From the IMG/VR virus record IMGVR_UViG_3300044732_000704, positions 1 through 64,000 of that record: 64,000 nucleotides of DNA. The stretch is one strand, 5' to 3'. The notes beneath the pieces were generated by a model. That model was not told the origin of the DNA, did no database searches, and saw nothing but the letters and a program-made list of their open reading frames with translations. The stretch comes from a virus. The translations under genes and the position numbers were made by a program. Each line of letters starts with the position of its first letter. The stretch's first letter is position 1. This document shows, piece by piece, positions 1 through 64,000 of the stretch.

Positions 1-506
1 ACCAAGTAATTCAAACACCGACAACAGAATATGGTTTCACTTATGTTGGTACTATCAGGGTAAAACTTGATAACACCGCAATGACAACTGTAATCAATTC
101 TGATGCCCCTGCTTTTGACCACAGAGGACTGACCTTTAGGTCAGATCCTAACGCTCACCCAGCGTCATCTATTGACACAACTGGCGGTAGAACAGTTCAG
201 CAGATGTTTAGTCTTGCTAAAGTATTGTCTACTTCAGGTGCATTGATTGTCGGTGAGAATAATATTGTTACTGGCAACACTACACAAACATTACCTTCTA
301 TCTCCGGCTTAGCTGCTGGCAGTAAAGTAGAAGTATATAAAGCTTCAGGTAATGTAGTAACAGTCCAATGTAATAATATTGCTACTGAACAAATTAGAGT
401 TGGTAATAGTGCTGCTGACGCAGCGGATTATGACTCTTTTGTATTAGACACAAATTCCCGTTTTGTATTCACATGGACAGGAACTGTATGGGAGTGTAAT
501 TTCTAA
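1..506 (+). CDS. Tail fibre-associated protein, C-terminal part (5'-partial)
   Basis: The frame of ORF 81..506 is open back to nt 3, so it runs off the window. Its beta-rich C-terminus (FVFTWTGTVWE) is paralogous to the next ORF. Confidence 0.6.
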   Translation, partial: QVIQTPTTEYGFTYVGTIRVKLDNTAMTTVINSDAPAFDHRGLTFRSDPNAHPASSIDTTGGRTVQQMFSLAKVLSTSGALIVGENNIVTGNTTQTLPSISGLAAGSKVEVYKASGNVVTVQCNNIATEQIRVGNSAADAADYDSFVLDTNSRFVFTWTGTVWECNF

Positions 507-811
507 TGGCTGGTCAAGGTAAGGCTTCATTAGTTAGAGATAAATATAAAGTATTATCCGCTAACTCAAATACTGTGGCTAGTTGGACATATCATGTTAC
601 AACAGCTTCAACAATTACGTTACCAAATACATCAACATTATCTGTTGGTGACAAGGTAACATTTACAAAGAAAATAGGTGTTGTTCCTACAATTCAGCGT
701 TTCGGCAGTACAGTATTAATCAAGACAAGTCTGGGGACAGATTCTAGTGTTTTGTTTGATATTGAAGCTGAGATTATTTTTGTATGGAATGGTACGGAGT
801 GGGAGGTATAA
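506..811 (+). CDS. Tail fibre-associated small beta protein
   Basis: TITLP...GDKVTF...FVWNGTEWEV motif shared with the upstream ORF; overlapping stop/start. Confidence 0.55.
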   Translation: MAGQGKASLVRDKYKVLSANSNTVASWTYHVTTASTITLPNTSTLSVGDKVTFTKKIGVVPTIQRFGSTVLIKTSLGTDSSVLFDIEAEIIFVWNGTEWEV

Positions 812-1240
812 ATGCCTATTAGTTTAAAAGCAGCGTCAGGTGGCGGAGGTCTTCCTCGCCTTGCCCCAGATCTGAATTTTCCATCTCAGATAGGGAGCTT
901 GGGTACTAAGCAAGTGGTTATCAACAACGCTAGTACAGGACTTCGTACACTGTTGTCTTTGAGCGGTAAGTTCTCTATAAAACAATTATCTATTTCTGGA
1001 TTAACCGCTGCCGAGAATATTATAATACGTTGTGTCATTGATTCTGAAGAAATTTGGAATACTACATTCTCGTCTGGAGGAATTGACCCTTTGTATTTAT
1101 TGTCGCCCGCTACAATATCAGCAGGACAAGGAATGTCAATTTCTGAAGAAATTATGTGCAATTCTTCTTTTAGTTTACAAATACAAACTACTACAGTAAA
1201 TACAGTAACGCTCCAGTACCATGTCAGGCCAATAAAATGA
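812..1240 (+). CDS. Hypothetical virion/tail protein
   Basis: Tightly packed in the tail operon; N-terminal Gly linker. Confidence 0.5.
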   Translation: MPISLKAASGGGGLPRLAPDLNFPSQIGSLGTKQVVINNASTGLRTLLSLSGKFSIKQLSISGLTAAENIIIRCVIDSEEIWNTTFSSGGIDPLYLLSPATISAGQGMSISEEIMCNSSFSLQIQTTTVNTVTLQYHVRPIK

Positions 1241-1569
1241 AGAAAATATTTGATAATGGCACTCACGCTATATTCACTGACGGAGAGCCTGCTGAACCAG
1301 AGAAACATCATAGGATTACTATTCAGGCAGCGAAACTTCGATTTACTCCAGAAGAAAGGACCACTATTCGCCTGTTGACCTCCACCAACCCTGCGGTGTT
1401 TGACTTCTACGACATATTGGATTCCGGCTTCTATGTAGACTTGAAACGTAATGAGTTTAAGCAGGGACTTCTCTATTTAAAAAGCATCGAAGTCCTTACA
1501 GAAGAACGTGTAAACCAAATACTAAACTCTCCAATATTAGAAACAGAAATTTATAGAGGTGCTTTATGA
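1237..1569 (+). CDS. Tail fibre assembly-like protein
   Basis: RFTxEER motif typical of fibre-adjacent genes; ATGA overlap. Confidence 0.5.
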   Translation: MKKIFDNGTHAIFTDGEPAEPEKHHRITIQAAKLRFTPEERTTIRLLTSTNPAVFDFYDILDSGFYVDLKRNEFKQGLLYLKSIEVLTEERVNQILNSPILETEIYRGAL

Positions 1570-1952
1570 AAGGCTACAAACCCGACGGCGCAGATTTTAA
1601 TTTTGTAAGCGGTGGATATAAATGTGCAGTCGGTATCAACGCAGATACGGATGATGAATGGCATATCTATATGACCAAACAGAAGTCAGCAGGTGGGGCT
1701 ACAGAAACTTATCAAGATTGGGAATTGGTGTATGTGTGGTCAGATGCACAACGCCTGATTGTTGAAAAATACAAAGGTGATTTTAAAGGGATGTTTGATG
1801 CTTTTGGTAAAGAAGCAGCACCTACATTAAAGAAAATGACTGGTGGTACATTACCAGAGATCCCAACAGACGTTATCGGTAAACTGTTCTGGCACGTCCG
1901 TTACAAACTGTCTTTTCGTCCTGACACGTTTGAAGTCTTTCATCAGGGATAA
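1566..1952 (+). CDS. Hypothetical protein
   Basis: ORF with GAGG RBS and overlap coupling. Confidence 0.6.
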   Translation: MKGYKPDGADFNFVSGGYKCAVGINADTDDEWHIYMTKQKSAGGATETYQDWELVYVWSDAQRLIVEKYKGDFKGMFDAFGKEAAPTLKKMTGGTLPEIPTDVIGKLFWHVRYKLSFRPDTFEVFHQG

Positions 1953-1955
1953 AAT

Positions 1956-2405
1956 ATGCAAACGGTTAGGTTGATTGTTGGTAAAGGTAAGAACCCATTC
2001 AGTTATGCAATCAAAGCTGTAACAGATAGTCGCTGGAGCCATATTGGTTTAGTAGCTGGTGATTATGTATATGAGTCAGCAGCATTCAAAGGGGTTGTTA
2101 AGACTCCTCTGATTGAATTCAAGCAACGCTACAGAGGTGATTGGGAAATCATTGAAGTAGATGTTACTGACGCTAACGAAGTGTACACAACAGCTAAATC
2201 ACTGCTAGGTTGTGGCTATGATTACTTTGGTGTATTCGGTTTAGCTTTCCGACTCAACCTCTCTGTTGATAAGCGGTATCAGTGTGCTGAATACATTGCT
2301 GAATGTTTGGGTATTCGATTAGATAAATGCTACAAAGCCACTCCTGAAGGGATTTGGTTATATAGGGGCAAAACATTATTTAAAGGAGTTAAAGGTGAGT
2401 TTTGA
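1956..2405 (+). CDS. Permuted papain-like (YiiX/YebB, NlpC/P60) enzyme
   Basis: WSHIG His motif, YD motif and C-terminal YQCAE Cys motif in permuted order. Confidence 0.75.
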   Translation: MQTVRLIVGKGKNPFSYAIKAVTDSRWSHIGLVAGDYVYESAAFKGVVKTPLIEFKQRYRGDWEIIEVDVTDANEVYTTAKSLLGCGYDYFGVFGLAFRLNLSVDKRYQCAEYIAECLGIRLDKCYKATPEGIWLYRGKTLFKGVKGEF

Positions 2406-2694
2406 AGTGTTTATGGTAAAGTTTGGACAATGGGGATGGGCCGGTCTCATAGCCGTGGGTGGATGGTTATGGAACAAACAGGATGCTAAAATCAGCAAAC
2501 TGGAAACAGCACATAAAGAATTCATTACCTCTGAAGAAGCTAAGAAAATGGTACAAGAAATTATCGAACCAATCCGAGCTGAACAGAAGGAATTGAAAGT
2601 AGACTTAAAACACGTCCTCACCGCCGTCTTAGAGATTCAGAAAGAGATGGCGGTTCAGACAGCTCTACAGAAAGAAAGAAACCAATCTAAATAA
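2395..2694 (+). CDS. Single-TM coiled-coil protein (holin/antiholin-like)
   Basis: N-terminal hydrophobic helix plus coiled coil, upstream of the endolysin. Confidence 0.5.
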   Translation: MSFEVFMVKFGQWGWAGLIAVGGWLWNKQDAKISKLETAHKEFITSEEAKKMVQEIIEPIRAEQKELKVDLKHVLTAVLEIQKEMAVQTALQKERNQSK

Positions 2695-2695
2695 T

Positions 2696-2724
2696 TTGAC
2701 ACACGAAAAGGAACGGATTATGAT
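2696..2724 (+). promoter_or_regulatory. sigma70-type promoter of the lysis region
   Basis: TTGACA-17 bp-TATGAT. Confidence 0.55.
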
Positions 2725-2797
2725 TGAATATAAATATAGTTTTCAGCCGGGTGAAGAGCCACCACCAGAGAAAGAAGATCCGCCAAAACAAGACTAA
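2720..2797 (+). CDS. 25-aa Pro/acidic peptide MIEYKYSFQPGEEPPPEKEDPPKQD
   Basis: AAGGA RBS; stop abuts the next RBS; below the ORF-track cutoff. Confidence 0.5.
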   Translation: MIEYKYSFQPGEEPPPEKEDPPKQD

Positions 2798-2806
2798 GGA
2801 GAAACA

Positions 2807-3199
2807 ATGACACTAATTACTTTATTATTTATGTGCATTATCTTACTTTTAAGTAAGGATGAAGACATTAAGTTAATGATATTAATTAGTGGTTGTATGT
2901 TTTTCTCTGAGTATTTGTTCTGGTTATCAGACAGCCAGTTTTATTATTTTAGGCACATTGTCTTGAATGTAATTCTGGCTGTTATTTGTTTCAAGTTTAA
3001 TCGTACAGATTTCAGGTGGGCTGGTATTATTTGTTTGATGTATTCTTCTGTGTTTCTTTTTGAATTTCTACATGAATACAAATCTCCTATATACCACTAC
3101 CTACATACAATACAAATCGTGATGATGCAGCTATACCTGCTGGCTCTCACATATAAGAGTGAGTGGAAATTACCATGTCGAAGACAGCAGAGAACGTAA
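2807..3199 (+). CDS. Multi-pass membrane protein
   Basis: AAGGAG RBS; 4-5 hydrophobic segments. Confidence 0.65.
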   Translation: MTLITLLFMCIILLLSKDEDIKLMILISGCMFFSEYLFWLSDSQFYYFRHIVLNVILAVICFKFNRTDFRWAGIICLMYSSVFLFEFLHEYKSPIYHYLHTIQIVMMQLYLLALTYKSEWKLPCRRQQRT

Positions 3200-3648
3200 T
3201 CACTATTGAAGAAGGCTGGTCAAGCCGTCAATATTACTGCTCGGAACACTACGTGACTACAGGGTACGGACGTAAGGTTTCAGACAAGAAGAATGCACCT
3301 TTAACAAACGAAGTAACAACAAAAGAAAAAGAGATTATCTTCGTCAAAGAAAAGATTCGTGAGTTATCCTACGCATTAATGTCACGTTATAGTGTTGCTT
3401 GGAATAAATGCAATCAAGCTAGACAAGCGATCCTTATTTCTATGGCATATCAGCTTGGTCTTACTGGCGTATCTCAATTTCAAAAGATGTGGATGGCTCT
3501 AAGCAATGGAGACTTTGGCTTGGCGGCTAAAGAGATGTTAAATAGTAAATGGGCTAAGCAAACTCCTAACAGAGCTAAGCGTCATGTAGAGCAAATGGAA
3601 CGTGGGGAAATCATTCGCTATTATCTCACTAACGGAGAGATTCCGTAA
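3175..3648 (+). CDS. Endolysin, T4-lysozyme-like (GH24)
   Basis: EEG...T.GYG catalytic region, MAYQLG, and SKWAKQTPNRAKR, which matches T4 lysozyme SRWYNQTPNRAKR. Confidence 0.9.
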   Translation: MSKTAENVITIEEGWSSRQYYCSEHYVTTGYGRKVSDKKNAPLTNEVTTKEKEIIFVKEKIRELSYALMSRYSVAWNKCNQARQAILISMAYQLGLTGVSQFQKMWMALSNGDFGLAAKEMLNSKWAKQTPNRAKRHVEQMERGEIIRYYLTNGEIP

Positions 3649-3658
3649 TACGCTCTGT

Positions 3659-3743
3659 AACGCTCTACAATCAATTATATTAATTCCCTACACATTCGTA
3701 TTCCCTTCACGAGATAATCTACTGTAGCGCTTCCTAGAGCGTT
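3659..3743 (+). repeat. Dispersed ~85-bp intergenic element, copy A
   Basis: CTACAATCAATTAT at 3665 and CCTAGAGCGTT at 3733; terminal inverted repeat AACGCTCTA/TAGAGCGTT. Confidence 0.8.
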
Positions 3744-3771
3744 ATATCGCTATTCAAATAGGAATCCTCTC

Positions 3772-3987
3772 ATGGGTAAAGTATTCACTAAAAGCTTTCT
3801 TACTAAGCTCAAAAAGAGTAAGACGATGCTGTTTAATATGCTCTTAGCATTCATCGGCATCCTAGAATATAACTTACATCTGTTTTATGATGTTCTTGGA
3901 GAGCATTACGGTATCGTATTTGTTATCATCGCTACGGTAGGCGCATATTTAAGGATGGTCACAACGGAGAGTATTGAGGACAAATAA
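3772..3987 (+). CDS. Holin-like two-TM protein
   Basis: Two TM helices and a basic N-terminus; follows the endolysin. Confidence 0.65.
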   Translation: MGKVFTKSFLTKLKKSKTMLFNMLLAFIGILEYNLHLFYDVLGEHYGIVFVIIATVGAYLRMVTTESIEDK

Positions 3988-6425
3988 TGGCTGATGTAAT
4001 TAAGACGATTGGTGCTGCTGGATCTGGTGCTGATTTCGCAAACTATCAAACTTGGTTTGCTGCTAGAACTGGTGGTGCGGGAGATAGGTACATCGGTGAG
4101 ATTATTACCACAACCGGAGGTCTGAGTACAGGGTTAGCTACCACAGGCAACTATGCGATGGAGGTTGTGATCCGTGCAGCAGCAGGATTAGAGTTTGATC
4201 CTACAGACCCCACAAAAGCCCACGCTATCATCTCTGCCGGTGGCGGTATCAACATACCGAGTACTGGTTCAGCAAAATTAACTATCGAAAACATTGAAGT
4301 ACGTGGTACAAGCACTAACCCAACAACATCGCTGATTAATACCGGCAGTGCTGTAGCGAATGTAACAATTCGTGGTTGTTGGTTGCGCGGCGGCAGGCAT
4401 GGTTGCCAAAATTCTGTATCTGGTGGCACACTACTGGTTGAAAATACGGTTGTTGAGGGTGCGTATCGGGCGGGCATTCAAGCGGCTTTTGCAGGTGTGA
4501 CAGCACGCAACGTGGTGATCGCTGGGTGTAACATTGAAGCCGGCACCACTGCGTCATATTGCGGGATGCGCAAAGACGTCGCGGGCACCGTGATCGAAAA
4601 CGTGGTCGCCTACGGCAACAGTGTGGTGGACTTCTTTGGCGCAACCACAGCAGCTACAGTTAGTTTCATGGCATCAGGAGATACTAGTGCATCTGGTACT
4701 GGTGCATTAACTGGTGTTACCTCAGCGGCGTTCACTAACTACGCTGGTGATGTCTTCACGGCTGCAACTGGTGGCGTGCTGGATGGTACTGGTCCTTCTG
4801 GTAATGACCGTGGTATTGTAACATCATCAAACCCTACCATTCTTTTAGTTACTCCAGCAACAGACGTATTTTTAGCTCGTGATAAAGCAACCAATAAAGG
4901 TAACATTGCCGTATCGGGTACTTGCACTAGCTTAGGTGTTGGTGCAACAATCGAAGCAAGATTTAATGGTGGTGCTTGGCAAGTAGTTGATGCAGCCCCT
5001 ACAACAACGTTCAGTGGTACGCTAACCAACCAAGCCTGTGGTGTCGGTGCTGTAGAAGTACGTGTATCAAACTTCGTGACTGCTACAGATAGTCATGCTA
5101 ATGTTGCAGTTGGTGCTAAATTCTTATTCTGGGGCCAATCAAACTACTCAGGTAGAGCTAACAATCCTCAGACATACACTGGACCAGTAGGTTGGTGGCG
5201 TAAACGCACCATAGAAACTAATACTCAAGTAACAGCCACTGCTGACCCATTTGATACATATACAGTTAACGGTTCTATATTCCCACTACTGGCAACTAAC
5301 CTCACAGCAGCACTTAATTGTCCAGTATTGTTTATCGGCGTTGCTGCGGGCGGTACATCGTTAGCTCAATGGCAACCTAGTCAAGCGCTAAATAACCGAA
5401 TGCTGACATTCTATAATGCAGAAGCAGCTACGGGACACGTTGAAGTAGTATCCAGTTGGATAGGTGAAGGTGATTCAGTATTAGAAACAGCGGAAGCTGA
5501 TTTTAAATCTAGATATAACACTGTAATCGACCAACTGAAAACATTAACCGGTGCGAACAGTTTGTTGGTAGCCCCTTCAGGGGAGAATCTTACAAGCTAT
5601 GCCAATGTACGTCAGTGGATTTCGGATATAGCTGAGACAAGTGCTAATACCGCACCAAATGAAGTGCAGATTTGGCCTCTGTATCAAAAGATACATTATG
5701 AAACAGACACTGAAACACAGTTAGCTGCTACAGCCGTATTCAATGGTTTGATTTCAAGTTTTTATGACCACGGTTTCGATGAAACTTTAACTAAAACCGA
5801 CATCACCACAACGTATGAGAACTTGACACTCAATGCTGGCTATTCAGGTAATGCAGCTAAGACTTCATACACATATGTCGGTAAGCAATTAACCTTAGAC
5901 TCTGGCACTTCTGTAGGTTTTAGTGGTAGTGTAACCAAGACAACCGTTACATTACAGAGTAAGAACCAAACGTTCTCTGGAGGTTATTCAAGTGATTGCG
6001 GGCTTACATCACTGTCCTTGGTAGGTAAGCAGTTAACCCTGTCGTCTGGAAGCGCTATAAGTTTTGAAGGGTCTTTATTAAAGACATCTGTGCCGATTAC
6101 ATTCAAATCGTTAACTTTATCATCAGGTGTCTCTGTGAGCTTCGAAGGTGATGTAGTTAAACTGCCTTTGAATGTTGAGCTGAAGACTTTAGCGCTTGAG
6201 ACCGGCACTAATTTACCATTTGAAGGTAGCGTTGTCAAACGTAATATCACATTACTGAGTAAACAACCGACATTATCTACTGGTTTGGATTTAGACGTAG
6301 TTAAAAACACATACACGTTTGGTTATAAGACATTAGAAATGTCTCAATCAGTTTTTTACCCAATAGACACTGCACGGATATATTTCGTTGGTGGATCTAA
6401 AAACAAAACATTTTACATAAAATAA
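3987..6425 (+). CDS. Virion fibre/spike: beta-helix + SGNH/SASA carbohydrate esterase + C-terminal repeats
   Basis: Parallel beta-helix pattern; FWGQSN, GGTSL and WIGEGD SGNH blocks; K-x-L-T-L-x-S-G repeats. Confidence 0.75.
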   Translation: MADVIKTIGAAGSGADFANYQTWFAARTGGAGDRYIGEIITTTGGLSTGLATTGNYAMEVVIRAAAGLEFDPTDPTKAHAIISAGGGINIPSTGSAKLTIENIEVRGTSTNPTTSLINTGSAVANVTIRGCWLRGGRHGCQNSVSGGTLLVENTVVEGAYRAGIQAAFAGVTARNVVIAGCNIEAGTTASYCGMRKDVAGTVIENVVAYGNSVVDFFGATTAATVSFMASGDTSASGTGALTGVTSAAFTNYAGDVFTAATGGVLDGTGPSGNDRGIVTSSNPTILLVTPATDVFLARDKATNKGNIAVSGTCTSLGVGATIEARFNGGAWQVVDAAPTTTFSGTLTNQACGVGAVEVRVSNFVTATDSHANVAVGAKFLFWGQSNYSGRANNPQTYTGPVGWWRKRTIETNTQVTATADPFDTYTVNGSIFPLLATNLTAALNCPVLFIGVAAGGTSLAQWQPSQALNNRMLTFYNAEAATGHVEVVSSWIGEGDSVLETAEADFKSRYNTVIDQLKTLTGANSLLVAPSGENLTSYANVRQWISDIAETSANTAPNEVQIWPLYQKIHYETDTETQLAATAVFNGLISSFYDHGFDETLTKTDITTTYENLTLNAGYSGNAAKTSYTYVGKQLTLDSGTSVGFSGSVTKTTVTLQSKNQTFSGGYSSDCGLTSLSLVGKQLTLSSGSAISFEGSLLKTSVPITFKSLTLSSGVSVSFEGDVVKLPLNVELKTLALETGTNLPFEGSVVKRNITLLSKQPTLSTGLDLDVVKNTYTFGYKTLEMSQSVFYPIDTARIYFVGGSKNKTFYIK

Positions 6426-6436
6426 AGGAAGACAAC

Positions 6437-6880
6437 ATGGCCGTAGGCGCATTTACTTTACTGAACACCGGCAAAGAAGCTTTAACGACTGATAATGCCA
6501 ATCAAATTAACTGGGTATCTGACACCATCGTTGGTGTATTGGTCACTCAAGCACATACTCCAGCATTGACTCATAGCACATACGCTGACATCTCTGCTAA
6601 CATCACTGCTGATGCCAACTACGCCCCTGCTGTTGTTACAGGCAAGACTTGTGTACGTACAGCAGATAAAATCTTGTGGGATTGTGATAACGTTAGCTTT
6701 GGTGATCCTGTCACTATTACCGCTAAATATCTCTACTGGGTGAAACGCGCTGGTGGTGCTTTGACTGGCACTGACCAACTAATTGGTTACGTAGATTTAA
6801 ACGTAGGCGCAGGTTTATCTGGCTCATCTACTAACTCGCTGTTCCGAGTAAACACTCCAGATGGTTTATTCGAAATCTAA
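6437..6880 (+). CDS. Virion structural protein
   Basis: INWxSDTI...LIGYVD type phage fibre-associated protein. Confidence 0.6.
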   Translation: MAVGAFTLLNTGKEALTTDNANQINWVSDTIVGVLVTQAHTPALTHSTYADISANITADANYAPAVVTGKTCVRTADKILWDCDNVSFGDPVTITAKYLYWVKRAGGALTGTDQLIGYVDLNVGAGLSGSSTNSLFRVNTPDGLFEI

Positions 6881-6892
6881 CAAGGAGTTTTT

Positions 6893-7204
6893 ATGCTGTA
6901 CATCAACAAAGATGTTCACGAAAAACTGGATTACCTATTCGTTCGGGATGTAGACGAAGACATCACCGGTGTGCAGTATTTCCTTGACCCATCAGCAACC
7001 ATTGTTGTGGAGAGTTGTGTTGTACCGAATCAACCAACCACTGACACACAAGGTAATGAATATCCTGCAAAACGTACAATTCTTTTGTGGGTGAGTGGTG
7101 GTACGGCTGGTACAGTAAGTCAACTGAGAATACAGTACACCACTGCTGGTGGTCGTATTCTGGACGAAGAATTAGCCTTCAGATTGTCAGAAGACGGCTG
7201 CTAA
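6893..7204 (+). CDS. Fibre-tail adaptor-like protein
   Basis: KD..EKLDY...WVSGGTAG...TTAGGR motif. Confidence 0.6.
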   Translation: MLYINKDVHEKLDYLFVRDVDEDITGVQYFLDPSATIVVESCVVPNQPTTDTQGNEYPAKRTILLWVSGGTAGTVSQLRIQYTTAGGRILDEELAFRLSEDGC

Positions 7205-7221
7205 TCTAACAGGAGATTGTT

Positions 7222-7452
7222 ATGTCAGCAGAATCTATCGTAGAGATTTATAGAACACAGGAACGCCGTGACGAGCATTTCTTTGTCTCAGCAGTAACAA
7301 TCTCATATTTCGGAAGAACCGCATTCATTCAAGGACTCTCTGGTACATTCACAATCAAGTGCTGGAGAGAACTTACTGAATACTTGATGACTAAAGATAT
7401 TGACCAAGTTCAGTATTACAGACATGGGTTCTTACGTACAATTTATCGTTAA
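7222..7452 (+). CDS. Hypothetical protein
   Basis: AGGAG RBS; last gene before the terminator. Confidence 0.6.
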   Translation: MSAESIVEIYRTQERRDEHFFVSAVTISYFGRTAFIQGLSGTFTIKCWRELTEYLMTKDIDQVQYYRHGFLRTIYR

Positions 7453-7455
7453 AAC

Positions 7456-7480
7456 AAAGCCCGCTAAATGCGGGCTTTTT
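7456..7480. terminator. Bidirectional intrinsic terminator
   Basis: AAAGCCCGC-TAAAT-GCGGGCTTTTT between convergent genes. Confidence 0.85.
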
Positions 7481-7488
7481 CATTTGTG

Positions 7489-7677
7489 TTATTTACAGAC
7501 AGTAACCTTCTGTTTAGACTTCTTGTCAACAACAATCTGACAAACCTTCTTCCTTCCAGCTCTATCCTTCATCACAACTGTCTTAACTGGTTTACCTTTT
7601 ACAACAACATCTTTCTGTGCTGCTTCAGATGGAACAGTGTATAACATCAGGGCTAAGATTACAATAGGGATAAACAT
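7489..7677 (-). CDS. Small secreted basic protein
   Basis: Signal-peptide-like N-terminus (SEA-A). Confidence 0.55.
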   Translation of the reverse strand: MFIPIVILALMLYTVPSEAAQKDVVVKGKPVKTVVMKDRAGRKKVCQIVVDKKSKQKVTVCK

Positions 7678-7678
7678 G

Positions 7679-8392
7679 TTATTTATCCTCCGGCATGCGT
7701 AGGAATCCTAAGTCATATAGTTTTGCTATACCTTCCGCATCACCAAGTGCTGATGCAAATACATCAATAGCTCCATTGATTGTTCTGTTTCTTAATTTCC
7801 GCTCTGCTTCGGCTTTGCGATTCCAGTCTAAAGGTCTAGCTTCACCACTCCAGAATAAGTTACGACCATCAGCTAATTGTTTTTCATAAAACACAGCAAA
7901 CGATCCAGATAACGGATGTTTACTTTTTACTACTTCTGCTACTAACCAATCTTCTTGGTACAATACCTCACATACACAACCTTCTTTCGGGTTTCTCAAC
8001 ATCTTATGGTTGTCATAGTCATACCAATCATCAGTCAAGGATTCCTTGGTAACTGACTCATCATGAGGTTTGTATTCAGTGTCAATGATTTTGAATGAGA
8101 GAATACCGTTCCAGTTTAACATATATACTCTTGTTTCAGCGGAATCTTGCGAATCCGTCCATCTAATTTTTACATTGTCGGGTAAATCAGGCTTCTTGCC
8201 ATTAGTCAGATATTCGATGCCATAACGATAGCCATTCAAACCATTGTTCAATGGTGTTAAGTCTGTACGACAATAGTATCTTCCCCCTGCGGTGTAAACA
8301 CCATTATCTGTTGTTATTTTTTCTATAAACACAAAACACCCTGATATATGCCTAACCACAGCCCCAACTACACACCAATCTTTCTCGCTCAT
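7679..8392 (-). CDS. Hypothetical protein
   Basis: 237-aa ORF with GGAGG RBS. Confidence 0.7.
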   Translation of the reverse strand: MSEKDWCVVGAVVRHISGCFVFIEKITTDNGVYTAGGRYYCRTDLTPLNNGLNGYRYGIEYLTNGKKPDLPDNVKIRWTDSQDSAETRVYMLNWNGILSFKIIDTEYKPHDESVTKESLTDDWYDYDNHKMLRNPKEGCVCEVLYQEDWLVAEVVKSKHPLSGSFAVFYEKQLADGRNLFWSGEARPLDWNRKAEAERKLRNRTINGAIDVFASALGDAEGIAKLYDLGFLRMPEDK

Positions 8393-8608
8393 TTAAATCC
8401 CCTCCAGTAAATATTGTTGTTCATATTTGTCATTGTAATGTTCATCAAAATAACACAAAGCTGGATTACCGTCAAGAGTGCTTAAACGTTTATGTTCTTT
8501 CGTAGCCATCTGACTGCACACAGTACGAATACAAGCACCTAATGTAATAAGCTGACTATGTTCGTGGTATAAGTCCCAAGCTTGTGCTAGGATCTGTTGC
8601 TTAGTCAT
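8393..8608 (-). CDS. Hypothetical protein
   Basis: GAGGAG RBS. Confidence 0.6.
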   Translation of the reverse strand: MTKQQILAQAWDLYHEHSQLITLGACIRTVCSQMATKEHKRLSTLDGNPALCYFDEHYNDKYEQQYLLEGI

Positions 8609-8622
8609 GATGTTCTCCTCAA

Positions 8623-8997
8623 TTAAACAAAACGAACGTTAGTTATTACTCGTTGTTCTTCTACGGCATAACCGTGCTGAAGCATTAACTTTAACCAGAA
8701 ACTAGATACTTCATGTTTAGTGCTTGTCATACATTGGTATCTAATCTCCTTTGTGAATTCTTTAACACATTCTTCTAGAGAAGTACATTCAGACATGTTG
8801 ATGCTTGCCCACATGTCTGCATCACCATAAGGGCTGTAGTTTACCCTACCATCCACCAACTCAGTAGCTATGTACATAGGGTATTCTGTTCGTGTAGCTA
8901 AATCGAACACTACGGTTCCATTAACAGCTTTGATTTCGACATCACAACCGCAAAGAACTAAATATTTAACAATATCTAGCACAGTAAAATCAGTCAT
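8623..8997 (-). CDS. Hypothetical protein (start moved to MTDF)
   Basis: AAGGAG RBS before ATG 8997. Confidence 0.65.
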   Translation of the reverse strand: MTDFTVLDIVKYLVLCGCDVEIKAVNGTVVFDLATRTEYPMYIATELVDGRVNYSPYGDADMWASINMSECTSLEECVKEFTKEIRYQCMTSTKHEVSSFWLKLMLQHGYAVEEQRVITNVRFV

Positions 8998-9007
8998 AAT
9001 TCTCTCC

Positions 9008-9187
9008 TTAAACTTGTCTAATATGTTTAATATGAATCTCGTACTTCTCGTCTTCATGTAACATCTGACCAAAGAAGAACGCAGCATCGATCTCATCGAA
9101 TGCAGTAATTTGGTATTCTCCAGTTGTAGTAATGATGTTATCATCTACAATGGTGTGTTTAGTGAAATGTATTTCATAAAGTTTCAT
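9008..9187 (-). CDS. Hypothetical protein (start moved to MKLY)
   Basis: AGGAG RBS, downstream of a promoter. Confidence 0.6.
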   Translation of the reverse strand: MKLYEIHFTKHTIVDDNIITTTGEYQITAFDEIDAAFFFGQMLHEDEKYEIHIKHIRQV

Positions 9188-9214
9188 CAGGTATCTCCTA
9201 TATTTGTTGAGATA

Positions 9215-9243
9215 AGAATACACACAAGCACATTTAATGTCAA
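9215..9243 (-). promoter_or_regulatory. sigma70-type promoter
   Basis: TTGACA-17 bp-TATTCT. Confidence 0.7.
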
Positions 9244-9260
9244 CATTTATTTTAGGCAAT

Positions 9261-9284
9261 AAAAAGCCCCGCATGAGCGGGGCT
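9261..9284 (-). terminator. Intrinsic terminator after nrdB
   Basis: AGCCCCGC stem plus U-tract on the minus strand. Confidence 0.8.
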
Positions 9285-9301
9285 AGGTTCTGATAATTCT
9301 A

Positions 9302-10378
9302 TCAGACATCAAAGTTCAAATCTAAATTATCTGTATCATCAACAATGTTACCCACGTTGTAATCACTTAACTGTACTTCTTGAGCAGCCACTTGAATCAC
9401 ACCAGACTTTAGATACTTATTCATGTACGGTAGGGGGTTCTTTTCGATAAATGGTTGTTCTGCAACAAGGTCGAAGCTCTTATACAACGGAGTTGCCATG
9501 TACATTACAAACTCCCGAAGTAATACAGGACTCAACCCTACCACTCTACGACCATCGCTAAATAAATGCTCTGTCCATTTATGTTCCTGCTCAACTACGG
9601 CGTTAATAATAGCGTTGATTTCAGGCTTAATGATTAAGAACTCAGCATACCATTCAGGGTCTTTCAACAAATTCTTCAGCACAGTATAGTCCATCTTGGC
9701 GTGAAGCAACTCATCAAAACAGATCAATCCCACCAAACCGGCAATACCTTGAAACACTCCTGTCTCCGCAATGGCGAATGTCACAGCAAACGATGACATG
9801 AAACTAACTCCCTCAAAAGCCATTAAAGCAAACATCACTCGAAGTAATGCACGAATCTTGTCTTTACGTGGACTGTCTTCTTTCAATCTGTACAACGCAC
9901 CAAAAGCTTCTCCGATCACTTTAGAGCGCTTAATCACTTCTACATTACTATATGTCTTCTCCAACAAATCCTTAGCGTTAGGGATTGTCTGCTTAACGAT
10001 ATGAGCATACGTTCTACTGTGAATAATCTCAAAAAAACTCTGAATAGTCACCATAGCTTCAAGCTCACTGTTTGTGACATAGGGTAGTAGTAGTTCAGCC
10101 AACGACTTAGCCGCAATGCTATCTGCTGTGTATTGCCACATGATTGTCTCAACCATCAAATCTGTTGTTTCTTTAGGTAGAGTGAGCATATCCATTTTGT
10201 CTTGTGTGAGGTCATATTCAAACTCACTCCAGCGCTGACCAAACTGCTGTTGGTAAAGTTCTTCAATGTCGGGATAAGCTACATTCACTGAATCATACAA
10301 GCCTAACTTCTCGCCTAAGAACAATGGGTACTTACCTGTGACATAACCTTTATTATTTACGTTGAATACTTCTAACAT
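9302..10378 (-). CDS. nrdB: Ribonucleotide reductase class Ia, beta subunit
   Basis: EIIHSRTY, FEGVSFMSSF and DELLH di-iron motifs; QE...Y tail. Confidence 0.95.
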   Translation of the reverse strand: MLEVFNVNNKGYVTGKYPLFLGEKLGLYDSVNVAYPDIEELYQQQFGQRWSEFEYDLTQDKMDMLTLPKETTDLMVETIMWQYTADSIAAKSLAELLLPYVTNSELEAMVTIQSFFEIIHSRTYAHIVKQTIPNAKDLLEKTYSNVEVIKRSKVIGEAFGALYRLKEDSPRKDKIRALLRVMFALMAFEGVSFMSSFAVTFAIAETGVFQGIAGLVGLICFDELLHAKMDYTVLKNLLKDPEWYAEFLIIKPEINAIINAVVEQEHKWTEHLFSDGRRVVGLSPVLLREFVMYMATPLYKSFDLVAEQPFIEKNPLPYMNKYLKSGVIQVAAQEVQLSDYNVGNIVDDTDNLDLNFDV

Positions 10379-10394
10379 ATTTCCTCCAGAAATG

Positions 10395-10418
10395 AAAAAG
10401 GGAGCATTACGCTCCCTT
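10395..10418 (-). terminator. Terminator-like hairpin between nrdA and nrdB
   Basis: AAGGGAGC-GTAAT-GCTCCCTTTTT on the minus strand. Confidence 0.65.
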
Positions 10419-10422
10419 AAAA

Positions 10423-11340
10423 TTATAACTTACAAGATTCGCAACCATCTTCAGCTTCTACTGTGTTGTGTAACGTAGTAGCTCGTTTAGGTTTGGTGTT
10501 GACGTAATACCAAGTCTTGTTGCCTAGCTTGAAGTGAGTGACGAACTCCTTCATCAGAACAGACATAGGCACCTTACCATCGGGATAGTTCTCAGGAGCA
10601 CGGAACATATCACAGCTAGTGGCTTGGTCAGTGAAATCTTGTATTTCAGAATAATACTTCGACATCACATTATTGTCAATATCCCATGCAGTTAAATGTT
10701 TACCTTCAATGAACTCTTTACAAATAAACTGAACCACACCCTTACGGCACTTCTTATACACAATCTTCTCTCTAGGACTGTACACGGAGTTAGGTACACC
10801 GCTCAAAAGACTGCTGCTCTCGGTAGGCATGTGAGCAACAAGAACAGAATGTTTCCGTGGCTTACCTCGCAATACTTCCCAGTCGAACTTACAGTCTTTC
10901 TTTATTGCTGTGTCAATAGGTAGCCATTTCGCATCAATACCTTCCACAGCGAATCCAGAAGCCTCAGAGAGCTTTTGAGAGGCTTTTAGCAGATAGTAGT
11001 AGTGACGTTCAGCTAAATATCTAACGCGCTCTAAAGACTCTACAGACCCATCATAGTCAAGTTTATTGTTGTATAAGTCAACAGCCAATCCCAACATACC
11101 CACACCAACGGAACGGCGAGACATAATATCAGCTTTCATTGAATCTGTCATCATTGGTGCGCTCTCAATCATAATGTCGATAGCTTCCAATGTCAAATCG
11201 GCTATGTGCTCGTATTCATCATCCGTCACAGCAGCTACGTTGATTCCAGATAAAGAACAGAAAGCTGTTTCACCTGTAGCTTTGGACGAATAAAGCTCTT
11301 TCATACCTTTGTAGCCTTTTGTCGGTAATTGTATTTCCAT
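10423..11340 (-). CDS. nrdA: Ribonucleotide reductase alpha subunit, exon 2
   Basis: Continues SNLC|MEI; contains CSL, MPTESSS, KTWYY and C-terminal CESCKL. Confidence 0.95.
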   Translation of the reverse strand: MEIQLPTKGYKGMKELYSSKATGETAFCSLSGINVAAVTDDEYEHIADLTLEAIDIMIESAPMMTDSMKADIMSRRSVGVGMLGLAVDLYNNKLDYDGSVESLERVRYLAERHYYYLLKASQKLSEASGFAVEGIDAKWLPIDTAIKKDCKFDWEVLRGKPRKHSVLVAHMPTESSSLLSGVPNSVYSPREKIVYKKCRKGVVQFICKEFIEGKHLTAWDIDNNVMSKYYSEIQDFTDQATSCDMFRAPENYPDGKVPMSVLMKEFVTHFKLGNKTWYYVNTKPKRATTLHNTVEAEDGCESCKL

Positions 11341-11638
11341 CAGTTGTGTTCAGCAGAGTTCGCTAATCTCTACCAGCGGCTTTACCCGCATCTATATGTT
11401 GCCATATAGCTCAGACTATATCATGTAGGTTCTTTCACGTAACCTACCCCTCCGCTTCGCTACGCTTGTAGCTACTCTACTCCATTCTGTCACGTTCACA
11501 GTGTTTCGATAGTCGTTACGGGTTATCGGTATCCAGTAGAACTCCGTCAAGCGGAGGGAACATTCAACCGATCTTCCCACGGTATTGTCTCAAAGAGATG
11601 TTCACCGTTTTCAAAGGGTTTATTCTGTGCCAAGATTA
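11341..11638 (-). ncRNA. ORF-less group I intron (IA2-like), 298 nt, in nrdA
   Basis: Exon ends in U and intron ends in G; P1 CUGUGU/GCACAG; P4 ACGGU/ACCGU; P7 GACUA/UAGUC; removal restores QSNLC-MEI in frame. Confidence 0.93.
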
Positions 11639-12892
11639 ACACAGATTACTTTGTCTAATTGTATCCAAGAACGGAGTATGTTTATTTGCCCTGCTCACAT
11701 TGATTGCATAGAAACGTCCTGTCTCTTGTCTGATTGTAAGGAAAGCTTTTAACATCTCACGAGCTTTAACTTTCTTGTGCTTCGTATCAACCTTCAGCAA
11801 CTTCTCTACAGCTTTGTTGTAGGTATCCATATCTGCCGTATAGAACAAATCATACAGCTTCGGTGCATCAGACAGACTAAACATATACCAGTCTGTATCA
11901 GTCACTACAGCATTGAAGAATGCGTCATTGAAAGCAAACGAATAATCCAGCTTGTCAATACGTGTTTCAAAATCTGTTAGCTGAGATTTCCAGTTAAACA
12001 CATCCATCACTTCTGGATTGATACACTGCACAGTCACTGTAGCGTTACCACCACGAGTGATTTGTGTTAGTGCTTTCACTTCCCCGTTCAATGCTTTGTA
12101 AATAGGACTCAACCCTAAGTGAGCTACACGACCACCTTTCACCGGAGAATGTTTAGTACGTAATGTGTACTCAATACCAATACCTGCTTTCTTAGCTGTC
12201 ATCCGATAAGCGATGTGATTAGCTACACCAATAGACTCGGTAGAGTCACCAGCACTAATTACACAGCAACTGATTGTATCCCAATCGCCATTACGCAGAC
12301 CATTCAAAGCTGGAGTAGGTAGATTAATCTTACCCTTCACCAACGCTTTCATAAAGTTAAAAGCTTTTTGTGTATCACCGAACAAAGCAACAGAGATACC
12401 GAAGTATGCTAAGTGAGGTGTCTCAATTATTACATCATTAATCTTACAAGCGTACTTGTCCGTGAACTGCTTTACCTGCCAGTACTCTAAACGTGTCTGC
12501 TTAATCTCGTTATACCAATCTTCCCAGACTGGATTGTATGGAGGAATGTAATCACTATCCCATACAGAGAAATCTTCATACGCTTGTAGAATATCTTTCA
12601 AGCTATCTCGATCATCGACACCAAAGACATACTTCATGTTCTTACGAATTGTAGCAAACTCTAAACGGCTCGCTACACGACTATATTCAAGATTCTCTTT
12701 ATCAATACAAACATCAATCATTGTCTGGTGAATGTCAACTGTAGAGATTTTATCTGTCAGCTTTTTATATGTCTCAAATGCAATGTCTGACCAATTACCA
12801 CCAACCTCTGTTGCATATTCAGCCCAGCGATTAAACTTGTCTGTGTCAAACGGAACCACTTCACCATTACGCTTAGTTACTGAACTAATCAT
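11639..12892 (-). CDS. nrdA: Ribonucleotide reductase alpha subunit, exon 1 (spliced product 723 aa)
   Basis: ATP cone VTKRNG; PTP, SCC and AGIG motifs; ends at the catalytic SNLC. Confidence 0.95.
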
Positions 12893-13089
12893 ACAACCAC
12901 CACAACACCATCCTGCATCACTACAGGAACAGAACGAAACCCTTGTTCTTTCAAGAATGCTAACGCTTCTGGGTTTTCTTCTAACTTAATCTCTGTGAAC
13001 TCTTTCCCCTGAGCTTTAAGCTTATTCTTCACAGTAACACAATTAGGACATACGTTTTTACTAAATACTACTAACCCTTCAGAATACAT
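12889..13089 (-). CDS. Glutaredoxin (NrdH-like)
   Basis: CPNC and RSVPV motifs. Confidence 0.9.
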   Translation of the reverse strand: MYSEGLVVFSKNVCPNCVTVKNKLKAQGKEFTEIKLEENPEALAFLKEQGFRSVPVVMQDGVVVVV

Positions 13090-13091
13090 TA

Positions 13092-13460
13092 TTACTCCTT
13101 CAATCCTAATGCTTTGAAAAATTCTTCATTGTACTCGAACAGATACTTCACCATATTGTCTTTACCACGTTTCTTCCATGCTTCGTCACTGCGCTCATAC
13201 CCACTATAGATATAACCACCCGTCTGTTCAAGGTTAGTGATAGGAGAACGAAAGGTTTGTCCATCAGCTAACTCTAAACGCTCATAAGGTCGGTTAGTAT
13301 CAACACCAAACAAATGAAGCATTGCCTTAATAAGCTTATCGTCTTGTGTAGCGCAATACCCTTGCTTACATACTTCTGTGTTAGCTAAATCAACTAATGC
13401 TACATTGTAATTAAAATCGAAGTACTTGTCATCAATTTTTGGTAAATCTTTCAGATCCAT
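13092..13460 (-). CDS. Hypothetical protein
   Basis: In operon, translationally coupled. Confidence 0.65.
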   Translation of the reverse strand: MDLKDLPKIDDKYFDFNYNVALVDLANTEVCKQGYCATQDDKLIKAMLHLFGVDTNRPYERLELADGQTFRSPITNLEQTGGYIYSGYERSDEAWKKRGKDNMVKYLFEYNEEFFKALGLKE

Positions 13461-14152
13461 TATTGTTGCTCCGTTAATACTTTACTCAGTGAAGGGAAAT
13501 ACTTCAGTAAGAATCCTTTAGCTGCGTCAGCAATGTCACAATGTTCATCTTGCGTTACCCCACGTTCAGAACGTAATCCTGTGTAATGAATCCATGTGCG
13601 AACTGTACCATTCATATACATAGCTGACATAGTAAGACCTTCCGGCATAAATACACGAGTGCATTCTTTTGCAGCATCACGACTGCGCCACTTCTTAACT
13701 TTAGCCTGAATTAGTTGGATGACTTCTTCTTGGTCAGCATACCACTCGGTTTCATCTTCTTGACTGAATGCACCAGCGATTGAATTCTGACGATTCTTTG
13801 TATCTTGTTTACGCAGCTCTCGCAGACAGAACATATCATCTGTTACATCAGCATACCGCTGGCTAAACTCTTGAAACTTAGCTGAGCTATGCCGCAGTAC
13901 TTGGCGGCTAATATCACGAGGAGCTTTAATCTCCAACACTAAGTTAGCCATATCAAACACAGACCAATGACCATTACGAGCGCAATAGGCTAACAGCTTG
14001 TCTGCTGTGTCAAAATCTAGTTGATTGTTTGGATTACTTACACGAGCTTGATAACTGATTAAGCCTTCACTATCGGGGATATAATCAACCAAAGGGACTG
14101 TAATACCGATTGCGTTTACTTCATACTTATCTTTAAAATGTTCTACCTTCAA
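13460..14152 (-). CDS. thyX: Flavin-dependent thymidylate synthase
   Basis: HWSVFD, RH-x7-SQRY and QDxKNRQNS motifs. Confidence 0.95.
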   Translation of the reverse strand: MKVEHFKDKYEVNAIGITVPLVDYIPDSEGLISYQARVSNPNNQLDFDTADKLLAYCARNGHWSVFDMANLVLEIKAPRDISRQVLRHSSAKFQEFSQRYADVTDDMFCLRELRKQDTKNRQNSIAGAFSQEDETEWYADQEEVIQLIQAKVKKWRSRDAAKECTRVFMPEGLTMSAMYMNGTVRTWIHYTGLRSERGVTQDEHCDIADAAKGFLLKYFPSLSKVLTEQQ

Positions 14153-14156
14153 ACTA

Positions 14157-14345
14157 CTACTCCTTGTTTAGTTCAACAAACTTCACATTCTCTAAACCAA
14201 TCTTACGCCGATACCGATTGAAAAGCAAGCTTAACATTTGTGTATCTCTATTCGCAATACTAACAGCTTTAATCACTCCACGAAATACACTATGATTTGT
14301 TGATACATATTCAAATGACCATTCAGTGATAATTGGTTCAATCAT
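14157..14345 (-). CDS. Hypothetical protein
   Basis: Overlap-coupled ORF. Confidence 0.5.
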   Translation of the reverse strand: MIEPIITEWSFEYVSTNHSVFRGVIKAVSIANRDTQMLSLLFNRYRRKIGLENVKFVELNKE

Positions 14346-14701
14346 AAGCTCTCCAACACTTCACGTTCAGCGGTTAAGTCACGAGTGAAAGCATCTTCTT
14401 CCGTGAACTTGTCAGGGAAGCGTGTCTTCAGTTTACTAATCACCCGATTCATCTCTGTTTCAAAGTCTGTGTCTAGCTCATCAAACAGAATAGCCAGATA
14501 CCAAAGAATATCACCAGCTTCTTCTTTAATGTTTACAACATCTAATTCTTTGCCATAATACTTTGCTTTCTTCAAAGCATCTTGTAACTCACCAGCTTCA
14601 GTTACACACCCGTCAATAGCATGTTCAATACGGTGATTCTGTGGAAAGTAGTTCGGCGACTCTGTACGAATTGCATCTTTGATAAATTGTTTACTGTTCA
14701 C
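14342..14701 (-). CDS. MazG-like NTP pyrophosphohydrolase
   Basis: EAGE...KK...EEAGDILWY...KLKTRFP motifs. Confidence 0.85.
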   Translation of the reverse strand: MNSKQFIKDAIRTESPNYFPQNHRIEHAIDGCVTEAGELQDALKKAKYYGKELDVVNIKEEAGDILWYLAILFDELDTDFETEMNRVISKLKTRFPDKFTEEDAFTRDLTAEREVLESL

Positions 14702-14895
14702 TAATTCACTCCTTTATAAATAAGTGTAATCTTCAGAGATTATTTCACCATTCAACATCACTTGAATAACTATGACATCATCGCAGTTTCGAGAATCTTT
14801 ATATATTCGCACACTCAATTGTTCTAGTAACAACTCTCTTACGTAGTTGTCAAATTCGTCTTTGGTATCTAGTGACAATTTCACTAATTCTCTCC

Positions 14896-15600
14896 TTATT
14901 TAATACGAGCTTTGATGAAGTAACTTTTCGGAGCTGCGCTATGTTTTCCATCGACACTGAAGCCAAAGCAATAACCACTGAAAAATACTTCATCCGTAAC
15001 CTTAGTGACAGTATTAACATATCCATAATTGTCTAAGAATTCCCAACCTTCTTCCATAGCCTGTTGCCAATCTTCAAGAGTCATTTCTGAAATTGGTCTG
15101 AATTGTTGTTCTTTCTGTTTACCCGCCAAGCTATCATAGGCAGCAAATAAGGTGTCTAACTGATCCAACAGTTCACCTTCTCGTGTAGAACCACCATCAC
15201 CTTTTTTATAAGAATGATGTTTCAGCATCTTCTCATTCAATGCACGATAGGTAGATGCTTGTTGACCTAAAGCTGTGTAATCTGTTTCTAATGTAATCTC
15301 AGCAACAAGCTCACGAAGCATATTTATTTCGTCAATCAGTGAATCGTATTCCTCTTGAGTGATACGCACAAACGCATCTGATTGCTTGATGATTACTTCT
15401 GGGTCTTGTTCTTCGGCGGTTTCATCAACAACTTTCCAAATACCCTCTTTAATTCTGGAAATAATGTCATCTTCGCTATACACGGTAGTAGACCACCCTG
15501 TCCGTAGGTTAGTTACTTCTGGATACCCATCACCCAACATAACAACGTTGTATGTGTTTCCTGACACAGCAAACTTAAACGGAAACTTTAATTCACTCAT
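14896..15600 (-). CDS. Hypothetical protein
   Basis: GAGGAG RBS; promoter upstream. Confidence 0.7.
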   Translation of the reverse strand: MSELKFPFKFAVSGNTYNVVMLGDGYPEVTNLRTGWSTTVYSEDDIISRIKEGIWKVVDETAEEQDPEVIIKQSDAFVRITQEEYDSLIDEINMLRELVAEITLETDYTALGQQASTYRALNEKMLKHHSYKKGDGGSTREGELLDQLDTLFAAYDSLAGKQKEQQFRPISEMTLEDWQQAMEEGWEFLDNYGYVNTVTKVTDEVFFSGYCFGFSVDGKHSAAPKSYFIKARIK

Positions 15601-15645
15601 ATTTCTCTCCTCATTATTGACACAGGAACGTGTTGTCAGGCTATT

Positions 15646-15674
15646 ATTCTACACAACTTCAATTCCCGTGTCAA
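15646..15674 (-). promoter_or_regulatory. sigma70-type promoter
   Basis: TTGACA-17 bp-TAGAAT. Confidence 0.7.
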
Positions 15675-15692
15675 GCGTTTGTTTAGGTTTAT

Positions 15693-16658
15693 TTAGCTTA
15701 CTACATTGAGATGCAAAGCATCCCGTTCTTCTTTAGTGAACAAGTTCTTACTGCTTCGTGTAGTTGCGCCACAATCTAAACAACGGTACTGCTGAAACTT
15801 ACTCTTAGACGTAAAAGCAAAACCATCTTCGACAACAGACTTACTACCACAACGACAAACATGCTCACCAATATCGCCAAACAGGTTCAGGTTTGGATGC
15901 GTCTTATCCCAAGGAGCTAACTTGATGTAAAGTTCTTCCAGTGACAACACATCATATTTGTTATATGTCTCGCATTCTTCCCAAGCCTCAATATTATCAT
16001 TAAGCATCTGTTTCCACAACTCAAACCCTGAGAACTTGTTGTGTTTCTGCTTCTTGTATTTGACGCACAATTTATCCGTCATCCACTCCAATTTGTTAGA
16101 AGTGAAACCAAACACAGCTTTAGCAATCTGTAATGTATCAATATGCTTGAATGGTCGTGGTGGCTGATAACCCTTCAGAATGAAACGGGCGTTTAGTTTC
16201 TTAGCATCGAACTTTTTAGAGTTCTGTCCAATCACTACATCAGCTTCATTAATGAGATTCCACATCATATCCAAAATAACACTGTCATCTTCTTGACTGA
16301 CCACACCACGTAAATCTCTATAGAAAATTTCAGACTCATCTGAACCTAACCACTTTGCGGCTGCTGACAGAATAAACCATTCACCTTCGATTTGATTAAG
16401 ACCTACGTTCTGTTGCCACAGCCCCCAAGTGTATGAGCGAAGCGGTGCAGTCTCAATATCAAGAAGCAACACCTTAGCACCTTTCGGCTGAGATAGCGCC
16501 TCAGAATCGTTCTCAGAGCGTTTTAAGCTACTAATGTATTCATTCACCTGCGACTTTCCACGACCCAACATCTTAGCAATCGTTCTGCCTGATTGTACAC
16601 CAGTAGCTAATAACTCGTCAACCTTACTGTGCCACTCTTTACGTTTAATATTAGTCAT
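15693..16658 (-). CDS. DnaQ/RNase H-like 3'-5' exonuclease with N-terminal HTH and C-terminal Zn ribbon
   Basis: LDIET, QNSKKFD and YNKYDV motifs; CRC...CLDC. Confidence 0.85.
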   Translation of the reverse strand: MTNIKRKEWHSKVDELLATGVQSGRTIAKMLGRGKSQVNEYISSLKRSENDSEALSQPKGAKVLLLDIETAPLRSYTWGLWQQNVGLNQIEGEWFILSAAAKWLGSDESEIFYRDLRGVVSQEDDSVILDMMWNLINEADVVIGQNSKKFDAKKLNARFILKGYQPPRPFKHIDTLQIAKAVFGFTSNKLEWMTDKLCVKYKKQKHNKFSGFELWKQMLNDNIEAWEECETYNKYDVLSLEELYIKLAPWDKTHPNLNLFGDIGEHVCRCGSKSVVEDGFAFTSKSKFQQYRCLDCGATTRSSKNLFTKEERDALHLNVVS

Positions 16659-16863
16659 TGCGCATTAACTCCCGTTGCAATAAAACAATTTCATTTTCTA
16701 AACTACGAATAGTTCCACGAAGCTCTAAGATTTCTTCATCTTTCTCTAAGAGCTTTTCTTCATACTCATCTTCTAATTCATCTGTAGCTTTCTCAACAGC
16801 TTCTTCAATAAGAATCTTTACAGCAAGTTCAATATCTTCTACGTGTCGAATTGGGATATGCAC
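16651..16863 (-). CDS. Acidic coiled-coil protein
   Basis: In operon. Confidence 0.6.
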   Translation of the reverse strand: MHIPIRHVEDIELAVKILIEEAVEKATDELEDEYEEKLLEKDEEILELRGTIRSLENEIVLLQRELMRND

Positions 16864-17172
16864 TTACACATCCTCCCGTAATTTAGCTAATACACCTTCA
16901 ACGTTTAGTTCGTCTGAGTGTTGTAGAATACTCAGAAGTTCTTCTCTGTGTTCAATAAACAAATCGTAGAACTCAGCAGGGTCACAGCCTGTGTATTCTA
17001 CAATGTCAAATAAGAAATTATACAAAGCATCATTCAATTCATATTCTGCTTTCAATACCACAAATTGCTGTACGTTGAATAATCGTCCCTGTAGCTCAGG
17101 GAACAGTTTGTATAATGTTCCATTCTCTAAGAGTTCTGTAAACTCATGTGTTGTTAGTTGGTAAATACTCAT
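16864..17172 (-). CDS. Hypothetical protein
   Basis: AAGGAG RBS. Confidence 0.65.
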   Translation of the reverse strand: MSIYQLTTHEFTELLENGTLYKLFPELQGRLFNVQQFVVLKAEYELNDALYNFLFDIVEYTGCDPAEFYDLFIEHREELLSILQHSDELNVEGVLAKLREDV

Positions 17173-17705
17173 TTATTCTCCTTCAGATATTCTCTGATTT
17201 GTTCTTTACGTTTTGCTGCATTTGAAGCGGGGGTAATTTCCTTTTCAAGAAGAAATTCACGATCCTTTTTTGCCTTACAGATTTCAATGATCGTCTTTTC
17301 AAGAATTGCCTCGTCGTATGTTATTCCTTGTCGTTCTGCATAACTCTTGGCCTTATGCGCTTCTGGGCTGACTAACTGCAAACTGTTTGGTGGCGGAATT
17401 AAGTGCTTGATAAAATCAAGAATGTCTGCTTCGTCATTCAGCGGTACATTACCAATTATGTGATCCACTTGAAGCTTACTTTTTCCTTCCCATTCCCCAG
17501 ACAACGCACAGTAAGCACCAGACTTAGCTCTGCCTGTGTAATCTTCAGGTGGTGGTGAGCAATTCAGATTCTTGAACGTTATCTTAATCGGAGATGTATT
17601 CCAAACAGCTTTACGTAATGAGCCACGTAAGTAGGTGTAGAAACTACTCTTTGTGGGCCATAATTCAGGATACCAAAGCCACGGCTCAAACTCATCATTC
17701 AACAT
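17169..17705 (-). CDS. HNH endonuclease (start moved to MLND)
   Basis: LRKAVW...QVDHI...LQLVSPEAHKAKS; AAGGAG RBS. Confidence 0.75.
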   Translation of the reverse strand: MLNDEFEPWLWYPELWPTKSSFYTYLRGSLRKAVWNTSPIKITFKNLNCSPPPEDYTGRAKSGAYCALSGEWEGKSKLQVDHIIGNVPLNDEADILDFIKHLIPPPNSLQLVSPEAHKAKSYAERQGITYDEAILEKTIIEICKAKKDREFLLEKEITPASNAAKRKEQIREYLKENK

Positions 17706-18654
17706 TACGATACTCCTTGTGATGATAAATGTTAGTAAAATATTTAGTAAAACCCTCATATACGCGAGGTAGTTTAAAAGTAAAATTTGATAAGTCAATA
17801 TCAACATTAGTAAATGAAATTCTAGTTTTGTTCACTATACCTTCTACCAAAATATTGTTACCAAACAAGTAGTAAATAAAATCTTCGGTTGATATTCCAC
17901 ACTTCTTTACCAAAGCAAGAAAGTTAGGTGGTGACACAAATACATCTTTGATGTTATACTCCACGCCATCGAAAATTAAAAAATATTTCTTAGTTTTCAC
18001 TGGAAGCACTAACGCATCGGTCAAAGACATACCAAGTTTTGTTATCCTATCATGCAATATTGAAGGGTTAAGATTGTACTTCTCTGCCATAGCGGCCAGA
18101 TGTAATTCTTCCTCACCGTCATTTATAATATGTGGTTTACCTACTTGCCCCTCAGCAAAACGACGATTCACCACCTGCTCAGATCGGGTAGACCATTTGC
18201 AATTACTTTTGTTGTAATCACCATTGTTGTCTATTCTATCAATTTCTAACCCTTCGATAAAAGAATCTTCCATGTCTTCCAGAAAATTATAAAACCCTTT
18301 TGGGTTAGTAAAACCCCACTCATCGCATACCTTAATTCCCCTTCCACCATAATGCTTGTAATCTTTTCTATTTTCATTTAAACATCTTCTGTTCATAGAG
18401 TGCCAAACATCATAAAGTTTGTGTGAAGACAATCCGTGAGTTCTGTTGAGCTTCGACGCTTGTTCAGCCGCAAAACATCCACAGGAAGTGGAGTCGCCAT
18501 TAAGTAAGCTGTCTTGTCTAACTATCTTAGTCTCACCGCAAACACATAAGCATTTTGCCTTATAATACCTACCTAAACGTTGAACATCGGTAATTGTCCA
18601 CCTACCGTATGTTTCACCGATATTTATTTTAGGAGGTAACTGTTGTCTACCCAT
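17695..18654 (-). CDS. Free-standing HNH homing endonuclease
   Basis: CxCG/SCGC, YGGRGIKVC and IDRIDNNGDY...NCKW motifs. Confidence 0.85.
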   Translation of the reverse strand: MGRQQLPPKINIGETYGRWTITDVQRLGRYYKAKCLCVCGETKIVRQDSLLNGDSTSCGCFAAEQASKLNRTHGLSSHKLYDVWHSMNRRCLNENRKDYKHYGGRGIKVCDEWGFTNPKGFYNFLEDMEDSFIEGLEIDRIDNNGDYNKSNCKWSTRSEQVVNRRFAEGQVGKPHIINDGEEELHLAAMAEKYNLNPSILHDRITKLGMSLTDALVLPVKTKKYFLIFDGVEYNIKDVFVSPPNFLALVKKCGISTEDFIYYLFGNNILVEGIVNKTRISFTNVDIDLSNFTFKLPRVYEGFTKYFTNIYHHKEYRNVE

Positions 18655-19759
18655 AATTCACCCCTAATTTATTAAATGTGTTGACTATGTTATACACACC
18701 AGCTTCATTGTAGTTTCGAAGCATATACAAAAGCATAGCATTCTCCTTTAACATATCCAACCAATTTCGTTTACTAACTTGACCTCTGTGAGATGTAAAC
18801 TCAAACTCACTTTCTCCGTAATACGTCTTATACGCCTCTACAACACGTTCATACATTTGTTTAGGTGTTTCACAATCTTCCAAGATTTGAAGTGCTGTGG
18901 CCTTACCTACACCGCGTGGTTTAGCTAGTCCATACTTAGCGCAAAAATCGGGGTTCAGATTAGGTAGACCTTGTATATTATCAGTTGATAAATCTCCACT
19001 GAGCATTTGTGCAGCAAATGCTCTTGCACAATCCTCTATACTCGGTGTAGTAATCCCTTCCTCAACCTTATCATAATTAAATGATGGACAAGGTGTCATA
19101 CGCAAGTCTTTATCAACAAAGGAGATAACGTATTTATGTTTACCTGTTTTTAAGAAATGTTTATATGACTCCCAACCTTTGATGCTAATTTCGTCATCCA
19201 TTTCTAAGCCATCTTTAGCTACTAATACCTTGTTTCTGTACTTCTGAATAAAAGCCTCTCGCAACTCAAGGAACAAGATTGGTTTAGGTTTCCTAGCACC
19301 TTTATAGGGTAGGATATGTGCTACCTCATACCGAAAATTAGGTTCGAGACTTCCTATTCCGAGAACATAGGTCTTAGCCTTACTTGCCTTCTTAATGTCC
19401 CCAACTTTGTAATCAATCTGACTCAGACCATATTCAATTATTGTCATCTCTGGGTCTGGGGATTCTTTGACTCTTGCTGCTGTTTCAATTACGTAATCAT
19501 CTGCCGAAATTGGTGGTAAGCCTTTCTCCAAGCGCTCTTTATTTTGTTCTCCAATCCATCCACCATCTCTAGCTTTACCTCTGCCATAAAAAGCGGTTAC
19601 GTTTTTAAACTCTTTCTTTTTACCACGTTTGTTCGTTACAACAATATAATCTTCTTGAAGCATCTTGGCTGAACGAAATAACACTGTGTCAAAATCAACA
19701 TAGCAGACTTCATATTCATAAGCAATATCTTCAGAAGATTCGTTTGGTTTAAATACCAT
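18647..19759 (-). CDS. 5'-3' exonuclease (T7 gp6/FEN-like)
   Basis: DFD, YKGAR, EMDD, DKDL and GDxSTDNIQGL motifs. Confidence 0.9.
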   Translation of the reverse strand: MVFKPNESSEDIAYEYEVCYVDFDTVLFRSAKMLQEDYIVVTNKRGKKKEFKNVTAFYGRGKARDGGWIGEQNKERLEKGLPPISADDYVIETAARVKESPDPEMTIIEYGLSQIDYKVGDIKKASKAKTYVLGIGSLEPNFRYEVAHILPYKGARKPKPILFLELREAFIQKYRNKVLVAKDGLEMDDEISIKGWESYKHFLKTGKHKYVISFVDKDLRMTPCPSFNYDKVEEGITTPSIEDCARAFAAQMLSGDLSTDNIQGLPNLNPDFCAKYGLAKPRGVGKATALQILEDCETPKQMYERVVEAYKTYYGESEFEFTSHRGQVSKRNWLDMLKENAMLLYMLRNYNEAGVYNIVNTFNKLGVNYG

Positions 19760-19933
19760 CTAAATCCTCTCCAATTTACTAAGAAACCCTTTAGCTGTAA
19801 AACTCAATTCTGCAAGAATGCGTTTGAGTCGTTTATTTTCTTTCTCTGAAGCATCTAACAACTGCTCTAATTGATGTACTTTGTTCATGTAGTGCAGTAG
19901 GTCTAATTGTTCTTTACTCATCTTCTCTCCTCC

Positions 19934-20266
19934 TTACCAAACGTGTTGAAAGCTATCTAATTTAGTGTCAGGAATTTCTTCTCCGAGAATGTTTCCAATT
20001 ATTGTTTGTGCTGCGAACAGCGACTCCCACCAAGCAGATTCTTGGTCAATTAAGTCTTCATAAAGTGCAACAGGTAACTCAACACCTATGTCTAAATCTT
20101 CAATGTCTGCATCAAACCAAGGACTGGCGTAATCTAATCCAAGTTCTTCTAAAGTAGTATGGAAGTCGCCGTCGAAGTCTTCATCGGCTTTAGCTTTGAC
20201 AGCTTCGTGTAAAGCGTCTTGATTTCGTGGAACCAACATTAATTTACTTTCAATATCAATACCCAT
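19934..20266 (-). CDS. Acidic hypothetical protein
   Basis: AGGAG RBS. Confidence 0.65.
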   Translation of the reverse strand: MGIDIESKLMLVPRNQDALHEAVKAKADEDFDGDFHTTLEELGLDYASPWFDADIEDLDIGVELPVALYEDLIDQESAWWESLFAAQTIIGNILGEEIPDTKLDSFQHVW

Positions 20267-20335
20267 AATTCTCTCCTATATAAACGAAAAAGGCCGAAAG
20301 CATTTCTGCTCCCAGCCCGTGTATTAATCTGATTG

Positions 20336-20590
20336 TTACTTCGTTAGGATCTCATGCTCAGCAAGGGCGGTTTGCAAAGTTTCAATCTGGTCTTGAAGTT
20401 TCTGAGCATTATACTCAGCCTTAACCCAACCTGTGAATTCTTTGGGTGCAATATCATATTCTTCTTTGGTGGCAGCACTGAGTTGCTTAATGTCCTCTTT
20501 CAAGGTATCTACTTCTCGCAGATATTGAGCAGCTTCAACCACCCGCTTACGAACTACTTCACGAACTTTTGGATCTGTAGGTAACGCCAT
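20336..20590 (-). CDS. dsDNA-binding protein (T4 DsbA/GapR-like)
   Basis: Helical LKEDIK...AxKEEYDI pattern. Confidence 0.55.
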   Translation of the reverse strand: MALPTDPKVREVVRKRVVEAAQYLREVDTLKEDIKQLSAATKEEYDIAPKEFTGWVKAEYNAQKLQDQIETLQTALAEHEILTK

Positions 20591-21030
20591 TATTTACTCT
20601 CCTTATTAATTAAACTATCAACGTAATTCTGACCAACTAAAAACAAGTCTTCAGTAGAATGATTCTCTTTGAACATTGCTTCAATCAAAACACCATCACT
20701 GTTCAGGATATTTACTACAGGTAACTTATCACTAACCAATAAAGTATAACCTTCGTATTCTTCGCTTTCATACGATTCTTCAGTGAAATCAATTTCAATA
20801 AGAGTATCAAGCCATTTCTTAGCTTCGTTTCTTACTTCATCCAAGTCGTCAGACATGAACACTTGGTAATCAGCACCGATTCCACTACCTGAATTAACTT
20901 CGGCTTCATATTCAAACCATTCACCATCCAATCCATATTGACGGATAATGTAATTATAATCTTTATCATCTGGGTAGTAATATTCTTCCACTACACGACA
21001 ATCCATTTCTCTAATCTCTTGTTCCATCAC
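20590..21030 (-). CDS. Acidic hypothetical protein
   Basis: GAGGAG RBS. Confidence 0.65.
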   Translation of the reverse strand: MMEQEIREMDCRVVEEYYYPDDKDYNYIIRQYGLDGEWFEYEAEVNSGSGIGADYQVFMSDDLDEVRNEAKKWLDTLIEIDFTEESYESEEYEGYTLLVSDKLPVVNILNSDGVLIEAMFKENHSTEDLFLVGQNYVDSLINKESK

Positions 21031-21081
21031 AATCTCCTCTTAAACAAGGGCTGCTGTTACACAGCCCGTACAACATTTACA

Positions 21082-22011
21082 TCAGAATGGGTCTGAGTCC
21101 AAATCATCAGCCGGAATATCATCTACAACGCTTTGAGAAGCCTTTGTAGCAGCTTTCTTGCCCGAGCCTTGTGTAGATGTCACCGAAGGTGCGTCGTCGC
21201 CTGTAGAGCTTCCTGCTGCGTTTGGTGCAGTGTTCTCTACCTCCACCAACTTCTGTAACTTACTACCTTGATACTCAGGGGCAAGCTTCATCATTTGCAA
21301 CACTTTACCACGTAAATACACAACAGTTTGTTCTGTGACATTATTGTGGTCAAGAATCAATGGTTCTACTTGCAAATCTTCTACTTCTAACGGCTTACCT
21401 TTAACCATTGGCAATTTACTTGCACCTTTGAAGTTAACGTTATTATAGATGATTGGTTCACCTTTGTCATTCTTTTTACCAGAGTCAGTACGATTGACCT
21501 GAACATCTGCGTAGAAAGCTTTACCTAACAATTGGTAAATGTCCATATTGTTATCACGATCTACACCAAGAATGTTGTCACAACCAGTTGCTTTAGCAAT
21601 CTTAGTCAGCAAACTGGTTGGATGAAATGTCCATTCACGACCACTGATAATATTACCATCAGCATCACGAGGGGGCATACCGATGAAATCCACACCCTTA
21701 ACATCACCCTTGAAGCTGTTGTTCAGCATCAGACGATATTGTTTCTCTCCGATGTCCCCGCCGTAATCAACCACTTGGTCTACTAAATCAGCAAACACTA
21801 CAACCTGCTGTGCTGGCTTCTTCTCTGTGATTTCCCCAGTGTCTTTATCTTCATAAAAACGTTTCTGTGTACCGATATTTACAATCAAGCTGATACGGGC
21901 TGCTTGGTTTCCACCTTCAGGCACTGGGTATTTGTAAGCTACACCATTAGGCGCGATACCAGTGTTTTGTTTACGTTCAGATTGATTGTTTTGTTGTGGT
22001 TTATAAGCCAT
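21082..22011 (-). CDS. Single-stranded DNA-binding protein
   Basis: Replication-module context; flexible linker; acidic tail ending DDLDSDPF. Confidence 0.75.
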   Translation of the reverse strand: MAYKPQQNNQSERKQNTGIAPNGVAYKYPVPEGGNQAARISLIVNIGTQKRFYEDKDTGEITEKKPAQQVVVFADLVDQVVDYGGDIGEKQYRLMLNNSFKGDVKGVDFIGMPPRDADGNIISGREWTFHPTSLLTKIAKATGCDNILGVDRDNNMDIYQLLGKAFYADVQVNRTDSGKKNDKGEPIIYNNVNFKGASKLPMVKGKPLEVEDLQVEPLILDHNNVTEQTVVYLRGKVLQMMKLAPEYQGSKLQKLVEVENTAPNAAGSSTGDDAPSVTSTQGSGKKAATKASQSVVDDIPADDLDSDPF

Positions 22012-22095
22012 TCTTAAATTACCTCATATTGATTAATATTAGCCATTAGGCTGCTTTACAAATTAAAATACTCTCGTATTTGATAATGTTCTACG

Positions 22096-22284
22096 TTAAT
22101 TCTGATTATTGAAACGACTCAGCAAAGCGTAAATCTTACTACGACCACTGATTGTTGTTTCAATTAGGTTACGTTTCTTCTGATAATCTGGGGCATTCGC
22201 AAAACGATTGCTACTCAAATCATCATAGAAATTCTCGATATAGATAAGCTGCTGTGTCAATTCAAATTGTTGTAAATCTTGCAT
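22096..22284 (-). CDS. Hypothetical protein
   Basis: GAGGAGG RBS. Confidence 0.55.
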   Translation of the reverse strand: MQDLQQFELTQQLIYIENFYDDLSSNRFANAPDYQKKRNLIETTISGRSKIYALLSRFNNQN

Positions 22285-22285
22285 G

Positions 22286-22540
22286 TTATACTACCTCCTC
22301 AAATTTTAAAATACCGTTTTCTTCTGTTAAAGAGTCATCTGACTTGTCATCTGTGATAAACCAGCCAATCCCCAGCGTAGCTCCTCTCCAAGTAGAATCT
22401 AATGTGGCGACATCGCCATCTTCGTCAATATCATTCACCGTGAAAGTATCACCAGTGAACTTGAAGTAAGGGTGGAGTTCGCCAGCAACGTGTCGATATG
22501 TTTTACCAACTTGTAAATCTTTAATATCTAACAGCATCAT
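22286..22540 (-). CDS. Hypothetical protein
   Basis: AAGGAG RBS. Confidence 0.6.
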   Translation of the reverse strand: MMLLDIKDLQVGKTYRHVAGELHPYFKFTGDTFTVNDIDEDGDVATLDSTWRGATLGIGWFITDDKSDDSLTEENGILKFEEVV

Positions 22541-22552
22541 TTCTCTCCTTAA

Positions 22553-22750
22553 TTATAACCAACCCAGCACACCACCAAGAGGTGCTACGAAAATACCAAC
22601 CACTCGCAACACTTCTAGCGTTGTCCATTGAGCTAATTCTGGACCGCCTACAAGAGCTACGATATTCATAATCCAACCAATCACTAAGCCGATTACCGCA
22701 GCGAAGTAAGTTAACGCTAGACCAACAGGCCAATTCTGTGTATTACGCAT
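22553..22750 (-). CDS. Two-TM membrane protein
   Basis: GWIMNI...LRVVGIFVAPLG motif. Confidence 0.65.
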   Translation of the reverse strand: MRNTQNWPVGLALTYFAAVIGLVIGWIMNIVALVGGPELAQWTTLEVLRVVGIFVAPLGGVLGWL

Positions 22751-22936
22751 TTTATTTCTCTCCTTTGTTAAACCTGAAACTTACAATAACCTGCAAAAGT
22801 GCAGCCTCCCCACGGAGGATTGTATTCACAAGAACCACCGTATGAACATAACTTTCCGTTTGACATAAAAATAATTCCGACCATATATTTATTCATAAAC
22901 TTCTCCTTTGTTAAAACGTGCAGAAATTATAGCACG

Positions 22937-23977
22937 TTATTCCGTTGTGTCAACATCTTCTTGTGAAGAATTTTCTATAAAAGTTTTAAGTCTCTCCGCT
23001 TCACTGTTTAAGAAATCAAAATCTGCGATTGACTCGTCGAACCGTTCTTTTATAACCTTAAACCCTTTAGCGTTAACTTCAGAAGTTTGGTGCCTACACA
23101 TAGCGGAAGATACCGCAGCAGCTATAACGCCCAGACCTCTATAAAGTACCACAAATTTATTACCATTGCAATAGACTTTATAAACAACCATCGCTTTTGT
23201 AGGAGAGCTTTCTTGCTCGAACAAACTCTTTTCTTGTTTAAACCTTGCGTTACCATAAGAAAACGGTAAATCCGATAAAAGGTGTTCATACTCAGCGGGT
23301 AATGATTCAAACCTCTCCCACTTATAACCCCTATAGGACTTTTTAGATCCGTTGCAAGCCGCATAAATATTTTGAAACTTAAAACCTTGATTGTTCTCAA
23401 TAACTTGATTAATACCTTGCCATAAAGTTATAGGTATATTCTCCATAGTTTTCTGTAGAAAGAAAGAACAATTAGCTGCACTTACTGCAACCTTCATCCC
23501 CTCTTTCACGCAAGGGTTATTCTTCCAGAAATCTGAAAAGAATTCAGATACTTTTTCGGGACTTCGTGTTCCATCTTCAAACTCCTTTAAAATTCTTTTT
23601 GAAATTTTATCTCGTGTTCTGGCATCTACGATAAGTCCGGTGCTTGAGTCTAAACGTAGGTTATACCCGCGCTTAGGGTCTAAAGCACAAAACTCTTGTA
23701 TCCAATACATTTCTCTTTCGGCAGCCAAAGATGGATCGCATACCTCTACAATGCTAAATGTAAAATTTTCTGGACTATGTTTGTTTATAGCGTTAAGAAA
23801 ATACTCATTTATCTTTCTAACATCTTGTTTCTTATACCCTGCTTTATAGTTGGCGTATCTTTTGCGGAAGTTTATAGTTTTCCCAATATAGACTTTGCCA
23901 TTGACGCCATTAACTATTTTATAAATACCTGAAGCGTTATTAAACTCCACCGGTATCTCCTTTTTAAAGAACTCCAT
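22937..23977 (-). CDS. GIY-YIG homing endonuclease with NUMOD-like domains
   Basis: SGIYKI...VYIG...R...E...GYN; NUMOD1-like IYAAC...YRGYKW. Confidence 0.9.
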   Translation of the reverse strand: MEFFKKEIPVEFNNASGIYKIVNGVNGKVYIGKTINFRKRYANYKAGYKKQDVRKINEYFLNAINKHSPENFTFSIVEVCDPSLAAEREMYWIQEFCALDPKRGYNLRLDSSTGLIVDARTRDKISKRILKEFEDGTRSPEKVSEFFSDFWKNNPCVKEGMKVAVSAANCSFFLQKTMENIPITLWQGINQVIENNQGFKFQNIYAACNGSKKSYRGYKWERFESLPAEYEHLLSDLPFSYGNARFKQEKSLFEQESSPTKAMVVYKVYCNGNKFVVLYRGLGVIAAAVSSAMCRHQTSEVNAKGFKVIKERFDESIADFDFLNSEAERLKTFIENSSQEDVDTTE

Positions 23978-23985
23978 AGTACCTC

Positions 23986-26457
23986 TTAGTGGACATCATA
24001 ATAATTTTCACCCACTTTATAACCTCCATTGAGGTCAATAGCGAACTGTGGTGGTGTGTGGTTAGCAAAGTGTTCAGGAGTTTTTCTGTGATACTTGAAT
24101 ATCTGCTCAGCAGCCCAAGTGTAACAAGAACCTCCAAGTTTACCTGCCTGTTCCTCGTAACCTATTGAAACTTCTAATAAAGTTTCGTCATGCACGTCTA
24201 ATACACGTTTAATATGATTACGTAAACCTAACCTGTCTAACTCTTTACCTAAACGGATTGCTGCCATTTTCTGAGCTAAAGCTTCAAAACCCTGAACGAT
24301 GGTGTTAACACTCTTATGGCTACTGTTATTCCATAACCAATACCCAAAGGCTAATGGTAAATAGAAACCACCCTTGTACTTGAATTTATCTTCATACAAA
24401 GACAATGCTTTAATCGTGTTGTCAAGACCCATCTGTTTTAAGAACTGGTCTTTACGTTTAGCACCTTCTTTCTCAGGGATTCCAATAGTTTTAGCCACCT
24501 TCTTACCTGATGCACCGAAGATTACAGCGAAACTACCACCCTTGCTTGCCTTACGTTTCAAGGTTATTTTGTGGATTAACTCTTTATCTTGAGTCTCCAC
24601 AGCAGATTGCCAATCCACTTCTGACACCATGCCGAACATACGAGCGTTTACACAGTGTGCTGTCTGTCCTAAATATTTACCATCTTCTGAATACTCCATT
24701 CCAGAAGCTACGTTATTATAGTATTCATAGTTATTAGCATAATACGCTGCAATGGATAACTGTGCAGACTTCATATCAATACCTACCAATACTTTACCTT
24801 TAGGACAAATAACACTCTGTCTAATTTCTTTACCATACAAAGCGCTATCTGAAGGGGCATTAACCCAAATCCTCTGGGCACCACGGCCACTACGAGTAGC
24901 GAAATTATTAACTCCTGCTGGAATACGCCCATCCTCACGGACATAGCTTAACAATCCTTTATTCTCAGGGTCTTCCGGATTTTCTAAGAATCTACGTCTG
25001 TGTTGATACGTGTTATACTCCGCGATCTTTTTACCTAAACCTTCTGGGAGCTGGTCGTAATCATCGTCAGTTAATTTAGGACTACTAACCAAGTATTCGC
25101 CTTTCTTAACAAACTTAACTAACTGATGTTCCGGTAACGCCTTTTCAGGCCACCGTACCTCTACATCTTGTTCTGCTTTAATCCAATTGTCATAAGCATC
25201 TTTCCGTATGTTCCAAGAATCCGCATCCTTCCAACCAAGTTTAATTAAAAACGCTTTCACTATATCGGATTGTGTCATGGTAGACGGTTCAATCTCGATA
25301 CGTGTAAATGGCCCAGAAATAATATGCGTATCTGTAGGTTCTACTCCAAACCAATTGCATGTATGTGAGTTAATAACTTCAGTTACCACTTCTTTCTTTT
25401 CAATATCCCAGTCTTTGTTCTTAGTCTCTGGGTAACTTGCTTTAATCCAATCAGTTAAATCTTTCTTCTTATTGAATACTGGTGTAGCGCCGTAAGATAA
25501 ATTAAACCCGTAGTATTGGTTTACCTTCTCCTTAGAAGTAAAGTTAATAGTAGGTTTATAATAAGGTTTATCTACTACTGTAACCACTTCACCATCTTTC
25601 TTCCTTTGAGATGTAGATTCTACAATCTTACTTGAATCAAAACCAAACAACTCTGCCATCTCTTTACGAGATACTTTTGTTGTAGCACCTTTAATCGTAG
25701 GTGGTAGTTGTGGTTCAATCTCCGCACGTAATACTTCAATCTTAATATCCAAGTCATCAATGCAGCGTTTGATATGGTCAATATCTACCATAACACCTGT
25801 GGTTTCTTGTAGAAAACATTCATGTGCGTACAACGCTTCTACTTTAAGAGCGTAGGTAAAATCAATACCGTAGGTGTCTCGTAAGTAGTTACGTTCCTTC
25901 TCTAACATCAAATATGTTTGCGCTTGGATCTTACAGTCTTCAATAACCCTGTGTAATTTGAAAGCATCCATTGTAGACCAATCAGTGATCTCTGGTTTAT
26001 TAATCCCGCACTTAATACCCCAAGCTTTTAACCCATGTGGAGATTTTGCACCTTTAGGGCAAGGACGTTCAAACCACTGTAGTTTACTCTGGATAAACGT
26101 ATCATGGTAACTATCAAAAGGTATTGTATTCTCCGGCCAAATCTTATCAATAACTGGTCTGTCATATGTATGACAGTTATGGATAATTAGCAAGCTACCG
26201 TTATTTGCTGCATTACTCCAAAATGCAATACCTTCATCCAATGTACCTGAACGTTTAGGTATTGTGTACTCTTTATTGTCGTAAGGATCTACAACAACTA
26301 CATTATCAAACTCAGGGTTATTATGAAAGAGTATCACTTTACCTGTGTCAATATCAACAGAACACAGACAGTGAATATCCTCTTTAGAATTTACTACATC
26401 ATAGAAACCCTTTGCTTCTATATCACTGGCTAATTTTAAATTGCGATACTCTAACAT
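23986..26457 (-). CDS. DNA polymerase, family A, with 3'-5' exonuclease
   Basis: DIE exonuclease motif; motif A DMKSAQL, motif B RKASK, motif C VHDE. Confidence 0.95.
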   Translation of the reverse strand: MLEYRNLKLASDIEAKGFYDVVNSKEDIHCLCSVDIDTGKVILFHNNPEFDNVVVVDPYDNKEYTIPKRSGTLDEGIAFWSNAANNGSLLIIHNCHTYDRPVIDKIWPENTIPFDSYHDTFIQSKLQWFERPCPKGAKSPHGLKAWGIKCGINKPEITDWSTMDAFKLHRVIEDCKIQAQTYLMLEKERNYLRDTYGIDFTYALKVEALYAHECFLQETTGVMVDIDHIKRCIDDLDIKIEVLRAEIEPQLPPTIKGATTKVSRKEMAELFGFDSSKIVESTSQRKKDGEVVTVVDKPYYKPTINFTSKEKVNQYYGFNLSYGATPVFNKKKDLTDWIKASYPETKNKDWDIEKKEVVTEVINSHTCNWFGVEPTDTHIISGPFTRIEIEPSTMTQSDIVKAFLIKLGWKDADSWNIRKDAYDNWIKAEQDVEVRWPEKALPEHQLVKFVKKGEYLVSSPKLTDDDYDQLPEGLGKKIAEYNTYQHRRRFLENPEDPENKGLLSYVREDGRIPAGVNNFATRSGRGAQRIWVNAPSDSALYGKEIRQSVICPKGKVLVGIDMKSAQLSIAAYYANNYEYYNNVASGMEYSEDGKYLGQTAHCVNARMFGMVSEVDWQSAVETQDKELIHKITLKRKASKGGSFAVIFGASGKKVAKTIGIPEKEGAKRKDQFLKQMGLDNTIKALSLYEDKFKYKGGFYLPLAFGYWLWNNSSHKSVNTIVQGFEALAQKMAAIRLGKELDRLGLRNHIKRVLDVHDETLLEVSIGYEEQAGKLGGSCYTWAAEQIFKYHRKTPEHFANHTPPQFAIDLNGGYKVGENYYDVH

Positions 26458-26465
26458 AAATCTCC

Positions 26466-28346
26466 TTAGAAAAGATTGGTTACGTCTATTTCATCATCTT
26501 CACCAGCGGGATAATAATTATCCGTAAAGTCTGGTGGCTGTTGATTAAAGAATGTATTATAATTGTGCATTGTGTGTGTTTGCAAGTCATAATACCAACT
26601 TCCAACTACACCCGTTACCCCTGTCCAACGACACTTACCTAATGTTACTTTAGTTGTGTTTTGAACTATAGGATCTTCTGCGTATTTTGAACGATTTAAG
26701 AAAATATTAGCCCCCGCACTTTTTGTTACGAGCGACAAGCCCGACACGTCATCTTCCGTAAGCTCTCGTTCAATACGCTTACCGTGTTTATCTGTAGATA
26801 CATTACCTTTTCTTACGTGACAAACACAAGAGAATGTAATACCGGATTTCAGCATGGTCTTCATCCATTTGATAAATGCTGTCTGTTCATCCCATGTAGA
26901 AGCATCAAACAAATCGTTAAGCGGGTCTATAACGATCAACTGACAGCCATGTTTCTTAATCAGCCGTTCAATTTGTTTCTTAACATTGTCAAGACTGCCT
27001 TCCCGATCATCTAACAACGCAAAACGTTCTTCTCCGAACTCGTTCATCTTTAAATGATTACGTGCTTCTACTACATGAGGTTGTCTGATAAACTCTACAG
27101 CTTTTTCTGGGGAATCAATCAAGTTAATTTTATACCCAACCTCACGGCTCAGCATTGCAATCATATACTGTGCAGCAGTTAACTCTAGACTAACGATCCC
27201 AACCTTATAGGGTGAAGTATAAATCCATTCACGAATGGCTTCGTTAACCGTAGTAGTTTTACCAGCGCCTGTCCCAGCGATCCAGTTTACCCAATAACCT
27301 AATGGGATTCCACCTGAGAATGCTTTTTGTAAATCAGACATAAACTCTGGTAACTTAATCTTAGGTCTGGATAACTCCGATTCCAACCCATCATCTGCAT
27401 CAATAGAGGAAATAATACCGTCATCGAGATAAGGTTTTGCACTGAAGAAGTCTCGCACAAACTGCTCTTGCTTTCCAGATTCTAACATCTTGTTAGGGTC
27501 TTTCATAGTCCACAATGCAATTTTTACTTTATCTGCTGGCAATACTTTGGCAATCTCTGCCATAGCTTCTTTACCTACATCATCGTTATCTAAACCTAAG
27601 ATAATATTCTCGAATAAATTACAGAAGTCATACTGAGCTGCAATCTGCTTTACTGCACTACCTTCCCCCGTAGTAGGGCTAACTACCGCGATAGGTTCAA
27701 AGTCTTTCTGCCCCCGTTTAATTTGATTGTCACGTAGCATCTGGAATGCGGCTACCTTATCTTCCTCTCCGCCGCAAATAAGTAAATACTTACCACCAGC
27801 TTTAAACTTTACCTGACCAGATAACTCAGACTTAATTCCTGTACGACCTTTGTTCAACATACCGAATTTCTTTGGGAAGATTCTGGATTTATACCCAGTA
27901 ACTTTGCCTTCGGAAGTTTCAGGATAGAACCGGACTACGGGATTACCTTCATTATCAAGTTTAGTTAAATGCCCGTAGAATTGGTTATACTCATCTTTTA
28001 TACCACGAATACCATTACCAATGTAACCAATTTCTTTAATGAAGTTGATGACTTCATCTTTAGTCATAGGTTCTTTTTTAGGCTTAGCGGTAACTTTGTT
28101 TGCGTTTACTACAACTCCACCTTCGATCCCCAAATCTCCAGCAATAGATGAGTTACCAATATCCGTAGATGAATAATATTGGCTACATGACCAACAAAAC
28201 CCGTCATACGTGACTACATCGTTTTCATCTGTGTGTTGATAAATCGCTAACCCGTCACTGCTATGACAGTCATGTTTATTAGAACACTCACTACCTATGC
28301 AGTGGAAATGTCCTACAAAATCCCCACTATCTTTACTCAACTGCAA
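26466..28346 (-). CDS. Primase-helicase (T7 gp4-like)
   Basis: N-terminal Zn finger, TOPRIM (GEED, DND), Walker A GTGAGKTT, KCRWTG. Confidence 0.93.
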   Translation of the reverse strand: MQLSKDSGDFVGHFHCIGSECSNKHDCHSSDGLAIYQHTDENDVVTYDGFCWSCSQYYSSTDIGNSSIAGDLGIEGGVVVNANKVTAKPKKEPMTKDEVINFIKEIGYIGNGIRGIKDEYNQFYGHLTKLDNEGNPVVRFYPETSEGKVTGYKSRIFPKKFGMLNKGRTGIKSELSGQVKFKAGGKYLLICGGEEDKVAAFQMLRDNQIKRGQKDFEPIAVVSPTTGEGSAVKQIAAQYDFCNLFENIILGLDNDDVGKEAMAEIAKVLPADKVKIALWTMKDPNKMLESGKQEQFVRDFFSAKPYLDDGIISSIDADDGLESELSRPKIKLPEFMSDLQKAFSGGIPLGYWVNWIAGTGAGKTTTVNEAIREWIYTSPYKVGIVSLELTAAQYMIAMLSREVGYKINLIDSPEKAVEFIRQPHVVEARNHLKMNEFGEERFALLDDREGSLDNVKKQIERLIKKHGCQLIVIDPLNDLFDASTWDEQTAFIKWMKTMLKSGITFSCVCHVRKGNVSTDKHGKRIERELTEDDVSGLSLVTKSAGANIFLNRSKYAEDPIVQNTTKVTLGKCRWTGVTGVVGSWYYDLQTHTMHNYNTFFNQQPPDFTDNYYPAGEDDEIDVTNLF

Positions 28347-28624
28347 TACTCCTTAACCAATTTACAATACAACCAGAATGCACCCTTCACTTTCTCAAAG
28401 TCATTACTACGAATACCTGATAGATTGAAATCGTAAGCATTGCCATTCTTTGACTCAAGTATAGAGAAATAGCCACCATGTTTACCGTACTGATAATTTA
28501 TCTGACAAGTACCATATACACTGTCTCCTACTGTTACGGAGAATATCTCATTACTGAATACCGTTTCAAATCCGAAATATTCTAAGATGTCAAGAATCTG
28601 TTGACGTTTTTGTTCAATGGTCAT
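28337..28624 (-). CDS. Hypothetical protein
   Basis: AAGGA RBS. Confidence 0.6.
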   Translation of the reverse strand: MTIEQKRQQILDILEYFGFETVFSNEIFSVTVGDSVYGTCQINYQYGKHGGYFSILESKNGNAYDFNLSGIRSNDFEKVKGAFWLYCKLVKEYCS

Positions 28625-28795
28625 TTGACGTATCCTTGTCTTTTCTCAGCTTCAACTCATGGTCAATCAAATCAATCTCTGCCATCACATCATTAAGTTC
28701 TTTAGACAAATCACGAGCTGTATCGCACCTCAAGGCTCGAAGGGCTGACAGGGTTTGAGTAGACAACTCTTTAATGCTGTTCACTTCCCACATGG

Positions 28796-29239
28796 TTATT
28801 CTCCTGAGAAATCTTTACGGTAATACAATGTTGGTTCATCACATTCTTCGTATCGAGAATACCCTAAGAATTCTGTATCTGAGTAAGGAGCAATCCATTC
28901 AAAGAACTGTTGAATCTCACCATCGTAGTTTTTAATGTCACCTTTACCTAACAACGACCAGCTCTCTGAAATGAAGTCATACGAAAGTTCAGCAACTGTT
29001 GTGTTTGGTGTGTAGTAAGAACCATTACAAAACAACCAAGGAAATCTGTTACTAAACTTTGATGTTAATTCTACGAACTTAGCATCATCTGTGTCAACAT
29101 CAGAATGATTGAAGGGTAGGTGGTGATAGTTACTCTTTTCCTTAACACTTCGAACCATCCCTTTCAAGACATACAACACATCTTCAGGGATGTCTTGTTT
29201 CAAATCAACATTCACAAAAATTTCGGTATACATCCCCAT
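28796..29239 (-). CDS. Conserved phage hypothetical protein (MGMYTE...KNY)
   Basis: GAGGAG RBS; MGMYTE start motif. Confidence 0.65.
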   Translation of the reverse strand: MGMYTEIFVNVDLKQDIPEDVLYVLKGMVRSVKEKSNYHHLPFNHSDVDTDDAKFVELTSKFSNRFPWLFCNGSYYTPNTTVAELSYDFISESWSLLGKGDIKNYDGEIQQFFEWIAPYSDTEFLGYSRYEECDEPTLYYRKDFSGE

Positions 29240-29240
29240 A

Positions 29241-29477
29241 TCATTTCTCCTCAATCATCAATTGTTTAGGAAAGCTCATACTACCACGTTCTTTCCATGT
29301 CCACTCATCTTTGATTAGATGGTGGTAAATATAAAACACTTTACCTTTACAGGCCACCTGATACTCTTTGTAAGCACCATCACCATCCACAGCAGATATG
29401 GCAGCAATCTTATACTGCTTGTTCAGTTCTGTCAAGAACTTCTGTAATATTTCTGGCAAGCTGTTGAAATCAATCAT
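29241..29477 (-). CDS. Hypothetical protein
   Basis: In operon; likely start MIDF. Confidence 0.5.
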   Translation of the reverse strand: MIDFNSLPEILQKFLTELNKQYKIAAISAVDGDGAYKEYQVACKGKVFYIYHHLIKDEWTWKERGSMSFPKQLMIEEK

Positions 29478-29679
29478 TCTTGTTCCAAATGTGTTCAGCA
29501 AACAACAATGTACCTAACACGACAATAAACTCAAAACATCCATACCACAGATAATATCCATGCACTTCAGGAATATCTGGATTAGGGAACGTAAAGTTAA
29601 ATCCTGATACAGCCATGATGATAGCAACCATCACGTTCATAATTAGAAAAAACACTGTACTATAAGCTAAATTCTTCAT
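29470..29679 (-). CDS. Two-TM membrane protein
   Basis: GGAGG RBS; hydrophobic segments. Confidence 0.6.
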   Translation of the reverse strand: MKNLAYSTVFFLIMNVMVAIIMAVSGFNFTFPNPDIPEVHGYYLWYGCFEFIVVLGTLLFAEHIWNKND

Positions 29680-29708
29680 TTCAATTCCTCCAATTCTTTC
29701 TCAACATT

Positions 29709-29800
29709 AGCTAACTGTTCTTTCTGTTATGACACCCTTCTCCTCTAATCAAGGAGAATTCCTTCTTCAAGACGGCGGTGCCCCGCCGCAGCAATGTTCT
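29709..29800 (-). ncRNA. Putative TnpB omegaRNA 3' part (right-end hairpin + guide)
   Basis: GGCGG-GGCA-CCGCC hairpin, then GGAA-TTCTCCT-TGATTAG-AGGAGAA-GGGTGTCAT, resembling an IS605-type right end; predicted guide AACAGAAAGAACAGTTAGCT. The 5' boundary is unknown. Confidence 0.6.
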
Positions 29801-30797
29801 TAGACGCATTCACATCCCTATCGTGTTCTGCTCCGCACTCAGAACAAACCCATTGCCGTATTCCAAGACCTGCTCTACCTTTCGGACTACTGTCTGGGAT
29901 AATCCCGCAGCACGAACAAGTCTGGGTGGAGTATGCTTCATTAATAACTTCAAAAATCACACCTGCGTTAGCGCATTTATATTCCAATGTAGATTTAATC
30001 TGTCCCCAAGAAGCGTCTAAAACAGATTTTGCCATTTTAGTTTTAATAAGCTTCCGAGAACTAATGTTACCAACAAAGATTGCAGCACTGGAATCTACCA
30101 AACTGCGTGTAAACTTATGAATAGCGTCCTTACGTCTATTCTTTATCTTTAAGTGAATCGACCTCACTCTGTCTTTCTTATTAGCTCTTTGCGCTAATTT
30201 GAGCTTAGATTCTAACTCACGATACCAACCATTGTCAAGCTTTATTCCTGTTGATGTCACAGCAGCATCTTTACAACCTAAATCTATACCGATTAACTGA
30301 GTTCCCTTAGATTTTACAGCCTCGCATTCAACAGCAATGTTAAGATACCACCGACCTTTAGAATCTTCGTTAAATGAACCTGATTTAAGTTTGTATTGCG
30401 ATATATTATGACAATCCCAAAAGCTAAACAAAACACTATTAAATCTAATTTTACTATCAACCAACTTAATTGTTTGTGGTTGAAAAGGAATCCAACCTAA
30501 CGATCTACCACTTCCTTTGGTTTTCCTCCAACGTAGTCGACGTTTCTTAAATTGCCTACGTCGGGTGACATACTCTTTACTTACTTCTTGTATTGTTTGA
30601 GCAGGAATCCCAAGCTCTTTACTTGAACCTGCTGTGTATTTGTTTATATCAAATTCGGATAAAAACACCCCACGCTCTTTGATTGAGCGTGAGCTAAGTT
30701 CATTGATATAGTTCCAGACAAAATTCACATTAGCTGCAACCTTATTCAAATGTTTAATGTGTTTATCTTTCACCCTGAACTTTAATGTTTTTATCAA
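29745..30797 (-). CDS. tnpB: TnpB RNA-guided endonuclease, solo (no TnpA), rearranged RuvC-II
   Basis: KTLKFR N-terminus; GIDLG (RuvC-I); FVGN plus alternative INEAYSTQTCS; CxxC/CxxC; HDRDVNASKNI (RuvC-III). TTG start with GAGGAG RBS. Confidence 0.93.
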   Translation of the reverse strand: MIKTLKFRVKDKHIKHLNKVAANVNFVWNYINELSSRSIKERGVFLSEFDINKYTAGSSKELGIPAQTIQEVSKEYVTRRRQFKKRRLRWRKTKGSGRSLGWIPFQPQTIKLVDSKIRFNSVLFSFWDCHNISQYKLKSGSFNEDSKGRWYLNIAVECEAVKSKGTQLIGIDLGCKDAAVTSTGIKLDNGWYRELESKLKLAQRANKKDRVRSIHLKIKNRRKDAIHKFTRSLVDSSAAIFVGNISSRKLIKTKMAKSVLDASWGQIKSTLEYKCANAGVIFEVINEAYSTQTCSCCGIIPDSSPKGRAGLGIRQWVCSECGAEHDRDVNASKNIAAAGHRRLEEGILLD

Positions 30798-30801
30798 TTT
30801 G

Positions 30802-31017
30802 TTACTCCTCCACTTGAATAAAATGTTCATCAACAACACTCTTATACATGTAATGACAAGATTGTTGATTGTTTTTAGGTGTATACAGCTCAGGGACGTA
30901 GGCAGATTCTTTTCCTACGTAGAAATCATACACATCTCCAGCCTTAAACGCTGGAATATTCCCACTTTCCTCAGATTCATTGAGCATCCAGAAATCTTCA
31001 ATACATTTAAATTTCAT
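30802..31017 (-). CDS. Hypothetical protein
   Basis: GGAG RBS. Confidence 0.6.
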   Translation of the reverse strand: MKFKCIEDFWMLNESEESGNIPAFKAGDVYDFYVGKESAYVPELYTPKNNQQSCHYMYKSVVDEHFIQVEE

Positions 31018-31408
31018 TGTTTGTCTCCAAATCTTTCTGCTATACGTTCACGGTTTAATCGCAATGCTTCTTGTGTAACAGTATACCCACCTAAGAATTT
31101 ATTGTCAATACCTTCAATTAAATCTTTACGTTCTACTTGCTGAATTTTATATCCACGATTACGCCACTCACCACACAGTAATTCGTATCTATCAGCGAGC
31201 CATTGTAACTTATCAGCGAAATGAGTCATGTGTCCTGTACCAAGCGTATACTCTTGTGGTTGTTTCTTCAGACGTTTGAAGTTGTAGTAATTTACACCAG
31301 TACCTTTCCAATTCTTTACAAGAGTGAATACACGGGGTAATTCACGTATTCGGCAAGTAAATGTTGTCTGGCCAACTCTACTGGTTCTACGGTGTTTATA
31401 CGTGTAAT
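31014..31408 (-). pseudogene. denV: Pyrimidine-dimer glycosylase (T4 endonuclease V), ATT start and 1-nt frameshift
   Basis: (I)TRINTVEPVELARQHLLAEY / RELPRVF...LGTGHMTHFADKL aligns with T4 DenV; frameshift at about 31346-31348. Confidence 0.85.
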
Positions 31409-31418
31409 AAATCTCTCC

Positions 31419-32237
31419 TTATTTAATCCAATTATTTACTATTTCTTCGTAGAAAGGTTGCCAAGTTACCTCATCGAAGAAATCATCTATTTCAGTGAGT
31501 ATAACAAAGTTTTCGTGATGTTTCAATCCAGCATCAATCTTTACATCATTCGGATATACATTTAAAAGTGAGATAGGTTTTATTTCCACTATTGTATGGT
31601 AATTAGGTAAATAAAAATCCGGAAAGTAATGGTGAATTCTCCCATCAGCGGCCATGTAAGGCACTGCAAATTCTTTATTCGCTGCTGATATTACCTCAAT
31701 ATTAAACTTTTTACAAAACAACAAGAATTTTTCCTCATAAGATGACCTGAAGTAGATAGCGTCAACCCTGCCGCTCTTGTGCCAAGATTTTATATCAACT
31801 GCAACGTGAATACTCCTATCTAAATCTGGGTCAGAGTAACGTCTTAGCATAGTCTCTCTTAACCAATCTTTGGTCTTTTGAGTATGTTTATTAGTGCCAT
31901 TTATTTTCCTGTTTTCGGCAATCTTCTTACTATGTTCTGCACTTCTTGGGTCTTTTGGTCTATTTTTAGCAGCTAAAGAAATAGCTTCTTTTACTTCAAG
32001 CAATTGTGCTACATTTTCTACACCATACCTCTCAAGCATAGTGGATCTCAACTTTGCTTGTTTTGCTTTCTGGTCTGTATTCCTTATCCTTTTCTCTATT
32101 GTCTCTTTTGATTGTTTTCTACCAAGACAGGGGTTAGGTTTTGATTTTCTATATAGTGATCTGCACTCATCCGAACAAAACCTAGAGCGTGGTTTAAAAT
32201 GCTCAGTGCCACACCATTCACAGAAATACTTTTTCAT
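31419..32237 (-). CDS. Free-standing homing endonuclease (Zn finger + NUMOD3-like + PD-(D/E)xK)
   Basis: CEWC/FCSDEC; FRSSYE...YFPDF...VEIKP. Confidence 0.8.
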   Translation of the reverse strand: MKKYFCEWCGTEHFKPRSRFCSDECRSLYRKSKPNPCLGRKQSKETIEKRIRNTDQKAKQAKLRSTMLERYGVENVAQLLEVKEAISLAAKNRPKDPRSAEHSKKIAENRKINGTNKHTQKTKDWLRETMLRRYSDPDLDRSIHVAVDIKSWHKSGRVDAIYFRSSYEEKFLLFCKKFNIEVISAANKEFAVPYMAADGRIHHYFPDFYLPNYHTIVEIKPISLLNVYPNDVKIDAGLKHHENFVILTEIDDFFDEVTWQPFYEEIVNNWIK

Positions 32238-32347
32238 TTAAACCCCTTAATTTTAAAAAGGTATTCAACAATCATTTTGACTTGATGCACTTTGTTATGA
32301 TCATAGGCAGCTTCAATTGGACATTTGTTGGTGTAAAACACGTTCAT
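32234..32347 (-). pseudogene. 5' stub of a second pyrimidine-dimer glycosylase family gene
   Basis: MNVFYTNKCPIEAAYDHNKVHQVKMIVEY matches the MNIF...H..KM..E N-terminus of that family; truncated at the endonuclease. Confidence 0.7.
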
Positions 32348-32379
32348 AAGATTCTCCACAATCTGCTTCAATAAGAGCT

Positions 32380-32407
32380 ATTTTACACGAATGAGTGGTG
32401 ATGTCAA
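32380..32407 (-). promoter_or_regulatory. sigma70-type promoter
   Basis: TTGACA-16 bp-TAAAAT. Confidence 0.6.
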
Positions 32408-32427
32408 TAGCAAATTGCAGATAAAAG

Positions 32428-32450
32428 AAAGCCCAGCGAATGCTGGGCTT
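32428..32450 (-). terminator. Intrinsic terminator
   Basis: AAGCCCAGC-ATTC-GCTGGGCTTT; identical copy at about 33310. Confidence 0.8.
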
Positions 32451-32457
32451 GTGTGTG

Positions 32458-32823
32458 TTACTCTACTTTAGTATCAGCTTGGTTGATAGCACTCTGAATC
32501 TCAGCAACAAACTCTTTACACTTAATCAATGCTTGATGTTCCTTCTGTTTCATCAAAGCTAAAGCACCTTCCTGAACAGTGTCAATGTTTGCTACAATCC
32601 ATTCCAGCAAACACTTATTAAAAGCTGCGTCAGTCTCCCAGTAATTTTGACCACCCGTTTGATATTGACCACAACGAACAAGCTTGATTGCTGAATGGTC
32701 AACAGAGATAGCGAAACTGTCTCCGCCCATACGACCACCACCACGTTTCTGCATAGTAGCCCAACGATCCGCTGTCTCGTAATTCCGTTTTGCTTCCAAA
32801 TAATCTTGATATACTTTACTCAT
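32458..32823 (-). CDS. Hypothetical protein
   Basis: AGGAGG RBS. Confidence 0.7.
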   Translation of the reverse strand: MSKVYQDYLEAKRNYETADRWATMQKRGGGRMGGDSFAISVDHSAIKLVRCGQYQTGGQNYWETDAAFNKCLLEWIVANIDTVQEGALALMKQKEHQALIKCKEFVAEIQSAINQADTKVE

Positions 32824-32870
32824 TTAAAACCTCCTACAACAGCCTATCGGCTGGCAGCAAACATTGCTAC

Positions 32871-32956
32871 AATCGTCTACAATCAATTATCTGTGTTCAC
32901 CCACATCAACACACCCTTTCACCTAAATAATCGCTTAGAATGAACCCTAGAGCGTT
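32871..32956 (+). repeat. Dispersed ~85-bp element, copy B
   Basis: CTACAATCAATTAT at 32877 and CCTAGAGCGTT at 32946. Confidence 0.8.
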
Positions 32957-32990
32957 TTAGAGAGGAATAGGGTGCTTGTCGGAATGTTTA

Positions 32991-33221
32991 TCATTCCACC
33001 TCCATCAAAGTGTCTTTCCAATCCATCCCTTCAAGGTCTACTTTAACCACTAAATGACTCCACTGCTCCCAATCGTAACACCACCCAAGATCATCATAGA
33101 ACATAGGTTTCTGGTTGGAAGCATAAACATTACCTTCTTTTGATGTAACTAAATATTTAGTATCGTCGGTGACGTTAATCAGAACACCGAAGTAGTTTAC
33201 TGTTTTTCCTAGTAATTTCAT
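32991..33221 (-). CDS. Hypothetical protein
   Basis: GAGGAG RBS; promoter TTGACG-17-TAGAAT at 33252-33280. Confidence 0.65.
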   Translation of the reverse strand: MKLLGKTVNYFGVLINVTDDTKYLVTSKEGNVYASNQKPMFYDDLGWCYDWEQWSHLVVKVDLEGMDWKDTLMEVE

Positions 33222-33307
33222 CTCAATCTCCTCATTTGTTTCAATAGATACATTCTAATGCACATTATCTTGTGCGTCAAGCATTATTTCACTTTATTTT
33301 AGGCAAT

Positions 33308-33332
33308 AAAAAGCCCAGCGAATGCTGGGCTT
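33308..33332 (-). terminator. Intrinsic terminator
   Basis: Same stem as 32428, with U-tract. Confidence 0.8.
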
Positions 33333-33338
33333 AGGTGT

Positions 33339-33563
33339 TTATAAATTTGGATCAGTTAAAGCAGCTAGTGTTCGATCTAGCTCATAAGCTGTAATCAACT
33401 CACACAGTTTAATTCTAGGGCAATAACTGTAATAAGCTACAGTGAACCCCGTCTGTCTAGACATGAGGGATACACAGTGTTGTACATGGTCTAAATCCAT
33501 GTCAGCAATCAGTAGCTTTCTCCCATCACGAGTGTTCCAGTATGTGTTTTGTGGGGTGTTCAT
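33339..33563 (-). CDS. Hypothetical protein
   Basis: WxTRDGR..IADMxxxH motif common in phage proteins. Confidence 0.6.
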   Translation of the reverse strand: MNTPQNTYWNTRDGRKLLIADMDLDHVQHCVSLMSRQTGFTVAYYSYCPRIKLCELITAYELDRTLAALTDPNL

Positions 33564-34858
33564 AGCTCAGCACCTTTCGTTCTAACAACACAATTATTCC
33601 CACCAACAACCACTTCGTAAGCACGTTCCATAATCTTCACTGCCTTATCCTTGTATTTCTCCTGAACAATGATACTATCATGTATTGGGATCATGATCTG
33701 GTCGTCAGACAACACACGTTCAATAATATAATCCATCATCGTAGATTCTATAGCCATGAGGTCTAATGCACTATCACTAAAGAAATACGTGTTCACATAA
33801 TCATTTCTTTCAAGTAATGCTTCCACAACACGTCTTGCTACAGGGAAGTCAGGCCATTGACCTTCGTCCTTCGCTTGGTCAATCTGTTCTTTCAACCACT
33901 TCTGGTTCATTTCTTTGATTAGAGCAAACGTAGCACCTTCTTCGTCTTTACAGTTGAATAAACACATCAGACCAACCTTAGCCAATGAACGTACCACAGA
34001 AGGTTTATAACCTGATATAGTGATTCCATACGGGTCAAAGGACTTATCCAGTGTAACACCAACTAAATCAGCGGCAATCCGAGGAAACAATTGTCCATAA
34101 TCGCACTCAACTGTAGGTTCTCCGTTTATTTCCAGTTTAATACGTTGCTCACGATTAATCATATCACTTAATCCTGCACCAGACATATACACCCTCCCAC
34201 CTTCGTTAAAAGAACCATTGTTGTAAATCTTCTTAACTTGCACAGAATACTTATTATCCTCGATTCTAAACTCAGAGTCAACAAGTTTATAGTTAAATTT
34301 AGTTAAGAGTCTTACTAACTCTTTCTGTCTTTCCGGTAAACGTTTAGCTAACACATTACCTTTAGAATCTCTTACCTCAAGAACTGATTCATTTACAATA
34401 TCAATCTTATTCACAATAGAGTCTATCTCACTAATCCAGTGATCAGGGATCTCAATGTAGCTTGTCTCCCATGTCTTAGCTACCACTTTCTTTATAACAC
34501 CATCCCATTCCCAAGAGGTAACACCACCTTTGTAGAGGTTAAAATCATCCTGAGATGTAATGAAGTTAATCAGCACCTTCATATACGTGTAGCTAACCTT
34601 TCTACCTGTGTTGTTACCATTGTAGATAGCCGGTAATGAGTATACTGTCTGATCTAGTGCAACAGAGAACTTAGTCTGTTTCCTCTTAACTGCGTTGGCT
34701 ATGTTCAACACAAAGCACTTACACACCTTGTCTATTAAATCAAGCTTGTGTTTAGTAATCTTTATACCACTGAACTGGGTTAAGTATTTAACTAAACCAT
34801 TCTTTATCTTATCACTAAATGGTAGTAATTTCTTGTTAATCTTGTAGTCTAATATCAT
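33560..34858 (-). CDS. Minimal PolA/T7-RNAP superfamily polymerase-like protein
   Basis: GGRVY; INGEPTVECDY (motif A); RSLAK (motif B); IPIHDS (motif C); no exonuclease domain. Confidence 0.7.
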   Translation of the reverse strand: MILDYKINKKLLPFSDKIKNGLVKYLTQFSGIKITKHKLDLIDKVCKCFVLNIANAVKRKQTKFSVALDQTVYSLPAIYNGNNTGRKVSYTYMKVLINFITSQDDFNLYKGGVTSWEWDGVIKKVVAKTWETSYIEIPDHWISEIDSIVNKIDIVNESVLEVRDSKGNVLAKRLPERQKELVRLLTKFNYKLVDSEFRIEDNKYSVQVKKIYNNGSFNEGGRVYMSGAGLSDMINREQRIKLEINGEPTVECDYGQLFPRIAADLVGVTLDKSFDPYGITISGYKPSVVRSLAKVGLMCLFNCKDEEGATFALIKEMNQKWLKEQIDQAKDEGQWPDFPVARRVVEALLERNDYVNTYFFSDSALDLMAIESTMMDYIIERVLSDDQIMIPIHDSIIVQEKYKDKAVKIMERAYEVVVGGNNCVVRTKGAEL

Positions 34859-35223
34859 TAAATAACCCTTCTAATACTCCAATAAAAAGACAAAGGCTTC
34901 GCCTTTCAAGCTACAGCTTCTCTGTATAAGTGAAAACTTAATAAAAATACCCCTACAAGCCTTGTCCTGTAAGGGTTTTATACATAGTTTAGCTTCTAAT
35001 TTTCCTCAAACACTTCCCACATCGTTTCAAGATGTTCGATTACTTCTTCCAGATGTTCCTGACTATCAATTTCCAGATAGATACTTCCATCAATAAACAT
35101 CAAAGTTTTCACCACATCATCAATACGAATCTTCATAGTATTCCTCCATTACTTGCTAATACACCCTTAAGTGTAACATAGATACCTTGTTTGTCTAATA
35201 ACGTTTTGGAATAAGAAAACGTG

Positions 35224-35442
35224 TTAACTAAACAAATATTCCTCAATATCACAAGTTAATATGTCACAAAGATAACTCTTAATCTCTGTCATCTCACTCC
35301 ACAACTTCTTAGCTTTATGTTTATCATTAGCTAAAATAGCTCCTGAAAGCTTAGACACCAATCCAAGCTGTACACGATACATCCCAGACAGGATGATTAG
35401 TTCTTCTAATGCTTCAGCAGGAGCTTTGTTATTATTCAACAA
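35224..35442 (-). CDS. Hypothetical protein
   Basis: In operon. Confidence 0.55.
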   Translation of the reverse strand: MLNNNKAPAEALEELIILSGMYRVQLGLVSKLSGAILANDKHKAKKLWSEMTEIKSYLCDILTCDIEEYLFS

Positions 35443-35845
35443 TATCTACCCAATTCATAGTTGATACATTTTGACCATAGACACCACCGTAGAAGTAGTT
35501 ATCATCCGGCCAAGATAAATTACCTCCGTAATAACCGTTTGACGAGTTTCGATAGTCAATCACTATTTCACCTTTGGTTGTCGTGATGGAGCAACCATAT
35601 ACTTGTAAACAATCATATTCTGGGTGATTGTCGTCTGAGCCAGATAACTCTAAATCAGCAAAACCTAACACTAATGCAGGAAAGCCCAGCGCAGGTAACT
35701 CAACGTGTTCTATCCAAGTATGTGAACAACAACCAGCATCAACTTTAACAATATGGTCTCCATCGACACACTTAAACAACAACGCTTCCTTATCGTCAGC
35801 AATCATAATTTTGACAATTGTCTTACCAACCAAGAAATCACTCAT
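35432..35845 (-). CDS. Conserved phage protein (CCS...SNGYYG)
   Basis: GCCSHTW and SSNGYYGG motifs. Confidence 0.65.
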   Translation of the reverse strand: MSDFLVGKTIVKIMIADDKEALLFKCVDGDHIVKVDAGCCSHTWIEHVELPALGFPALVLGFADLELSGSDDNHPEYDCLQVYGCSITTTKGEIVIDYRNSSNGYYGGNLSWPDDNYFYGGVYGQNVSTMNWVDIVE

Positions 35846-36132
35846 TCCACTTTCTCCTTCTCTAATTGATCAATCTGTTCATAATTATACATATCTTCGT
35901 CGTAAGAGTCAATACGTAAAAGATTACATTCTCTATTAAAGTACCGCTCTCCATCAAGAACACCAAAAGCATTATCAAACTTCATTGGCTTATCCACTCG
36001 CCAATAATCTTTTAATCGGCTATCGGGTAACTGTCCAACGAAGTCACCAACTCTCACCACTTTACCAATGTTCTCAGAGCAACGTCCAGCAACAACAATA
36101 GCTAAACAACCTTTCTCGATTTTGTTATTCAT
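35842..36132 (-). CDS. Hypothetical protein
   Basis: GGAG RBS; promoter upstream. Confidence 0.6.
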   Translation of the reverse strand: MNNKIEKGCLAIVVAGRCSENIGKVVRVGDFVGQLPDSRLKDYWRVDKPMKFDNAFGVLDGERYFNRECNLLRIDSYDEDMYNYEQIDQLEKEKVE

Positions 36133-36287
36133 CTAAATTTCTCCATACGTTTGAACATGCAGCCACTTTACACACATGCACCTCTCATGTCAACCAGAAT
36201 CGTTTACGAATTTATTTAAAATTCTTGTTGATACAGGGAACAGATGAGCGTAGAGTTGTTCACATCGAAACGAATGAGGATTTACCG

Positions 36288-36662
36288 ATGACTACAAAGA
36301 AACCTGCAAATAAAACCACTAACCGGCATTCTGGCGATGACATCAAGATTGCTATGGCTTATGTAAGTAAAGCACGTTCCAGTAAAGATCGTGGTATTGA
36401 TTTCAATATCTCTTTTGTTAGCTTTAAGAATATGTGCAAAGCTAAGAAATGTTATTTCACAGGGTTGACATTGACAGCAGATACGTTTACAATCGACCGT
36501 ATTGATAGCAACAAGCCTTATGAAGCAGGGAATGTTGCAGCTTGTCATACAACGTTCAATAGTTTAAAGAGCATGATTGAGAATCCTGTAAATGACTTAG
36601 ATTTAGCTAAAACATTAAGAGGATTACAACGTACAGCGAAGCGGATTAAGGAGAACAAGTAA
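36288..36662 (+). CDS. HNH-fold protein
   Basis: KCYFTG...TIDRIDS...Y..GNV..C...N; GAGGA RBS before ATG 36288. Confidence 0.6.
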   Translation: MTTKKPANKTTNRHSGDDIKIAMAYVSKARSSKDRGIDFNISFVSFKNMCKAKKCYFTGLTLTADTFTIDRIDSNKPYEAGNVAACHTTFNSLKSMIENPVNDLDLAKTLRGLQRTAKRIKENK

Positions 36663-36925
36663 TGTTAATGCAAGAATACATTAAACTGAAGCATCAAGCT
36701 TGGAAAGCTGTTGAAGAAGGGAGATCTTATCATTACCGTTATGGTCAATCAGTATGGAACTTGCTTCCTAAAGAAGTTTCTGATAAGATTTATTCAACCA
36801 GTTACGACTTCTTTTATTGGCCTGACACTAACGCTTTTGAAATTGATAATATCTGTCATCGTTTGTGTGAAGATTGGGTAGATAAAGAAACATCGTTACT
36901 AATTGAGATTGGACATTCAATTTAA
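36662..36925 (+). CDS. Hypothetical protein
   Basis: RYGQ..WN motif; translationally coupled. Confidence 0.6.
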   Translation: MLMQEYIKLKHQAWKAVEEGRSYHYRYGQSVWNLLPKEVSDKIYSTSYDFFYWPDTNAFEIDNICHRLCEDWVDKETSLLIEIGHSI

Positions 36926-37052
36926 ACGCTCTAGGACTGTTCTTCCAGAACAGGCAGACAAAGCCATGCTTTGCTGTATTCATTCTAAGACGTTTTAACA
37001 GCTAAGCTATACGTTGGCTTAGGATAACATAAATAATCGCTCATAGAGCGTT
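36925..37052. repeat. Dispersed element, copy C (extended, 128 bp)
   Basis: Terminal inverted repeat AACGCTCTAGG...ATAGAGCGTT; AAATAATCGCT shared with copies B and E. Confidence 0.7.
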
Positions 37053-37065
37053 GTAGGAGGAATAA

Positions 37066-37485
37066 ATGAGTGTAGATGCTAAACTGTTTGTATGTGCTGG
37101 TAAAGAAGTGGCTTTGGATTTGTTAAGTAATGTATTGACTGTCATTAAAAATGAGTCTTTAGGGTTTTACGGTGGTCGTAGTAATGAGTATGAACCACAT
37201 TTTATGGGCAGTATTGCTAGTTTCTACATTGGTTTTAAATATCGTCCAGTAGGGTTAGACACCAGCTTTCAGAAGCGTCAATTATCTATCCACTTCGGTT
37301 GTGACTCTGATTATTCAGACACATATGAAGGTGATAAAGTAATCCTCAGCTTAGGTTGTTGGGGTAGTAGCGATGAAATTATGAAAACTTTAGCAAAAGA
37401 GCTTGCACAGTTTGGTGATGTGTATTATGATCATAACGATTGTGATACAGAAGATTTTGTTAAATTGTACAGCAAAGGAGAATAA
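37066..37485 (+). CDS. Hypothetical protein
   Basis: AGGAGG RBS. Confidence 0.7.
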   Translation: MSVDAKLFVCAGKEVALDLLSNVLTVIKNESLGFYGGRSNEYEPHFMGSIASFYIGFKYRPVGLDTSFQKRQLSIHFGCDSDYSDTYEGDKVILSLGCWGSSDEIMKTLAKELAQFGDVYYDHNDCDTEDFVKLYSKGE

Positions 37486-37633
37486 ATATGATTACCTTTA
37501 CATGGATTCTAATGATTGCAAATTTTTGGATCTCTTTAATACCTGAGAACACTTCCATGACCTTAAAAGTTGTTAACTTAATATGTGGGTTAAATTGCAT
37601 GGTGATGTTACTAAGCCATTACAAATTAATTTA

Positions 37634-37728
37634 AACGCAATAGGAAGCGTTCTAGGCCACGATAATTTATCCCAATACATTCGGATAGGATTAAGGAGAA
37701 AGTGGCTTAGAATTAATTGTAGAGCGTT
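37634..37728 (-). repeat. Dispersed element, copy D (inverted)
   Basis: Reverse complement reads AACGCTCTACAATTAATT...CGCTTCCTATTGCGTT, matching copy A. Confidence 0.7.
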
Positions 37729-37743
37729 ATAGAGCATGTTTGG

Positions 37744-37959
37744 ATGAGGAGAGGGATCGTGGTTAGATGTTTTCTAATACTGGTGGCTACATTATCATGT
37801 TTCACTGCAAACACAGCAACAACTGATTTTAAATATAAGAAAGTGGTTGACAAAGAGCTGAGAAGTCAGTACTATCGTGAATGTAAATTAGACAAGGGTG
37901 AAAACTGTCATATGTTTTCATTCAACAAAGCTGTTAAACTTGAAATTGTGGAGGGATAG
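37744..37959 (+). CDS. Small exported protein
   Basis: Signal-peptide-like N-terminus. Confidence 0.5.
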   Translation: MRRGIVVRCFLILVATLSCFTANTATTDFKYKKVVDKELRSQYYRECKLDKGENCHMFSFNKAVKLEIVEG

Positions 37960-37962
37960 AGA

Positions 37963-38361
37963 GTGAAGAAAGATAAATTGATTGCACTCTTACAACAGAT
38001 TGACGGTAATCCTGACATCTACCTGTGGAATGGTTTTGTTGATGATTGGGTTGACATTGAACCAAATCTGGTTAAAACAGAATTTGTCAAGCATAGTAAA
38101 AGTCACGTCGCAGGTTTAATTCGATTTCAGTATATGCAGCAAGTTGGGACGTTTGAATTAACTGAGCAACAAGAAGTGGAAGTATCTGTTATTGTGGAGA
38201 ATAGTTATAATAAACATTACAAAGCTTGGGATTTACCTAATCGTTTTGTAAGTGATGAACAGTTCAAACAGTGGTATGATAAAAAGAAAGTTGTCTATCT
38301 GATGAACACTAAAACCAAAGGTGTCACGTATTCCGATAGGATTGGAGACATGAGGTATTAA
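37963..38361 (+). CDS. Hypothetical protein
   Basis: GGAGG RBS. Confidence 0.65.
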   Translation: MKKDKLIALLQQIDGNPDIYLWNGFVDDWVDIEPNLVKTEFVKHSKSHVAGLIRFQYMQQVGTFELTEQQEVEVSVIVENSYNKHYKAWDLPNRFVSDEQFKQWYDKKKVVYLMNTKTKGVTYSDRIGDMRY

Positions 38362-38565
38362 CATGAACAGAAAGAATACAATTAAATACATTCATCCCAT
38401 AGTAGGTGAAGTGTGGATTGATAAGAAAACAACAGCAGTTGAATTGTATTCTGAAAAAGAATATGATAAACTGAATGAGTTGATTCAGACGGAATACAAG
38501 AAATGTTATGGGAACTTAGTTCCTGTTGTTGAACGATAGAATATTTAAACTTAAAGGAGAATATT

Positions 38566-39195
38566 ATGAAACCATTTAATACATTAAACCAAATCGAACT
38601 GGCTACTCTGACAGATGAACAAGTGCAAGAATATGTTGACTATGCTTGTGCTGAGAAAGGAATTCCGTCAGTGTTCACAGTGATTGAACAACCAGAATCG
38701 TTGAAATCGCAATCTGACATTACACTGATGAGTTTTTCAGAATTTGTTGTAGACGAAGAAACTGGTAAGAAGATTGCTCAAATCTTGGCTGATTCTAATC
38801 AGTATAGGAAAGAATACAATAGTAATGCTTATGAAATTACAACAGCGGATTACTACACTGTTAAACCAAAGCTAATTCGCACTAAGTCACCACAGCTTGT
38901 TGCTAAAGAGGCTGTTGAGAATGCTAAACTTACTCGTGAGTGGAAAGCATATAATGAAGCTTCTGAAGTTCAGAGCCAAGCCATGAATGACCGTCAGAAA
39001 TTGATTGATGAATTATATGATACGATTTACGAAGCACGTTCATTTGTTAATAAGAAAGACTCACTGATTTCTGCATACGATAAGTATCTGTCTATGGCAG
39101 GCGGTGATCGAGAAATCGCTACACGATTCTTTGAGAACACGTATAGTGCTACACAATATGAATTAATCCGAGATTACATTTTAGGAAATGTTTAA
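38566..39195 (+). CDS. Hypothetical protein
   Basis: AAGGAG RBS. Confidence 0.7.
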   Translation: MKPFNTLNQIELATLTDEQVQEYVDYACAEKGIPSVFTVIEQPESLKSQSDITLMSFSEFVVDEETGKKIAQILADSNQYRKEYNSNAYEITTADYYTVKPKLIRTKSPQLVAKEAVENAKLTREWKAYNEASEVQSQAMNDRQKLIDELYDTIYEARSFVNKKDSLISAYDKYLSMAGGDREIATRFFENTYSATQYELIRDYILGNV

Positions 39196-39216
39196 ATTTA
39201 TATCTAATATTCCAAT

Positions 39217-39241
39217 AGCCCGCATTAGCGGGCATTGTTTT
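39217..39241 (+). terminator. Intrinsic terminator
   Basis: GCCCGC-ATTA-GCGGGC followed by a T-rich tail. Confidence 0.7.
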
Positions 39242-39536
39242 ATGTAGGAAATGATCAATCCGTCATTTCAATCTGCACGGATAAATTTAGAAATTGAGAA
39301 TAATTTAGTTGGAATGTTGACAGATGCAGGTAGAACTCGTTAAGGAATTCAGTGCAAAACTCGACCATTAAAATACGCATCGGCAACTTTTTCATTCTAT
39401 CCTCGACACGAAAATAGTTGGAAAATCAACAAGTAATGATTGAAATCCCATTCAATATCCCACACGATCACTAACCCAGTGATTGCATCACTATCAATTC
39501 AGCCAGCAACACAGCCAGAAAATTCCAGCAAACGCA

Positions 39537-39555
39537 AATGGGAATGATTCTCAAT
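39537..39555. promoter_or_regulatory. Fur-box-like site
   Basis: AATGGGAATGATTCTCAAT; 2 mismatches to AATGA(T/G)AATNATT(A/C)TCATT. Confidence 0.6.
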
Positions 39556-39567
39556 AACAAACAACAC

Positions 39568-39628
39568 TGTCGATAAATTTTACACACGCTGTAATGAAAG
39601 TTGACATAGCCTGTCAAAATAATTTACA
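39568..39628. repeat. Three 17-bp TGT-N11-ACA palindromes at a 22-bp period
   Basis: Starts at 39568, 39590 and 39612; a fourth copy at 39704. Confidence 0.7.
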
Positions 39629-39832
39629 CGATAAATAAATACATAAAAGCTATTGACAAAGCTTGTTAGCTTGTGTTATTCGCGTATACGTTCATTTACA
39701 AGGCGTCAAATAAATTGACAAACAATTCAGCCAGTGGAAATAATTTAAAATAAATAGAAATAAAGCTTGTGTTATGTTTTAGCTGTGATAGATTGAACGT
39801 ATTGAAACAACACAAAGCAAGGTAGAAACAAG

Positions 39833-40141
39833 ATGAAAGATAAATTCAGAAACAAAGACGGCTCATTGACAGTATATTCTCTGCGTTGTGGGAATATCCA
39901 ACGTTATGAGAAAAATCAATTTAGTGTTGAACTGTATCACGAAGATTGTGTTTACCATGTACGTTATTTTAACCGCAATGGTGATTTTGGTAAACCGTTT
40001 AACGACTTATCCGGCGGTCGATTCTGGTTAAGCTTTGACGATAACAATTTAACGCAAGCGAAAAAAGTATATAATAAGCTTGCAAAAGCTGTTGAATGCG
40101 GTTATTTTGATTCTAATGTTTTAAATTATGGTGGTGTTTAA
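39833..40141 (+). CDS. Early hypothetical protein
   Basis: First gene of the cassette; AAGG RBS. Confidence 0.65.
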   Translation: MKDKFRNKDGSLTVYSLRCGNIQRYEKNQFSVELYHEDCVYHVRYFNRNGDFGKPFNDLSGGRFWLSFDDNNLTQAKKVYNKLAKAVECGYFDSNVLNYGGV

Positions 40142-40351
40142 GATGATTAAACAAGGTGATTATTACAAAGCCAAACAAGCGCTTGTTATTGGTCGTTGCA
40201 AACCAAAACAAGGTGATATATTCTGGATTACTAGCCCGTCATATTCTAATAATGAATTTGTGACGATTGCCAGAAAGGGTAAAACCGCAGCAAACGGGTA
40301 TAGTGTACCAGTCCAACAATTTTTAGAATTCTTCGATAAGGTAGAAACAAG

Positions 40352-40564
40352 ATGAAAGCATCAAAAGAAATCCGCGATCAATTGCATCCGGTGATCCGGC
40401 AATTATTCCCAGTGTTTGCAGAGTTGGATATTGATGATCAATTCATGGTAAACGGCAATACTTACAAAAAGATCAGTAGTCGGACCGCTAGAATTGTTGC
40501 ACCGGTGGAATACTCGAATCGTTGGTTTTATTTTGGACAGAATGACAAGGTAATGAAAGTATGA
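40352..40564 (+). CDS. Early hypothetical protein
   Basis: Same AAGGTAGAAACAAGATG leader as the gene at 39833. Confidence 0.6.
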   Translation: MKASKEIRDQLHPVIRQLFPVFAELDIDDQFMVNGNTYKKISSRTARIVAPVEYSNRWFYFGQNDKVMKV

Positions 40565-41077
40565 AATTATCAAAGCAATCTGTTGACAACGCAATATTCC
40601 TTGTTGTAAGCTTTACGTGTTCTTTAATTGGTGGGTTTATGGCCTTGGCTGGATTCTGAATTAATAGGTGATAATATGAGCTTAGATAAATTTGTTACAA
40701 TGTATCTTGATTGGGTAAATAATTTTATATCGGTTCAACGTTTTGCAGATCATTATCAGATCAGCGTTGATACTGCTTGGAAAATTATTGAGATTGGTCA
40801 CAGTATCGGAGAATTAAAATGAATCGTTTACAATTAATCGCACAAGCTGCTAAAGTAGTTCAATCTGAGAACAAAAACAGCTTTAAGGGTATTGAAAGAC
40901 AAGTGCTGTCAATCGTTGATCGGGAATATGTCAACAAACAAAAAGACGTTGACAATGTGACAGAACTCGATTTTAATAATTAAAGCTTGTTTCTTTATAT
41001 ACTACTGGCTTATAATTTGAGTCAGTAGCAATAAGCAAACAATCGGCAATATTGCCAACAAAACAAGGTAAAACATC

Positions 41078-41485
41078 ATGCAATTATCAAGCGTAGAATA
41101 TTGGAAAGAAGTTTCAGCACTGGCGCAAATGATTGTCAGCGAAGCAGCAGACTATGCTGGTTGTAATACGGCGGATACTTTTGATCGGGATACTGTTTTA
41201 GAAAAAATACATGACTTTGTATTACCTGAAACAATCGACGGCCATCAGTGGGTTGTTTACTACGCATACAATCTTTCAGTGTTGGAAAATTCCGACAATT
41301 CAGATTACATGGTTGATAACTTAGGTGCTGAAAGTGCTGGTGAAGTGCTGAAAGAATCTGGTTTATCTGGTTTGCATTCTGCCTTAGCTTTTTGGGCTTT
41401 GTATGCTGACGTTCAAGATCGTATTGAGTCAGCGTTAGATCAATACGAAAGCAATTTAGAATCAGAAGAAGGGGATCAGGAATGA
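41078..41485 (+). CDS. Ocr-like acidic DNA-mimic / anti-restriction protein
   Basis: Acidic; IHD...ETIDG...YY...SV resembles T7 Ocr IHMAAD...HYY...FSV; acidic tail. Confidence 0.55.
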   Translation: MQLSSVEYWKEVSALAQMIVSEAADYAGCNTADTFDRDTVLEKIHDFVLPETIDGHQWVVYYAYNLSVLENSDNSDYMVDNLGAESAGEVLKESGLSGLHSALAFWALYADVQDRIESALDQYESNLESEEGDQE

Positions 41486-41733
41486 TCCCAGTAATCCAAG
41501 CAATCGAAGCAACAGCACAAAGCGATTTAGACCTTATTCTGGCTATCAAGGCATTAAGCTTTGAGGAAATTGAACAATTGACAGACCATTTGATTATCTG
41601 TCATAAAACAGGTAATCAGTTTACAGTGAAAGCAACACGGAAAAGTTTTATAAATATTCTTGCTGAGCTGTTGACAGGCAAGTTAAGATCTTGCTACTCT
41701 TTACGCATTGAACGTTTTCAATATAAATTCTAA
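41482..41733 (+). CDS. Early hypothetical protein
   Basis: ATGA overlap. Confidence 0.5.
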   Translation: MIPVIQAIEATAQSDLDLILAIKALSFEEIEQLTDHLIICHKTGNQFTVKATRKSFINILAELLTGKLRSCYSLRIERFQYKF

Positions 41734-41754
41734 TTCAATTACAAGGGCTTTATC

Positions 41755-42114
41755 ATGAACAAACAAGCAATCAAAACAGCATTACAACAGCAAGTGGACA
41801 GCCTGATCAATCGTGGTCGTATTCCTTGCTTTGAATTTGAACGCATGATCGATAACGAAAAAGAATGGTTTGTTGTTGACTTCGAAGTCACAGATAAAGG
41901 CGTAGAATTCAGCTTTGACCAAGCAAACCTTGCTGTTTCTTTTGACGGGAACATCGAACAATTATCAGAAAACTATTTTCTCATCCCGTTTGACAATGCG
42001 GAATATCTGGTAAATAATGTTGAAAGTTTAGATGAATATCTGTATGTTATTTCAGATAACATCCGTGACGGGTATTTGTATTCGAATGGTATTGCAACAG
42101 ATTCTGAGGAATAA
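41755..42114 (+). CDS. Acidic early protein
   Basis: D/E-rich ORF. Confidence 0.65.
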   Translation: MNKQAIKTALQQQVDSLINRGRIPCFEFERMIDNEKEWFVVDFEVTDKGVEFSFDQANLAVSFDGNIEQLSENYFLIPFDNAEYLVNNVESLDEYLYVISDNIRDGYLYSNGIATDSEE

Positions 42115-42119
42115 ACAAG

Positions 42120-42260
42120 ATGTCAAAAAGTTTTAAATTCAATCCAGACAACACAAAGCAGGATAACAAGCAAACCAAGCTCAAAGCAAAAGAGCAAGGC
42201 AAGCAAACTAAGCAATTTTGGCGCAATGTAGCAAGCCAACAACACAAGGATACAATCTAA
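42120..42260 (+). CDS. 46-aa basic peptide MSKSFKFNPD...
   Basis: GAGG RBS; not in the ORF track. Confidence 0.55.
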   Translation: MSKSFKFNPDNTKQDNKQTKLKAKEQGKQTKQFWRNVASQQHKDTI

Positions 42261-42376
42261 TGGTTATTTACTTCCGTACAAGAACTCAAGCTCGGGTTCA
42301 TGCTGTAAAGACGGGCAACAAAGCCACGACAACCAAGGCGGAAAAGGGCTGGGCTGTTAGCTTGAAAAAGAAATAA
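42260..42376 (+). CDS. 38-aa basic peptide MVIYFRTRTQAR...
   Basis: AAGGA RBS; TAATG coupling. Confidence 0.55.
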   Translation: MVIYFRTRTQARVHAVKTGNKATTTKAEKGWAVSLKKK

Positions 42377-42478
42377 ATAATTTTATAAAAAGGGCTTTAC
42401 AGCCCTTTTGTTTTGTTCTAAGATTGTTTTATCAAGTGCTGAAATTGGTTCAGCGCTAGAATCTGAAAGGGTAGAACC

Positions 42479-42739
42479 ATGTTAGTATTAATTTTCGTTT
42501 TTATTGCTGTAGCTTTACCGATTATTGTTATCTGGACAAGCCATGCAATTATCGCTTGGCAAGATGAGAAGCAATCAACAAGCTTTTCAGCAATTTATGC
42601 TGAAATGCAACGGGAAATTAAATTGAAAGAGATTCACCGCCAAGCTTCAGCTGTAGCAATGACAAAGAAATTAGACTGGCAACAAGATAGAGCATACAAA
42701 GACGAATACCGCCGTTTATTCTTGGAAAATTGCTTATAA
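42479..42739 (+). CDS. Membrane-anchored early protein
   Basis: N-terminal TM helix. Confidence 0.55.
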   Translation: MLVLIFVFIAVALPIIVIWTSHAIIAWQDEKQSTSFSAIYAEMQREIKLKEIHRQASAVAMTKKLDWQQDRAYKDEYRRLFLENCL

Positions 42740-43086
42740 AATATCGGTTGACAGCATAACGCCAGCATTCTAAAATGCTGGCTATTCCTAACAAAGTAAG
42801 GGTTTTAAAATGAAAATTGACAATGCATTAATCGTTTTATCTGTTGCACTGGGTACGTTTGGTATCTATAGCGTAGAATCTGCAATTACTTGGTTTTGTG
42901 GTGCTGTAATGGCTGGCGTTTTAATTGCTTTAAATGATTAAGGGATAGAACCAATGACAACAAACGATTATATCATCTTAGGGATGATCATCTATGCGGT
43001 AGTGCTGGCATTCTTGATTGGCGCTATTGCTAACAATGTAAGAAATAATAAGGACTAAAGTATAAACATCAAATATAACACACTCA

Positions 43087-43107
43087 AAAGCCCGCATAGC
43101 GGGCTTT
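43087..43107 (+). terminator. Terminator ending the early cassette
   Basis: AAAGCCCGC-ATA-GCGGGCTTT. Confidence 0.8.
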
Positions 43108-43355
43108 GTTGTTTATGTAGGGTTATCCTACAGTGTGCACACTGAAAGCGAATAAACTCTGCTTATGAGCGTTATTTACTACTAATTACATTCCAATAAT
43201 ATCCCTCAAATTATCATCAGGCGAAGTGGTAGCAATCGCAAGATTGTCTAACACGAAGCAAAGCTTGTTCCTAATCAATAAAATCAATTAGTCAAATCCA
43301 CTAACTATTAGTCTATCTCACCACTACAATTATGCCTGTCAATATAAACATAAAT

Positions 43356-43494
43356 GATAGTGATAATTATTCTCATTCAGCTAATCAATAATACTAATAT
43401 TAAAGTAAATAATAATTATTCTCATTCTCATTCATTCTGTAATTTTCCTACAATGCAATTGATAATAGAAATACAAATGAGAAGCATTATCAGT
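43356..43494. promoter_or_regulatory. Cluster of three Fur-box-like sites
   Basis: 43356-43374 GATAGTGATAATTATTCTC (16/19 to the Fur consensus); 43408-43426; 43476-43494. Confidence 0.65.
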
Positions 43495-43898
43495 GATATT
43501 TCAAAGGATTCGGAGGTTTTAGTTGGGAGGTAGTGGTCGTGTTAAACCATCACATAGCTCTAAACTGATTTTAGAATACCCTTATAGGGTGTATATTTTG
43601 GGTATGATATTTTCGATGTTAAATTAACAGGAAGGGACACTGATATTTGCACTATAATTTTTACAAATAAATTCTAATTAAATGAAGTATTTATAGTATT
43701 TTTACAAGGATATTTCATACACAAGGTAGAAACAGGAAGTATACAGGAAGATGTTACAAGGATAGGGGATATTTGAGGTAGAACACTGAGGTTGATATTT
43801 GATAAGAGAATGGCTCACTTCTGGGTCAAAATGAGCCATGTATTTAGTCTAATATTTCTAGGGGAAATCCTAAAAAGTGTGACATTGTGTGACATTGC

Positions 43899-44681
43899 TC
43901 ACACAGCATTAATCCATCTACTAACTGTTTCTCTCCTTACACCTAACTTCTTAGCTATTTGAGTGTTGTTATATCCATCAGCTTTTAGTTTTAGGGCGGC
44001 TACCTTGTTGGCATCCGTTATACTAAGTTCTGCACCTAGGTTATCTAATCTAAATTCAGTGATAGTTTGTCTCATCTCTAATTCACTCACCCTGCTTCTA
44101 AGAGAATCTAGTTCTCCTAATATTTTCATTGTAGTGTATGTGTTATCAAACATACTGTTGATTGTAGTCTTACTTGTAATCATGGAATATAAACCCTCAT
44201 CTGCAATCTTAGTTATTTCCGCTGGTAATAGCTTCTCGGTACTTTCTATAATTTCGTGACGATTGTAGTGTTCCTTGGTGGACATTTCTTTCAGGGAATT
44301 TAATCCTTTGTTGTGTTTCTCTGCCACTACATTATAAGCATCCTCTACAGTTCCTTTATCCCTTATTATATGCACCATACCATCTACACCCATCTCGGTA
44401 GTAAATCTTTCTATAGGGACATAGTCAGGGTCTAGTTTATTAGCTTCCTTGATATTTTGTGCAGCCTCAATCCTGAAATCTTTACTGAACTTAGCTACCT
44501 CATAATAGTTAGAGAATGAAGTAGCAGCTTCTTGCTTGATAAAGCGTAGCTTATCTTCTGGGGCTAATAGGTTTAACTTCTCGGATAATTCTATCTCTAA
44601 GTCTATAACACTATCGAGATATTCCTGTGTTGTTTGTGTAATACAAAAAGCCCCTGACGGGGCTAATTCTTTTTCTTCCAT
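43899..44681 (-). CDS. Coiled-coil protein with C-terminal HTH
   Basis: GYNNTQIAKKLGVRRETVSRW. Confidence 0.75.
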   Translation of the reverse strand: MEEKELAPSGAFCITQTTQEYLDSVIDLEIELSEKLNLLAPEDKLRFIKQEAATSFSNYYEVAKFSKDFRIEAAQNIKEANKLDPDYVPIERFTTEMGVDGMVHIIRDKGTVEDAYNVVAEKHNKGLNSLKEMSTKEHYNRHEIIESTEKLLPAEITKIADEGLYSMITSKTTINSMFDNTYTTMKILGELDSLRSRVSELEMRQTITEFRLDNLGAELSITDANKVAALKLKADGYNNTQIAKKLGVRRETVSRWINAV

Positions 44682-44693
44682 TCGTATTTCTTC

Positions 44694-45923
44694 CTATGAG
44701 ATATTCAAGTAAAATTCTTTTACGTGTTCACTGGTTTTGATATTCTTCTCTCCTACGTGAGTAACGAAGCTGATATTGTTTAAATCCTTCAGTCTTGATA
44801 GGGCTACATACAACTGACCATTGCTGAAACATCCTTTACCGACATCAATAGCTGCTTTCTCTAAAGTCATCCCTTGTGATTTATGAATACTGATAGCCCA
44901 ACCTAATTTCAGAGGTAATTGGATATACACACTGTCGATAACGTGTTTGTATTTACCGTCCACTTTCTGTAGCTTGTATTTCTCCCATGTGAAAGGGATA
45001 ACATTTACTAAATCTCCGTTATCTTTTCTCACTTCAACAGCATTGGGGAACAGACGTTCCACTGTACCGCGTTCTCCGTTCGTGTAACCACTCTCATTAT
45101 CGTTGGCTGAGATAATCACCTTTGTCCCTACCTTCAATTTCAGCAGTTCTGATACACCACAGCCGTTCTCTTTACCTACTGCCTTATATACCTTTTCTGG
45201 AGACATTATCTGACTATACCAGTGATGGTTGATTGCTTCTGCATCTTGGTTATAAGCGCACAGGTGCAACGTAGAGGCTTCGTTTACATAAGGCAGTGCG
45301 TTAGCTTGGATTGTAGCTAAAGCTTCTCCTGCTGTGTCTGAGCCTTTCCTAATTGCGTTTAGTAATTCCACCTGTGTCTTGTCTGATTGACGCACTACAT
45401 CTGTGAGTTCAACGGTCTTGAAGTTCCATGCACGGCTATGGAAACAGAACGGAGACTGGTATTCATTATCTAACAACAGTTTGTCTTGCTTACTTACAAT
45501 TGGTTCTAATTGGAAGAAGTCCCCTACCAACACCAATTGTAAACCACCGAAGGGTTTCTTGTTTCGTCTTACCAGCTTCAAACGATGGTCAATAATGTCC
45601 AACTGCTCCGCTCGTAACATACCAGCTTCATCAATAATGATGCGTTTGATATTTGAGCCAAGACCGAATATCTCCTTGAATGCTTTACCCACCTTTCCCC
45701 AGTCAGATAACAGAGGGTAATGTAAAGGTAAAGCGAATGTCGAGTGGCATGTAACACCACCAATGTTAATTGCTGCAATACCTGTTGGGGCACACAGTAT
45801 AGTGTCGTCATCCAGCACTTGTCGGATTACGTGGGACTTACCCACGCCACCGCTTCCTGTCAGGAACAAATTAACTCCATCTCGGATTAGTTTTAGTGCA
45901 TACTCTTGTTTTTCAATGATCAA
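44694..45923 (-). CDS. Pif1/RecD-like SF1B helicase
   Basis: GSGGVGKS, APTGIAA, DEAGM, GDFFQL, SIHKSQG and YVALSR motifs. Confidence 0.93.
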   Translation of the reverse strand: MIIEKQEYALKLIRDGVNLFLTGSGGVGKSHVIRQVLDDDTILCAPTGIAAINIGGVTCHSTFALPLHYPLLSDWGKVGKAFKEIFGLGSNIKRIIIDEAGMLRAEQLDIIDHRLKLVRRNKKPFGGLQLVLVGDFFQLEPIVSKQDKLLLDNEYQSPFCFHSRAWNFKTVELTDVVRQSDKTQVELLNAIRKGSDTAGEALATIQANALPYVNEASTLHLCAYNQDAEAINHHWYSQIMSPEKVYKAVGKENGCGVSELLKLKVGTKVIISANDNESGYTNGERGTVERLFPNAVEVRKDNGDLVNVIPFTWEKYKLQKVDGKYKHVIDSVYIQLPLKLGWAISIHKSQGMTLEKAAIDVGKGCFSNGQLYVALSRLKDLNNISFVTHVGEKNIKTSEHVKEFYLNIS

Positions 45924-46058
45924 TAGCTTTCCCCTTATTATAATCCTTCGGAATCCCCAGATATTCCCCAATCTCATCTGCTGTTCGCTTTACGTGTATC
46001 TTATTGAAGGCTTTCATAGCTGCTTCAAATGTGCCTGTTTGTTCTTGTGTTGGTTTCA

Positions 46059-49028
46059 TTAATTCCCCCTGAACAAAACATACTCTGTTGATTCTTTATC
46101 TTGCCGATAGTTCTGTACCCAACCATCTGGTCTAGGGAGACATAACCTCGTTACACTAATATCTTTAGGTGTAACAAGATATTGTTCGCTATACATCTCC
46201 GCAGCCACTAACATATGTGGCGGATATGTCTTTAATAACTCAATCAATTCATTTACTGTCATTCCCATTTCACTCCTGCATCATCTAATGCTTCTTTTAA
46301 AGCATCCATCATCTGTCTTGTGCAATCATACTCATCCCAAGATGGAAGCTTCACCACTAAACCTTCGGTGTACTTCTCATGCGATGCCATCCAACCATCC
46401 CAAGCACCTTCTTCATCTAGGTAGACCAGCTTGTCGTGTGATAGAGACACCAACCATTTCTCAAAGTCTTCTTTGGTTTGTTCTTGTGTCATTCCTTCTC
46501 CACCTCCCTACAAATAAACTCATCAGCTAATGTTGTACAGACAATTTTATCTTCTGTGTACATCTTGATAATCCCTGTGTCTCGAATGTGTACTGTGCTG
46601 AGAACTAATAATCCCATCACCATCATACCTAATAAGAATGTGATTACATTACTCTCAAATTTACTCATAAATTCCCTCCATCAATAACCCTCTTAACATA
46701 AGCCAACATCTTTTCTTGTGTCTCTACACCACTCCAAAAGATTTCATCTGTATTGAAATAACGTTCATACACAACTGTTCTGTCTGGTGCCCACACCATC
46801 ACTTGCTGGCTATATGTATCTGGACAACGTAATGTCTGTTCAATTGGATAGAAGCATATTTGATAATCTTTATACCAATGAGATTCTTGGTGTTTGTTGT
46901 TAGCCATTAAGTAATACCTTTAATCTGTTCATAACCCTGACGACTGATCTTGTATGAATCTCCATTCATCATTGTAATTACAAGGCTAAACTCATCTCTT
47001 AATCCATATTGGCGATACGGTCTAATAGAGCATACAAGGTTCCTGTTAACTTCGATGACTCCGTGGTCTTTTGTTACAATCTCTACAAACATTTAATCCT
47101 TCCCTCCAAGTTCTAAGATACGTTTATTGTAATAATAACTATCTTCCACTAACCACGTATTCCCATTATAATCTGTGTAATCGTAATCATCAAATCGCTC
47201 TCCTTTGAACTTCTCATATACTACTTCACCATAAGGACAATACGATGGTGCCGATTGTTGAATTCCTACATGAATCTCTGTGTCTTCTGGAAATTGTTCT
47301 AACCATTGTTGAAAGTCTTTTCTATTCATTTATTCACCCTCCGACTTTCAGACCAACAATCCCACAATCTTTGTGTAAGGCTGTTCAAGTAGAACCCTTC
47401 TTCATCTGTGGATAAATCATAGTTCCACTTCTTAGCAAATTCCTCAAATTGCTTATTACTCTCAAAATGTTGCTGTGCTGAAGATAAGTCAATATTTACA
47501 GTATGTATTTCAGATAGATCGCTCATTTACTCTCCTCAAATTATTACTATTTCTTTTTCCGAAGTGTTTTAGAGAATAATCCCCTCATACTGAGTTCATC
47601 CAAAACAGCCCATATTACGAAAAGAATATTAAATATAGGTATTACAGCAAGTATTACAGTACCTACCACCTCACCAACCGTCACGGCACCTCTCCGGTAG
47701 AAATCAATACCACATATTACGAGTGTAAGTAAAGCAGGTAGAACATATAAAATAAATAATTCCATATCATTACTCCACATCAATAATCTTTAAGATTTTA
47801 TCATAACCTTCTTGGTCTGTAATTAGCCAGCAGTTTCCATCCAAGATAACTTTATAATTACCGTCACCATATTCTGTAATGCTTGAAATTGTAGATACTC
47901 TAAGCAGTGCTAATGGAGACATTTCTTCCCCAAACTTCTCAATAGATTTAACTTTTACAAACATAATCAATTCTCCTCTTGTTCAAATACTGGAATTAAG
48001 AATACCCCACCTTCACCTAATCTGTCAATGTCTTTCTGTGCAGCTTATTGTGTTTCGTAGCAGGGTGTATAACACTTGTCAGGAGAAGCATAGCACACCC
48101 ACTCATCGACTTCCTCATCAAGAAAGATGTCATAATAATCATCTGGACTATGTTTCTGTTTGACATGCCACATATCTACTCCCTAGTTTATCTTATGACC
48201 ATTCTTACGCCAATAGTCAAGAACATTAGATTGTTGTTGTGTCAACAATAACTCACTACCGGATTTACTCAGCTGGTAAATGTTTCTTAACGTGTACCAT
48301 TTCTCTGTATAACCAATATAGAACACTTCACTTGGTGGACGATCATCGTTGTATGGATAAAACCAAGGGTAGCAAGGCTGAAGCCATTCAGAGATTTCAT
48401 CTTTCAGAACACCTGTGACATCCACATATTCCTCTTTACGTATCCACAATAGCCACCAAACCCTCACCTGCTTGTATGTCTGGATAGTTTTCCAAATAGA
48501 CGCACAGGTGGTTAGTTCTTTTGTCTTTTCTAAGAACTCTTTAATGCGTTGCTTTTCCAGATCAGACATCACAACTTTTACAGCTCCAGCAAAACAATCA
48601 CTCATTAGTTAGTCTCCTTCTCAATATCATTAGACCAAGCAATAAGCTCGTCAGTGTTGTAAGCGTATTCGTTTGGTGCTTTCTCATCTGTTTTGATGAT
48701 GTACAACAACGTACCAAATCCCGAATTCATCACTTTCAGAACATAACCGTTAGAAAGGAAAGGTTTATCTTTCCATTTCACTCTATCCCTTACTTTGAAT
48801 CTAGTCATAATAATCTCCGTCGAATTCTATATGATAACCTTCATGCTCAAGGAATTGCATTAACACATCTTTTAGTGATGTATTTTCGCAACCAAAACAG
48901 TAAGCATGTGCCTCATTACCGATCACAACGTCCTTGTAAAATAACTGGTAGGATTCTTCCCAAGTACCACCACAAGTTTCACAATCATGTTCGTCTGTTG
49001 TATATTTGATAACTATTTTCTTGGTCAT
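46059..49028 (-). other. Run of about 12 small hypothetical genes
   Basis: Closely packed minus-strand ORFs with GGAG/GAGG RBS (e.g. 46059-46268, 46259-46492, 46665-46907, 46907-47092, 47093-47329, 47326-47526, 48183-48605, 48605-48808, 48801-49028). Confidence 0.6.
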
Positions 49029-49930
49029 TTCACTTCTCCTAATTTCTTCATCAGAGCATTAATAGCATTCTTTGTGTATTGTTTGTTATCCTGTGCTTTA
49101 CGCATAACATCCAACCCTTCCACTTTCTTCAGGATAGCTTGTAAATCAGCAAAGATTTCAGCAGCAACAAACTTACCAATCACTGTCATGTTAAACTTAG
49201 CAGCAAGATACTCATGTAGCTCGCTACGAATATCGTCTTCGTATTTCTGTGCATCTTGTAACGATGGAAAATACTTGAAACTGTTTTCTGATTGTTTTTC
49301 CCATTTGCTTCCACTACCAATAACATATTGGTCTTTAATCTTAGCGTATTTATAACCGCTATGAGTACCGTTGACGAATGGTAACTCAGCTTCAGCAGCG
49401 AACTTCTTCAACGTATCACCAATTACTTCTGATACACTCAGTTTAAAGAAACTATTATCACTTGTAGAGAAACGACCTTTGCCGTATGACACAGCAGTTT
49501 CTACAAATGGATTACCTGTGTCTTTCAATTCGCCGACGATTGTATATTCTACTGGAGTAAGAATAGCTTCTTCTTCCAGATATACTTTCTCACCCTCGCC
49601 AAGTTCTAATAGACGTTCCCGATGTGCAAATTCTTCTTTCAGAGAAGGATACACTATCTTTTCTTCATCAACATCATAATACTGATTGTGAATTGCATTC
49701 ACTTCTTGTGCAGAAAGCTCTGTACCATCTTTCAGGATTGTTTTAACCCATGTGCGTTTAGGTGCTGTGTATGTGTATAAGGTTTCATCTTTATTGATTG
49801 TGATTTGTGTACCATTTAATTGACGATTACCAACCATGTAACCACCCCAACGATGAGGTAGTTGAATGATTATTGTATCACCAGCTTGTACCGCTTCAAA
49901 ATCTTTTAAGTTATCAATTTTAAATGTCAT
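49025..49930 (-). CDS. Hypothetical protein
   Basis: 301-aa ORF with GGAG RBS. Confidence 0.7.
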   Translation of the reverse strand: MTFKIDNLKDFEAVQAGDTIIIQLPHRWGGYMVGNRQLNGTQITINKDETLYTYTAPKRTWVKTILKDGTELSAQEVNAIHNQYYDVDEEKIVYPSLKEEFAHRERLLELGEGEKVYLEEEAILTPVEYTIVGELKDTGNPFVETAVSYGKGRFSTSDNSFFKLSVSEVIGDTLKKFAAEAELPFVNGTHSGYKYAKIKDQYVIGSGSKWEKQSENSFKYFPSLQDAQKYEDDIRSELHEYLAAKFNMTVIGKFVAAEIFADLQAILKKVEGLDVMRKAQDNKQYTKNAINALMKKLGEVK

Positions 49931-50451
49931 TGTTTCTCTCCATTAATTACACGTTTCACTGAATTGTATTCGTTGACACAGGTTGTGTTGCTAAGTCTGA
50001 GCGAGTCAGCTTCTCTCGATAAATCTTGAGCTGCTCGGAGACTCCATCGGAGCAACTCTTGCTGCACAATAAGATTGGTTTCTTTGGTTGCGCTCTGTCT
50101 GTCAACTCCGGCACTACCATCTTCTCCACCTTCGGGCATTGGATCGAGCTGTTTGACGAGCAGCTCGTATTCATTAGACAGCTCAGTAAAAGCAACGTCA
50201 AGCTTAGCTTGTTCTTGTTTGTGATATTGTTCATTTTTTGTTTTCTCCTCAACCAGTTGTTGTTGTTTATCAAGTTCTCTTTTCTGTTCTTCAATTGTTG
50301 ATTTTAAGGCATCTACACGAGCTTCTGACCACTTCAATTCCCAAGCAGTGTTCACATGCAAGGATGTTCGCTGATATGTCGCTACGTTCGTTAGAACGAG
50401 CAATAGCACAATAGCGATAGCCTTCCAATATTTTTGCAATAGTAATAACAT
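49927..50451 (-). CDS. Inner-membrane spanin (Rz-like)
   Basis: N-terminal TM helix, coiled coil and C-terminal CxxxY. Confidence 0.7.
   Translation of the reverse strand: MLLLLQKYWKAIAIVLLLVLTNVATYQRTSLHVNTAWELKWSEARVDALKSTIEEQKRELDKQQQLVEEKTKNEQYHKQEQAKLDVAFTELSNEYELLVKQLDPMPEGGEDGSAGVDRQSATKETNLIVQQELLRWSLRAAQDLSREADSLRLSNTTCVNEYNSVKRVINGEKQ
49956..50234 (-). CDS. Embedded outer-membrane spanin lipoprotein (Rz1-like)
   Basis: Alternative frame inside Rz; GAGGAG RBS; MNNITNKNKLSLTLLLLSC...SCSS lipoprotein signal; Pro/Cys-containing. Confidence 0.65.
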   Translation of the reverse strand: MNNITNKNKLSLTLLLLSCLMNTSCSSNSSIQCPKVEKMVVPELTDRAQPKKPILLCSKSCSDGVSEQLKIYREKLTRSDLATQPVSTNTIQ

Positions 50452-50699
50452 TTCTTTCTCCCAAATAATTAAGCCGTAAAGACATATTAATCTTTACGGC
50501 TATTGTTGTCAAGCGTTATCTTTCTTAAATTCTTCCCATTGAGCTTTTGTGCTGTAAAACTTAATCACTTGATACAAAGCTTTCTTCACTTTATCATCCT
50601 CTACAGGACAACGATACATCTCAATTAAATCATTACGAACAATTGATTCCACTTGGTCTGGGTCTAACTTTAAAAATACGTTCATTTGTTTCTCCTTTG

Positions 50700-51563
50700 T
50701 TATTTAATGATTCGTTCTTTTGCAATTTTGAAATAACCTTCATCCATCTCGATACCTATAAACTTCCGGTTTAGATTTACACAAGCCACACCTGTTGTAC
50801 CGCTACCCATGAACATATCCAAAATTGTTTGATGCTCAGAAGACACAAGTTTTATTAAAACCTCCATTAATTCTACAGGCTTTTGTGTTTCATGCTCTTT
50901 TTCTTGTACTGAAGAAGATATACTTAATTTGTTTGACTGTAAAACACTACAATCAAATACACCAAGATTATCTTTGATAAAACAATCAGTAACTGTTGTT
51001 CCAACAGGGTACGGTTTGAATAACCAAACTATAGGTTCACACACCGGAGCTAGATTACCTAAACGGATGTTATCACTCACTTCGCAGATGCCTCTTTTAT
51101 TTAAGACACAGTTTATTTTCTGTGCCCTAAAAGGAGCTTTCTGTTTATCCCAAGTGATGTAATCTTTAAAGATAAACCCAACATTTTCAGCAGCACAAGT
51201 AAACCTGTGCTGTAATTGCCTACCACACATGACCATCACAGGACTACAAGGCTTAGTTACTCTGTAAACCTCTGTCAACCATTTAGTGCAAAAATCTTCA
51301 AACTCCTTACCACGCTGTTTATCAGCAGAAGACCAACCATTAAGCGGTTTACCTCTGGACTTAAACAACTTAGATTCTTTTTGAGCAGGAGAACTTCCAA
51401 GTAGTGCTGAATTTGTGTTGTTATGGGTAACGTCCCAGTGTGAAAAATCAATACCGTAGGGTACGTCTGAGATAACCACATCAACGGAACTATCTGGAAT
51501 TGCTTTCATTCGTTCCAGACAATCGCCTTGCATAAGCCACAAATTGTCTGTTTTAAAATCCAT
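50700..51563 (-). CDS. Orphan N6-adenine DNA methyltransferase, M.HindIII-like (AAGCTT predicted)
   Basis: SDVPYGID..WD..H.NTNSAL.G.S.AQ...RGKPLNGWS.ADK blocks as recalled for M.HindIII; FMGSGTT. Confidence 0.8.
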   Translation of the reverse strand: MDFKTDNLWLMQGDCLERMKAIPDSSVDVVISDVPYGIDFSHWDVTHNNTNSALLGSSPAQKESKLFKSRGKPLNGWSSADKQRGKEFEDFCTKWLTEVYRVTKPCSPVMVMCGRQLQHRFTCAAENVGFIFKDYITWDKQKAPFRAQKINCVLNKRGICEVSDNIRLGNLAPVCEPIVWLFKPYPVGTTVTDCFIKDNLGVFDCSVLQSNKLSISSSVQEKEHETQKPVELMEVLIKLVSSEHQTILDMFMGSGTTGVACVNLNRKFIGIEMDEGYFKIAKERIIK

Positions 51564-52093
51564 TATTCATTTTCTCCTGTGTTGTCGTTTAATAAATCTA
51601 ACTAATCTTCCTGTCAGTATTAAGACATTAATCCACCACGTTACAATATTAACCAGTAAGTATCGCCAATATGCTTTTGGATTGTCGGCATCTTCTGAAT
51701 ATTCAAAGTCTAGTACACTAACAAATGCAGCACAACTAAAATAAAAGATTAGGATACTTATGTTAGAACTCAAGAGCATTGTAGTACCCTGTCTCTAATC
51801 TGTGTTCAGCTAGAATTATAATGTCGTCTTCACTCATATGCGGATTCTCTTGTCGAATTAAACTCTCAGCCCACTCCTGTAAGAATATGGCATCCCAAGC
51901 TAACTGACCAACTACGTCTGTTGTTAACCAATCATCGTATACATCAATATTAAAACTACCCATTACTACTCCTTCTCTAAACTTAATAAAGCTAATGCTG
52001 CACCAAGTGCTGCCCACCCTGAGTTATGCTCAAAACAAAACCATGTGAGACCTAAGCATACCACAGCGCAACATACATTGTAAACACTATTTT

Positions 52094-52405
52094 TCATAAT
52101 TTCTCTCCATACCAAACGTTATTCCTAATCAATGTCTCAGCATCCCTGACAATAAACATTGGATACTGATTCGACTTCACATCAAACAAACTACCAGCAG
52201 ACATCCTATCGTCTGTTATTAAGTGCGATAATAGCTTATGCTTAATATTCTTGTCAATAACTAATTTGCATAGCTTGTCAAATACTTCATCGGATAAGAA
52301 TGATTCCGACCTTATATAATACCCATAACTGGATAATACTATAAAATAAATCACACTGGAAGCAGATTCTTTGTATGATTTACGTGCTTGATTGTCGAGG
52401 TTCAT
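52094..52405 (-). CDS. Protein resembling the NAD-dependent ligase N-terminal (Ia) subdomain
   Basis: YxYY...SDxxFD motif. Confidence 0.5.
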   Translation of the reverse strand: MNLDNQARKSYKESASSVIYFIVLSSYGYYIRSESFLSDEVFDKLCKLVIDKNIKHKLLSHLITDDRMSAGSLFDVKSNQYPMFIVRDAETLIRNNVWYGEKL

Positions 52406-52407
52406 AA

Positions 52408-52854
52408 TTATTCTTTCACAAGGTCAGCAGCATCACTCAGTAAATCTAACTGGCGACTATACTTCTGAATACGTTTATAATCCACATCCACAGCAGACTG
52501 TGAAAGATTAGCCAATGTGTCACAATACTTCACTTTCAGTGCAATCTCATTGGACTTTACTTTCTCGATATACTCTTTGTAGGTTTGATTGAACTGTGGG
52601 TATTTTGTCAGTGTATCCACAGCACCTAATACATCACCACCAAACAACTCAAGTAGTATAGCAGGGTCACAATTAGTATCTTCTAGAATATCATGCAGAT
52701 ATGCCACACATACAATTGTTTCATCGTCACCATAGTACATTCTACAATTATCTACTACATCGTTCAAGTGAACAGTGTATGGATTGTTCCCGTATTTCTG
52801 ATCTTTGTGATAATGAAAAGCTAATGCTTTTGCTAAATTTACTAATGTACTCAT
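52408..52854 (-). CDS. HD-domain hydrolase (SpoT/Mesh1-like)
   Basis: H..Q.Y...PY..H, LHDILED and VKYCDTLAN motifs. Confidence 0.85.
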   Translation of the reverse strand: MSTLVNLAKALAFHYHKDQKYGNNPYTVHLNDVVDNCRMYYGDDETIVCVAYLHDILEDTNCDPAILLELFGGDVLGAVDTLTKYPQFNQTYKEYIEKVKSNEIALKVKYCDTLANLSQSAVDVDYKRIQKYSRQLDLLSDAADLVKE

Positions 52855-52855
52855 A

Positions 52856-53359
52856 TCAAAACCCCTCTCTCAAATAAAACGGATCAGTAATTACAGGAAC
52901 ATCGCCACGAAACATGATATTAGTAAAACGTAGATCCCATTCTAAGTCTTGTTTCAAATACTTCTCGTAATAATATTCCAAATAATCTAAAGTTGTGTCA
53001 AAACTTTTAGAATAAACACCTTTCCAAAGTTCGTTGTTATACGTTTGCCAACCTTGACTTTCTGCATAAAACTGAACCTCGCTGTGAACATCATCCCCAA
53101 AAGATAGTCGTTCCATCAATACATAATGACAGTCGTTTATTACGACAACATCATACACTGTTGGAAAATGTTCTGAGTTACTAGATAACACATATTCTAA
53201 GAATTTTAAATAGGCTTCGTCTTCAGTTTCTTTTATTACCAAGTCTTCATCCAGTAAGTACACTGTGGAAAATGACCCACGAAATTTAGTGTTGTGTCCA
53301 CGAGATTCTAACCAATCAGCTAAGCCGTCTTCATCTTTAAATATATCAAAAATCTTCAC
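52856..53359 (-). CDS. Protein kinase-like protein (T7 gp0.7-type)
   Basis: GSFSTVY, VIK, MERL, DLxxxNIM and ITDP motifs. Confidence 0.75.
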   Translation of the reverse strand: MKIFDIFKDEDGLADWLESRGHNTKFRGSFSTVYLLDEDLVIKETEDEAYLKFLEYVLSSNSEHFPTVYDVVVINDCHYVLMERLSFGDDVHSEVQFYAESQGWQTYNNELWKGVYSKSFDTTLDYLEYYYEKYLKQDLEWDLRFTNIMFRGDVPVITDPFYLREGF

Positions 53360-53374
53360 ATTACACCTCCCGAA

Positions 53375-53620
53375 TTATTCATCTGGGTTCCAAACCCATA
53401 AGGTAGTAGTTTTATTTCCTTTAAACTCTGTCCAACCTAAAGGAATATCACCAACCCTACCTGCTGCTCTCGCTTGAGACTTAGACCTAAACAGCTTTAA
53501 TTCAACTACTAAATCTGTGATGTTATTGGCTTCACTAAAAATAACATCTTCGTCACCGAACAAACAACGTAAATCTCTTTTTGTCCACTTAGAGTTCTTT
53601 ATTACAACGTTCATACACAC
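53375..53620 (-). CDS. S4-like RNA-binding domain protein
   Basis: DLVVELKLFRSKSQAR resembles the TyrRS C-terminal S4 motif. Confidence 0.45.
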   Translation of the reverse strand: MCMNVVIKNSKWTKRDLRCLFGDEDVIFSEANNITDLVVELKLFRSKSQARAAGRVGDIPLGWTEFKGNKTTTLWVWNPDE

Positions 53621-53848
53621 CTCAACCCATACATACCATCATAATTGTCCTTGATATATTTCTCAGCAGCTTCCCGCTTCTGTACTTTGATGAAAACGAA
53701 ATCTCCATTAGCATCTCTAAACATCCACTTACTCGGAAAACAAAATTCGGGGCTATGATATTGCTCTAACGTCACAACAACAGTCTCAATCACTTTCTCT
53801 TTCTTTTGCTTAGTCATTCATTACGCTCCTTCCTGATAAGATGAAACA

Positions 53849-53919
53849 AGTGTACAGGTGATTCTGTTTGGTGTCAACATAAATTTCCTATTTACAAATT
53901 ATTAATGTTCGTGTATACT
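53849..53919. promoter_or_regulatory. Divergent sigma70 promoters
   Basis: Minus strand TTGACA-17-TACACT; plus strand TTTACA-17-TATACT. Confidence 0.65.
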
Positions 53920-53951
53920 GATGGAAGGGATGTACCCTGTCAAGGAATAAA

Positions 53952-54500
53952 ATGAAAGTAATAGAATATTTCCATGAACTCGTTTCTCTTGGAAAGAAAC
54001 AAATCAAGCGTAGCTTAGACAACTTGTTTTCTCAAGGTGACTGGCAGTTCTTACAACTAAACAATTACACTTCTGCTTCTCCTTTAGTGGTGAATCAGGG
54101 TAGTACAACAAAGTTGCAATTCCAACCTGCTGATATATTCTTTCAGGCAGGAAGGGATTTGTCTCTGAACTATAACTTCGTGTCTCAGAAGTTTCAACCA
54201 CAAACATTAAATGATGTGTTCTTAGTGGAAGTGCGTATGAAGATGAAGTGTTCATCTCAAAACGGATATGGAGACTTGTTGTTAGAGTCTCCTTCGTTCC
54301 TGTATAATCCTATACAAGCTCGCACAGTAACTTCACCGAAACTAGCTAACACTGAGCAATTCATTTCCATTGCTGCTCCAGTGTTTATTGGCCCTGATGT
54401 GTTAACGAATGGACTTGAAGTTAAGTTTGCTGCTGGAACCGGTAATTTTAGTTTGTATGACGTGAGTTATATGATTACAAGATTAGCTTCTGGATTGTAA
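53952..54500 (+). CDS. Hypothetical beta-rich protein, stand-alone unit
   Basis: Has its own promoter, RBS and terminator, opposite to its neighbours. Confidence 0.7.
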   Translation: MKVIEYFHELVSLGKKQIKRSLDNLFSQGDWQFLQLNNYTSASPLVVNQGSTTKLQFQPADIFFQAGRDLSLNYNFVSQKFQPQTLNDVFLVEVRMKMKCSSQNGYGDLLLESPSFLYNPIQARTVTSPKLANTEQFISIAAPVFIGPDVLTNGLEVKFAAGTGNFSLYDVSYMITRLASGL

Positions 54501-54514
54501 ATTGCACATAAAAC

Positions 54515-54539
54515 AAAGCCCGCATTTAGCGGGCTTTTT
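54515..54539. terminator. Bidirectional terminator
   Basis: AAAGCCCGC-ATTTA-GCGGGCTTTTT. Confidence 0.85.
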
Positions 54540-54701
54540 CATTTGTATCATATGTTCCTTTATACACTTCTTGCATACACTCCTCAATCTCTTTAGGAGA
54601 CAGAAAGCTACATAAGATGACATACAATGCGTTACGTTCTGCTAATAGATCAGGAACGCGCATAGGCGGTCTATCGTCGATGTCTGTGTAGTGGTATGAC
54701 A

Positions 54702-54986
54702 TTATTTATTCCTCTCACTAATTAAATCTGCAACATATACCCCACCTAATGCACCAACACTTGCACCAATAGCTAAGATGAAGATGGGCCATGTAGACGA
54801 TGTAACAATAGCTGTTCCCACAGCAGTAGAATATACTGTCAGTTCAAGAACAGCAATTAGATAACTGATAAATGGAATTGCTTTGTAATTGCGTAATGCG
54901 ATTGTTCTGGATTGCATCGTTTTCAGAGAGGTAGAGACTGCGAACGCTGCCGTTGTAGCAATTAAACTAAAACTCAAGATGCTCAT
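54702..54986 (-). CDS. Small membrane protein
   Basis: Three hydrophobic segments. Confidence 0.6.
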   Translation of the reverse strand: MSILSFSLIATTAAFAVSTSLKTMQSRTIALRNYKAIPFISYLIAVLELTVYSTAVGTAIVTSSTWPIFILAIGASVGALGGVYVADLISERNK

Positions 54987-55593
54987 CTCCTGTAATTATA
55001 AACCTTTTTCGTAAGGCATCCGCCACCCTAGGGTCAGTCACCTTTTCCGCCAACAGTTGACTATATTCGTGTTTTCTAACTTTCCAAGCAAGATGCGCTT
55101 CGAGAGCTGTGTCAAACGCCCCTATAAATTTTTTAGATTGATTGTCATCTAGCAGTTTAGGGCGTCTACATACAGCGTTAAATCTTCCATTTCTTTTATC
55201 ATACTCTACCCCTGTGTGTTTTCCGTTTCTTTTGTAGGAAAACCAAAGATTAATACTCTGATCCACAAAACAACACGTCTCTGGTGAGTATATCTTATTG
55301 TTCATCACTAAAATATCCTTGTCTAGTTGAAGTCTCTCCCAATCTTTTTCTACTTGGATATCTAAAACCCATTTTTTAAAATTAGAGAAAATCAACCACT
55401 CATCACATACAGTGGTTCCGACATAGGTCGGCTGTCTATCCTGATAATATTTTCCATAACTTCTACTGAGCATGTCTTTCCACTTTGAATACACTGGGCA
55501 AACCCACACTACATGTCTCTTACCTTCAATATATTCATGTTTATAATTTTGACCAACATCGTTTACCCCTACCCCACATACAGTCTTAGTCAT
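54967..55593 (-). CDS. HNH/AP2-type homing endonuclease
   Basis: VCGVGVND, WxxFSNF, LDKDIL...YSPETC; AP2-like C-terminus. Confidence 0.8.
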   Translation of the reverse strand: MTKTVCGVGVNDVGQNYKHEYIEGKRHVVWVCPVYSKWKDMLSRSYGKYYQDRQPTYVGTTVCDEWLIFSNFKKWVLDIQVEKDWERLQLDKDILVMNNKIYSPETCCFVDQSINLWFSYKRNGKHTGVEYDKRNGRFNAVCRRPKLLDDNQSKKFIGAFDTALEAHLAWKVRKHEYSQLLAEKVTDPRVADALRKRFIITGDEHLEF

Positions 55594-56177
55594 ACCACCC
55601 CTCCACTTGTTCCACTGATTCCTACCACATCATCCACAATATTTCCCACTTTATTCAAGAACTGTTCCAATGTTCCATTGTTATTCACCAAGAATGTGTG
55701 ATATAATGGTGATGTCGGTAAATAGTTTCGACTATCACCGGCAAAAGTATAACCTTCACGTTCAATACGGATAACACAAACGTAATGTCCAGCTTCCAGT
55801 AGTGGAACAATCTCTGATTCAAAACCACTGTCGGAGATCACCACTAAGTCAGATGTAATTGACTGAGCTAATTGCTTACCGAAGAAGTCTTTACCTAATA
55901 ATGGCTTTACAATATTCTCAGAGCAATGGATCAGCCATTGTCGAGGACTAGCTTGTTCACCCCCTACTGAGAAATAGTGAGATGGTGTTTCCTTGGTTGG
56001 TCGGAATGTAGCTAACTGCTTCATTTGAAACTCGGTAATCCCTGCCACCATAGCAGCCACTTTGTACAAGCCATCTTTGAATCGAAGATGTTGTGCATCA
56101 TACTTCTCAGCAATATAGTCAGCAGCAGTATCCTTCCCACTAAAAGCGGGAGAATTCATTACGATAATTTTAGCCAT
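55590..56177 (-). CDS. Deoxynucleoside monophosphate kinase
   Basis: SGKDTAA, PRQWL, ISDSGF and DSR motifs. Confidence 0.8.
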   Translation of the reverse strand: MAKIIVMNSPAFSGKDTAADYIAEKYDAQHLRFKDGLYKVAAMVAGITEFQMKQLATFRPTKETPSHYFSVGGEQASPRQWLIHCSENIVKPLLGKDFFGKQLAQSITSDLVVISDSGFESEIVPLLEAGHYVCVIRIEREGYTFAGDSRNYLPTSPLYHTFLVNNNGTLEQFLNKVGNIVDDVVGISGTSGGVV

Positions 56178-56457
56178 TTTGTTTCTCCTCTCTGATCATA
56201 CTATTTAAAGCTTCATTTAAATCACCATCAATAAACCCAGCCATATTCGTAACTCCGTACCACTCTCTACCACGTAGCTTCGGGATACTTGACCAGTGAT
56301 TATTAATATAGACATATTTCACTTGCTTTGTTAAATCTACCATAGCTTCTGCGACAGTTTTGTATGGCAGATTCTCCTTAGAAAGTGTAAACTGTAATGT
56401 GTCTACGAACAACCTCCATTCGGTACGGTTGTTACACAAAACTGCAATATTTCTCAC
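56170..56457 (-). CDS. Hypothetical protein
   Basis: GTG start; 5' end duplicated at 57284-57309. Confidence 0.65.
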   Translation of the reverse strand: MRNIAVLCNNRTEWRLFVDTLQFTLSKENLPYKTVAEAMVDLTKQVKYVYINNHWSSIPKLRGREWYGVTNMAGFIDGDLNEALNSMIREEKQNG

Positions 56458-57263
56458 AAATCACCCCCGTAAGCATTCATATAGTAATCTACATAAATTT
56501 CTGTACCGGTATATAATTTAAAGAATAAATCAGGAGGTAACTGCTCTTGATATTTAATGACAGTTTCTTTTACGTGATTTATTTTAGCCACCTTGTAAAC
56601 ACTAGAAGCTTCCACATACGAGTCAAATTGCCCTAAATTTTTTGATTTTCTATTGCCTTTGCTTGTTATAGTCCCTTTGTGTATTTGCGCTATGAATTTT
56701 CTTCTTGACTTTGAGAAACAGACACCAGTTATGTGTTTAGATGTACCTGAAAACAAGACATTTACTGCTTTGGGTATATATCTTGCTGTTTCTGGGCTAT
56801 AGTGTTTGTTCCCCAAATGTAGTAAATCCTTATCTACACAACCACCTTTACCATATAGTCTTTCTTGGTCATAATACCACTTAGCGAAATTCTGAAAATT
56901 GTGCCACTCTTCACAAATTGTTGCGTTTATGTATAGATGTTTAGATTTAGTATCCGTATAACAATCTTTTATTCTATTGCGCCAAGCTGTATATGCCGAT
57001 GTTGTCCTAGATTTACCAAGCCTCGTATAACTCGGAGAATAAGGTCCGACACCGCAGAATCCCACCCCGCACACTGTAGGGAAATACGGGTCTCTTATAC
57101 TTCCCCTTTTAACATCAGAAAAATCAGTTCTTATGCAAAACCCTGTTTTTAAGAATTTTACTACTACATCGTCATAATTATGGTATTCTGATATTACGAA
57201 TTCACCACATCTTTTACTTTTGAAAATTTTACCTTCATATAAAGTTTTATTCTTTACTAGCAT
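56454..57263 (-). CDS. HNH/AP2-type homing endonuclease
   Basis: VCGVGF, WHNFQNFAKW and VDKDLL...YSPET motifs. Confidence 0.8.
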   Translation of the reverse strand: MLVKNKTLYEGKIFKSKRCGEFVISEYHNYDDVVVKFLKTGFCIRTDFSDVKRGSIRDPYFPTVCGVGFCGVGPYSPSYTRLGKSRTTSAYTAWRNRIKDCYTDTKSKHLYINATICEEWHNFQNFAKWYYDQERLYGKGGCVDKDLLHLGNKHYSPETARYIPKAVNVLFSGTSKHITGVCFSKSRRKFIAQIHKGTITSKGNRKSKNLGQFDSYVEASSVYKVAKINHVKETVIKYQEQLPPDLFFKLYTGTEIYVDYYMNAYGGDL

Positions 57264-57380
57264 GACTGACGAGTCTCCTTATCTTACAAATTACCGCAAT
57301 ATTTCTCATACATCCTCCACATAAAATAAAAGCCGCCTACACCAGTAGAGCGGCTATCATATCAAACTAATTGTCTATTG

Positions 57381-58127
57381 TCAATGTAATTTTGGAGGTT
57401 CTTCATCTTCGATTTCAATAATCTCAAATGTCTCGCCGTCCTCTCCGACTTCAACAATAATATCACCTTGAATATAAGCGATTAGTTGAAGCTTAGATAG
57501 TTTCTTCAGAATTGCTTCTGGTAATTCATCAGCTTCCATTGAGGCTAGGAAGTCTTGTTGAGCTTTATCTACAGCTTCTTTGTGTTGTTTCTGAAGTTTC
57601 TCAGCACGAGATTCAAGACGTTTGATAATTTCCGGATCATTCAGCCAAAAGTCTTTACCTTCCAACACAGAATCAATTTCTTCCTGTGTCAAGAAAAATT
57701 CAAACACATCGTTGTATAAACTCTTAGTTCTTGCCAACTCTGCCTGAATACGAGAAGGTGCATCACTGAGCTTCCCATAATTTCCTCCAATTGCTTGGTG
57801 GATCATTAACATTGTATGCTGACCAACTTCCTGAGAATGGCAAGCCATGAAGATAATACCAGCAGCACTACATGCTTCACCTGCAAGAACACCAATTACA
57901 TGACCTTTACATTCACGAATTGTATTCACAATCTGAACACACGTACCGGCTTCACCACCGTAGTTATTAATAATAATACGGATTGTATCATTCTCTGTGG
58001 CCGTATCAAGAAGCTGTAAGAATTCATGGTACTCATGCGAGTCTTGCACGATGTCAGACAGGTAATACGTGAACTCGAAAGCTAAAGGTTTAGCGTATAC
58101 AACATCTTTATTTGGTTTATCACTCAT
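57381..58127 (-). CDS. clpP: ClpP-like protease
   Basis: INNYGG, ACSAAG and MLMIHQ motifs. Confidence 0.8.
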   Translation of the reverse strand: MSDKPNKDVVYAKPLAFEFTYYLSDIVQDSHEYHEFLQLLDTATENDTIRIIINNYGGEAGTCVQIVNTIRECKGHVIGVLAGEACSAAGIIFMACHSQEVGQHTMLMIHQAIGGNYGKLSDAPSRIQAELARTKSLYNDVFEFFLTQEEIDSVLEGKDFWLNDPEIIKRLESRAEKLQKQHKEAVDKAQQDFLASMEADELPEAILKKLSKLQLIAYIQGDIIVEVGEDGETFEIIEIEDEEPPKLH

Positions 58128-58930
58128 TGTGTTTCTCCTTCTTCCCAGTGATTAGCATAATTACCTGTATCGTTCTCACGAGCCTGCACAATGCGTTTAA
58201 CGAACTCTGAACGAACAATATCTTCGCTGTCACCTTCAATGAACTCTACAGTGTCCCACAGGTTGTGCCTTGCAACAAACTCGCGCAACCAAGTAAGACC
58301 GTCTTTACCTTTCACATCAGATTGTGTCTTATCTCCAAGGAGAATCAACTTACCGTCTTCAGTAATACGTGTAAGAATTGAATATAATTCTGTAGCACTA
58401 CACCCTTGCACTTCATCAACTACAGCCCAGCCTGAAATATTGCGACCGCGCAGGTATTCAAAAGGCAGTAGTTCAATCGTTCCTGTGTTCAGACCTGATT
58501 CGTATACACCGATACCGTATCGGTCTTTAACAACCTCAATCAGCGGCATTAGATATGGTTCATATTTCTGACGTAAATCCCCTTTAAGGAAACCTAATGT
58601 GTTCCCCATACCAACAGCAGGACGAGCAAGGAATAACTTGTTTGTTTTACCTTGCATTAAAGCGTCAGATGCTGTAGCAACACTTAGTAAACTTTTACCG
58701 GTTCCTGCTGGGCTACTAATTACAATAACTTGTTTCGTAGCTAACGCACGAAGAACTTTCTTTTGGAATTCGTTCTTAGCTTGAACAGGTTTCACTTGTT
58801 TACGTTCTTCTAAGAACTTTTCCTTAATCTGACGCTGACCCTCGTTCACTCGGTCTGCACGAACATCATCTTTGGATTTGCGTGTACGACGAACACGTTG
58901 TTTAGCATTCGTGCTATGCTCTAAAGTCAT
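58124..58930 (-). CDS. phoH: PhoH-like ATPase
   Basis: PAGTGKS, RPAV, LGFLKG, YLRGR, DEVQ, GD..QSD and DIVRS motifs. Confidence 0.93.
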   Translation of the reverse strand: MTLEHSTNAKQRVRRTRKSKDDVRADRVNEGQRQIKEKFLEERKQVKPVQAKNEFQKKVLRALATKQVIVISSPAGTGKSLLSVATASDALMQGKTNKLFLARPAVGMGNTLGFLKGDLRQKYEPYLMPLIEVVKDRYGIGVYESGLNTGTIELLPFEYLRGRNISGWAVVDEVQGCSATELYSILTRITEDGKLILLGDKTQSDVKGKDGLTWLREFVARHNLWDTVEFIEGDSEDIVRSEFVKRIVQARENDTGNYANHWEEGETQ

Positions 58931-59532
58931 TCAACTACTCCTTATTTGAAATAAATATCTTCTTTCATTTCTGATACCAAATGTTTTGCGTAGGTAATAA
59001 TTGATTCTCTGTCACTCCACAGAATCAACTTAATAAGTAGCCCAGCAGGTACGTATACAAATAACACCAATAAAACACATAAAGTAAAACGTAGATGATT
59101 TAACCACATCATAAAAACTCCTGTAACGTTTCTAATTCAAAATCAGATAATAAAACCTTAGTAGGTTTTGTCTTAGCTCGCAGAACTGATTCATACTGCC
59201 TTGATAAATGAACATAAGCTAAATAATCTGGGTCAATTTGTGTTAACAAATTATCATCCACAGGATTACCTCCACGAAATTGCTCAAGCCATTGTTCTAC
59301 AGCAAGAATGAATGAATCTGTTTGATATTCATAGAGCATTATGCTTTCTCCCCAAAGTAAACCCCAGCCAGATAAGCAGCCCCTAGCACCATACCTGCTG
59401 CAAAATACCAACCAAGTTTTAATGCCATTAATTGCACAATACCTAGCGGAATCATAATACATAAATTTTTAATCATAATTTCTCTCCTCAATAATTAATC
59501 ATTATTCAATACTACCACTAAATTCCTATTTG

Positions 59533-59748
59533 TCAATAGACTGCGCCGAAATTATCCAGATATGCTTCCAGATCATCAATAATCTCTTGTCTACAACGTT
59601 CTCCATTCCAGCGTATTGGTGTTCTGTATTTAAGATTATTCTTATAATACACATATCCAACATAAGCTGTTTCTTCGTAATTACCTGCAACTTCTACAAC
59701 AAGGTCAAATCCGTTGTGATTGTCGTAGGAATAAATGTTGTCTTGCAT
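59533..59748 (-). CDS. Hypothetical protein
   Basis: AAGGAG RBS. Confidence 0.55.
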   Translation of the reverse strand: MQDNIYSYDNHNGFDLVVEVAGNYEETAYVGYVYYKNNLKYRTPIRWNGERCRQEIIDDLEAYLDNFGAVY

Positions 59749-60331
59749 GTTGTTCTCCTTTAGTTAACCAGTGTAATCGGGGTTGACCACAGTATTTATT
59801 ATCAAACCGATACCAAGCATAGCACACACTATTTGCGGTTTCTTCACGATATACACCTTTAGGACAACTCACTCTGTAAGTAAATACATAAACATCCGAT
59901 AATTTACCTAAATTAAATAAGTTATCAAATCGCTTCTGTCCTTCTAAAAACGATAGTCTTAAAAAGTGCCATTGAACGGCTGCATGTTCAAAGCCTTTCA
60001 GGATAAACTCCGCAGCTTTGTTATAAGGCGGATTTGTTACAATAAGATCGTGTTTGCCTATACCGTTATCTTCGGATAAGAAATCTACAGTGTTGTCGTA
60101 ATAAACCCCTTTAACTGGATGTAATTCGTTCACATATATTTTCGCATCAATCACTTGACTCTCTAAATAATCAGCAATATCTAACATACCAGCGCAAGGT
60201 TCTAATACTGATTTACTTCGTAAAACATCTTTCAGCATGTGTGACCAAATAGCATCCAAAGCTTCTTCAGGTGTAACATATAAATCATTAGATGATTGTT
60301 TCTCATCTCGTTTTGTATTTGGTGTTGCCAT
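59705..60331 (-). CDS. Orphan N6-adenine DNA methyltransferase
   Basis: DLYVTP, EPCAG and TNPPY motifs. Confidence 0.85.
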   Translation of the reverse strand: MATPNTKRDEKQSSNDLYVTPEEALDAIWSHMLKDVLRSKSVLEPCAGMLDIADYLESQVIDAKIYVNELHPVKGVYYDNTVDFLSEDNGIGKHDLIVTNPPYNKAAEFILKGFEHAAVQWHFLRLSFLEGQKRFDNLFNLGKLSDVYVFTYRVSCPKGVYREETANSVCYAWYRFDNKYCGQPRLHWLTKGEQHARQHLFLRQSQRI

Positions 60332-60669
60332 TATTCCAATTCCTCCAATAGTTCTGTCAACAATTGCATCTGACGTTTAATTCTCGCTACAGGACATTTA
60401 GGGTTAGGCATAGTAGAGAACCCTCTAAATGTTACTTCCTCGCACCACCAATCAGCAATATCAAATAATTCAATGACTTCGTTCTCAGTCAGTCGCATTA
60501 CATTGCCGAAATCAGTTAACACATGGAACAAGTGAAATGTTTCTACACCACCGTAATTCTCATCTTCTTCTTTAATAATAAAAGCATTCCCACAACGCTG
60601 ACCATCTTTAGTTGCTAAAGCCATACCTACTTCTGGGGTAAATTTACGATTAATTGGTTTCATTCTCAT
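60331..60669 (-). CDS. Hypothetical protein
   Basis: TKDG...GNA...TDFGN motif. Confidence 0.6.
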   Translation of the reverse strand: MRMKPINRKFTPEVGMALATKDGQRCGNAFIIKEEDENYGGVETFHLFHVLTDFGNVMRLTENEVIELFDIADWWCEEVTFRGFSTMPNPKCPVARIKRQMQLLTELLEELE

Positions 60670-60674
60670 CCCCC

Positions 60675-60980
60675 TCAAAAACTTGGTTTCTTAAATTTAA
60701 TAGTCAAGCGTTCATACTCGGCTTTCTCTTTTTCTTCTAGCATTTTAACATAATACGCTTCTCTCCCCAGTCTCCCTTGATATTCTTCATCAGTTTCTTC
60801 TCTGTTGTGATAAACTACAAATTCTTTATACTCATCACCCCAAGAATACCGTGTTTCAACCTCGTAGTCCAATGTGTTACCGTACTGTGTAACTAACTCT
60901 TGCAGTTCAAGAATTAAATCCGGAACATTGCCCTCTGTTTGAAGTGTTGTCAGCTCTACTCGAACCATCTGTTTACTCAT
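60675..60980 (-). CDS. Hypothetical protein (start moved to MSKQ)
   Basis: GAGG RBS; REETDEE motif. Confidence 0.6.
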   Translation of the reverse strand: MSKQMVRVELTTLQTEGNVPDLILELQELVTQYGNTLDYEVETRYSWGDEYKEFVVYHNREETDEEYQGRLGREAYYVKMLEEKEKAEYERLTIKFKKPSF

Positions 60981-61021
60981 TACCTCAATCCTCCTGTTAA
61001 AATCAATTATAACCGCCCTAT

Positions 61022-61106
61022 AAACGCCTACAATCAATTATATTCATAAAGTCATACATACGTAGCCATAAATAAAATAATCGCTTATAATCGTTCCTAG
61101 AGCGTT
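61022..61106 (+). repeat. Dispersed ~85-bp element, copy E
   Basis: CTACAATCAATTAT at 61028 and CCTAGAGCGTT at 61096. Confidence 0.8.
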
Positions 61107-61121
61107 TAAATGTGGATTACG

Positions 61122-61763
61122 TCAGTATCCACTACTACAACTAACTTTACGCGGTTTAATCTTACGATAAACACTGCTGATAACTTCGATTGGTGATTCG
61201 ATGAAGTCATTAAACCCAACCGTAGGTTTACCAACACACTTAAAGTCTGGAAACTTACGTTGCATTCTGTCAAATCGTTCAATCATGCGGTATTTGTCGT
61301 ACTTATGATAACAGCGGATCTCTTTAGCTGCAACATCTTTCTTAAAATTCTCAGATACGTAGAATTTACCAGAGAAAATGTGATACATGATTTGACAAAT
61401 ACCAATATCCATGTCTTCAGTGAGTTCTTCTGCTGTCAACGTTGTCCCATACACGATAAACTGAAGCTCAGGCACCGCTAACGATGGAGTTTTAAAACCA
61501 ATCAGTTGTTCAACACCTCGTTGATACAGAGATTGTGTCTCGTTTGTTTCCATTCGATAACTATACTGTAAGTTACGATGTGTGTCATATAACAAGTATT
61601 GAGGTGCATTCTCAACTGGGACAAAGAATAAATCAATGTCCTTTGGTTTTACACCAAGATACACATCGCGGCAAAGACCGCCCCCAAGATACACTTCGTA
61701 ACCAATCGTATTCTCAGCAATACTCTCAATTGTCGCTAAGATGTCTTCATCAATTTTGATCAT
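61122..61763 (-). CDS. Nucleotidyltransferase (CCA-adding/poly(A) polymerase head domain)
   Basis: GGGLCRD...KDIDLF and DIGICQ motifs. Confidence 0.8.
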   Translation of the reverse strand: MIKIDEDILATIESIAENTIGYEVYLGGGLCRDVYLGVKPKDIDLFFVPVENAPQYLLYDTHRNLQYSYRMETNETQSLYQRGVEQLIGFKTPSLAVPELQFIVYGTTLTAEELTEDMDIGICQIMYHIFSGKFYVSENFKKDVAAKEIRCYHKYDKYRMIERFDRMQRKFPDFKCVGKPTVGFNDFIESPIEVISSVYRKIKPRKVSCSSGY

Positions 61764-62350
61764 TTTAATAACTCCTGTAGTTCTAACTCTGTTGCTGCTC
61801 GACGTTTTTCTTCATTTTCTTCACATAAGGTTCTCAGACGATAGTGGAAATACTGACTAATCCAGAAATGTTCGTCTTGCGTTAAGAAATTCAAACTTTC
61901 TGGGAACCGAATAGGGCAATTCACGTACACTAAGTCATTACTGAAACGCAGGAGCGAGGATTCTGTACTAAACACCAAATCTAACAACCGTTTCTCTTTG
62001 TACTTTACCGTAACTGTTCCAGTTTCCAGATCTCTTGTTGGAAAGTAAATACCGCCATCGTCAAAAGCTTGCTTGATTACTTTCAGCAGTGTAGCTACTG
62101 GGACATTAAGTTGTCTATCAAGTAATTCATTATTGTTACCATATAGACTGAAAGTATCCACACCTAGTTTAATGCGTAAATAAAATTCCTCACCTTTGAG
62201 ACTACTACCCAAATATTGAGATTTAGTTAGTACATTCTCAGGTAAGTCTGGCAGTGTAGCTTTAACACTTACATCTTCCTGATACTTAATTTGACTCTCA
62301 CCTTCAGCAAGAAATTGATTTTTCCACCACGAAATAATTGATTTAAACAT
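61760..62350 (-). CDS. Hypothetical protein
   Basis: GAGGAG RBS before MFKS. Confidence 0.65.
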   Translation of the reverse strand: MFKSIISWWKNQFLAEGESQIKYQEDVSVKATLPDLPENVLTKSQYLGSSLKGEEFYLRIKLGVDTFSLYGNNNELLDRQLNVPVATLLKVIKQAFDDGGIYFPTRDLETGTVTVKYKEKRLLDLVFSTESSLLRFSNDLVYVNCPIRFPESLNFLTQDEHFWISQYFHYRLRTLCEENEEKRRAATELELQELLK

Positions 62351-62383
62351 TAATTTTCTCCTCATATGTGTTAATGTCTGCAC

Positions 62384-62476
62384 AGATTACAGTGTTGTTG
62401 ATTGGTTGTCAATAGGTATTTGTGGAATTTGTCAAATGAGAAATAGGTTGACAACATTATTTATTCGGTGTAATGT
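62384..62476. promoter_or_regulatory. Divergent sigma70 promoters
   Basis: Minus strand TTGACA-17-TAATCT; plus strand TTGACA-17-TAATGT. Confidence 0.6.
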
Positions 62477-62612
62477 GTATAGCTGTTGAGGTAAACGCAA
62501 TTTTAGAGATTTGCGTTTGGTCTTGTGGAATCGGTTGTTCATCGCATCTGAGTGGACATGATATACAGGTGTGGTAAGATATTAGAGTAAAGGTTAACAA
62601 AGGAGATTGACA

Positions 62613-62771
62613 ATGAAAGATGAAGAAATGATTAAACAGATTGCTGAGCATTACGAGCTTCCTGTTGAGCAGGTTGCTTTGATTTGGAGTGTTATCGACT
62701 GGTCGGAGTGGGCGGATAGTGAGCATATAGCACTTCTTGTTGATGAGTTTATTCAGGAAAAGATGAGGTAA
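62613..62771 (+). CDS. 52-aa acidic protein
   Basis: AAGGAG RBS; MKDEEMIKQIAEHYELP... Confidence 0.6.
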   Translation: MKDEEMIKQIAEHYELPVEQVALIWSVIDWSEWADSEHIALLVDEFIQEKMR

Positions 62772-62775
62772 TGAG

Positions 62776-62945
62776 GACTTTTTGTCCTTTCTGGAATAGA
62801 CTTTTTGTCTTCATAGAAAAGACATTCTGTCACCACAGGTAGGACAATTTGTCCACAGAGATAAGACATTTTGCACCTTCCATTAGTAAGATAGAAGTAA
62901 GATAAAAAGAAACAAAGAAAAGAAAGATAGAATAATTAATTTAAT
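62776..62945. repeat. Iteron-like array + A/T-rich tract (putative origin)
   Basis: GAC-N5-GTC units at 62776, 62799, 62821 and 62843, plus a degenerate unit at 62865 (period 22-23 bp). Confidence 0.75.
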
Positions 62946-62968
62946 CAAGTAGAGAGTAGGAGATTATT

Positions 62969-63088
62969 ATGGAATTATTACTACCTAAACACGTTCTTGT
63001 GTGGATAGATAGTCGTAGGGGTGAGCTTAGCCGTCAGGCTTTTATTGTTAACTGTTTGGTTAAGCTTAGAGAAATAGAAAAGATGTAG
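62969..63088 (+). CDS. CopG-like ribbon-helix-helix protein (39 aa)
   Basis: AGGAG RBS; MELLLPKHVLVWIDSRRGELSRQAFI fits the RHH pattern. Confidence 0.55.
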   Translation: MELLLPKHVLVWIDSRRGELSRQAFIVNCLVKLREIEKM

Positions 63089-63115
63089 AGATACATTAGA
63101 ACTTTAGGAATAGAA

Positions 63116-63586
63116 ATGAAAAAGAAAGAAGATAAAGAACCAAGCTTCGTACAACTTCACCACAACATACTGAAACAGAGGCACACTCTGTCTCGTTGTG
63201 TATTCATTGATGGAGATCCAGAAGAAGTAGAGATCACAATTCTTGATAAGGTTTTGTTTGTGTACATGAGATCTAGGTATGTATATTTCATCACAAAGAA
63301 CGGTTACTATGAAACTTATCAGCAGATAGCTGATGCTGTTGGTGTAGATAAAAAGACTGTAACTCGTTTCGTGCAGAAATGGAAAACACATGGATACATT
63401 GACTACTTCAACGGTGGTGGCAACAGGCTGAACTACACAAAGTTTGATTCTATATTTGATGTGGTTAATACCGGTAAGGAATCAGTACCAAGTCATTTGT
63501 TGGATGTTCCTGTGGACATGAGTGGTTACATACCTGAATTCAGCGAACCTGATTATGAGTATGAAAGAAGTATTGGTTTAATTTGA
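63116..63586 (+). CDS. Winged-helix replication-initiator-like protein
   Basis: FVQL...DKVLF...ETYQQIADAVGVDKKTVTR...GYI (HTH_36-like). Confidence 0.65.
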   Translation: MKKKEDKEPSFVQLHHNILKQRHTLSRCVFIDGDPEEVEITILDKVLFVYMRSRYVYFITKNGYYETYQQIADAVGVDKKTVTRFVQKWKTHGYIDYFNGGGNRLNYTKFDSIFDVVNTGKESVPSHLLDVPVDMSGYIPEFSEPDYEYERSIGLI

Positions 63587-63600
63587 GATAGGAAAATAGA

Positions 63601-64000
63601 ATGACTAAATATTATGTTTATTGTCTTAAAAATAAAGGCGAGTTAGTGTACATTGGTTCTACCACTAAAATTATAGATAGGTTGAAAACTCACAAACGGG
63701 ACAAGGAATTTGATGAGGTAGTTTACTGTGAGTTACCAGACAAAGAAACCATGCTGGAAGTTGAAGCTTTTGGTATTTCTAAAAAGAACCCTTTACTGAA
63801 CAAAGACAAACCGAACTTTTCCATAAAAGAGCTACCAGAGTTTATCAAATGGAAATGCGCTGATCTGAATTTTCTCAGGCATGATGATGTTGACTGGGAT
63901 TATGGTTTTGAAGTGGATGCCAGTTGGGGGTATTACAGTAATGCTATGGATGAGCTTGGGATACCGATTGAATTGGCTACGACAGGGCTTTGTCTGAAAC
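63601..64000 (+). CDS. GIY-YIG nuclease (3'-partial)
   Basis: YYVYCL...VYIGST...RLKTH...E...NP.LN. Confidence 0.7.
   Translation, partial: MTKYYVYCLKNKGELVYIGSTTKIIDRLKTHKRDKEFDEVVYCELPDKETMLEVEAFGISKKNPLLNKDKPNFSIKELPEFIKWKCADLNFLRHDDVDWDYGFEVDASWGYYSNAMDELGIPIELATTGLCLK

Follow-up and report, generated by a model that had tools for sequence, protein, structure and literature searches.

A repeated imperfect palindrome of about 100 bases between phage genes, most likely concerned with the control of gene expression

Introduction

What purpose is served by a sequence unit that a phage keeps in several dispersed copies, each set between two genes? The question is raised by a 64,000-nucleotide stretch of viral DNA (the window), for which a sequence-only reading had described five such elements and interpreted them, from their conserved spacing around a free middle, as bipartite protein-binding sites on DNA, with a MITE-like element or a structured RNA as further options. 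Here, we describe a previously undescribed imperfect palindrome of about 100 bases, of which the source, an uncultured 93-kb phage, and its relatives, among them the cultured Rheinheimera "Barba" phages, possess five to six copies each. The sequence evidence indicates that the family most likely contributes to the control of gene expression, and we tentatively favor an action as structured RNA.

Results

The elements form a single palindromic family

Sequence reading and pattern scans recovered copies A to E as five dispersed elements at the positions previously described, and a sixth, copy F, was found beyond the 64-kb window. The copies and one associated block are as follows.

3645..3752, minus strand: copy A; profile 52.4 bits on the minus strand and 30.1 on the plus strand
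32862..32968, minus strand: copy B; profile 53.5 bits
36918..37068, minus strand: copy C; profile 44.3 bits for 36982-37068 on the minus strand
37628..37742, plus strand: copy D, in sense orientation; profile 63.3 bits
60997..61010, minus strand: lone 3'-block core ATAATTGATTTTAA, a second copy, between E and the AGGAGG of the 102-aa gene
61011..61114, minus strand: copy E, in sense orientation; profile 68.0 bits
Genome 64213-64311, sense orientation: copy F; stem AGCCATTTTAGA/TCTAAAATGGCT

The window contains seven occurrences of TAGAGCGTT, where shuffles predict 0.32 (0/100 shuffles reach seven), and all seven fall within elements, while AATTGATTGTAG, allowing at most one mismatch, occurs six times against 0.79 expected. 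Exact matches to CTACAATCAATTAT at 3665, 32877 and 61028 and to CCTAGAGCGTT at 3733, 32946 and 61096 (all plus strand) give the start-to-start spacings of 68, 69 and 68 reported earlier and an inter-motif gap of 54-55 nt. In copy D, which is inverted, CTACAATTAATTCT lies at 37709-37722 on the minus strand, and the long copy C is delimited by AACGCTCTA (36925) and TAGAGCGTT (37044). The location between genes, the terminal inverted repeat and the 10-11-nt spacing of the sub-repeats were likewise borne out.

The premise of a free middle, however, fails. Each element is a single imperfect palindrome of about 100 bp with termini TTTAAAC...GTTTAAA, two to three TTGTAG / CTACAA sub-repeats per arm spaced about 11 nt apart, and a weakly palindromic centre approximating TACGTA; in the family alignment, conserved inner blocks appear as GCGATTAT(C/T)T and a central ~TACGTAT. 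The spacing of the arms thus follows from the palindromic or hairpin nature of the complete unit. Nor is orientation random: by our own count from the profile search, the sense strand scores better in 14 of the 18 copies from four genomes.

Every copy fills the gap between two co-directional genes, from the stop codon of the first to the ribosome-binding site of the second. Copy A lies between a lysozyme-like gene (3163-3648, plus) and a 71-aa gene (3772-3987, plus) and is almost symmetric, the arm toward the downstream gene reading GATAATCTACTGTAGCGCTTCCTAGAGCGTT and the opposite arm containing an exact ATAATTGATTGTAGAGCGTT. Copy B lies between a 76-aa gene (32991-33221, minus) and a 121-aa gene (32458-32823, minus), a two-gene unit that is flanked by terminators on both ends and has a sigma70-like promoter to itself (33280); in the relative G002, the orthologue of B is directly joined to GTAGGAGGTTTTAAATG of an unrelated gene. 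In copy C, the stop codon of the upstream gene falls within ATTTAAAC and the ribosome-binding site GTAGGAGG of a 139-aa gene follows directly; compared with its G004 orthologue, the copy contains an insert of ~49 nt (about 36934-36982) with two small hairpins in place of TGATTA. The 3' block of copy D reads GTGGCTTAGAATTAATTGTAGAGCGTTATAGAGC, and this copy also offers AAGGAG-AAA-GTG GCT TAG, a possible mini-ORF of two codons. Copy E is flanked by a nucleotidyltransferase-like gene (61122-61763, minus) and a 102-aa gene (60675-60983, minus).

The family is conserved in distant relatives

The profile search returned six copies in the phage itself, five each in Barba8S and G006, two to three in G007 and one each in G011 and L171; orthologues of copy A are present in G001 and G005. 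Map positions are roughly syntenic even in the Barba phages, in which one shared protein is only 44% identical, and in several IMG/VR contigs. Conservation of the arms in relatives, which the sequence-only reading had proposed as a check, thus favors a real element, and within the genomes of relatives the arm sequences vary between copies. The better-scoring strand is antisense in 4/18 copies, including one at a syntenic site, where F is in sense orientation and the corresponding Barba copy, at 46337, in antisense. No Rfam family matched anywhere in the window, and at E <= 10 the six weak matches across 32800-37800 (B, C and D) all lay outside the elements.

The two arms of a copy co-vary

Folding gave z-scores of -3.4 to -3.7 in five of the six copies of the phage. 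Individual values are z -3.39 on the plus strand and -2.46 on the minus for A, -3.58 / -3.16 for C, -3.40 (-29.4 kcal/mol) for D and -3.41 (-26.9 kcal/mol) for E, and B alone is without a single long hairpin (z +0.6). The gene-sense strand has the lower z in 5/6 copies. Among 12 copies from relatives, z ranged from -0.3 to -4.7, with nine at or below -2. With the exceptions of B and the G011 copy, the predicted fold of most copies comprises a lower stem, an internal loop of 6-7 nt and an upper stem. Stems are particular to each copy, as seen in the 12-bp inner stem of D (GTTCTAGGCCAC / GTGGCTTAGAAT), the 12-bp AGCCAUUUUAGA of F and a perfect 18-bp stem in G007.

Duplexes between the arms of one copy are more stable than those between arms of different copies (-24.2 vs -20.7 kcal/mol; p = 0.002 by permutation). 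Seven substitutions among orthologues in the main stems of D and F retain G-U/A-U pairing on the sense strand and one breaks it, the same changes appearing as C-A mismatches on the opposite strand; in the main stem of D, those of the G002 and G004 orthologues mostly retain wobble pairing. An excess of G-T over A-C mismatches (30:10) derives solely from the phage's own lineage, the ratio being 7:8 across Barba, G006 and G007. Over whole predicted folds, orthologue substitutions preserved 13 pairs and disrupted 20, revealing no constraint on pairing, and, as the copies pair in different registers, RNAalifold run on the sequence alignment gave no consensus structure.

Discussion

Our findings establish a family whose positions, sequence blocks and hairpin potential are conserved. 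Of the readings considered, the structured-RNA option of the earlier note appears to fit best: tentatively, the elements may be structured RNAs within polycistronic mRNA that act as processing or stability signals, in which case the active form would be RNA and not DNA. The family would then comprise intercistronic units of ~100 nt acting in cis on expression, most likely through a long, irregular RNA hairpin. Its lower stem would be (UUUAAAC)GCUCUA / UAGAGC(GUUUAAA), its internal loop would present the conserved AAUUGAUUG on the 3' side, and its upper stem would be particular to each copy with a partly conserved tip. Comparable to the RNase III sites between T7 genes, such a hairpin could allow the message to be cut or capped at a gene boundary, resulting in different expression levels of neighboring genes. 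The -10-like hexamer of the 3' block may additionally provide an internal start; T7 also places promoters beside its RNase III sites.

The genomic setting is consistent with an RNA hairpin. No terminator was found between any copy and its upstream gene, and the flanking ORFs are co-directional; each copy must therefore be co-transcribed. Furthermore, the change of orientation seen at a syntenic site would be less disruptive for a near-symmetric hairpin than for a promoter. Intrinsic terminators combine a GC-rich hairpin with a U-tract, and we rejected this candidate because no U-tract was found on the sense strand; the hairpin is moreover AT-rich and long, and a terminator scan of the elements returned nothing beyond small sub-hairpins in C and D, on their antisense strand.

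T7 RNase III sites (R0.3 ... R18.5) provide a close precedent for an RNA hairpin. About ten irregular hairpins per genome lie between co-transcribed genes, often adjacent to promoters; they form two stems around an internal loop, over about two helical turns, resemble each other and keep their map positions in relatives. The six elements of our phage likewise lie between co-transcribed genes, resemble one another and have conserved map positions, and for most of them an irregular hairpin with two stems and an internal loop is predicted, in registers that differ among copies. Unlike the T7 sites, the elements are longer (~100 nt), palindromic to their centre, furnished with ~11-nt sub-repeats and inverted in 4/18 copies. 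By eye, the T7 phi1.1A-1.1B region, where RNase III site R1.1 presumably lies, has no similarity to the elements; its record annotates promoters and no RNase III site.

Several observations run counter to an RNA hairpin. A processing hairpin needs neither 11-nt phasing of sub-repeats nor a palindromic centre, and it leaves unexplained why the 3' block is conserved so much more strongly than its pairing partner. Copy B lacks a fold, substitutions over whole folds show no pairing constraint, the G-T excess is confined to one lineage, and no consensus structure emerged. Across five copies in a Barba phage, length-corrected per-gene RNA-seq ratios, on an inferred assignment of genes to copies, are +3.2x, +2.6x, -2.6x, about -28x and 1.2x (PMC9305737 Table S2). 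On this mapping, transcript changes across copies are inconsistent.

The main rival, which we judge rather unlikely, is that the elements are promoter and operator cassettes acting at the DNA level. The 3' block (GGCTT-TAnAAT-TGATTG-TAG...) would be a promoter without a -35 box, consisting of a -10 hexamer, 6 nt and a start, used by host RNA polymerase plus a phage factor, and the phased TTGTAG / CTACAA repeats would be operators at which a phage regulator on one helix face bridges the arms. Indeed, -10-like hexamers (TATAAT, TAGAAT, GATAAT) occur in the arms 6 nt 5' of (G)TAG, and in 6/6 of the phage's copies one stands in the gene-facing arm; the earlier statement that the elements resemble no promoter is consequently valid for the -35 box only. 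The start codon is 18-60 nt away from the hexamer, which in F and in B of G002 leads directly into GGAGG-N-ATG. The 3' block (GGCTTAKAATTGATTGTAG...) is conserved far better than the 5' arm in the phage's own lineage, Barba and G011, and also occurs by itself ahead of a ribosome-binding site, at 60997-61010 and at Barba 30660. The G001 orthologue of A has a gene-facing arm nearer the consensus and an antisense arm that has lost the motif, and in D of G004 the hexamer changes from TAGAAT to TATAAT at the sacrifice of one base pair. Transcripts rise ~3-fold past two sense-oriented Barba copies on the inferred mapping, but on the same mapping they fall or are unchanged past the other three.

Against a promoter, there is no -35 box at any spacing and the promoter scan placed no site in the elements, while TGATTGTAG does not follow the -10 in the sigma70-like promoters of the phage itself. 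A search for the Sigma70_r2 domain found no gene with it in the genome. By the better profile strand, 4/18 copies, one of them syntenic, point away from genes; copy B sits within a two-gene unit already equipped with a promoter; and the change from TAGAAT to TAGGAT in D of G002 would be unexpected, as would long copy-specific stems and wobble-type substitutions. A protein-binding site on DNA, as proposed earlier, is possible: the ~11-nt phased sub-repeats and palindromic centre suit a DNA-binding protein. The loss of the free middle removes the premise of that proposal, and copy-specific stems, variable arms in relatives and wobble-retaining substitutions in D and F argue against a single sequence-specific binder.

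It is doubtful that the elements are recombination linkers, serving as PeSL-like conserved homology patches for cassette swaps, or selfish MITE-like palindromes without a dedicated role in expression. Neighboring genes do vary between close relatives at 5/6 elements while the element stays: G002 is without the gene after C, has an extra ~290 bp after D, shows unrelated genes on both sides of B and misses the GIY-YIG-like gene before F, and the gene after E is missing in G001 and G004 despite the presence of E. Many end points of nucleotide homology coincide with element edges (36974/36982, 37056, 37631, 37754, 60984, 61107 and 64294). These gains and losses are nevertheless not products of element-by-element recombination, G002 keeping both C and D, and copy number and map positions are maintained in very distant relatives.

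Although the elements are palindromic with inverted ends, as terminal inverted repeats of MITEs would be, we found no presence/absence polymorphism with target-site duplication. There was no empty site in five close relatives, the element being present wherever a relative's alignment covers the locus, and a target-site duplication would be indistinguishable because the TTTAAA ends belong to the inverted repeat. No mobility gene was seen among the ~30 ORFs annotated here; a search for three mobility families (Y1 transposase, tyrosine recombinase) was negative, and scanning GTDB species genomes with a narrow 20-base pattern found no bacterial member. The MITE option of the earlier note is thereby weakened. 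Among bacterial repeats, Correia elements contain RNase III sites as well as promoters that point outward. Our elements resemble Correia, ERIC/IRU and REP sequences as imperfect palindromes of ~100-150 bp in transcribed intergenic DNA, in either orientation and folding in mRNA; unlike such repeats, they reside at five to six copies in a lytic phage and not in a bacterial chromosome, at positions kept in distant relatives, with no empty sites, mobilizing enzyme or copies in bacterial genomes found.

PeSL (promoter-early stem-loop) cassettes of the T4-type phages RB49 and phi1 combine a strong -35/-10 pair with a transcription-terminating stem-loop of G/C tracts (Arbiol et al. 2010, PMC2839356). 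As in PeSLs, our elements are conserved intergenic units of ~100 bp with a stem-loop, a -10 box and a Shine-Dalgarno sequence and start codon at their 3' end, adjoined by small genes gained or lost between close relatives. Unlike PeSLs, they have no sigma70-type -35/-10 pair at 16-18 nt, there being no -35 box, and neither a U-tract nor a terminator/attenuator stem-loop with G/C tracts; the hairpin spans the entire unit. A closer PeSL analogue exists in the same genome as a separate repeat family, the AAAGCCC...GGGCTTT terminators; a TTGACA...TAnAAT promoter follows two of these, at 32429-32450 and 33311-33332.

We consider it improbable that the elements act as folded DNA, a hairpin or cruciform serving as a replication, recombination or polymerase site such as a signal for single-strand initiation, an attC-like site or, for the phage's orphan family-A polymerase, a hairpin promoter or origin. 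The palindrome takes in its own centre, the arms co-vary, the G-T mismatches tolerated on one strand are compatible with single-stranded DNA as well, and the AAAC...GTTT ends resemble the AAC...GTT boxes found in integron attC sites. Like attC sites (57-141 bp), the elements are imperfect palindromes between co-directional genes with variable centres and neighbors. Unlike them, they end in ATTTAAAC / GTTTAAAT and not RYYYAAC / GTTRRRY, and are dispersed and not arrayed. An identity with attC was rejected: only the AAC/GTT ends are common, a tyrosine recombinase search found no IntI-type gene in the genome, and gain/loss junctions are not attC-by-attC (G|TT). Additionally, strict placement from stop codon to ribosome-binding site suggests expression and not replication.

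In its sharpest form, recognition of folded hairpins by a phage-specific enzyme would make the elements promoters or initiation sites for a 432-aa family-A polymerase, by analogy with the N4 virion RNA polymerase and its hairpin promoters. This strikes us as very improbable; were it true, the phage clade would possess a minimal polymerase and about six structured start sites dedicated to it. The gene of this polymerase fold adjoins B, C and D and is present throughout the clade, and the orphan protein combines a Pol I-like motif A with an HDS motif C, which is typical of single-subunit RNA polymerases.

Anatomy of the elements

The phage carries a family of ~100-bp imperfect palindromes lying between its genes. 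The sequence-only reading had described five dispersed bipartite sites with fixed arms around a free middle; direct reading of the sequence and pattern scans place all five copies where it put them, and a sixth lies just beyond the window.

Element copies in the phage genome
3645..3752, copy A
32862..32968, copy B
36918..37068, copy C
37628..37742, copy D
61011..61114, copy E
64213-64311 (genome), copy F, just beyond the window

The motif TAGAGCGTT occurs seven times against an expectation of 0.32, always inside elements, and AATTGATTGTAG, allowing one mismatch at most, six times against 0.79 expected. The exact motifs and their 68/69/68 spacing proved correct on re-reading. Both arms are one unit, inverted, in which TAnAAT is followed by six bases and then TAGAGCGTT, often with a second TAG(A/G)G unit ~11 nt further on; the whole element is therefore a single imperfect palindrome. 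It ends in TTTAAAC and GTTTAAA, and the consensus of the family alignment is ATTTAAAC-GCnCTAGGA-...-TTCTAAGC-GATTATCT-...-ATACGT(T)CGTAT-...-ATAAAATGGCTTA(G/T)AATTGATTGTAG-AGCG-TTTAAAT. The supposed freedom of the middle does not survive this alignment, in which the middle contains GCGATTAT(C/T)T and a near-palindromic centre. The 3' block is far more conserved than its 5' partner: AAAATGGCTTAKAATTGATTRTAG...GTTTAA is near-identical in copies from this phage, the Rheinheimera Barba phages and the IMG/VR contig G011, and the 5' arms barely align.

Each copy fills the gap that runs from a stop codon to the ribosome-binding site of a following gene in the same orientation, in keeping with the intergenic position first proposed. 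The upstream stop codon of copy C sits within ATTTAAAC, and in copy F, as in the copy of B in the close relative G002, the 3' block leads directly into GTAGGAGGTTTAAATG. Copy C also holds an insert of ~49 nt (window 36934-36982) with two small hairpins, CAGCAAAGCATGGCTTTGTCTG and CTGTTCTGGAAGAACAG, where the orthologue in the close relative G004 has TGATTA. In copy D (window 37684-37710), a good Shine-Dalgarno AAGGAG stands 3 nt ahead of GTG GCT TAG, a possible two-codon mini-ORF within the conserved 3' block that is not present in copies A, B and E; its place is taken by ATG GCT TAT AAT TGA in Barba 23352 and G011.

Conservation in related phages

Relatives were found in IMG/VR by exact-pattern scans, with orthologous copies in five close relatives (84-91% nucleotide identity over aligning stretches). 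Among cultured phages, the Rheinheimera "Barba" myoviruses come closest, with 44% identity in a 432-aa protein, and the ICP1-like Vibrio phages are remoter kin. Barba8S, whose gene order agrees with that of our phage, shares a 12-14-mer and has five full elements. A search profile made from 21 copies bore out the expectation that the arms are kept in relatives, recovering six copies in the phage's own genome, five in Barba8S, five in the 93.4-kb contig G006, two to three in the contig G007, one in G011 and one in L171, the single new member from a metagenome scan.

Element copies in Barba8S and the polymerase-like gene of the phage
20048-20155, Barba8S element
23268-23376, Barba8S element
25713-25821, Barba8S element
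43154-43249, Barba8S element
46337-46440, Barba8S element
33560-34858, minus strand, 432-aa protein of the phage (phrog_4756; no Pfam match)

Map positions are roughly syntenic between our phage and Barba. One copy follows the gene for the 432-aa polymerase-like protein at a distance of ~1 kb, a pair lies near the start of the rightward block beside it, another stands at the beginning of the leftward block after that, and the last comes past the replication-initiator-like genes. In 14 of 18 copies the profile scores better on the sense strand; among the four that favour the antisense strand are our A and C and, in Barba, the counterpart of F. Since non-coding sequence remains alignable, in equal number and at the same map positions, across phages whose proteins are ~35-45% identical, the elements are under strong selection.

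When IMG/VR was scanned with a broad pattern, most of the matches were noise. A host repeat or MITE was sought in GTDB species genomes with a narrow 20-base pattern, which returned chance or partial matches only and no family member. Two Lachnospiraceae / Ruminococcus assemblies contain CTTAGAATTGATTGTAGGGCGTTGTAG (L182:3600-3632 and L180:5558-5635), which resembles the 3' block over more than the 20-base search pattern; it may be a chance match or belong to a remotely related phage of gut bacteria.

Comparison with known signals

We found no published description of the element family and no Rfam match, either across the whole window or, at E <= 10, for elements in the stretch 32800-37800 with copies B, C and D; searches for tRNA and tmRNA were likewise negative. 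By text count, the Barba genome paper (PMC6715854) has 'promoter' zero times, and a term search of the transcriptome paper (PMC9305737) finds neither 'promoter' nor 'intergenic'. The elements had been said to resemble none of the phage's promoters or terminators. This stands in that they have no -35 box and their 3' block is missing from the phage's own sigma70-like promoters, which rejects a standard sigma70 promoter, and in that they have no U-tract, which rejects an intrinsic terminator; it falls short in that a -10-like hexamer is present.

Other candidates fared no better. For a sigma54 promoter, the TGGC...TTGA spacing is, by eye, one base short and the GC missing. A switch of the T4-lysozyme type, in which a hairpin masks the ribosome-binding site until an internal promoter releases it, is rejected: in 14 of 16 copies, predicted SD..AUG accessibility stays the same whether or not the 5' arm is included. 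Programmed -1 frameshifting at U UUA AAC would be in the wrong frame in C, and in D the heptamer lies past the stop codon. Proteins flanking the elements share no kinship, which rejects a related downstream-gene family. Nearest among known systems come T7 RNase III sites, which follow the same logic with no visible sequence relation, and PeSL cassettes (PMC2839356), whose definition the elements fail on the -35 box and the terminator.

Structural signal and possible function

All own copies except B, which does not fold, form long hairpins (z = -3.4 to -3.7), and z is lower on the sense strand in five of six. Among 12 copies from relatives, z ranges from -0.3 to -4.7 and is <= -2 in nine, with stems that vary in sequence and reach 18 perfect pairs in G007. 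Pairing of a copy's own 5' and 3' arms beats pairing with the arms of other copies (-24.2 vs -20.7 kcal/mol, permutation p = 0.002). Where orthologues differ in the main stems of D and F, seven substitutions keep G-U/A-U pairing on the sense strand and one breaks it; counted over entire predicted folds, 13 substituted pairs still pair and 20 do not. The excess of G-T over A-C mismatches (30:10) comes from the phage's own lineage only. RNAalifold found no common register among copies and no consensus RNA structure from the MAFFT alignment. The structural signal is thus limited.

We tentatively place first, as a possibility somewhat short of an even chance, that the elements act in cis as an RNA hairpin in the polycistronic message, which would mark the RNA for processing or stabilise it in the manner of T7 RNase III sites. 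This reading ranks first because it best fits five observations jointly: strict intercistronic placement, copy-specific hairpin stems, arm co-variation, substitutions of the wobble type, and a syntenic site at which inversion is tolerated. Its main competitor, a promoter that lacks a -35 box and has phased palindromic operators, is rather less likely; it better fits the uneven conservation that favours the 3' block, a -10-like hexamer set at a constant spacing from (G)TAG, the phasing at 11 nt and the block copy that stands by itself ahead of a ribosome-binding site. The hairpin and promoter readings are not mutually exclusive. T7 also places promoters beside its processing sites.

The sole transcriptome of a relative (PMC9305737) offers per-gene counts, by which transcript levels shift inconsistently across the five Barba copies, by +3.2x, +2.6x, -2.6x, ~-28x and 1.2x (length-corrected, gene-number mapping our own), the ~-28x value resting on a doubtful 138-bp gene. 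Because the family occurs in cultured Barba phages with a known host and published RNA-seq, its function is directly testable. Whether the elements prove to be a novel sort of processing or stability hairpin or a novel sort of phage promoter that lacks a -35 box and has palindromic operators, the regulatory signals of a widespread aquatic myovirus group would gain a class. The answer would also account for accessory-gene exchange exactly at element sites.

Gene flux around the elements

The element persists while flanking genes change between relatives. G002 lacks the gene following C, has ~290 bp extra past D and has two neighbours of B that are unrelated to ours; G001 and G004 lack the gene following E. 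The GIY-YIG-like gene ahead of F is likewise missing in G002, where homology resumes 2 nt past its stop codon. This gene, directly upstream of F (window 63601-64000; gene end genome 64170), encodes a 189-aa protein that starts with the GIY-YIG-like motif YVYCL...LVYIGST.

Many homology end points fall at element edges, an observation made at these intergenic sites only, as recombination linkers or selfish palindromes might produce; this explanation is unlikely, and the neighbour-gene changes are not products of element-by-element recombination. A check of the MITE-like alternative raised earlier found no empty sites in five relatives. Genes for Sigma70_r2, RegA, Y1 transposase and tyrosine recombinase, sought as phage-encoded partners, are all absent from the genome. 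Folded-DNA sites are the least probable explanation, and an unlikely one.

Other features of the genome

The 93,434-bp record, of which the window is the first 64 kb, has a GC content of 38.7% and encodes a T7-type primase-helicase, a family-A DNA polymerase, ribonucleotide reductase, a Dda-like helicase and several homing endonucleases. A 127-bp direct terminal repeat (genome 1-127 and 93308-93434) has the length of a common maximum assembler k-mer and probably reflects an assembly that overlaps itself as a circle, not genuine phage termini. Ribonucleotide reductase has its large subunit divided between two minus-strand ORFs (10423-11340 and 11636-12892) with ~300 bp between them, covering profile positions 61-488 and 489-795.

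The 432-aa protein is modelled (pLDDT 87.5) as a family-A polymerase fold, which would suit a DNA or an RNA polymerase, and DNA polymerases I are the best structural matches, at low TM-scores. The motifs DYxQLxPR and PIHDS show no variation. Barba, ICP1 and other Vibrio/Aeromonas phages have homologues, and a second paralogue, 33-39% identical, is present in the close relatives G001-G004 and in G006.

The phage also has a family of GC-rich terminator hairpins, AAAGCCC...GGGCTTT.

Terminator hairpins in the window
7442-7484, terminator hairpin
9249-9291, terminator hairpin
32414-32456, terminator hairpin
33296-33338, terminator hairpin
54501-54543, terminator hairpin

Two of them (32429-32450 and 33311-33332) are directly followed by a TTGACA-N16/17-TAnAAT promoter (32407 and 33280), and these terminator-plus-promoter cassettes are a closer analogue of T4-type PeSLs than the elements are.

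Follow-up and report, generated by a model that had tools for sequence, protein, structure and literature searches.

The window analysed here, a stretch of 64,000 nucleotides (positions 1 to 64,000 of the IMG/VR record IMGVR_UViG_3300044732_000704), belongs to a viral genome of 93,434 bp that carries direct terminal repeats and is rated 100% complete. Judged by the primase-helicase, the closest cultured phages are Vibrio and Alteromonas phages (52-56% identity); the DNA of the phage was found repeatedly in lake-water metagenomes, and a megablast search of the GenBank phages with the 3.5-kb tnpB region gave no match. Across the complete 93,434-bp genome there was no match to Y1_Tnp, Resolvase or Phage_integrase at E<=1, and the phage, apparently without integrase or recombinase, would be a virulent one of about 93 kb from a lake. 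The complete genome encodes a single TnpB. Its gene lies in what is probably an early operon, in which an OMEGA module seems to have become fixed. The features of the locus, in the direction of transcription, are the following:

32380 to 32407, minus strand: promoter-like site (TTGACA, 16 nt, TAAAAT; a consensus match only), directly after a terminator hairpin
30802 to 31017, minus strand: upstream 71-aa gene, the putative left homology arm, 90% identical in the related contig L007
30805 to 30811, minus strand: ribosome-binding site GGAGGAG, inside the end of the 71-aa gene; it serves the 87-aa gene in relatives
30795 to 30801, minus strand: left junction, where homology to relatives stops within the 4-nt spacer and the start codon
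30795 to 30797, minus strand: TTG start codon, 4 nt (CAAA) past the TAA (30802-30804) of the 71-aa gene
29745 to 30797, minus strand: tnpB, 350 codons and TAG (reading frame 30797 to 29748, stop 29745-29747)
30282 to 30284, minus strand: RuvC-I Asp172
30069 to 30071, minus strand: Gly243 (in FVGN), in place of the canonical RuvC-II Glu
29937 to 29939, minus strand: alternative Glu287 (in INEAYS)
29814 to 29816, minus strand: RuvC-III Asp328
29729 to 29858, minus strand: predicted omegaRNA scaffold, overlapping the last ~37 tnpB codons (closing helix, inner hairpins, GCGGCGG hairpin, terminal hairpin)
29738 to 29758, minus strand: terminal right-end hairpin, spanning the tnpB stop; TCTCC/GGAGA here against CCCCG/CGGGG in most relatives, a compensatory change
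29729 to 29734, minus strand: right-end terminus TGTCAT (family consensus TGTCAA)
29709 to 29728, minus strand: predicted guide of 20 nt, the flank just past TGTCAT
29676 to 29726, minus strand: orphan C-terminal stub of a 156-aa gene, 16 codons and TGA, reading QKEQLANVEKELEELK*; the TGA overlaps the next ATG (29676-29679, ATGA)
29470 to 29679, minus strand: downstream 69-aa membrane-protein gene, the putative right homology arm, 75-85% conserved and placed after the 156-aa gene in all relatives

The promoter-like site at 32380-32407 is the likely start of the operon containing tnpB, and L007 has the same terminator and promoter upstream of its 71-aa gene. The terminator is a 22-nt hairpin with the stem AAGCCCAGC (9 pairs, 6 of them G-C) that is repeated at operon boundaries of the window (32429-32450 and 33311-33332) and found at 3900-3921 of L007, directly upstream of the 71-aa gene. 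A further promoter-like site (11 of 12 matches) lies within tnpB (30209-30238, minus strand), the omegaRNA scaffold beginning about 350 nt further downstream; such sites are no more numerous in the region than in shuffled sequence.

An earlier note on this DNA had described an intact 350-aa TnpB whose TTG start stands 4 nt past the upstream stop and behind a phage-type ribosome-binding site, and had proposed that it was co-opted as an RNA-guided homing endonuclease; the gene is indeed present in this form. Its product matches the Pfam families Cas12f1-like_TNB (4e-24) and OrfB_IS605 (5e-8), has TnpB structures as its best solved relatives (PDB matches, 2e-20), and carries a C4 zinc finger (CxxC...CxxC). 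That the canonical RuvC-II Glu is replaced and an alternative Glu present was confirmed by alignment with ISDra2 TnpB, whose Glu278 falls on Gly243; Glu287 is situated 44 residues further on and is invariant in the clade. Among 10 clade members (52-62% identity) little or no variation was seen at D172, G243, E287, D328 and the zinc-finger cysteines. All TnpBs and Fanzors that lack the canonical Glu have an alternative one about 45 residues away (Jiang et al., PMC10530073), and the TnpB of the window, by the loss of the one and the position of the other, falls among these RuvC-II-rearranged proteins ('TnpB2', TvTnpB, the RIIr clades; PMC10530073, PMC10691335), with which it shares the change of Glu to Gly. 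Clades with this change have been described, and some rearranged branches are enriched in viruses (Altae-Tran et al., PMC10691335). That such proteins can be active, as the earlier note stated, is known by experiment from TvTnpB, a TAM-specific nuclease with no collateral activity (Jiang et al., PMC10530073). With its RuvC Asp-Glu-Asp triad intact and the Glu at the alternative position, the nuclease of the window is apparently active.

The tnpB gene is under purifying selection: against a relative at another phage locus (L029, 81% identity) dN/dS is 0.13, a signal mostly older than the immobilisation described below. In the final 42 codons, which overlap the RNA, dS drops from 1.23 to 0.48. 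The composition of the cassette is fully ameliorated (38.6% G+C against 38.7% for the genome).

The omegaRNA scaffold has strong covariation support. In 29 distinct family sequences, 97.7% of the cells of its 30 pairs are paired and double changes occur in 16 pairs; none of 500 shuffles was as good, and slid controls remained below 51%. The scaffold of the window keeps every helix, several by compensatory changes, and folded as a single sequence it gives the same helices (z = -3.67). In Rfam, no omegaRNA family matched the scaffold, and the only hit was a sub-threshold COG2908 match on the opposite strand. The right-end hairpin ending in TGTCAT, also named in the earlier note, is retained and matches the family terminus: at about 50 family loci conservation runs through the hairpin to ...GATGTCAA (GTCAA) and then stops abruptly. 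Both the window and L029 have GTCAT instead of GTCAA, and if the end of this subclade is GTCATNACA, the element may really end 4 nt later, at 29725.

The predicted guide occurs once in the phage's own genome, where the nearest other site has 2 mismatches. Against 596 Gb of bacterial genomes it gave two exact 20-mer matches in unrelated taxa (Aquibacillus and a Bacteroidales MAG), about the number estimated for chance. An open frame of 16 codons with an ATGA overlap is in itself not significant; the orphan C-terminus that the earlier note had recognised beyond the guide is meaningful because relatives hold the homologous full-length gene.

These relatives are five IMG/VR sequences at the exact locus (L007/L016, which are the same contig, and L017, L018, L019 and L020, one of these four being a 94-kb contig), and all five have the same gene order: 71 aa, 87 aa, none or one variable ORF, 156 aa, ATGA, and 69 or 72 aa. 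After the 71-aa gene (90% identity), L007 has an 87-aa zinc-ribbon-like gene, then one of 70 aa and then the 156-aa gene, whose tail is homologous to the stub and which is coupled by ATGA to the same 69-aa membrane-protein gene. BLAST places the breakpoints at 30797 and 29728 of the window, the latter being the first base past TGTCAT, and between them a cassette of 1,069 bp replaces 869 bp of L007. By comparison with the relatives the cassette is shown to have replaced the 87-aa gene, none or one variable ORF and the 156-aa gene minus its last 16 codons. The suggestion of the earlier note, that TnpB had replaced the 5' part of a phage gene, was thus borne out and extends to the genes upstream. 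The lost 87-aa and 156-aa genes have no copy elsewhere in the 93,434-bp genome. The intact allele that was to be sought in relatives is present in all five, and its 156-aa gene matches the guide over 22 of 22 nt in L018 and L019, 19 nt in L017 and 16 nt in L016, and with three mismatches in L020. Just past guide position 22 the stub has a 12-nt deletion relative to these genes. Contigs of three further lake runs span both junctions with zero differences; the junction is known from one genome lineage, and among the contigs of four lake DNA runs none joins this sequence to the alternative allele. RNA or RNA-like runs contained no more than 7% of the sampled words.

At the left junction the DNA upstream of the start codon is that of the phage's 71-aa gene, 93% identical to L007, and no left end can therefore have survived there. 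This agrees with the statements of the earlier note that there is neither a TnpA nor room for a left end: homology to relatives reaches the start codon, and the complete genome has no left end elsewhere. Comparison of the start-codon region (...TTTGTGATAAAA in L029 against ...AAATTGATAAAA in the window) makes the TTG appear as a junction product of phage sequence and the GTG start of the element. Judged from its sequence, the cassette is no longer able to transpose.

The family to which this TnpB belongs is a large and ordinary IS605 family (6,371 proteins at E<1e-40), present also in bacteria and with many members accompanied by a divergent Y1 tnpA. TnpBs 94-96% identical to that of the window occur on short contigs; further close ones are 79-82% identical (P0001-P0004 and P0028 being the two sets together). 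The 81% identical TnpB of L029 sits at a different locus in a distantly related 95-kb phage, with non-coding DNA upstream, so that the subclade did transpose. A near-consensus promoter-like site (TTGACA, 17 nt, TATAAT) is found just upstream of tnpB in L029 (3850-3880) and in L048, L049 and L058, family members of differing context, and is partly common to otherwise unrelated flanks. We also considered that the natural left end of such elements might lie inside the ORF, as the boundary in the phages Heva and Hyacinthe could suggest; this does not hold in general and was rejected, the left ends of LPSTLL, Dartukuta, L005 and many others being upstream of the ORF. In the Salmonella phages, comparison of the LPSTLL element (L009 2401-2419 and 3596-3604) with the empty VSt472 (L015 1003-1021) revealed a 9-bp direct duplication, AGAATTAAT, which is unexpected for an IS200/IS605 insertion.

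The case is weakest at the TAM. With GTCAT as the right end, the sequence 5' of the guide match in the relatives is TCTKG (TCTGG or TCTTG), unlike the TTATC (6 of 12) or TTACC (3 of 12) that stands 3-8 nt upstream of the left-end cores of the family. Empty-site comparisons gave TTGAC when Heva and Cimandef were set against Eline, and GTGAT when LPSTLL was set against VSt472. A register shifted by 4 nt seems to fit better: GTCAT-N-ACA is common to the window and L029 (two sequences, on which this register rests), and GAACA, its candidate TAM, stands 5 nt before the GCGCCG left-end core of L029, which is the modal spacing. In this register the relatives read GGAACA followed by GAAAG, and the guide would match over 18 nt in L018 and L019, 15 in L017 and 12 in L016, with a mutated TAM in L020. 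A search for relatives of the genes flanking L029, from which the TAM of this 81% relative could be read, found none. In either register, if TnpA made the junction, the sequence next to it must at one time have been a valid target.

The comparison with relatives firmly shows that an immobilised and apparently functional TnpB-omegaRNA module replaced conserved genes, and that its predicted guide addresses the allele which the relatives have kept. We give an about even chance to its being a free-standing RNA-guided nuclease for homing or exclusion in mixed infections. In favour of this we count the position of the breakpoints, the gene order kept by the relatives and the loss of the replaced genes from the genome, the guide matches, the invariant catalytic residues and the activity of a similarly rearranged TnpB, the covariation of the omegaRNA, the purifying selection, the ameliorated composition, the recurrence of the junctions in lake runs, the missing integrase and recombinase, a neighbouring protein endonuclease gene that took the place of the 5' half of denV, and the TnpA-independent spread reported for plasmids. 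Against it we count the TAM of the relatives, the origin of most of the dN/dS signal before immobilisation, the single genome lineage with the junction and the lack of a joint to the alternative allele in the four DNA runs. The cassette would then be a stripped-down OMEGA module of the IS200/IS605 family, of which tnpB, the omegaRNA scaffold overlapping it and the right end are left. The operon transcript would run through tnpB into the stub; TnpB, translated from the inherited ribosome-binding site, would trim its own transcript to an omegaRNA with a guide of 16-20 nt that is the tail of the lost 156-aa gene. The complex could, in mixed infections, cut relatives carrying the 156-aa gene, about 20 bp 3' of the TAM, provided that this TAM is compatible. 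Repair of the break from the TnpB-bearing genome, with the 71-aa gene on one side and the stub and 69-aa gene on the other as homology arms, would copy the cassette and delete two genes, so biasing inheritance; alternatively, the rival genome would be lost. The phage's own copy should be spared, as the right end has replaced the TAM side. The interpretation of the earlier note is on the whole partly supported, and its 'co-opted homing endonuclease' is a good hypothesis, not a finding; the guide match itself follows from any history of IS200/IS605 insertion and is not independent evidence of co-option.

A less probable but serious contender is that the cassette is the stranded remnant, without function, of an ordinary IS605-type element, which was inserted into the 156-aa gene and then lost its left end, together with the upstream genes, by an adjacent deletion; the intactness of TnpB would then be due to nothing more than a recent event or a neutral module. 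The ordinary character and very large size of the family, in which many members have a tnpA, the transposition within the subclade that the L029 element attests, the departure of the TAM from the family consensus, and the decay of the stub by its 12-nt deletion all suit such a remnant. It is harder to reconcile with the deletion endpoint, which lies at most about 3 nt from the start codon and recreates a TTG behind an existing ribosome-binding site, an outcome unlikely without selection for expression. The retention of all four omegaRNA helices through compensatory changes, the full amelioration of the composition and the recurrence of the same junctions in contigs of further lake runs likewise count against a functionless relic.

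If instead the nuclease was domesticated, it might have another target or role, be it in regulation, against hosts or satellites, or in removing recombinants that restore the lost genes. Immobilised and apparently active TnpBs of unknown role are on record (PMC10691335), and among the TnpB relatives carried by phages there are some, the TldR proteins, that regulate host flagellin; we nevertheless regard such a role as improbable, since the catalytic residues are intact and hence not TldR-like, and the only meaningful match of the guide is the 156-aa gene of the relatives, with none elsewhere in the phage and bacterial matches at about chance level. Close to refuted is the notion that the cassette is still mobile, moved in trans by a TnpA of the host or of a co-infecting phage. 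For this speak the intact right end and the family members that have a tnpA; it is opposed by the missing left-end hairpin, the presence in its place of a phage gene 93% identical to that of L007, and the single copy, no second one having been found across the complete genome.

Set beside known systems, the cassette as we read it resembles the IS200/IS605 elements that home by TnpB (ISDra2, Geobacillus IS605; PMC10055086): an RNA-guided RuvC nuclease is combined with an omegaRNA scaffold that covers the right end and the 3' end of tnpB, the flanking sequence supplies the guide, and alleles free of the element are the target. Unlike these, it has neither left end nor TnpA and would thus perform no excision and have no restorative role; it is translationally fused into a phage operon, replaces about 870 bp of conserved genes where they make a simple interruption, and would act in the arena of phage co-infection. 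It is likewise comparable, in the manner of working and not by homology, to the free-standing homing endonucleases of the T-even phages (SegF, SegB, Mob). We find here the same layout of an endonuclease gene between conserved genes, its presence varying among related genomes, with the relatives' target adjoining the insertion point and its own target destroyed, from which co-conversion or exclusion would be expected as in intronless homing and marker exclusion. The difference is that recognition would be by a 16-20-nt RNA guide and a TAM, not by protein, and self would be told from non-self by whether the cassette is there, as happens in intron homing. With TldR it shares an immobilised TnpB relative on a phage genome and a retained guide RNA, but TldR, having lost its catalytic residues, is nuclease-dead and represses host genes, whereas the TnpB of the window has an intact triad and a guide matching a gene of phages.

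TnpB is known to bias the inheritance of its own transposon, and restorative homing has been published (PMC10055086). Spread of IS605 by TnpB independently of TnpA has been reported in plasmid populations, with non-restorative homing reported for plasmids and proposed for co-infecting phages (review, PMC13565253). The concept of TnpA-independent, non-restorative TnpB homing is therefore already published; in the literature searched we found no natural phage case of it. The locus offers a clean test system: an intact, non-transposing nuclease with its guide, defined homology arms, and five relatives whose empty alleles match the guide to graded extents (22, 19 and 16 nt, and one mismatched). 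If the proposed reading is true, gene replacement and competition among phages are driven by RNA-guided nucleases as well as by protein homing endonucleases, and one route is seen from a transposon nuclease to a stand-alone, guide-fixed system.

It is a tentative and rather doubtful extension that the cassette represents a recurrent class, namely phage TnpB cassettes that extend from the tnpB start codon to the right end, spread without transposase by RNA-guided homing or recombination and form the RNA-guided counterpart of the Seg and Mob endonucleases. Hints of such a class come from several other loci. The GC-rich viral contig IMGVR_UViG_3300020390_000010 (L004 3818-5098) has a TnpB in frame with an N-terminal stub of ~55 aa and a C-terminal one of 10 aa, with ATGA overlaps to both neighbours and no left end, and may be another such cassette; a search for relatives showing its empty site gave only matches of <=42%. 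The unrelated Ralstonia phages Heva (L010 2487-3577) and Hyacinthe (L012 1501-2591) share a segment of 1,091 bp, 99.5% identical, that begins 2 nt ahead of the tnpB ATG and ends just beyond the right end, between unrelated flanks. In Cimandef (L014 2172 onward) a different TnpB (406 aa) occupies the Heva site, and the two have in common just the final 36 nt of the element and the flank serving as guide.

Other arrangements were seen at these sites. Hyacinthe and Raharianne have 100% identical flanks with different IS605-type elements between them, while the Ralstonia phage Eline (L013 1149-1341) has no tnpB at the Heva site and carries there two right-end/omegaRNA remnants of ~95-120 nt in opposite orientations.

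In the window itself, the operon of tnpB also contains a broken denV, a gene for UV repair (31014-32371, minus strand). A 71-aa ORF at 31017-31229 corresponds, with 89% identity, to residues 69-138 of the endonuclease V of L020, which is intact there (140 aa), and upstream of it a 272-aa DUF7487/endonuclease-like gene (31419-32237) occupies the place of the N-terminal half of denV. This site, with a protein endonuclease, has the same pattern as tnpB of a 5' half replaced and a 3' stub left, and the whole 1.3-kb block is absent from L007.
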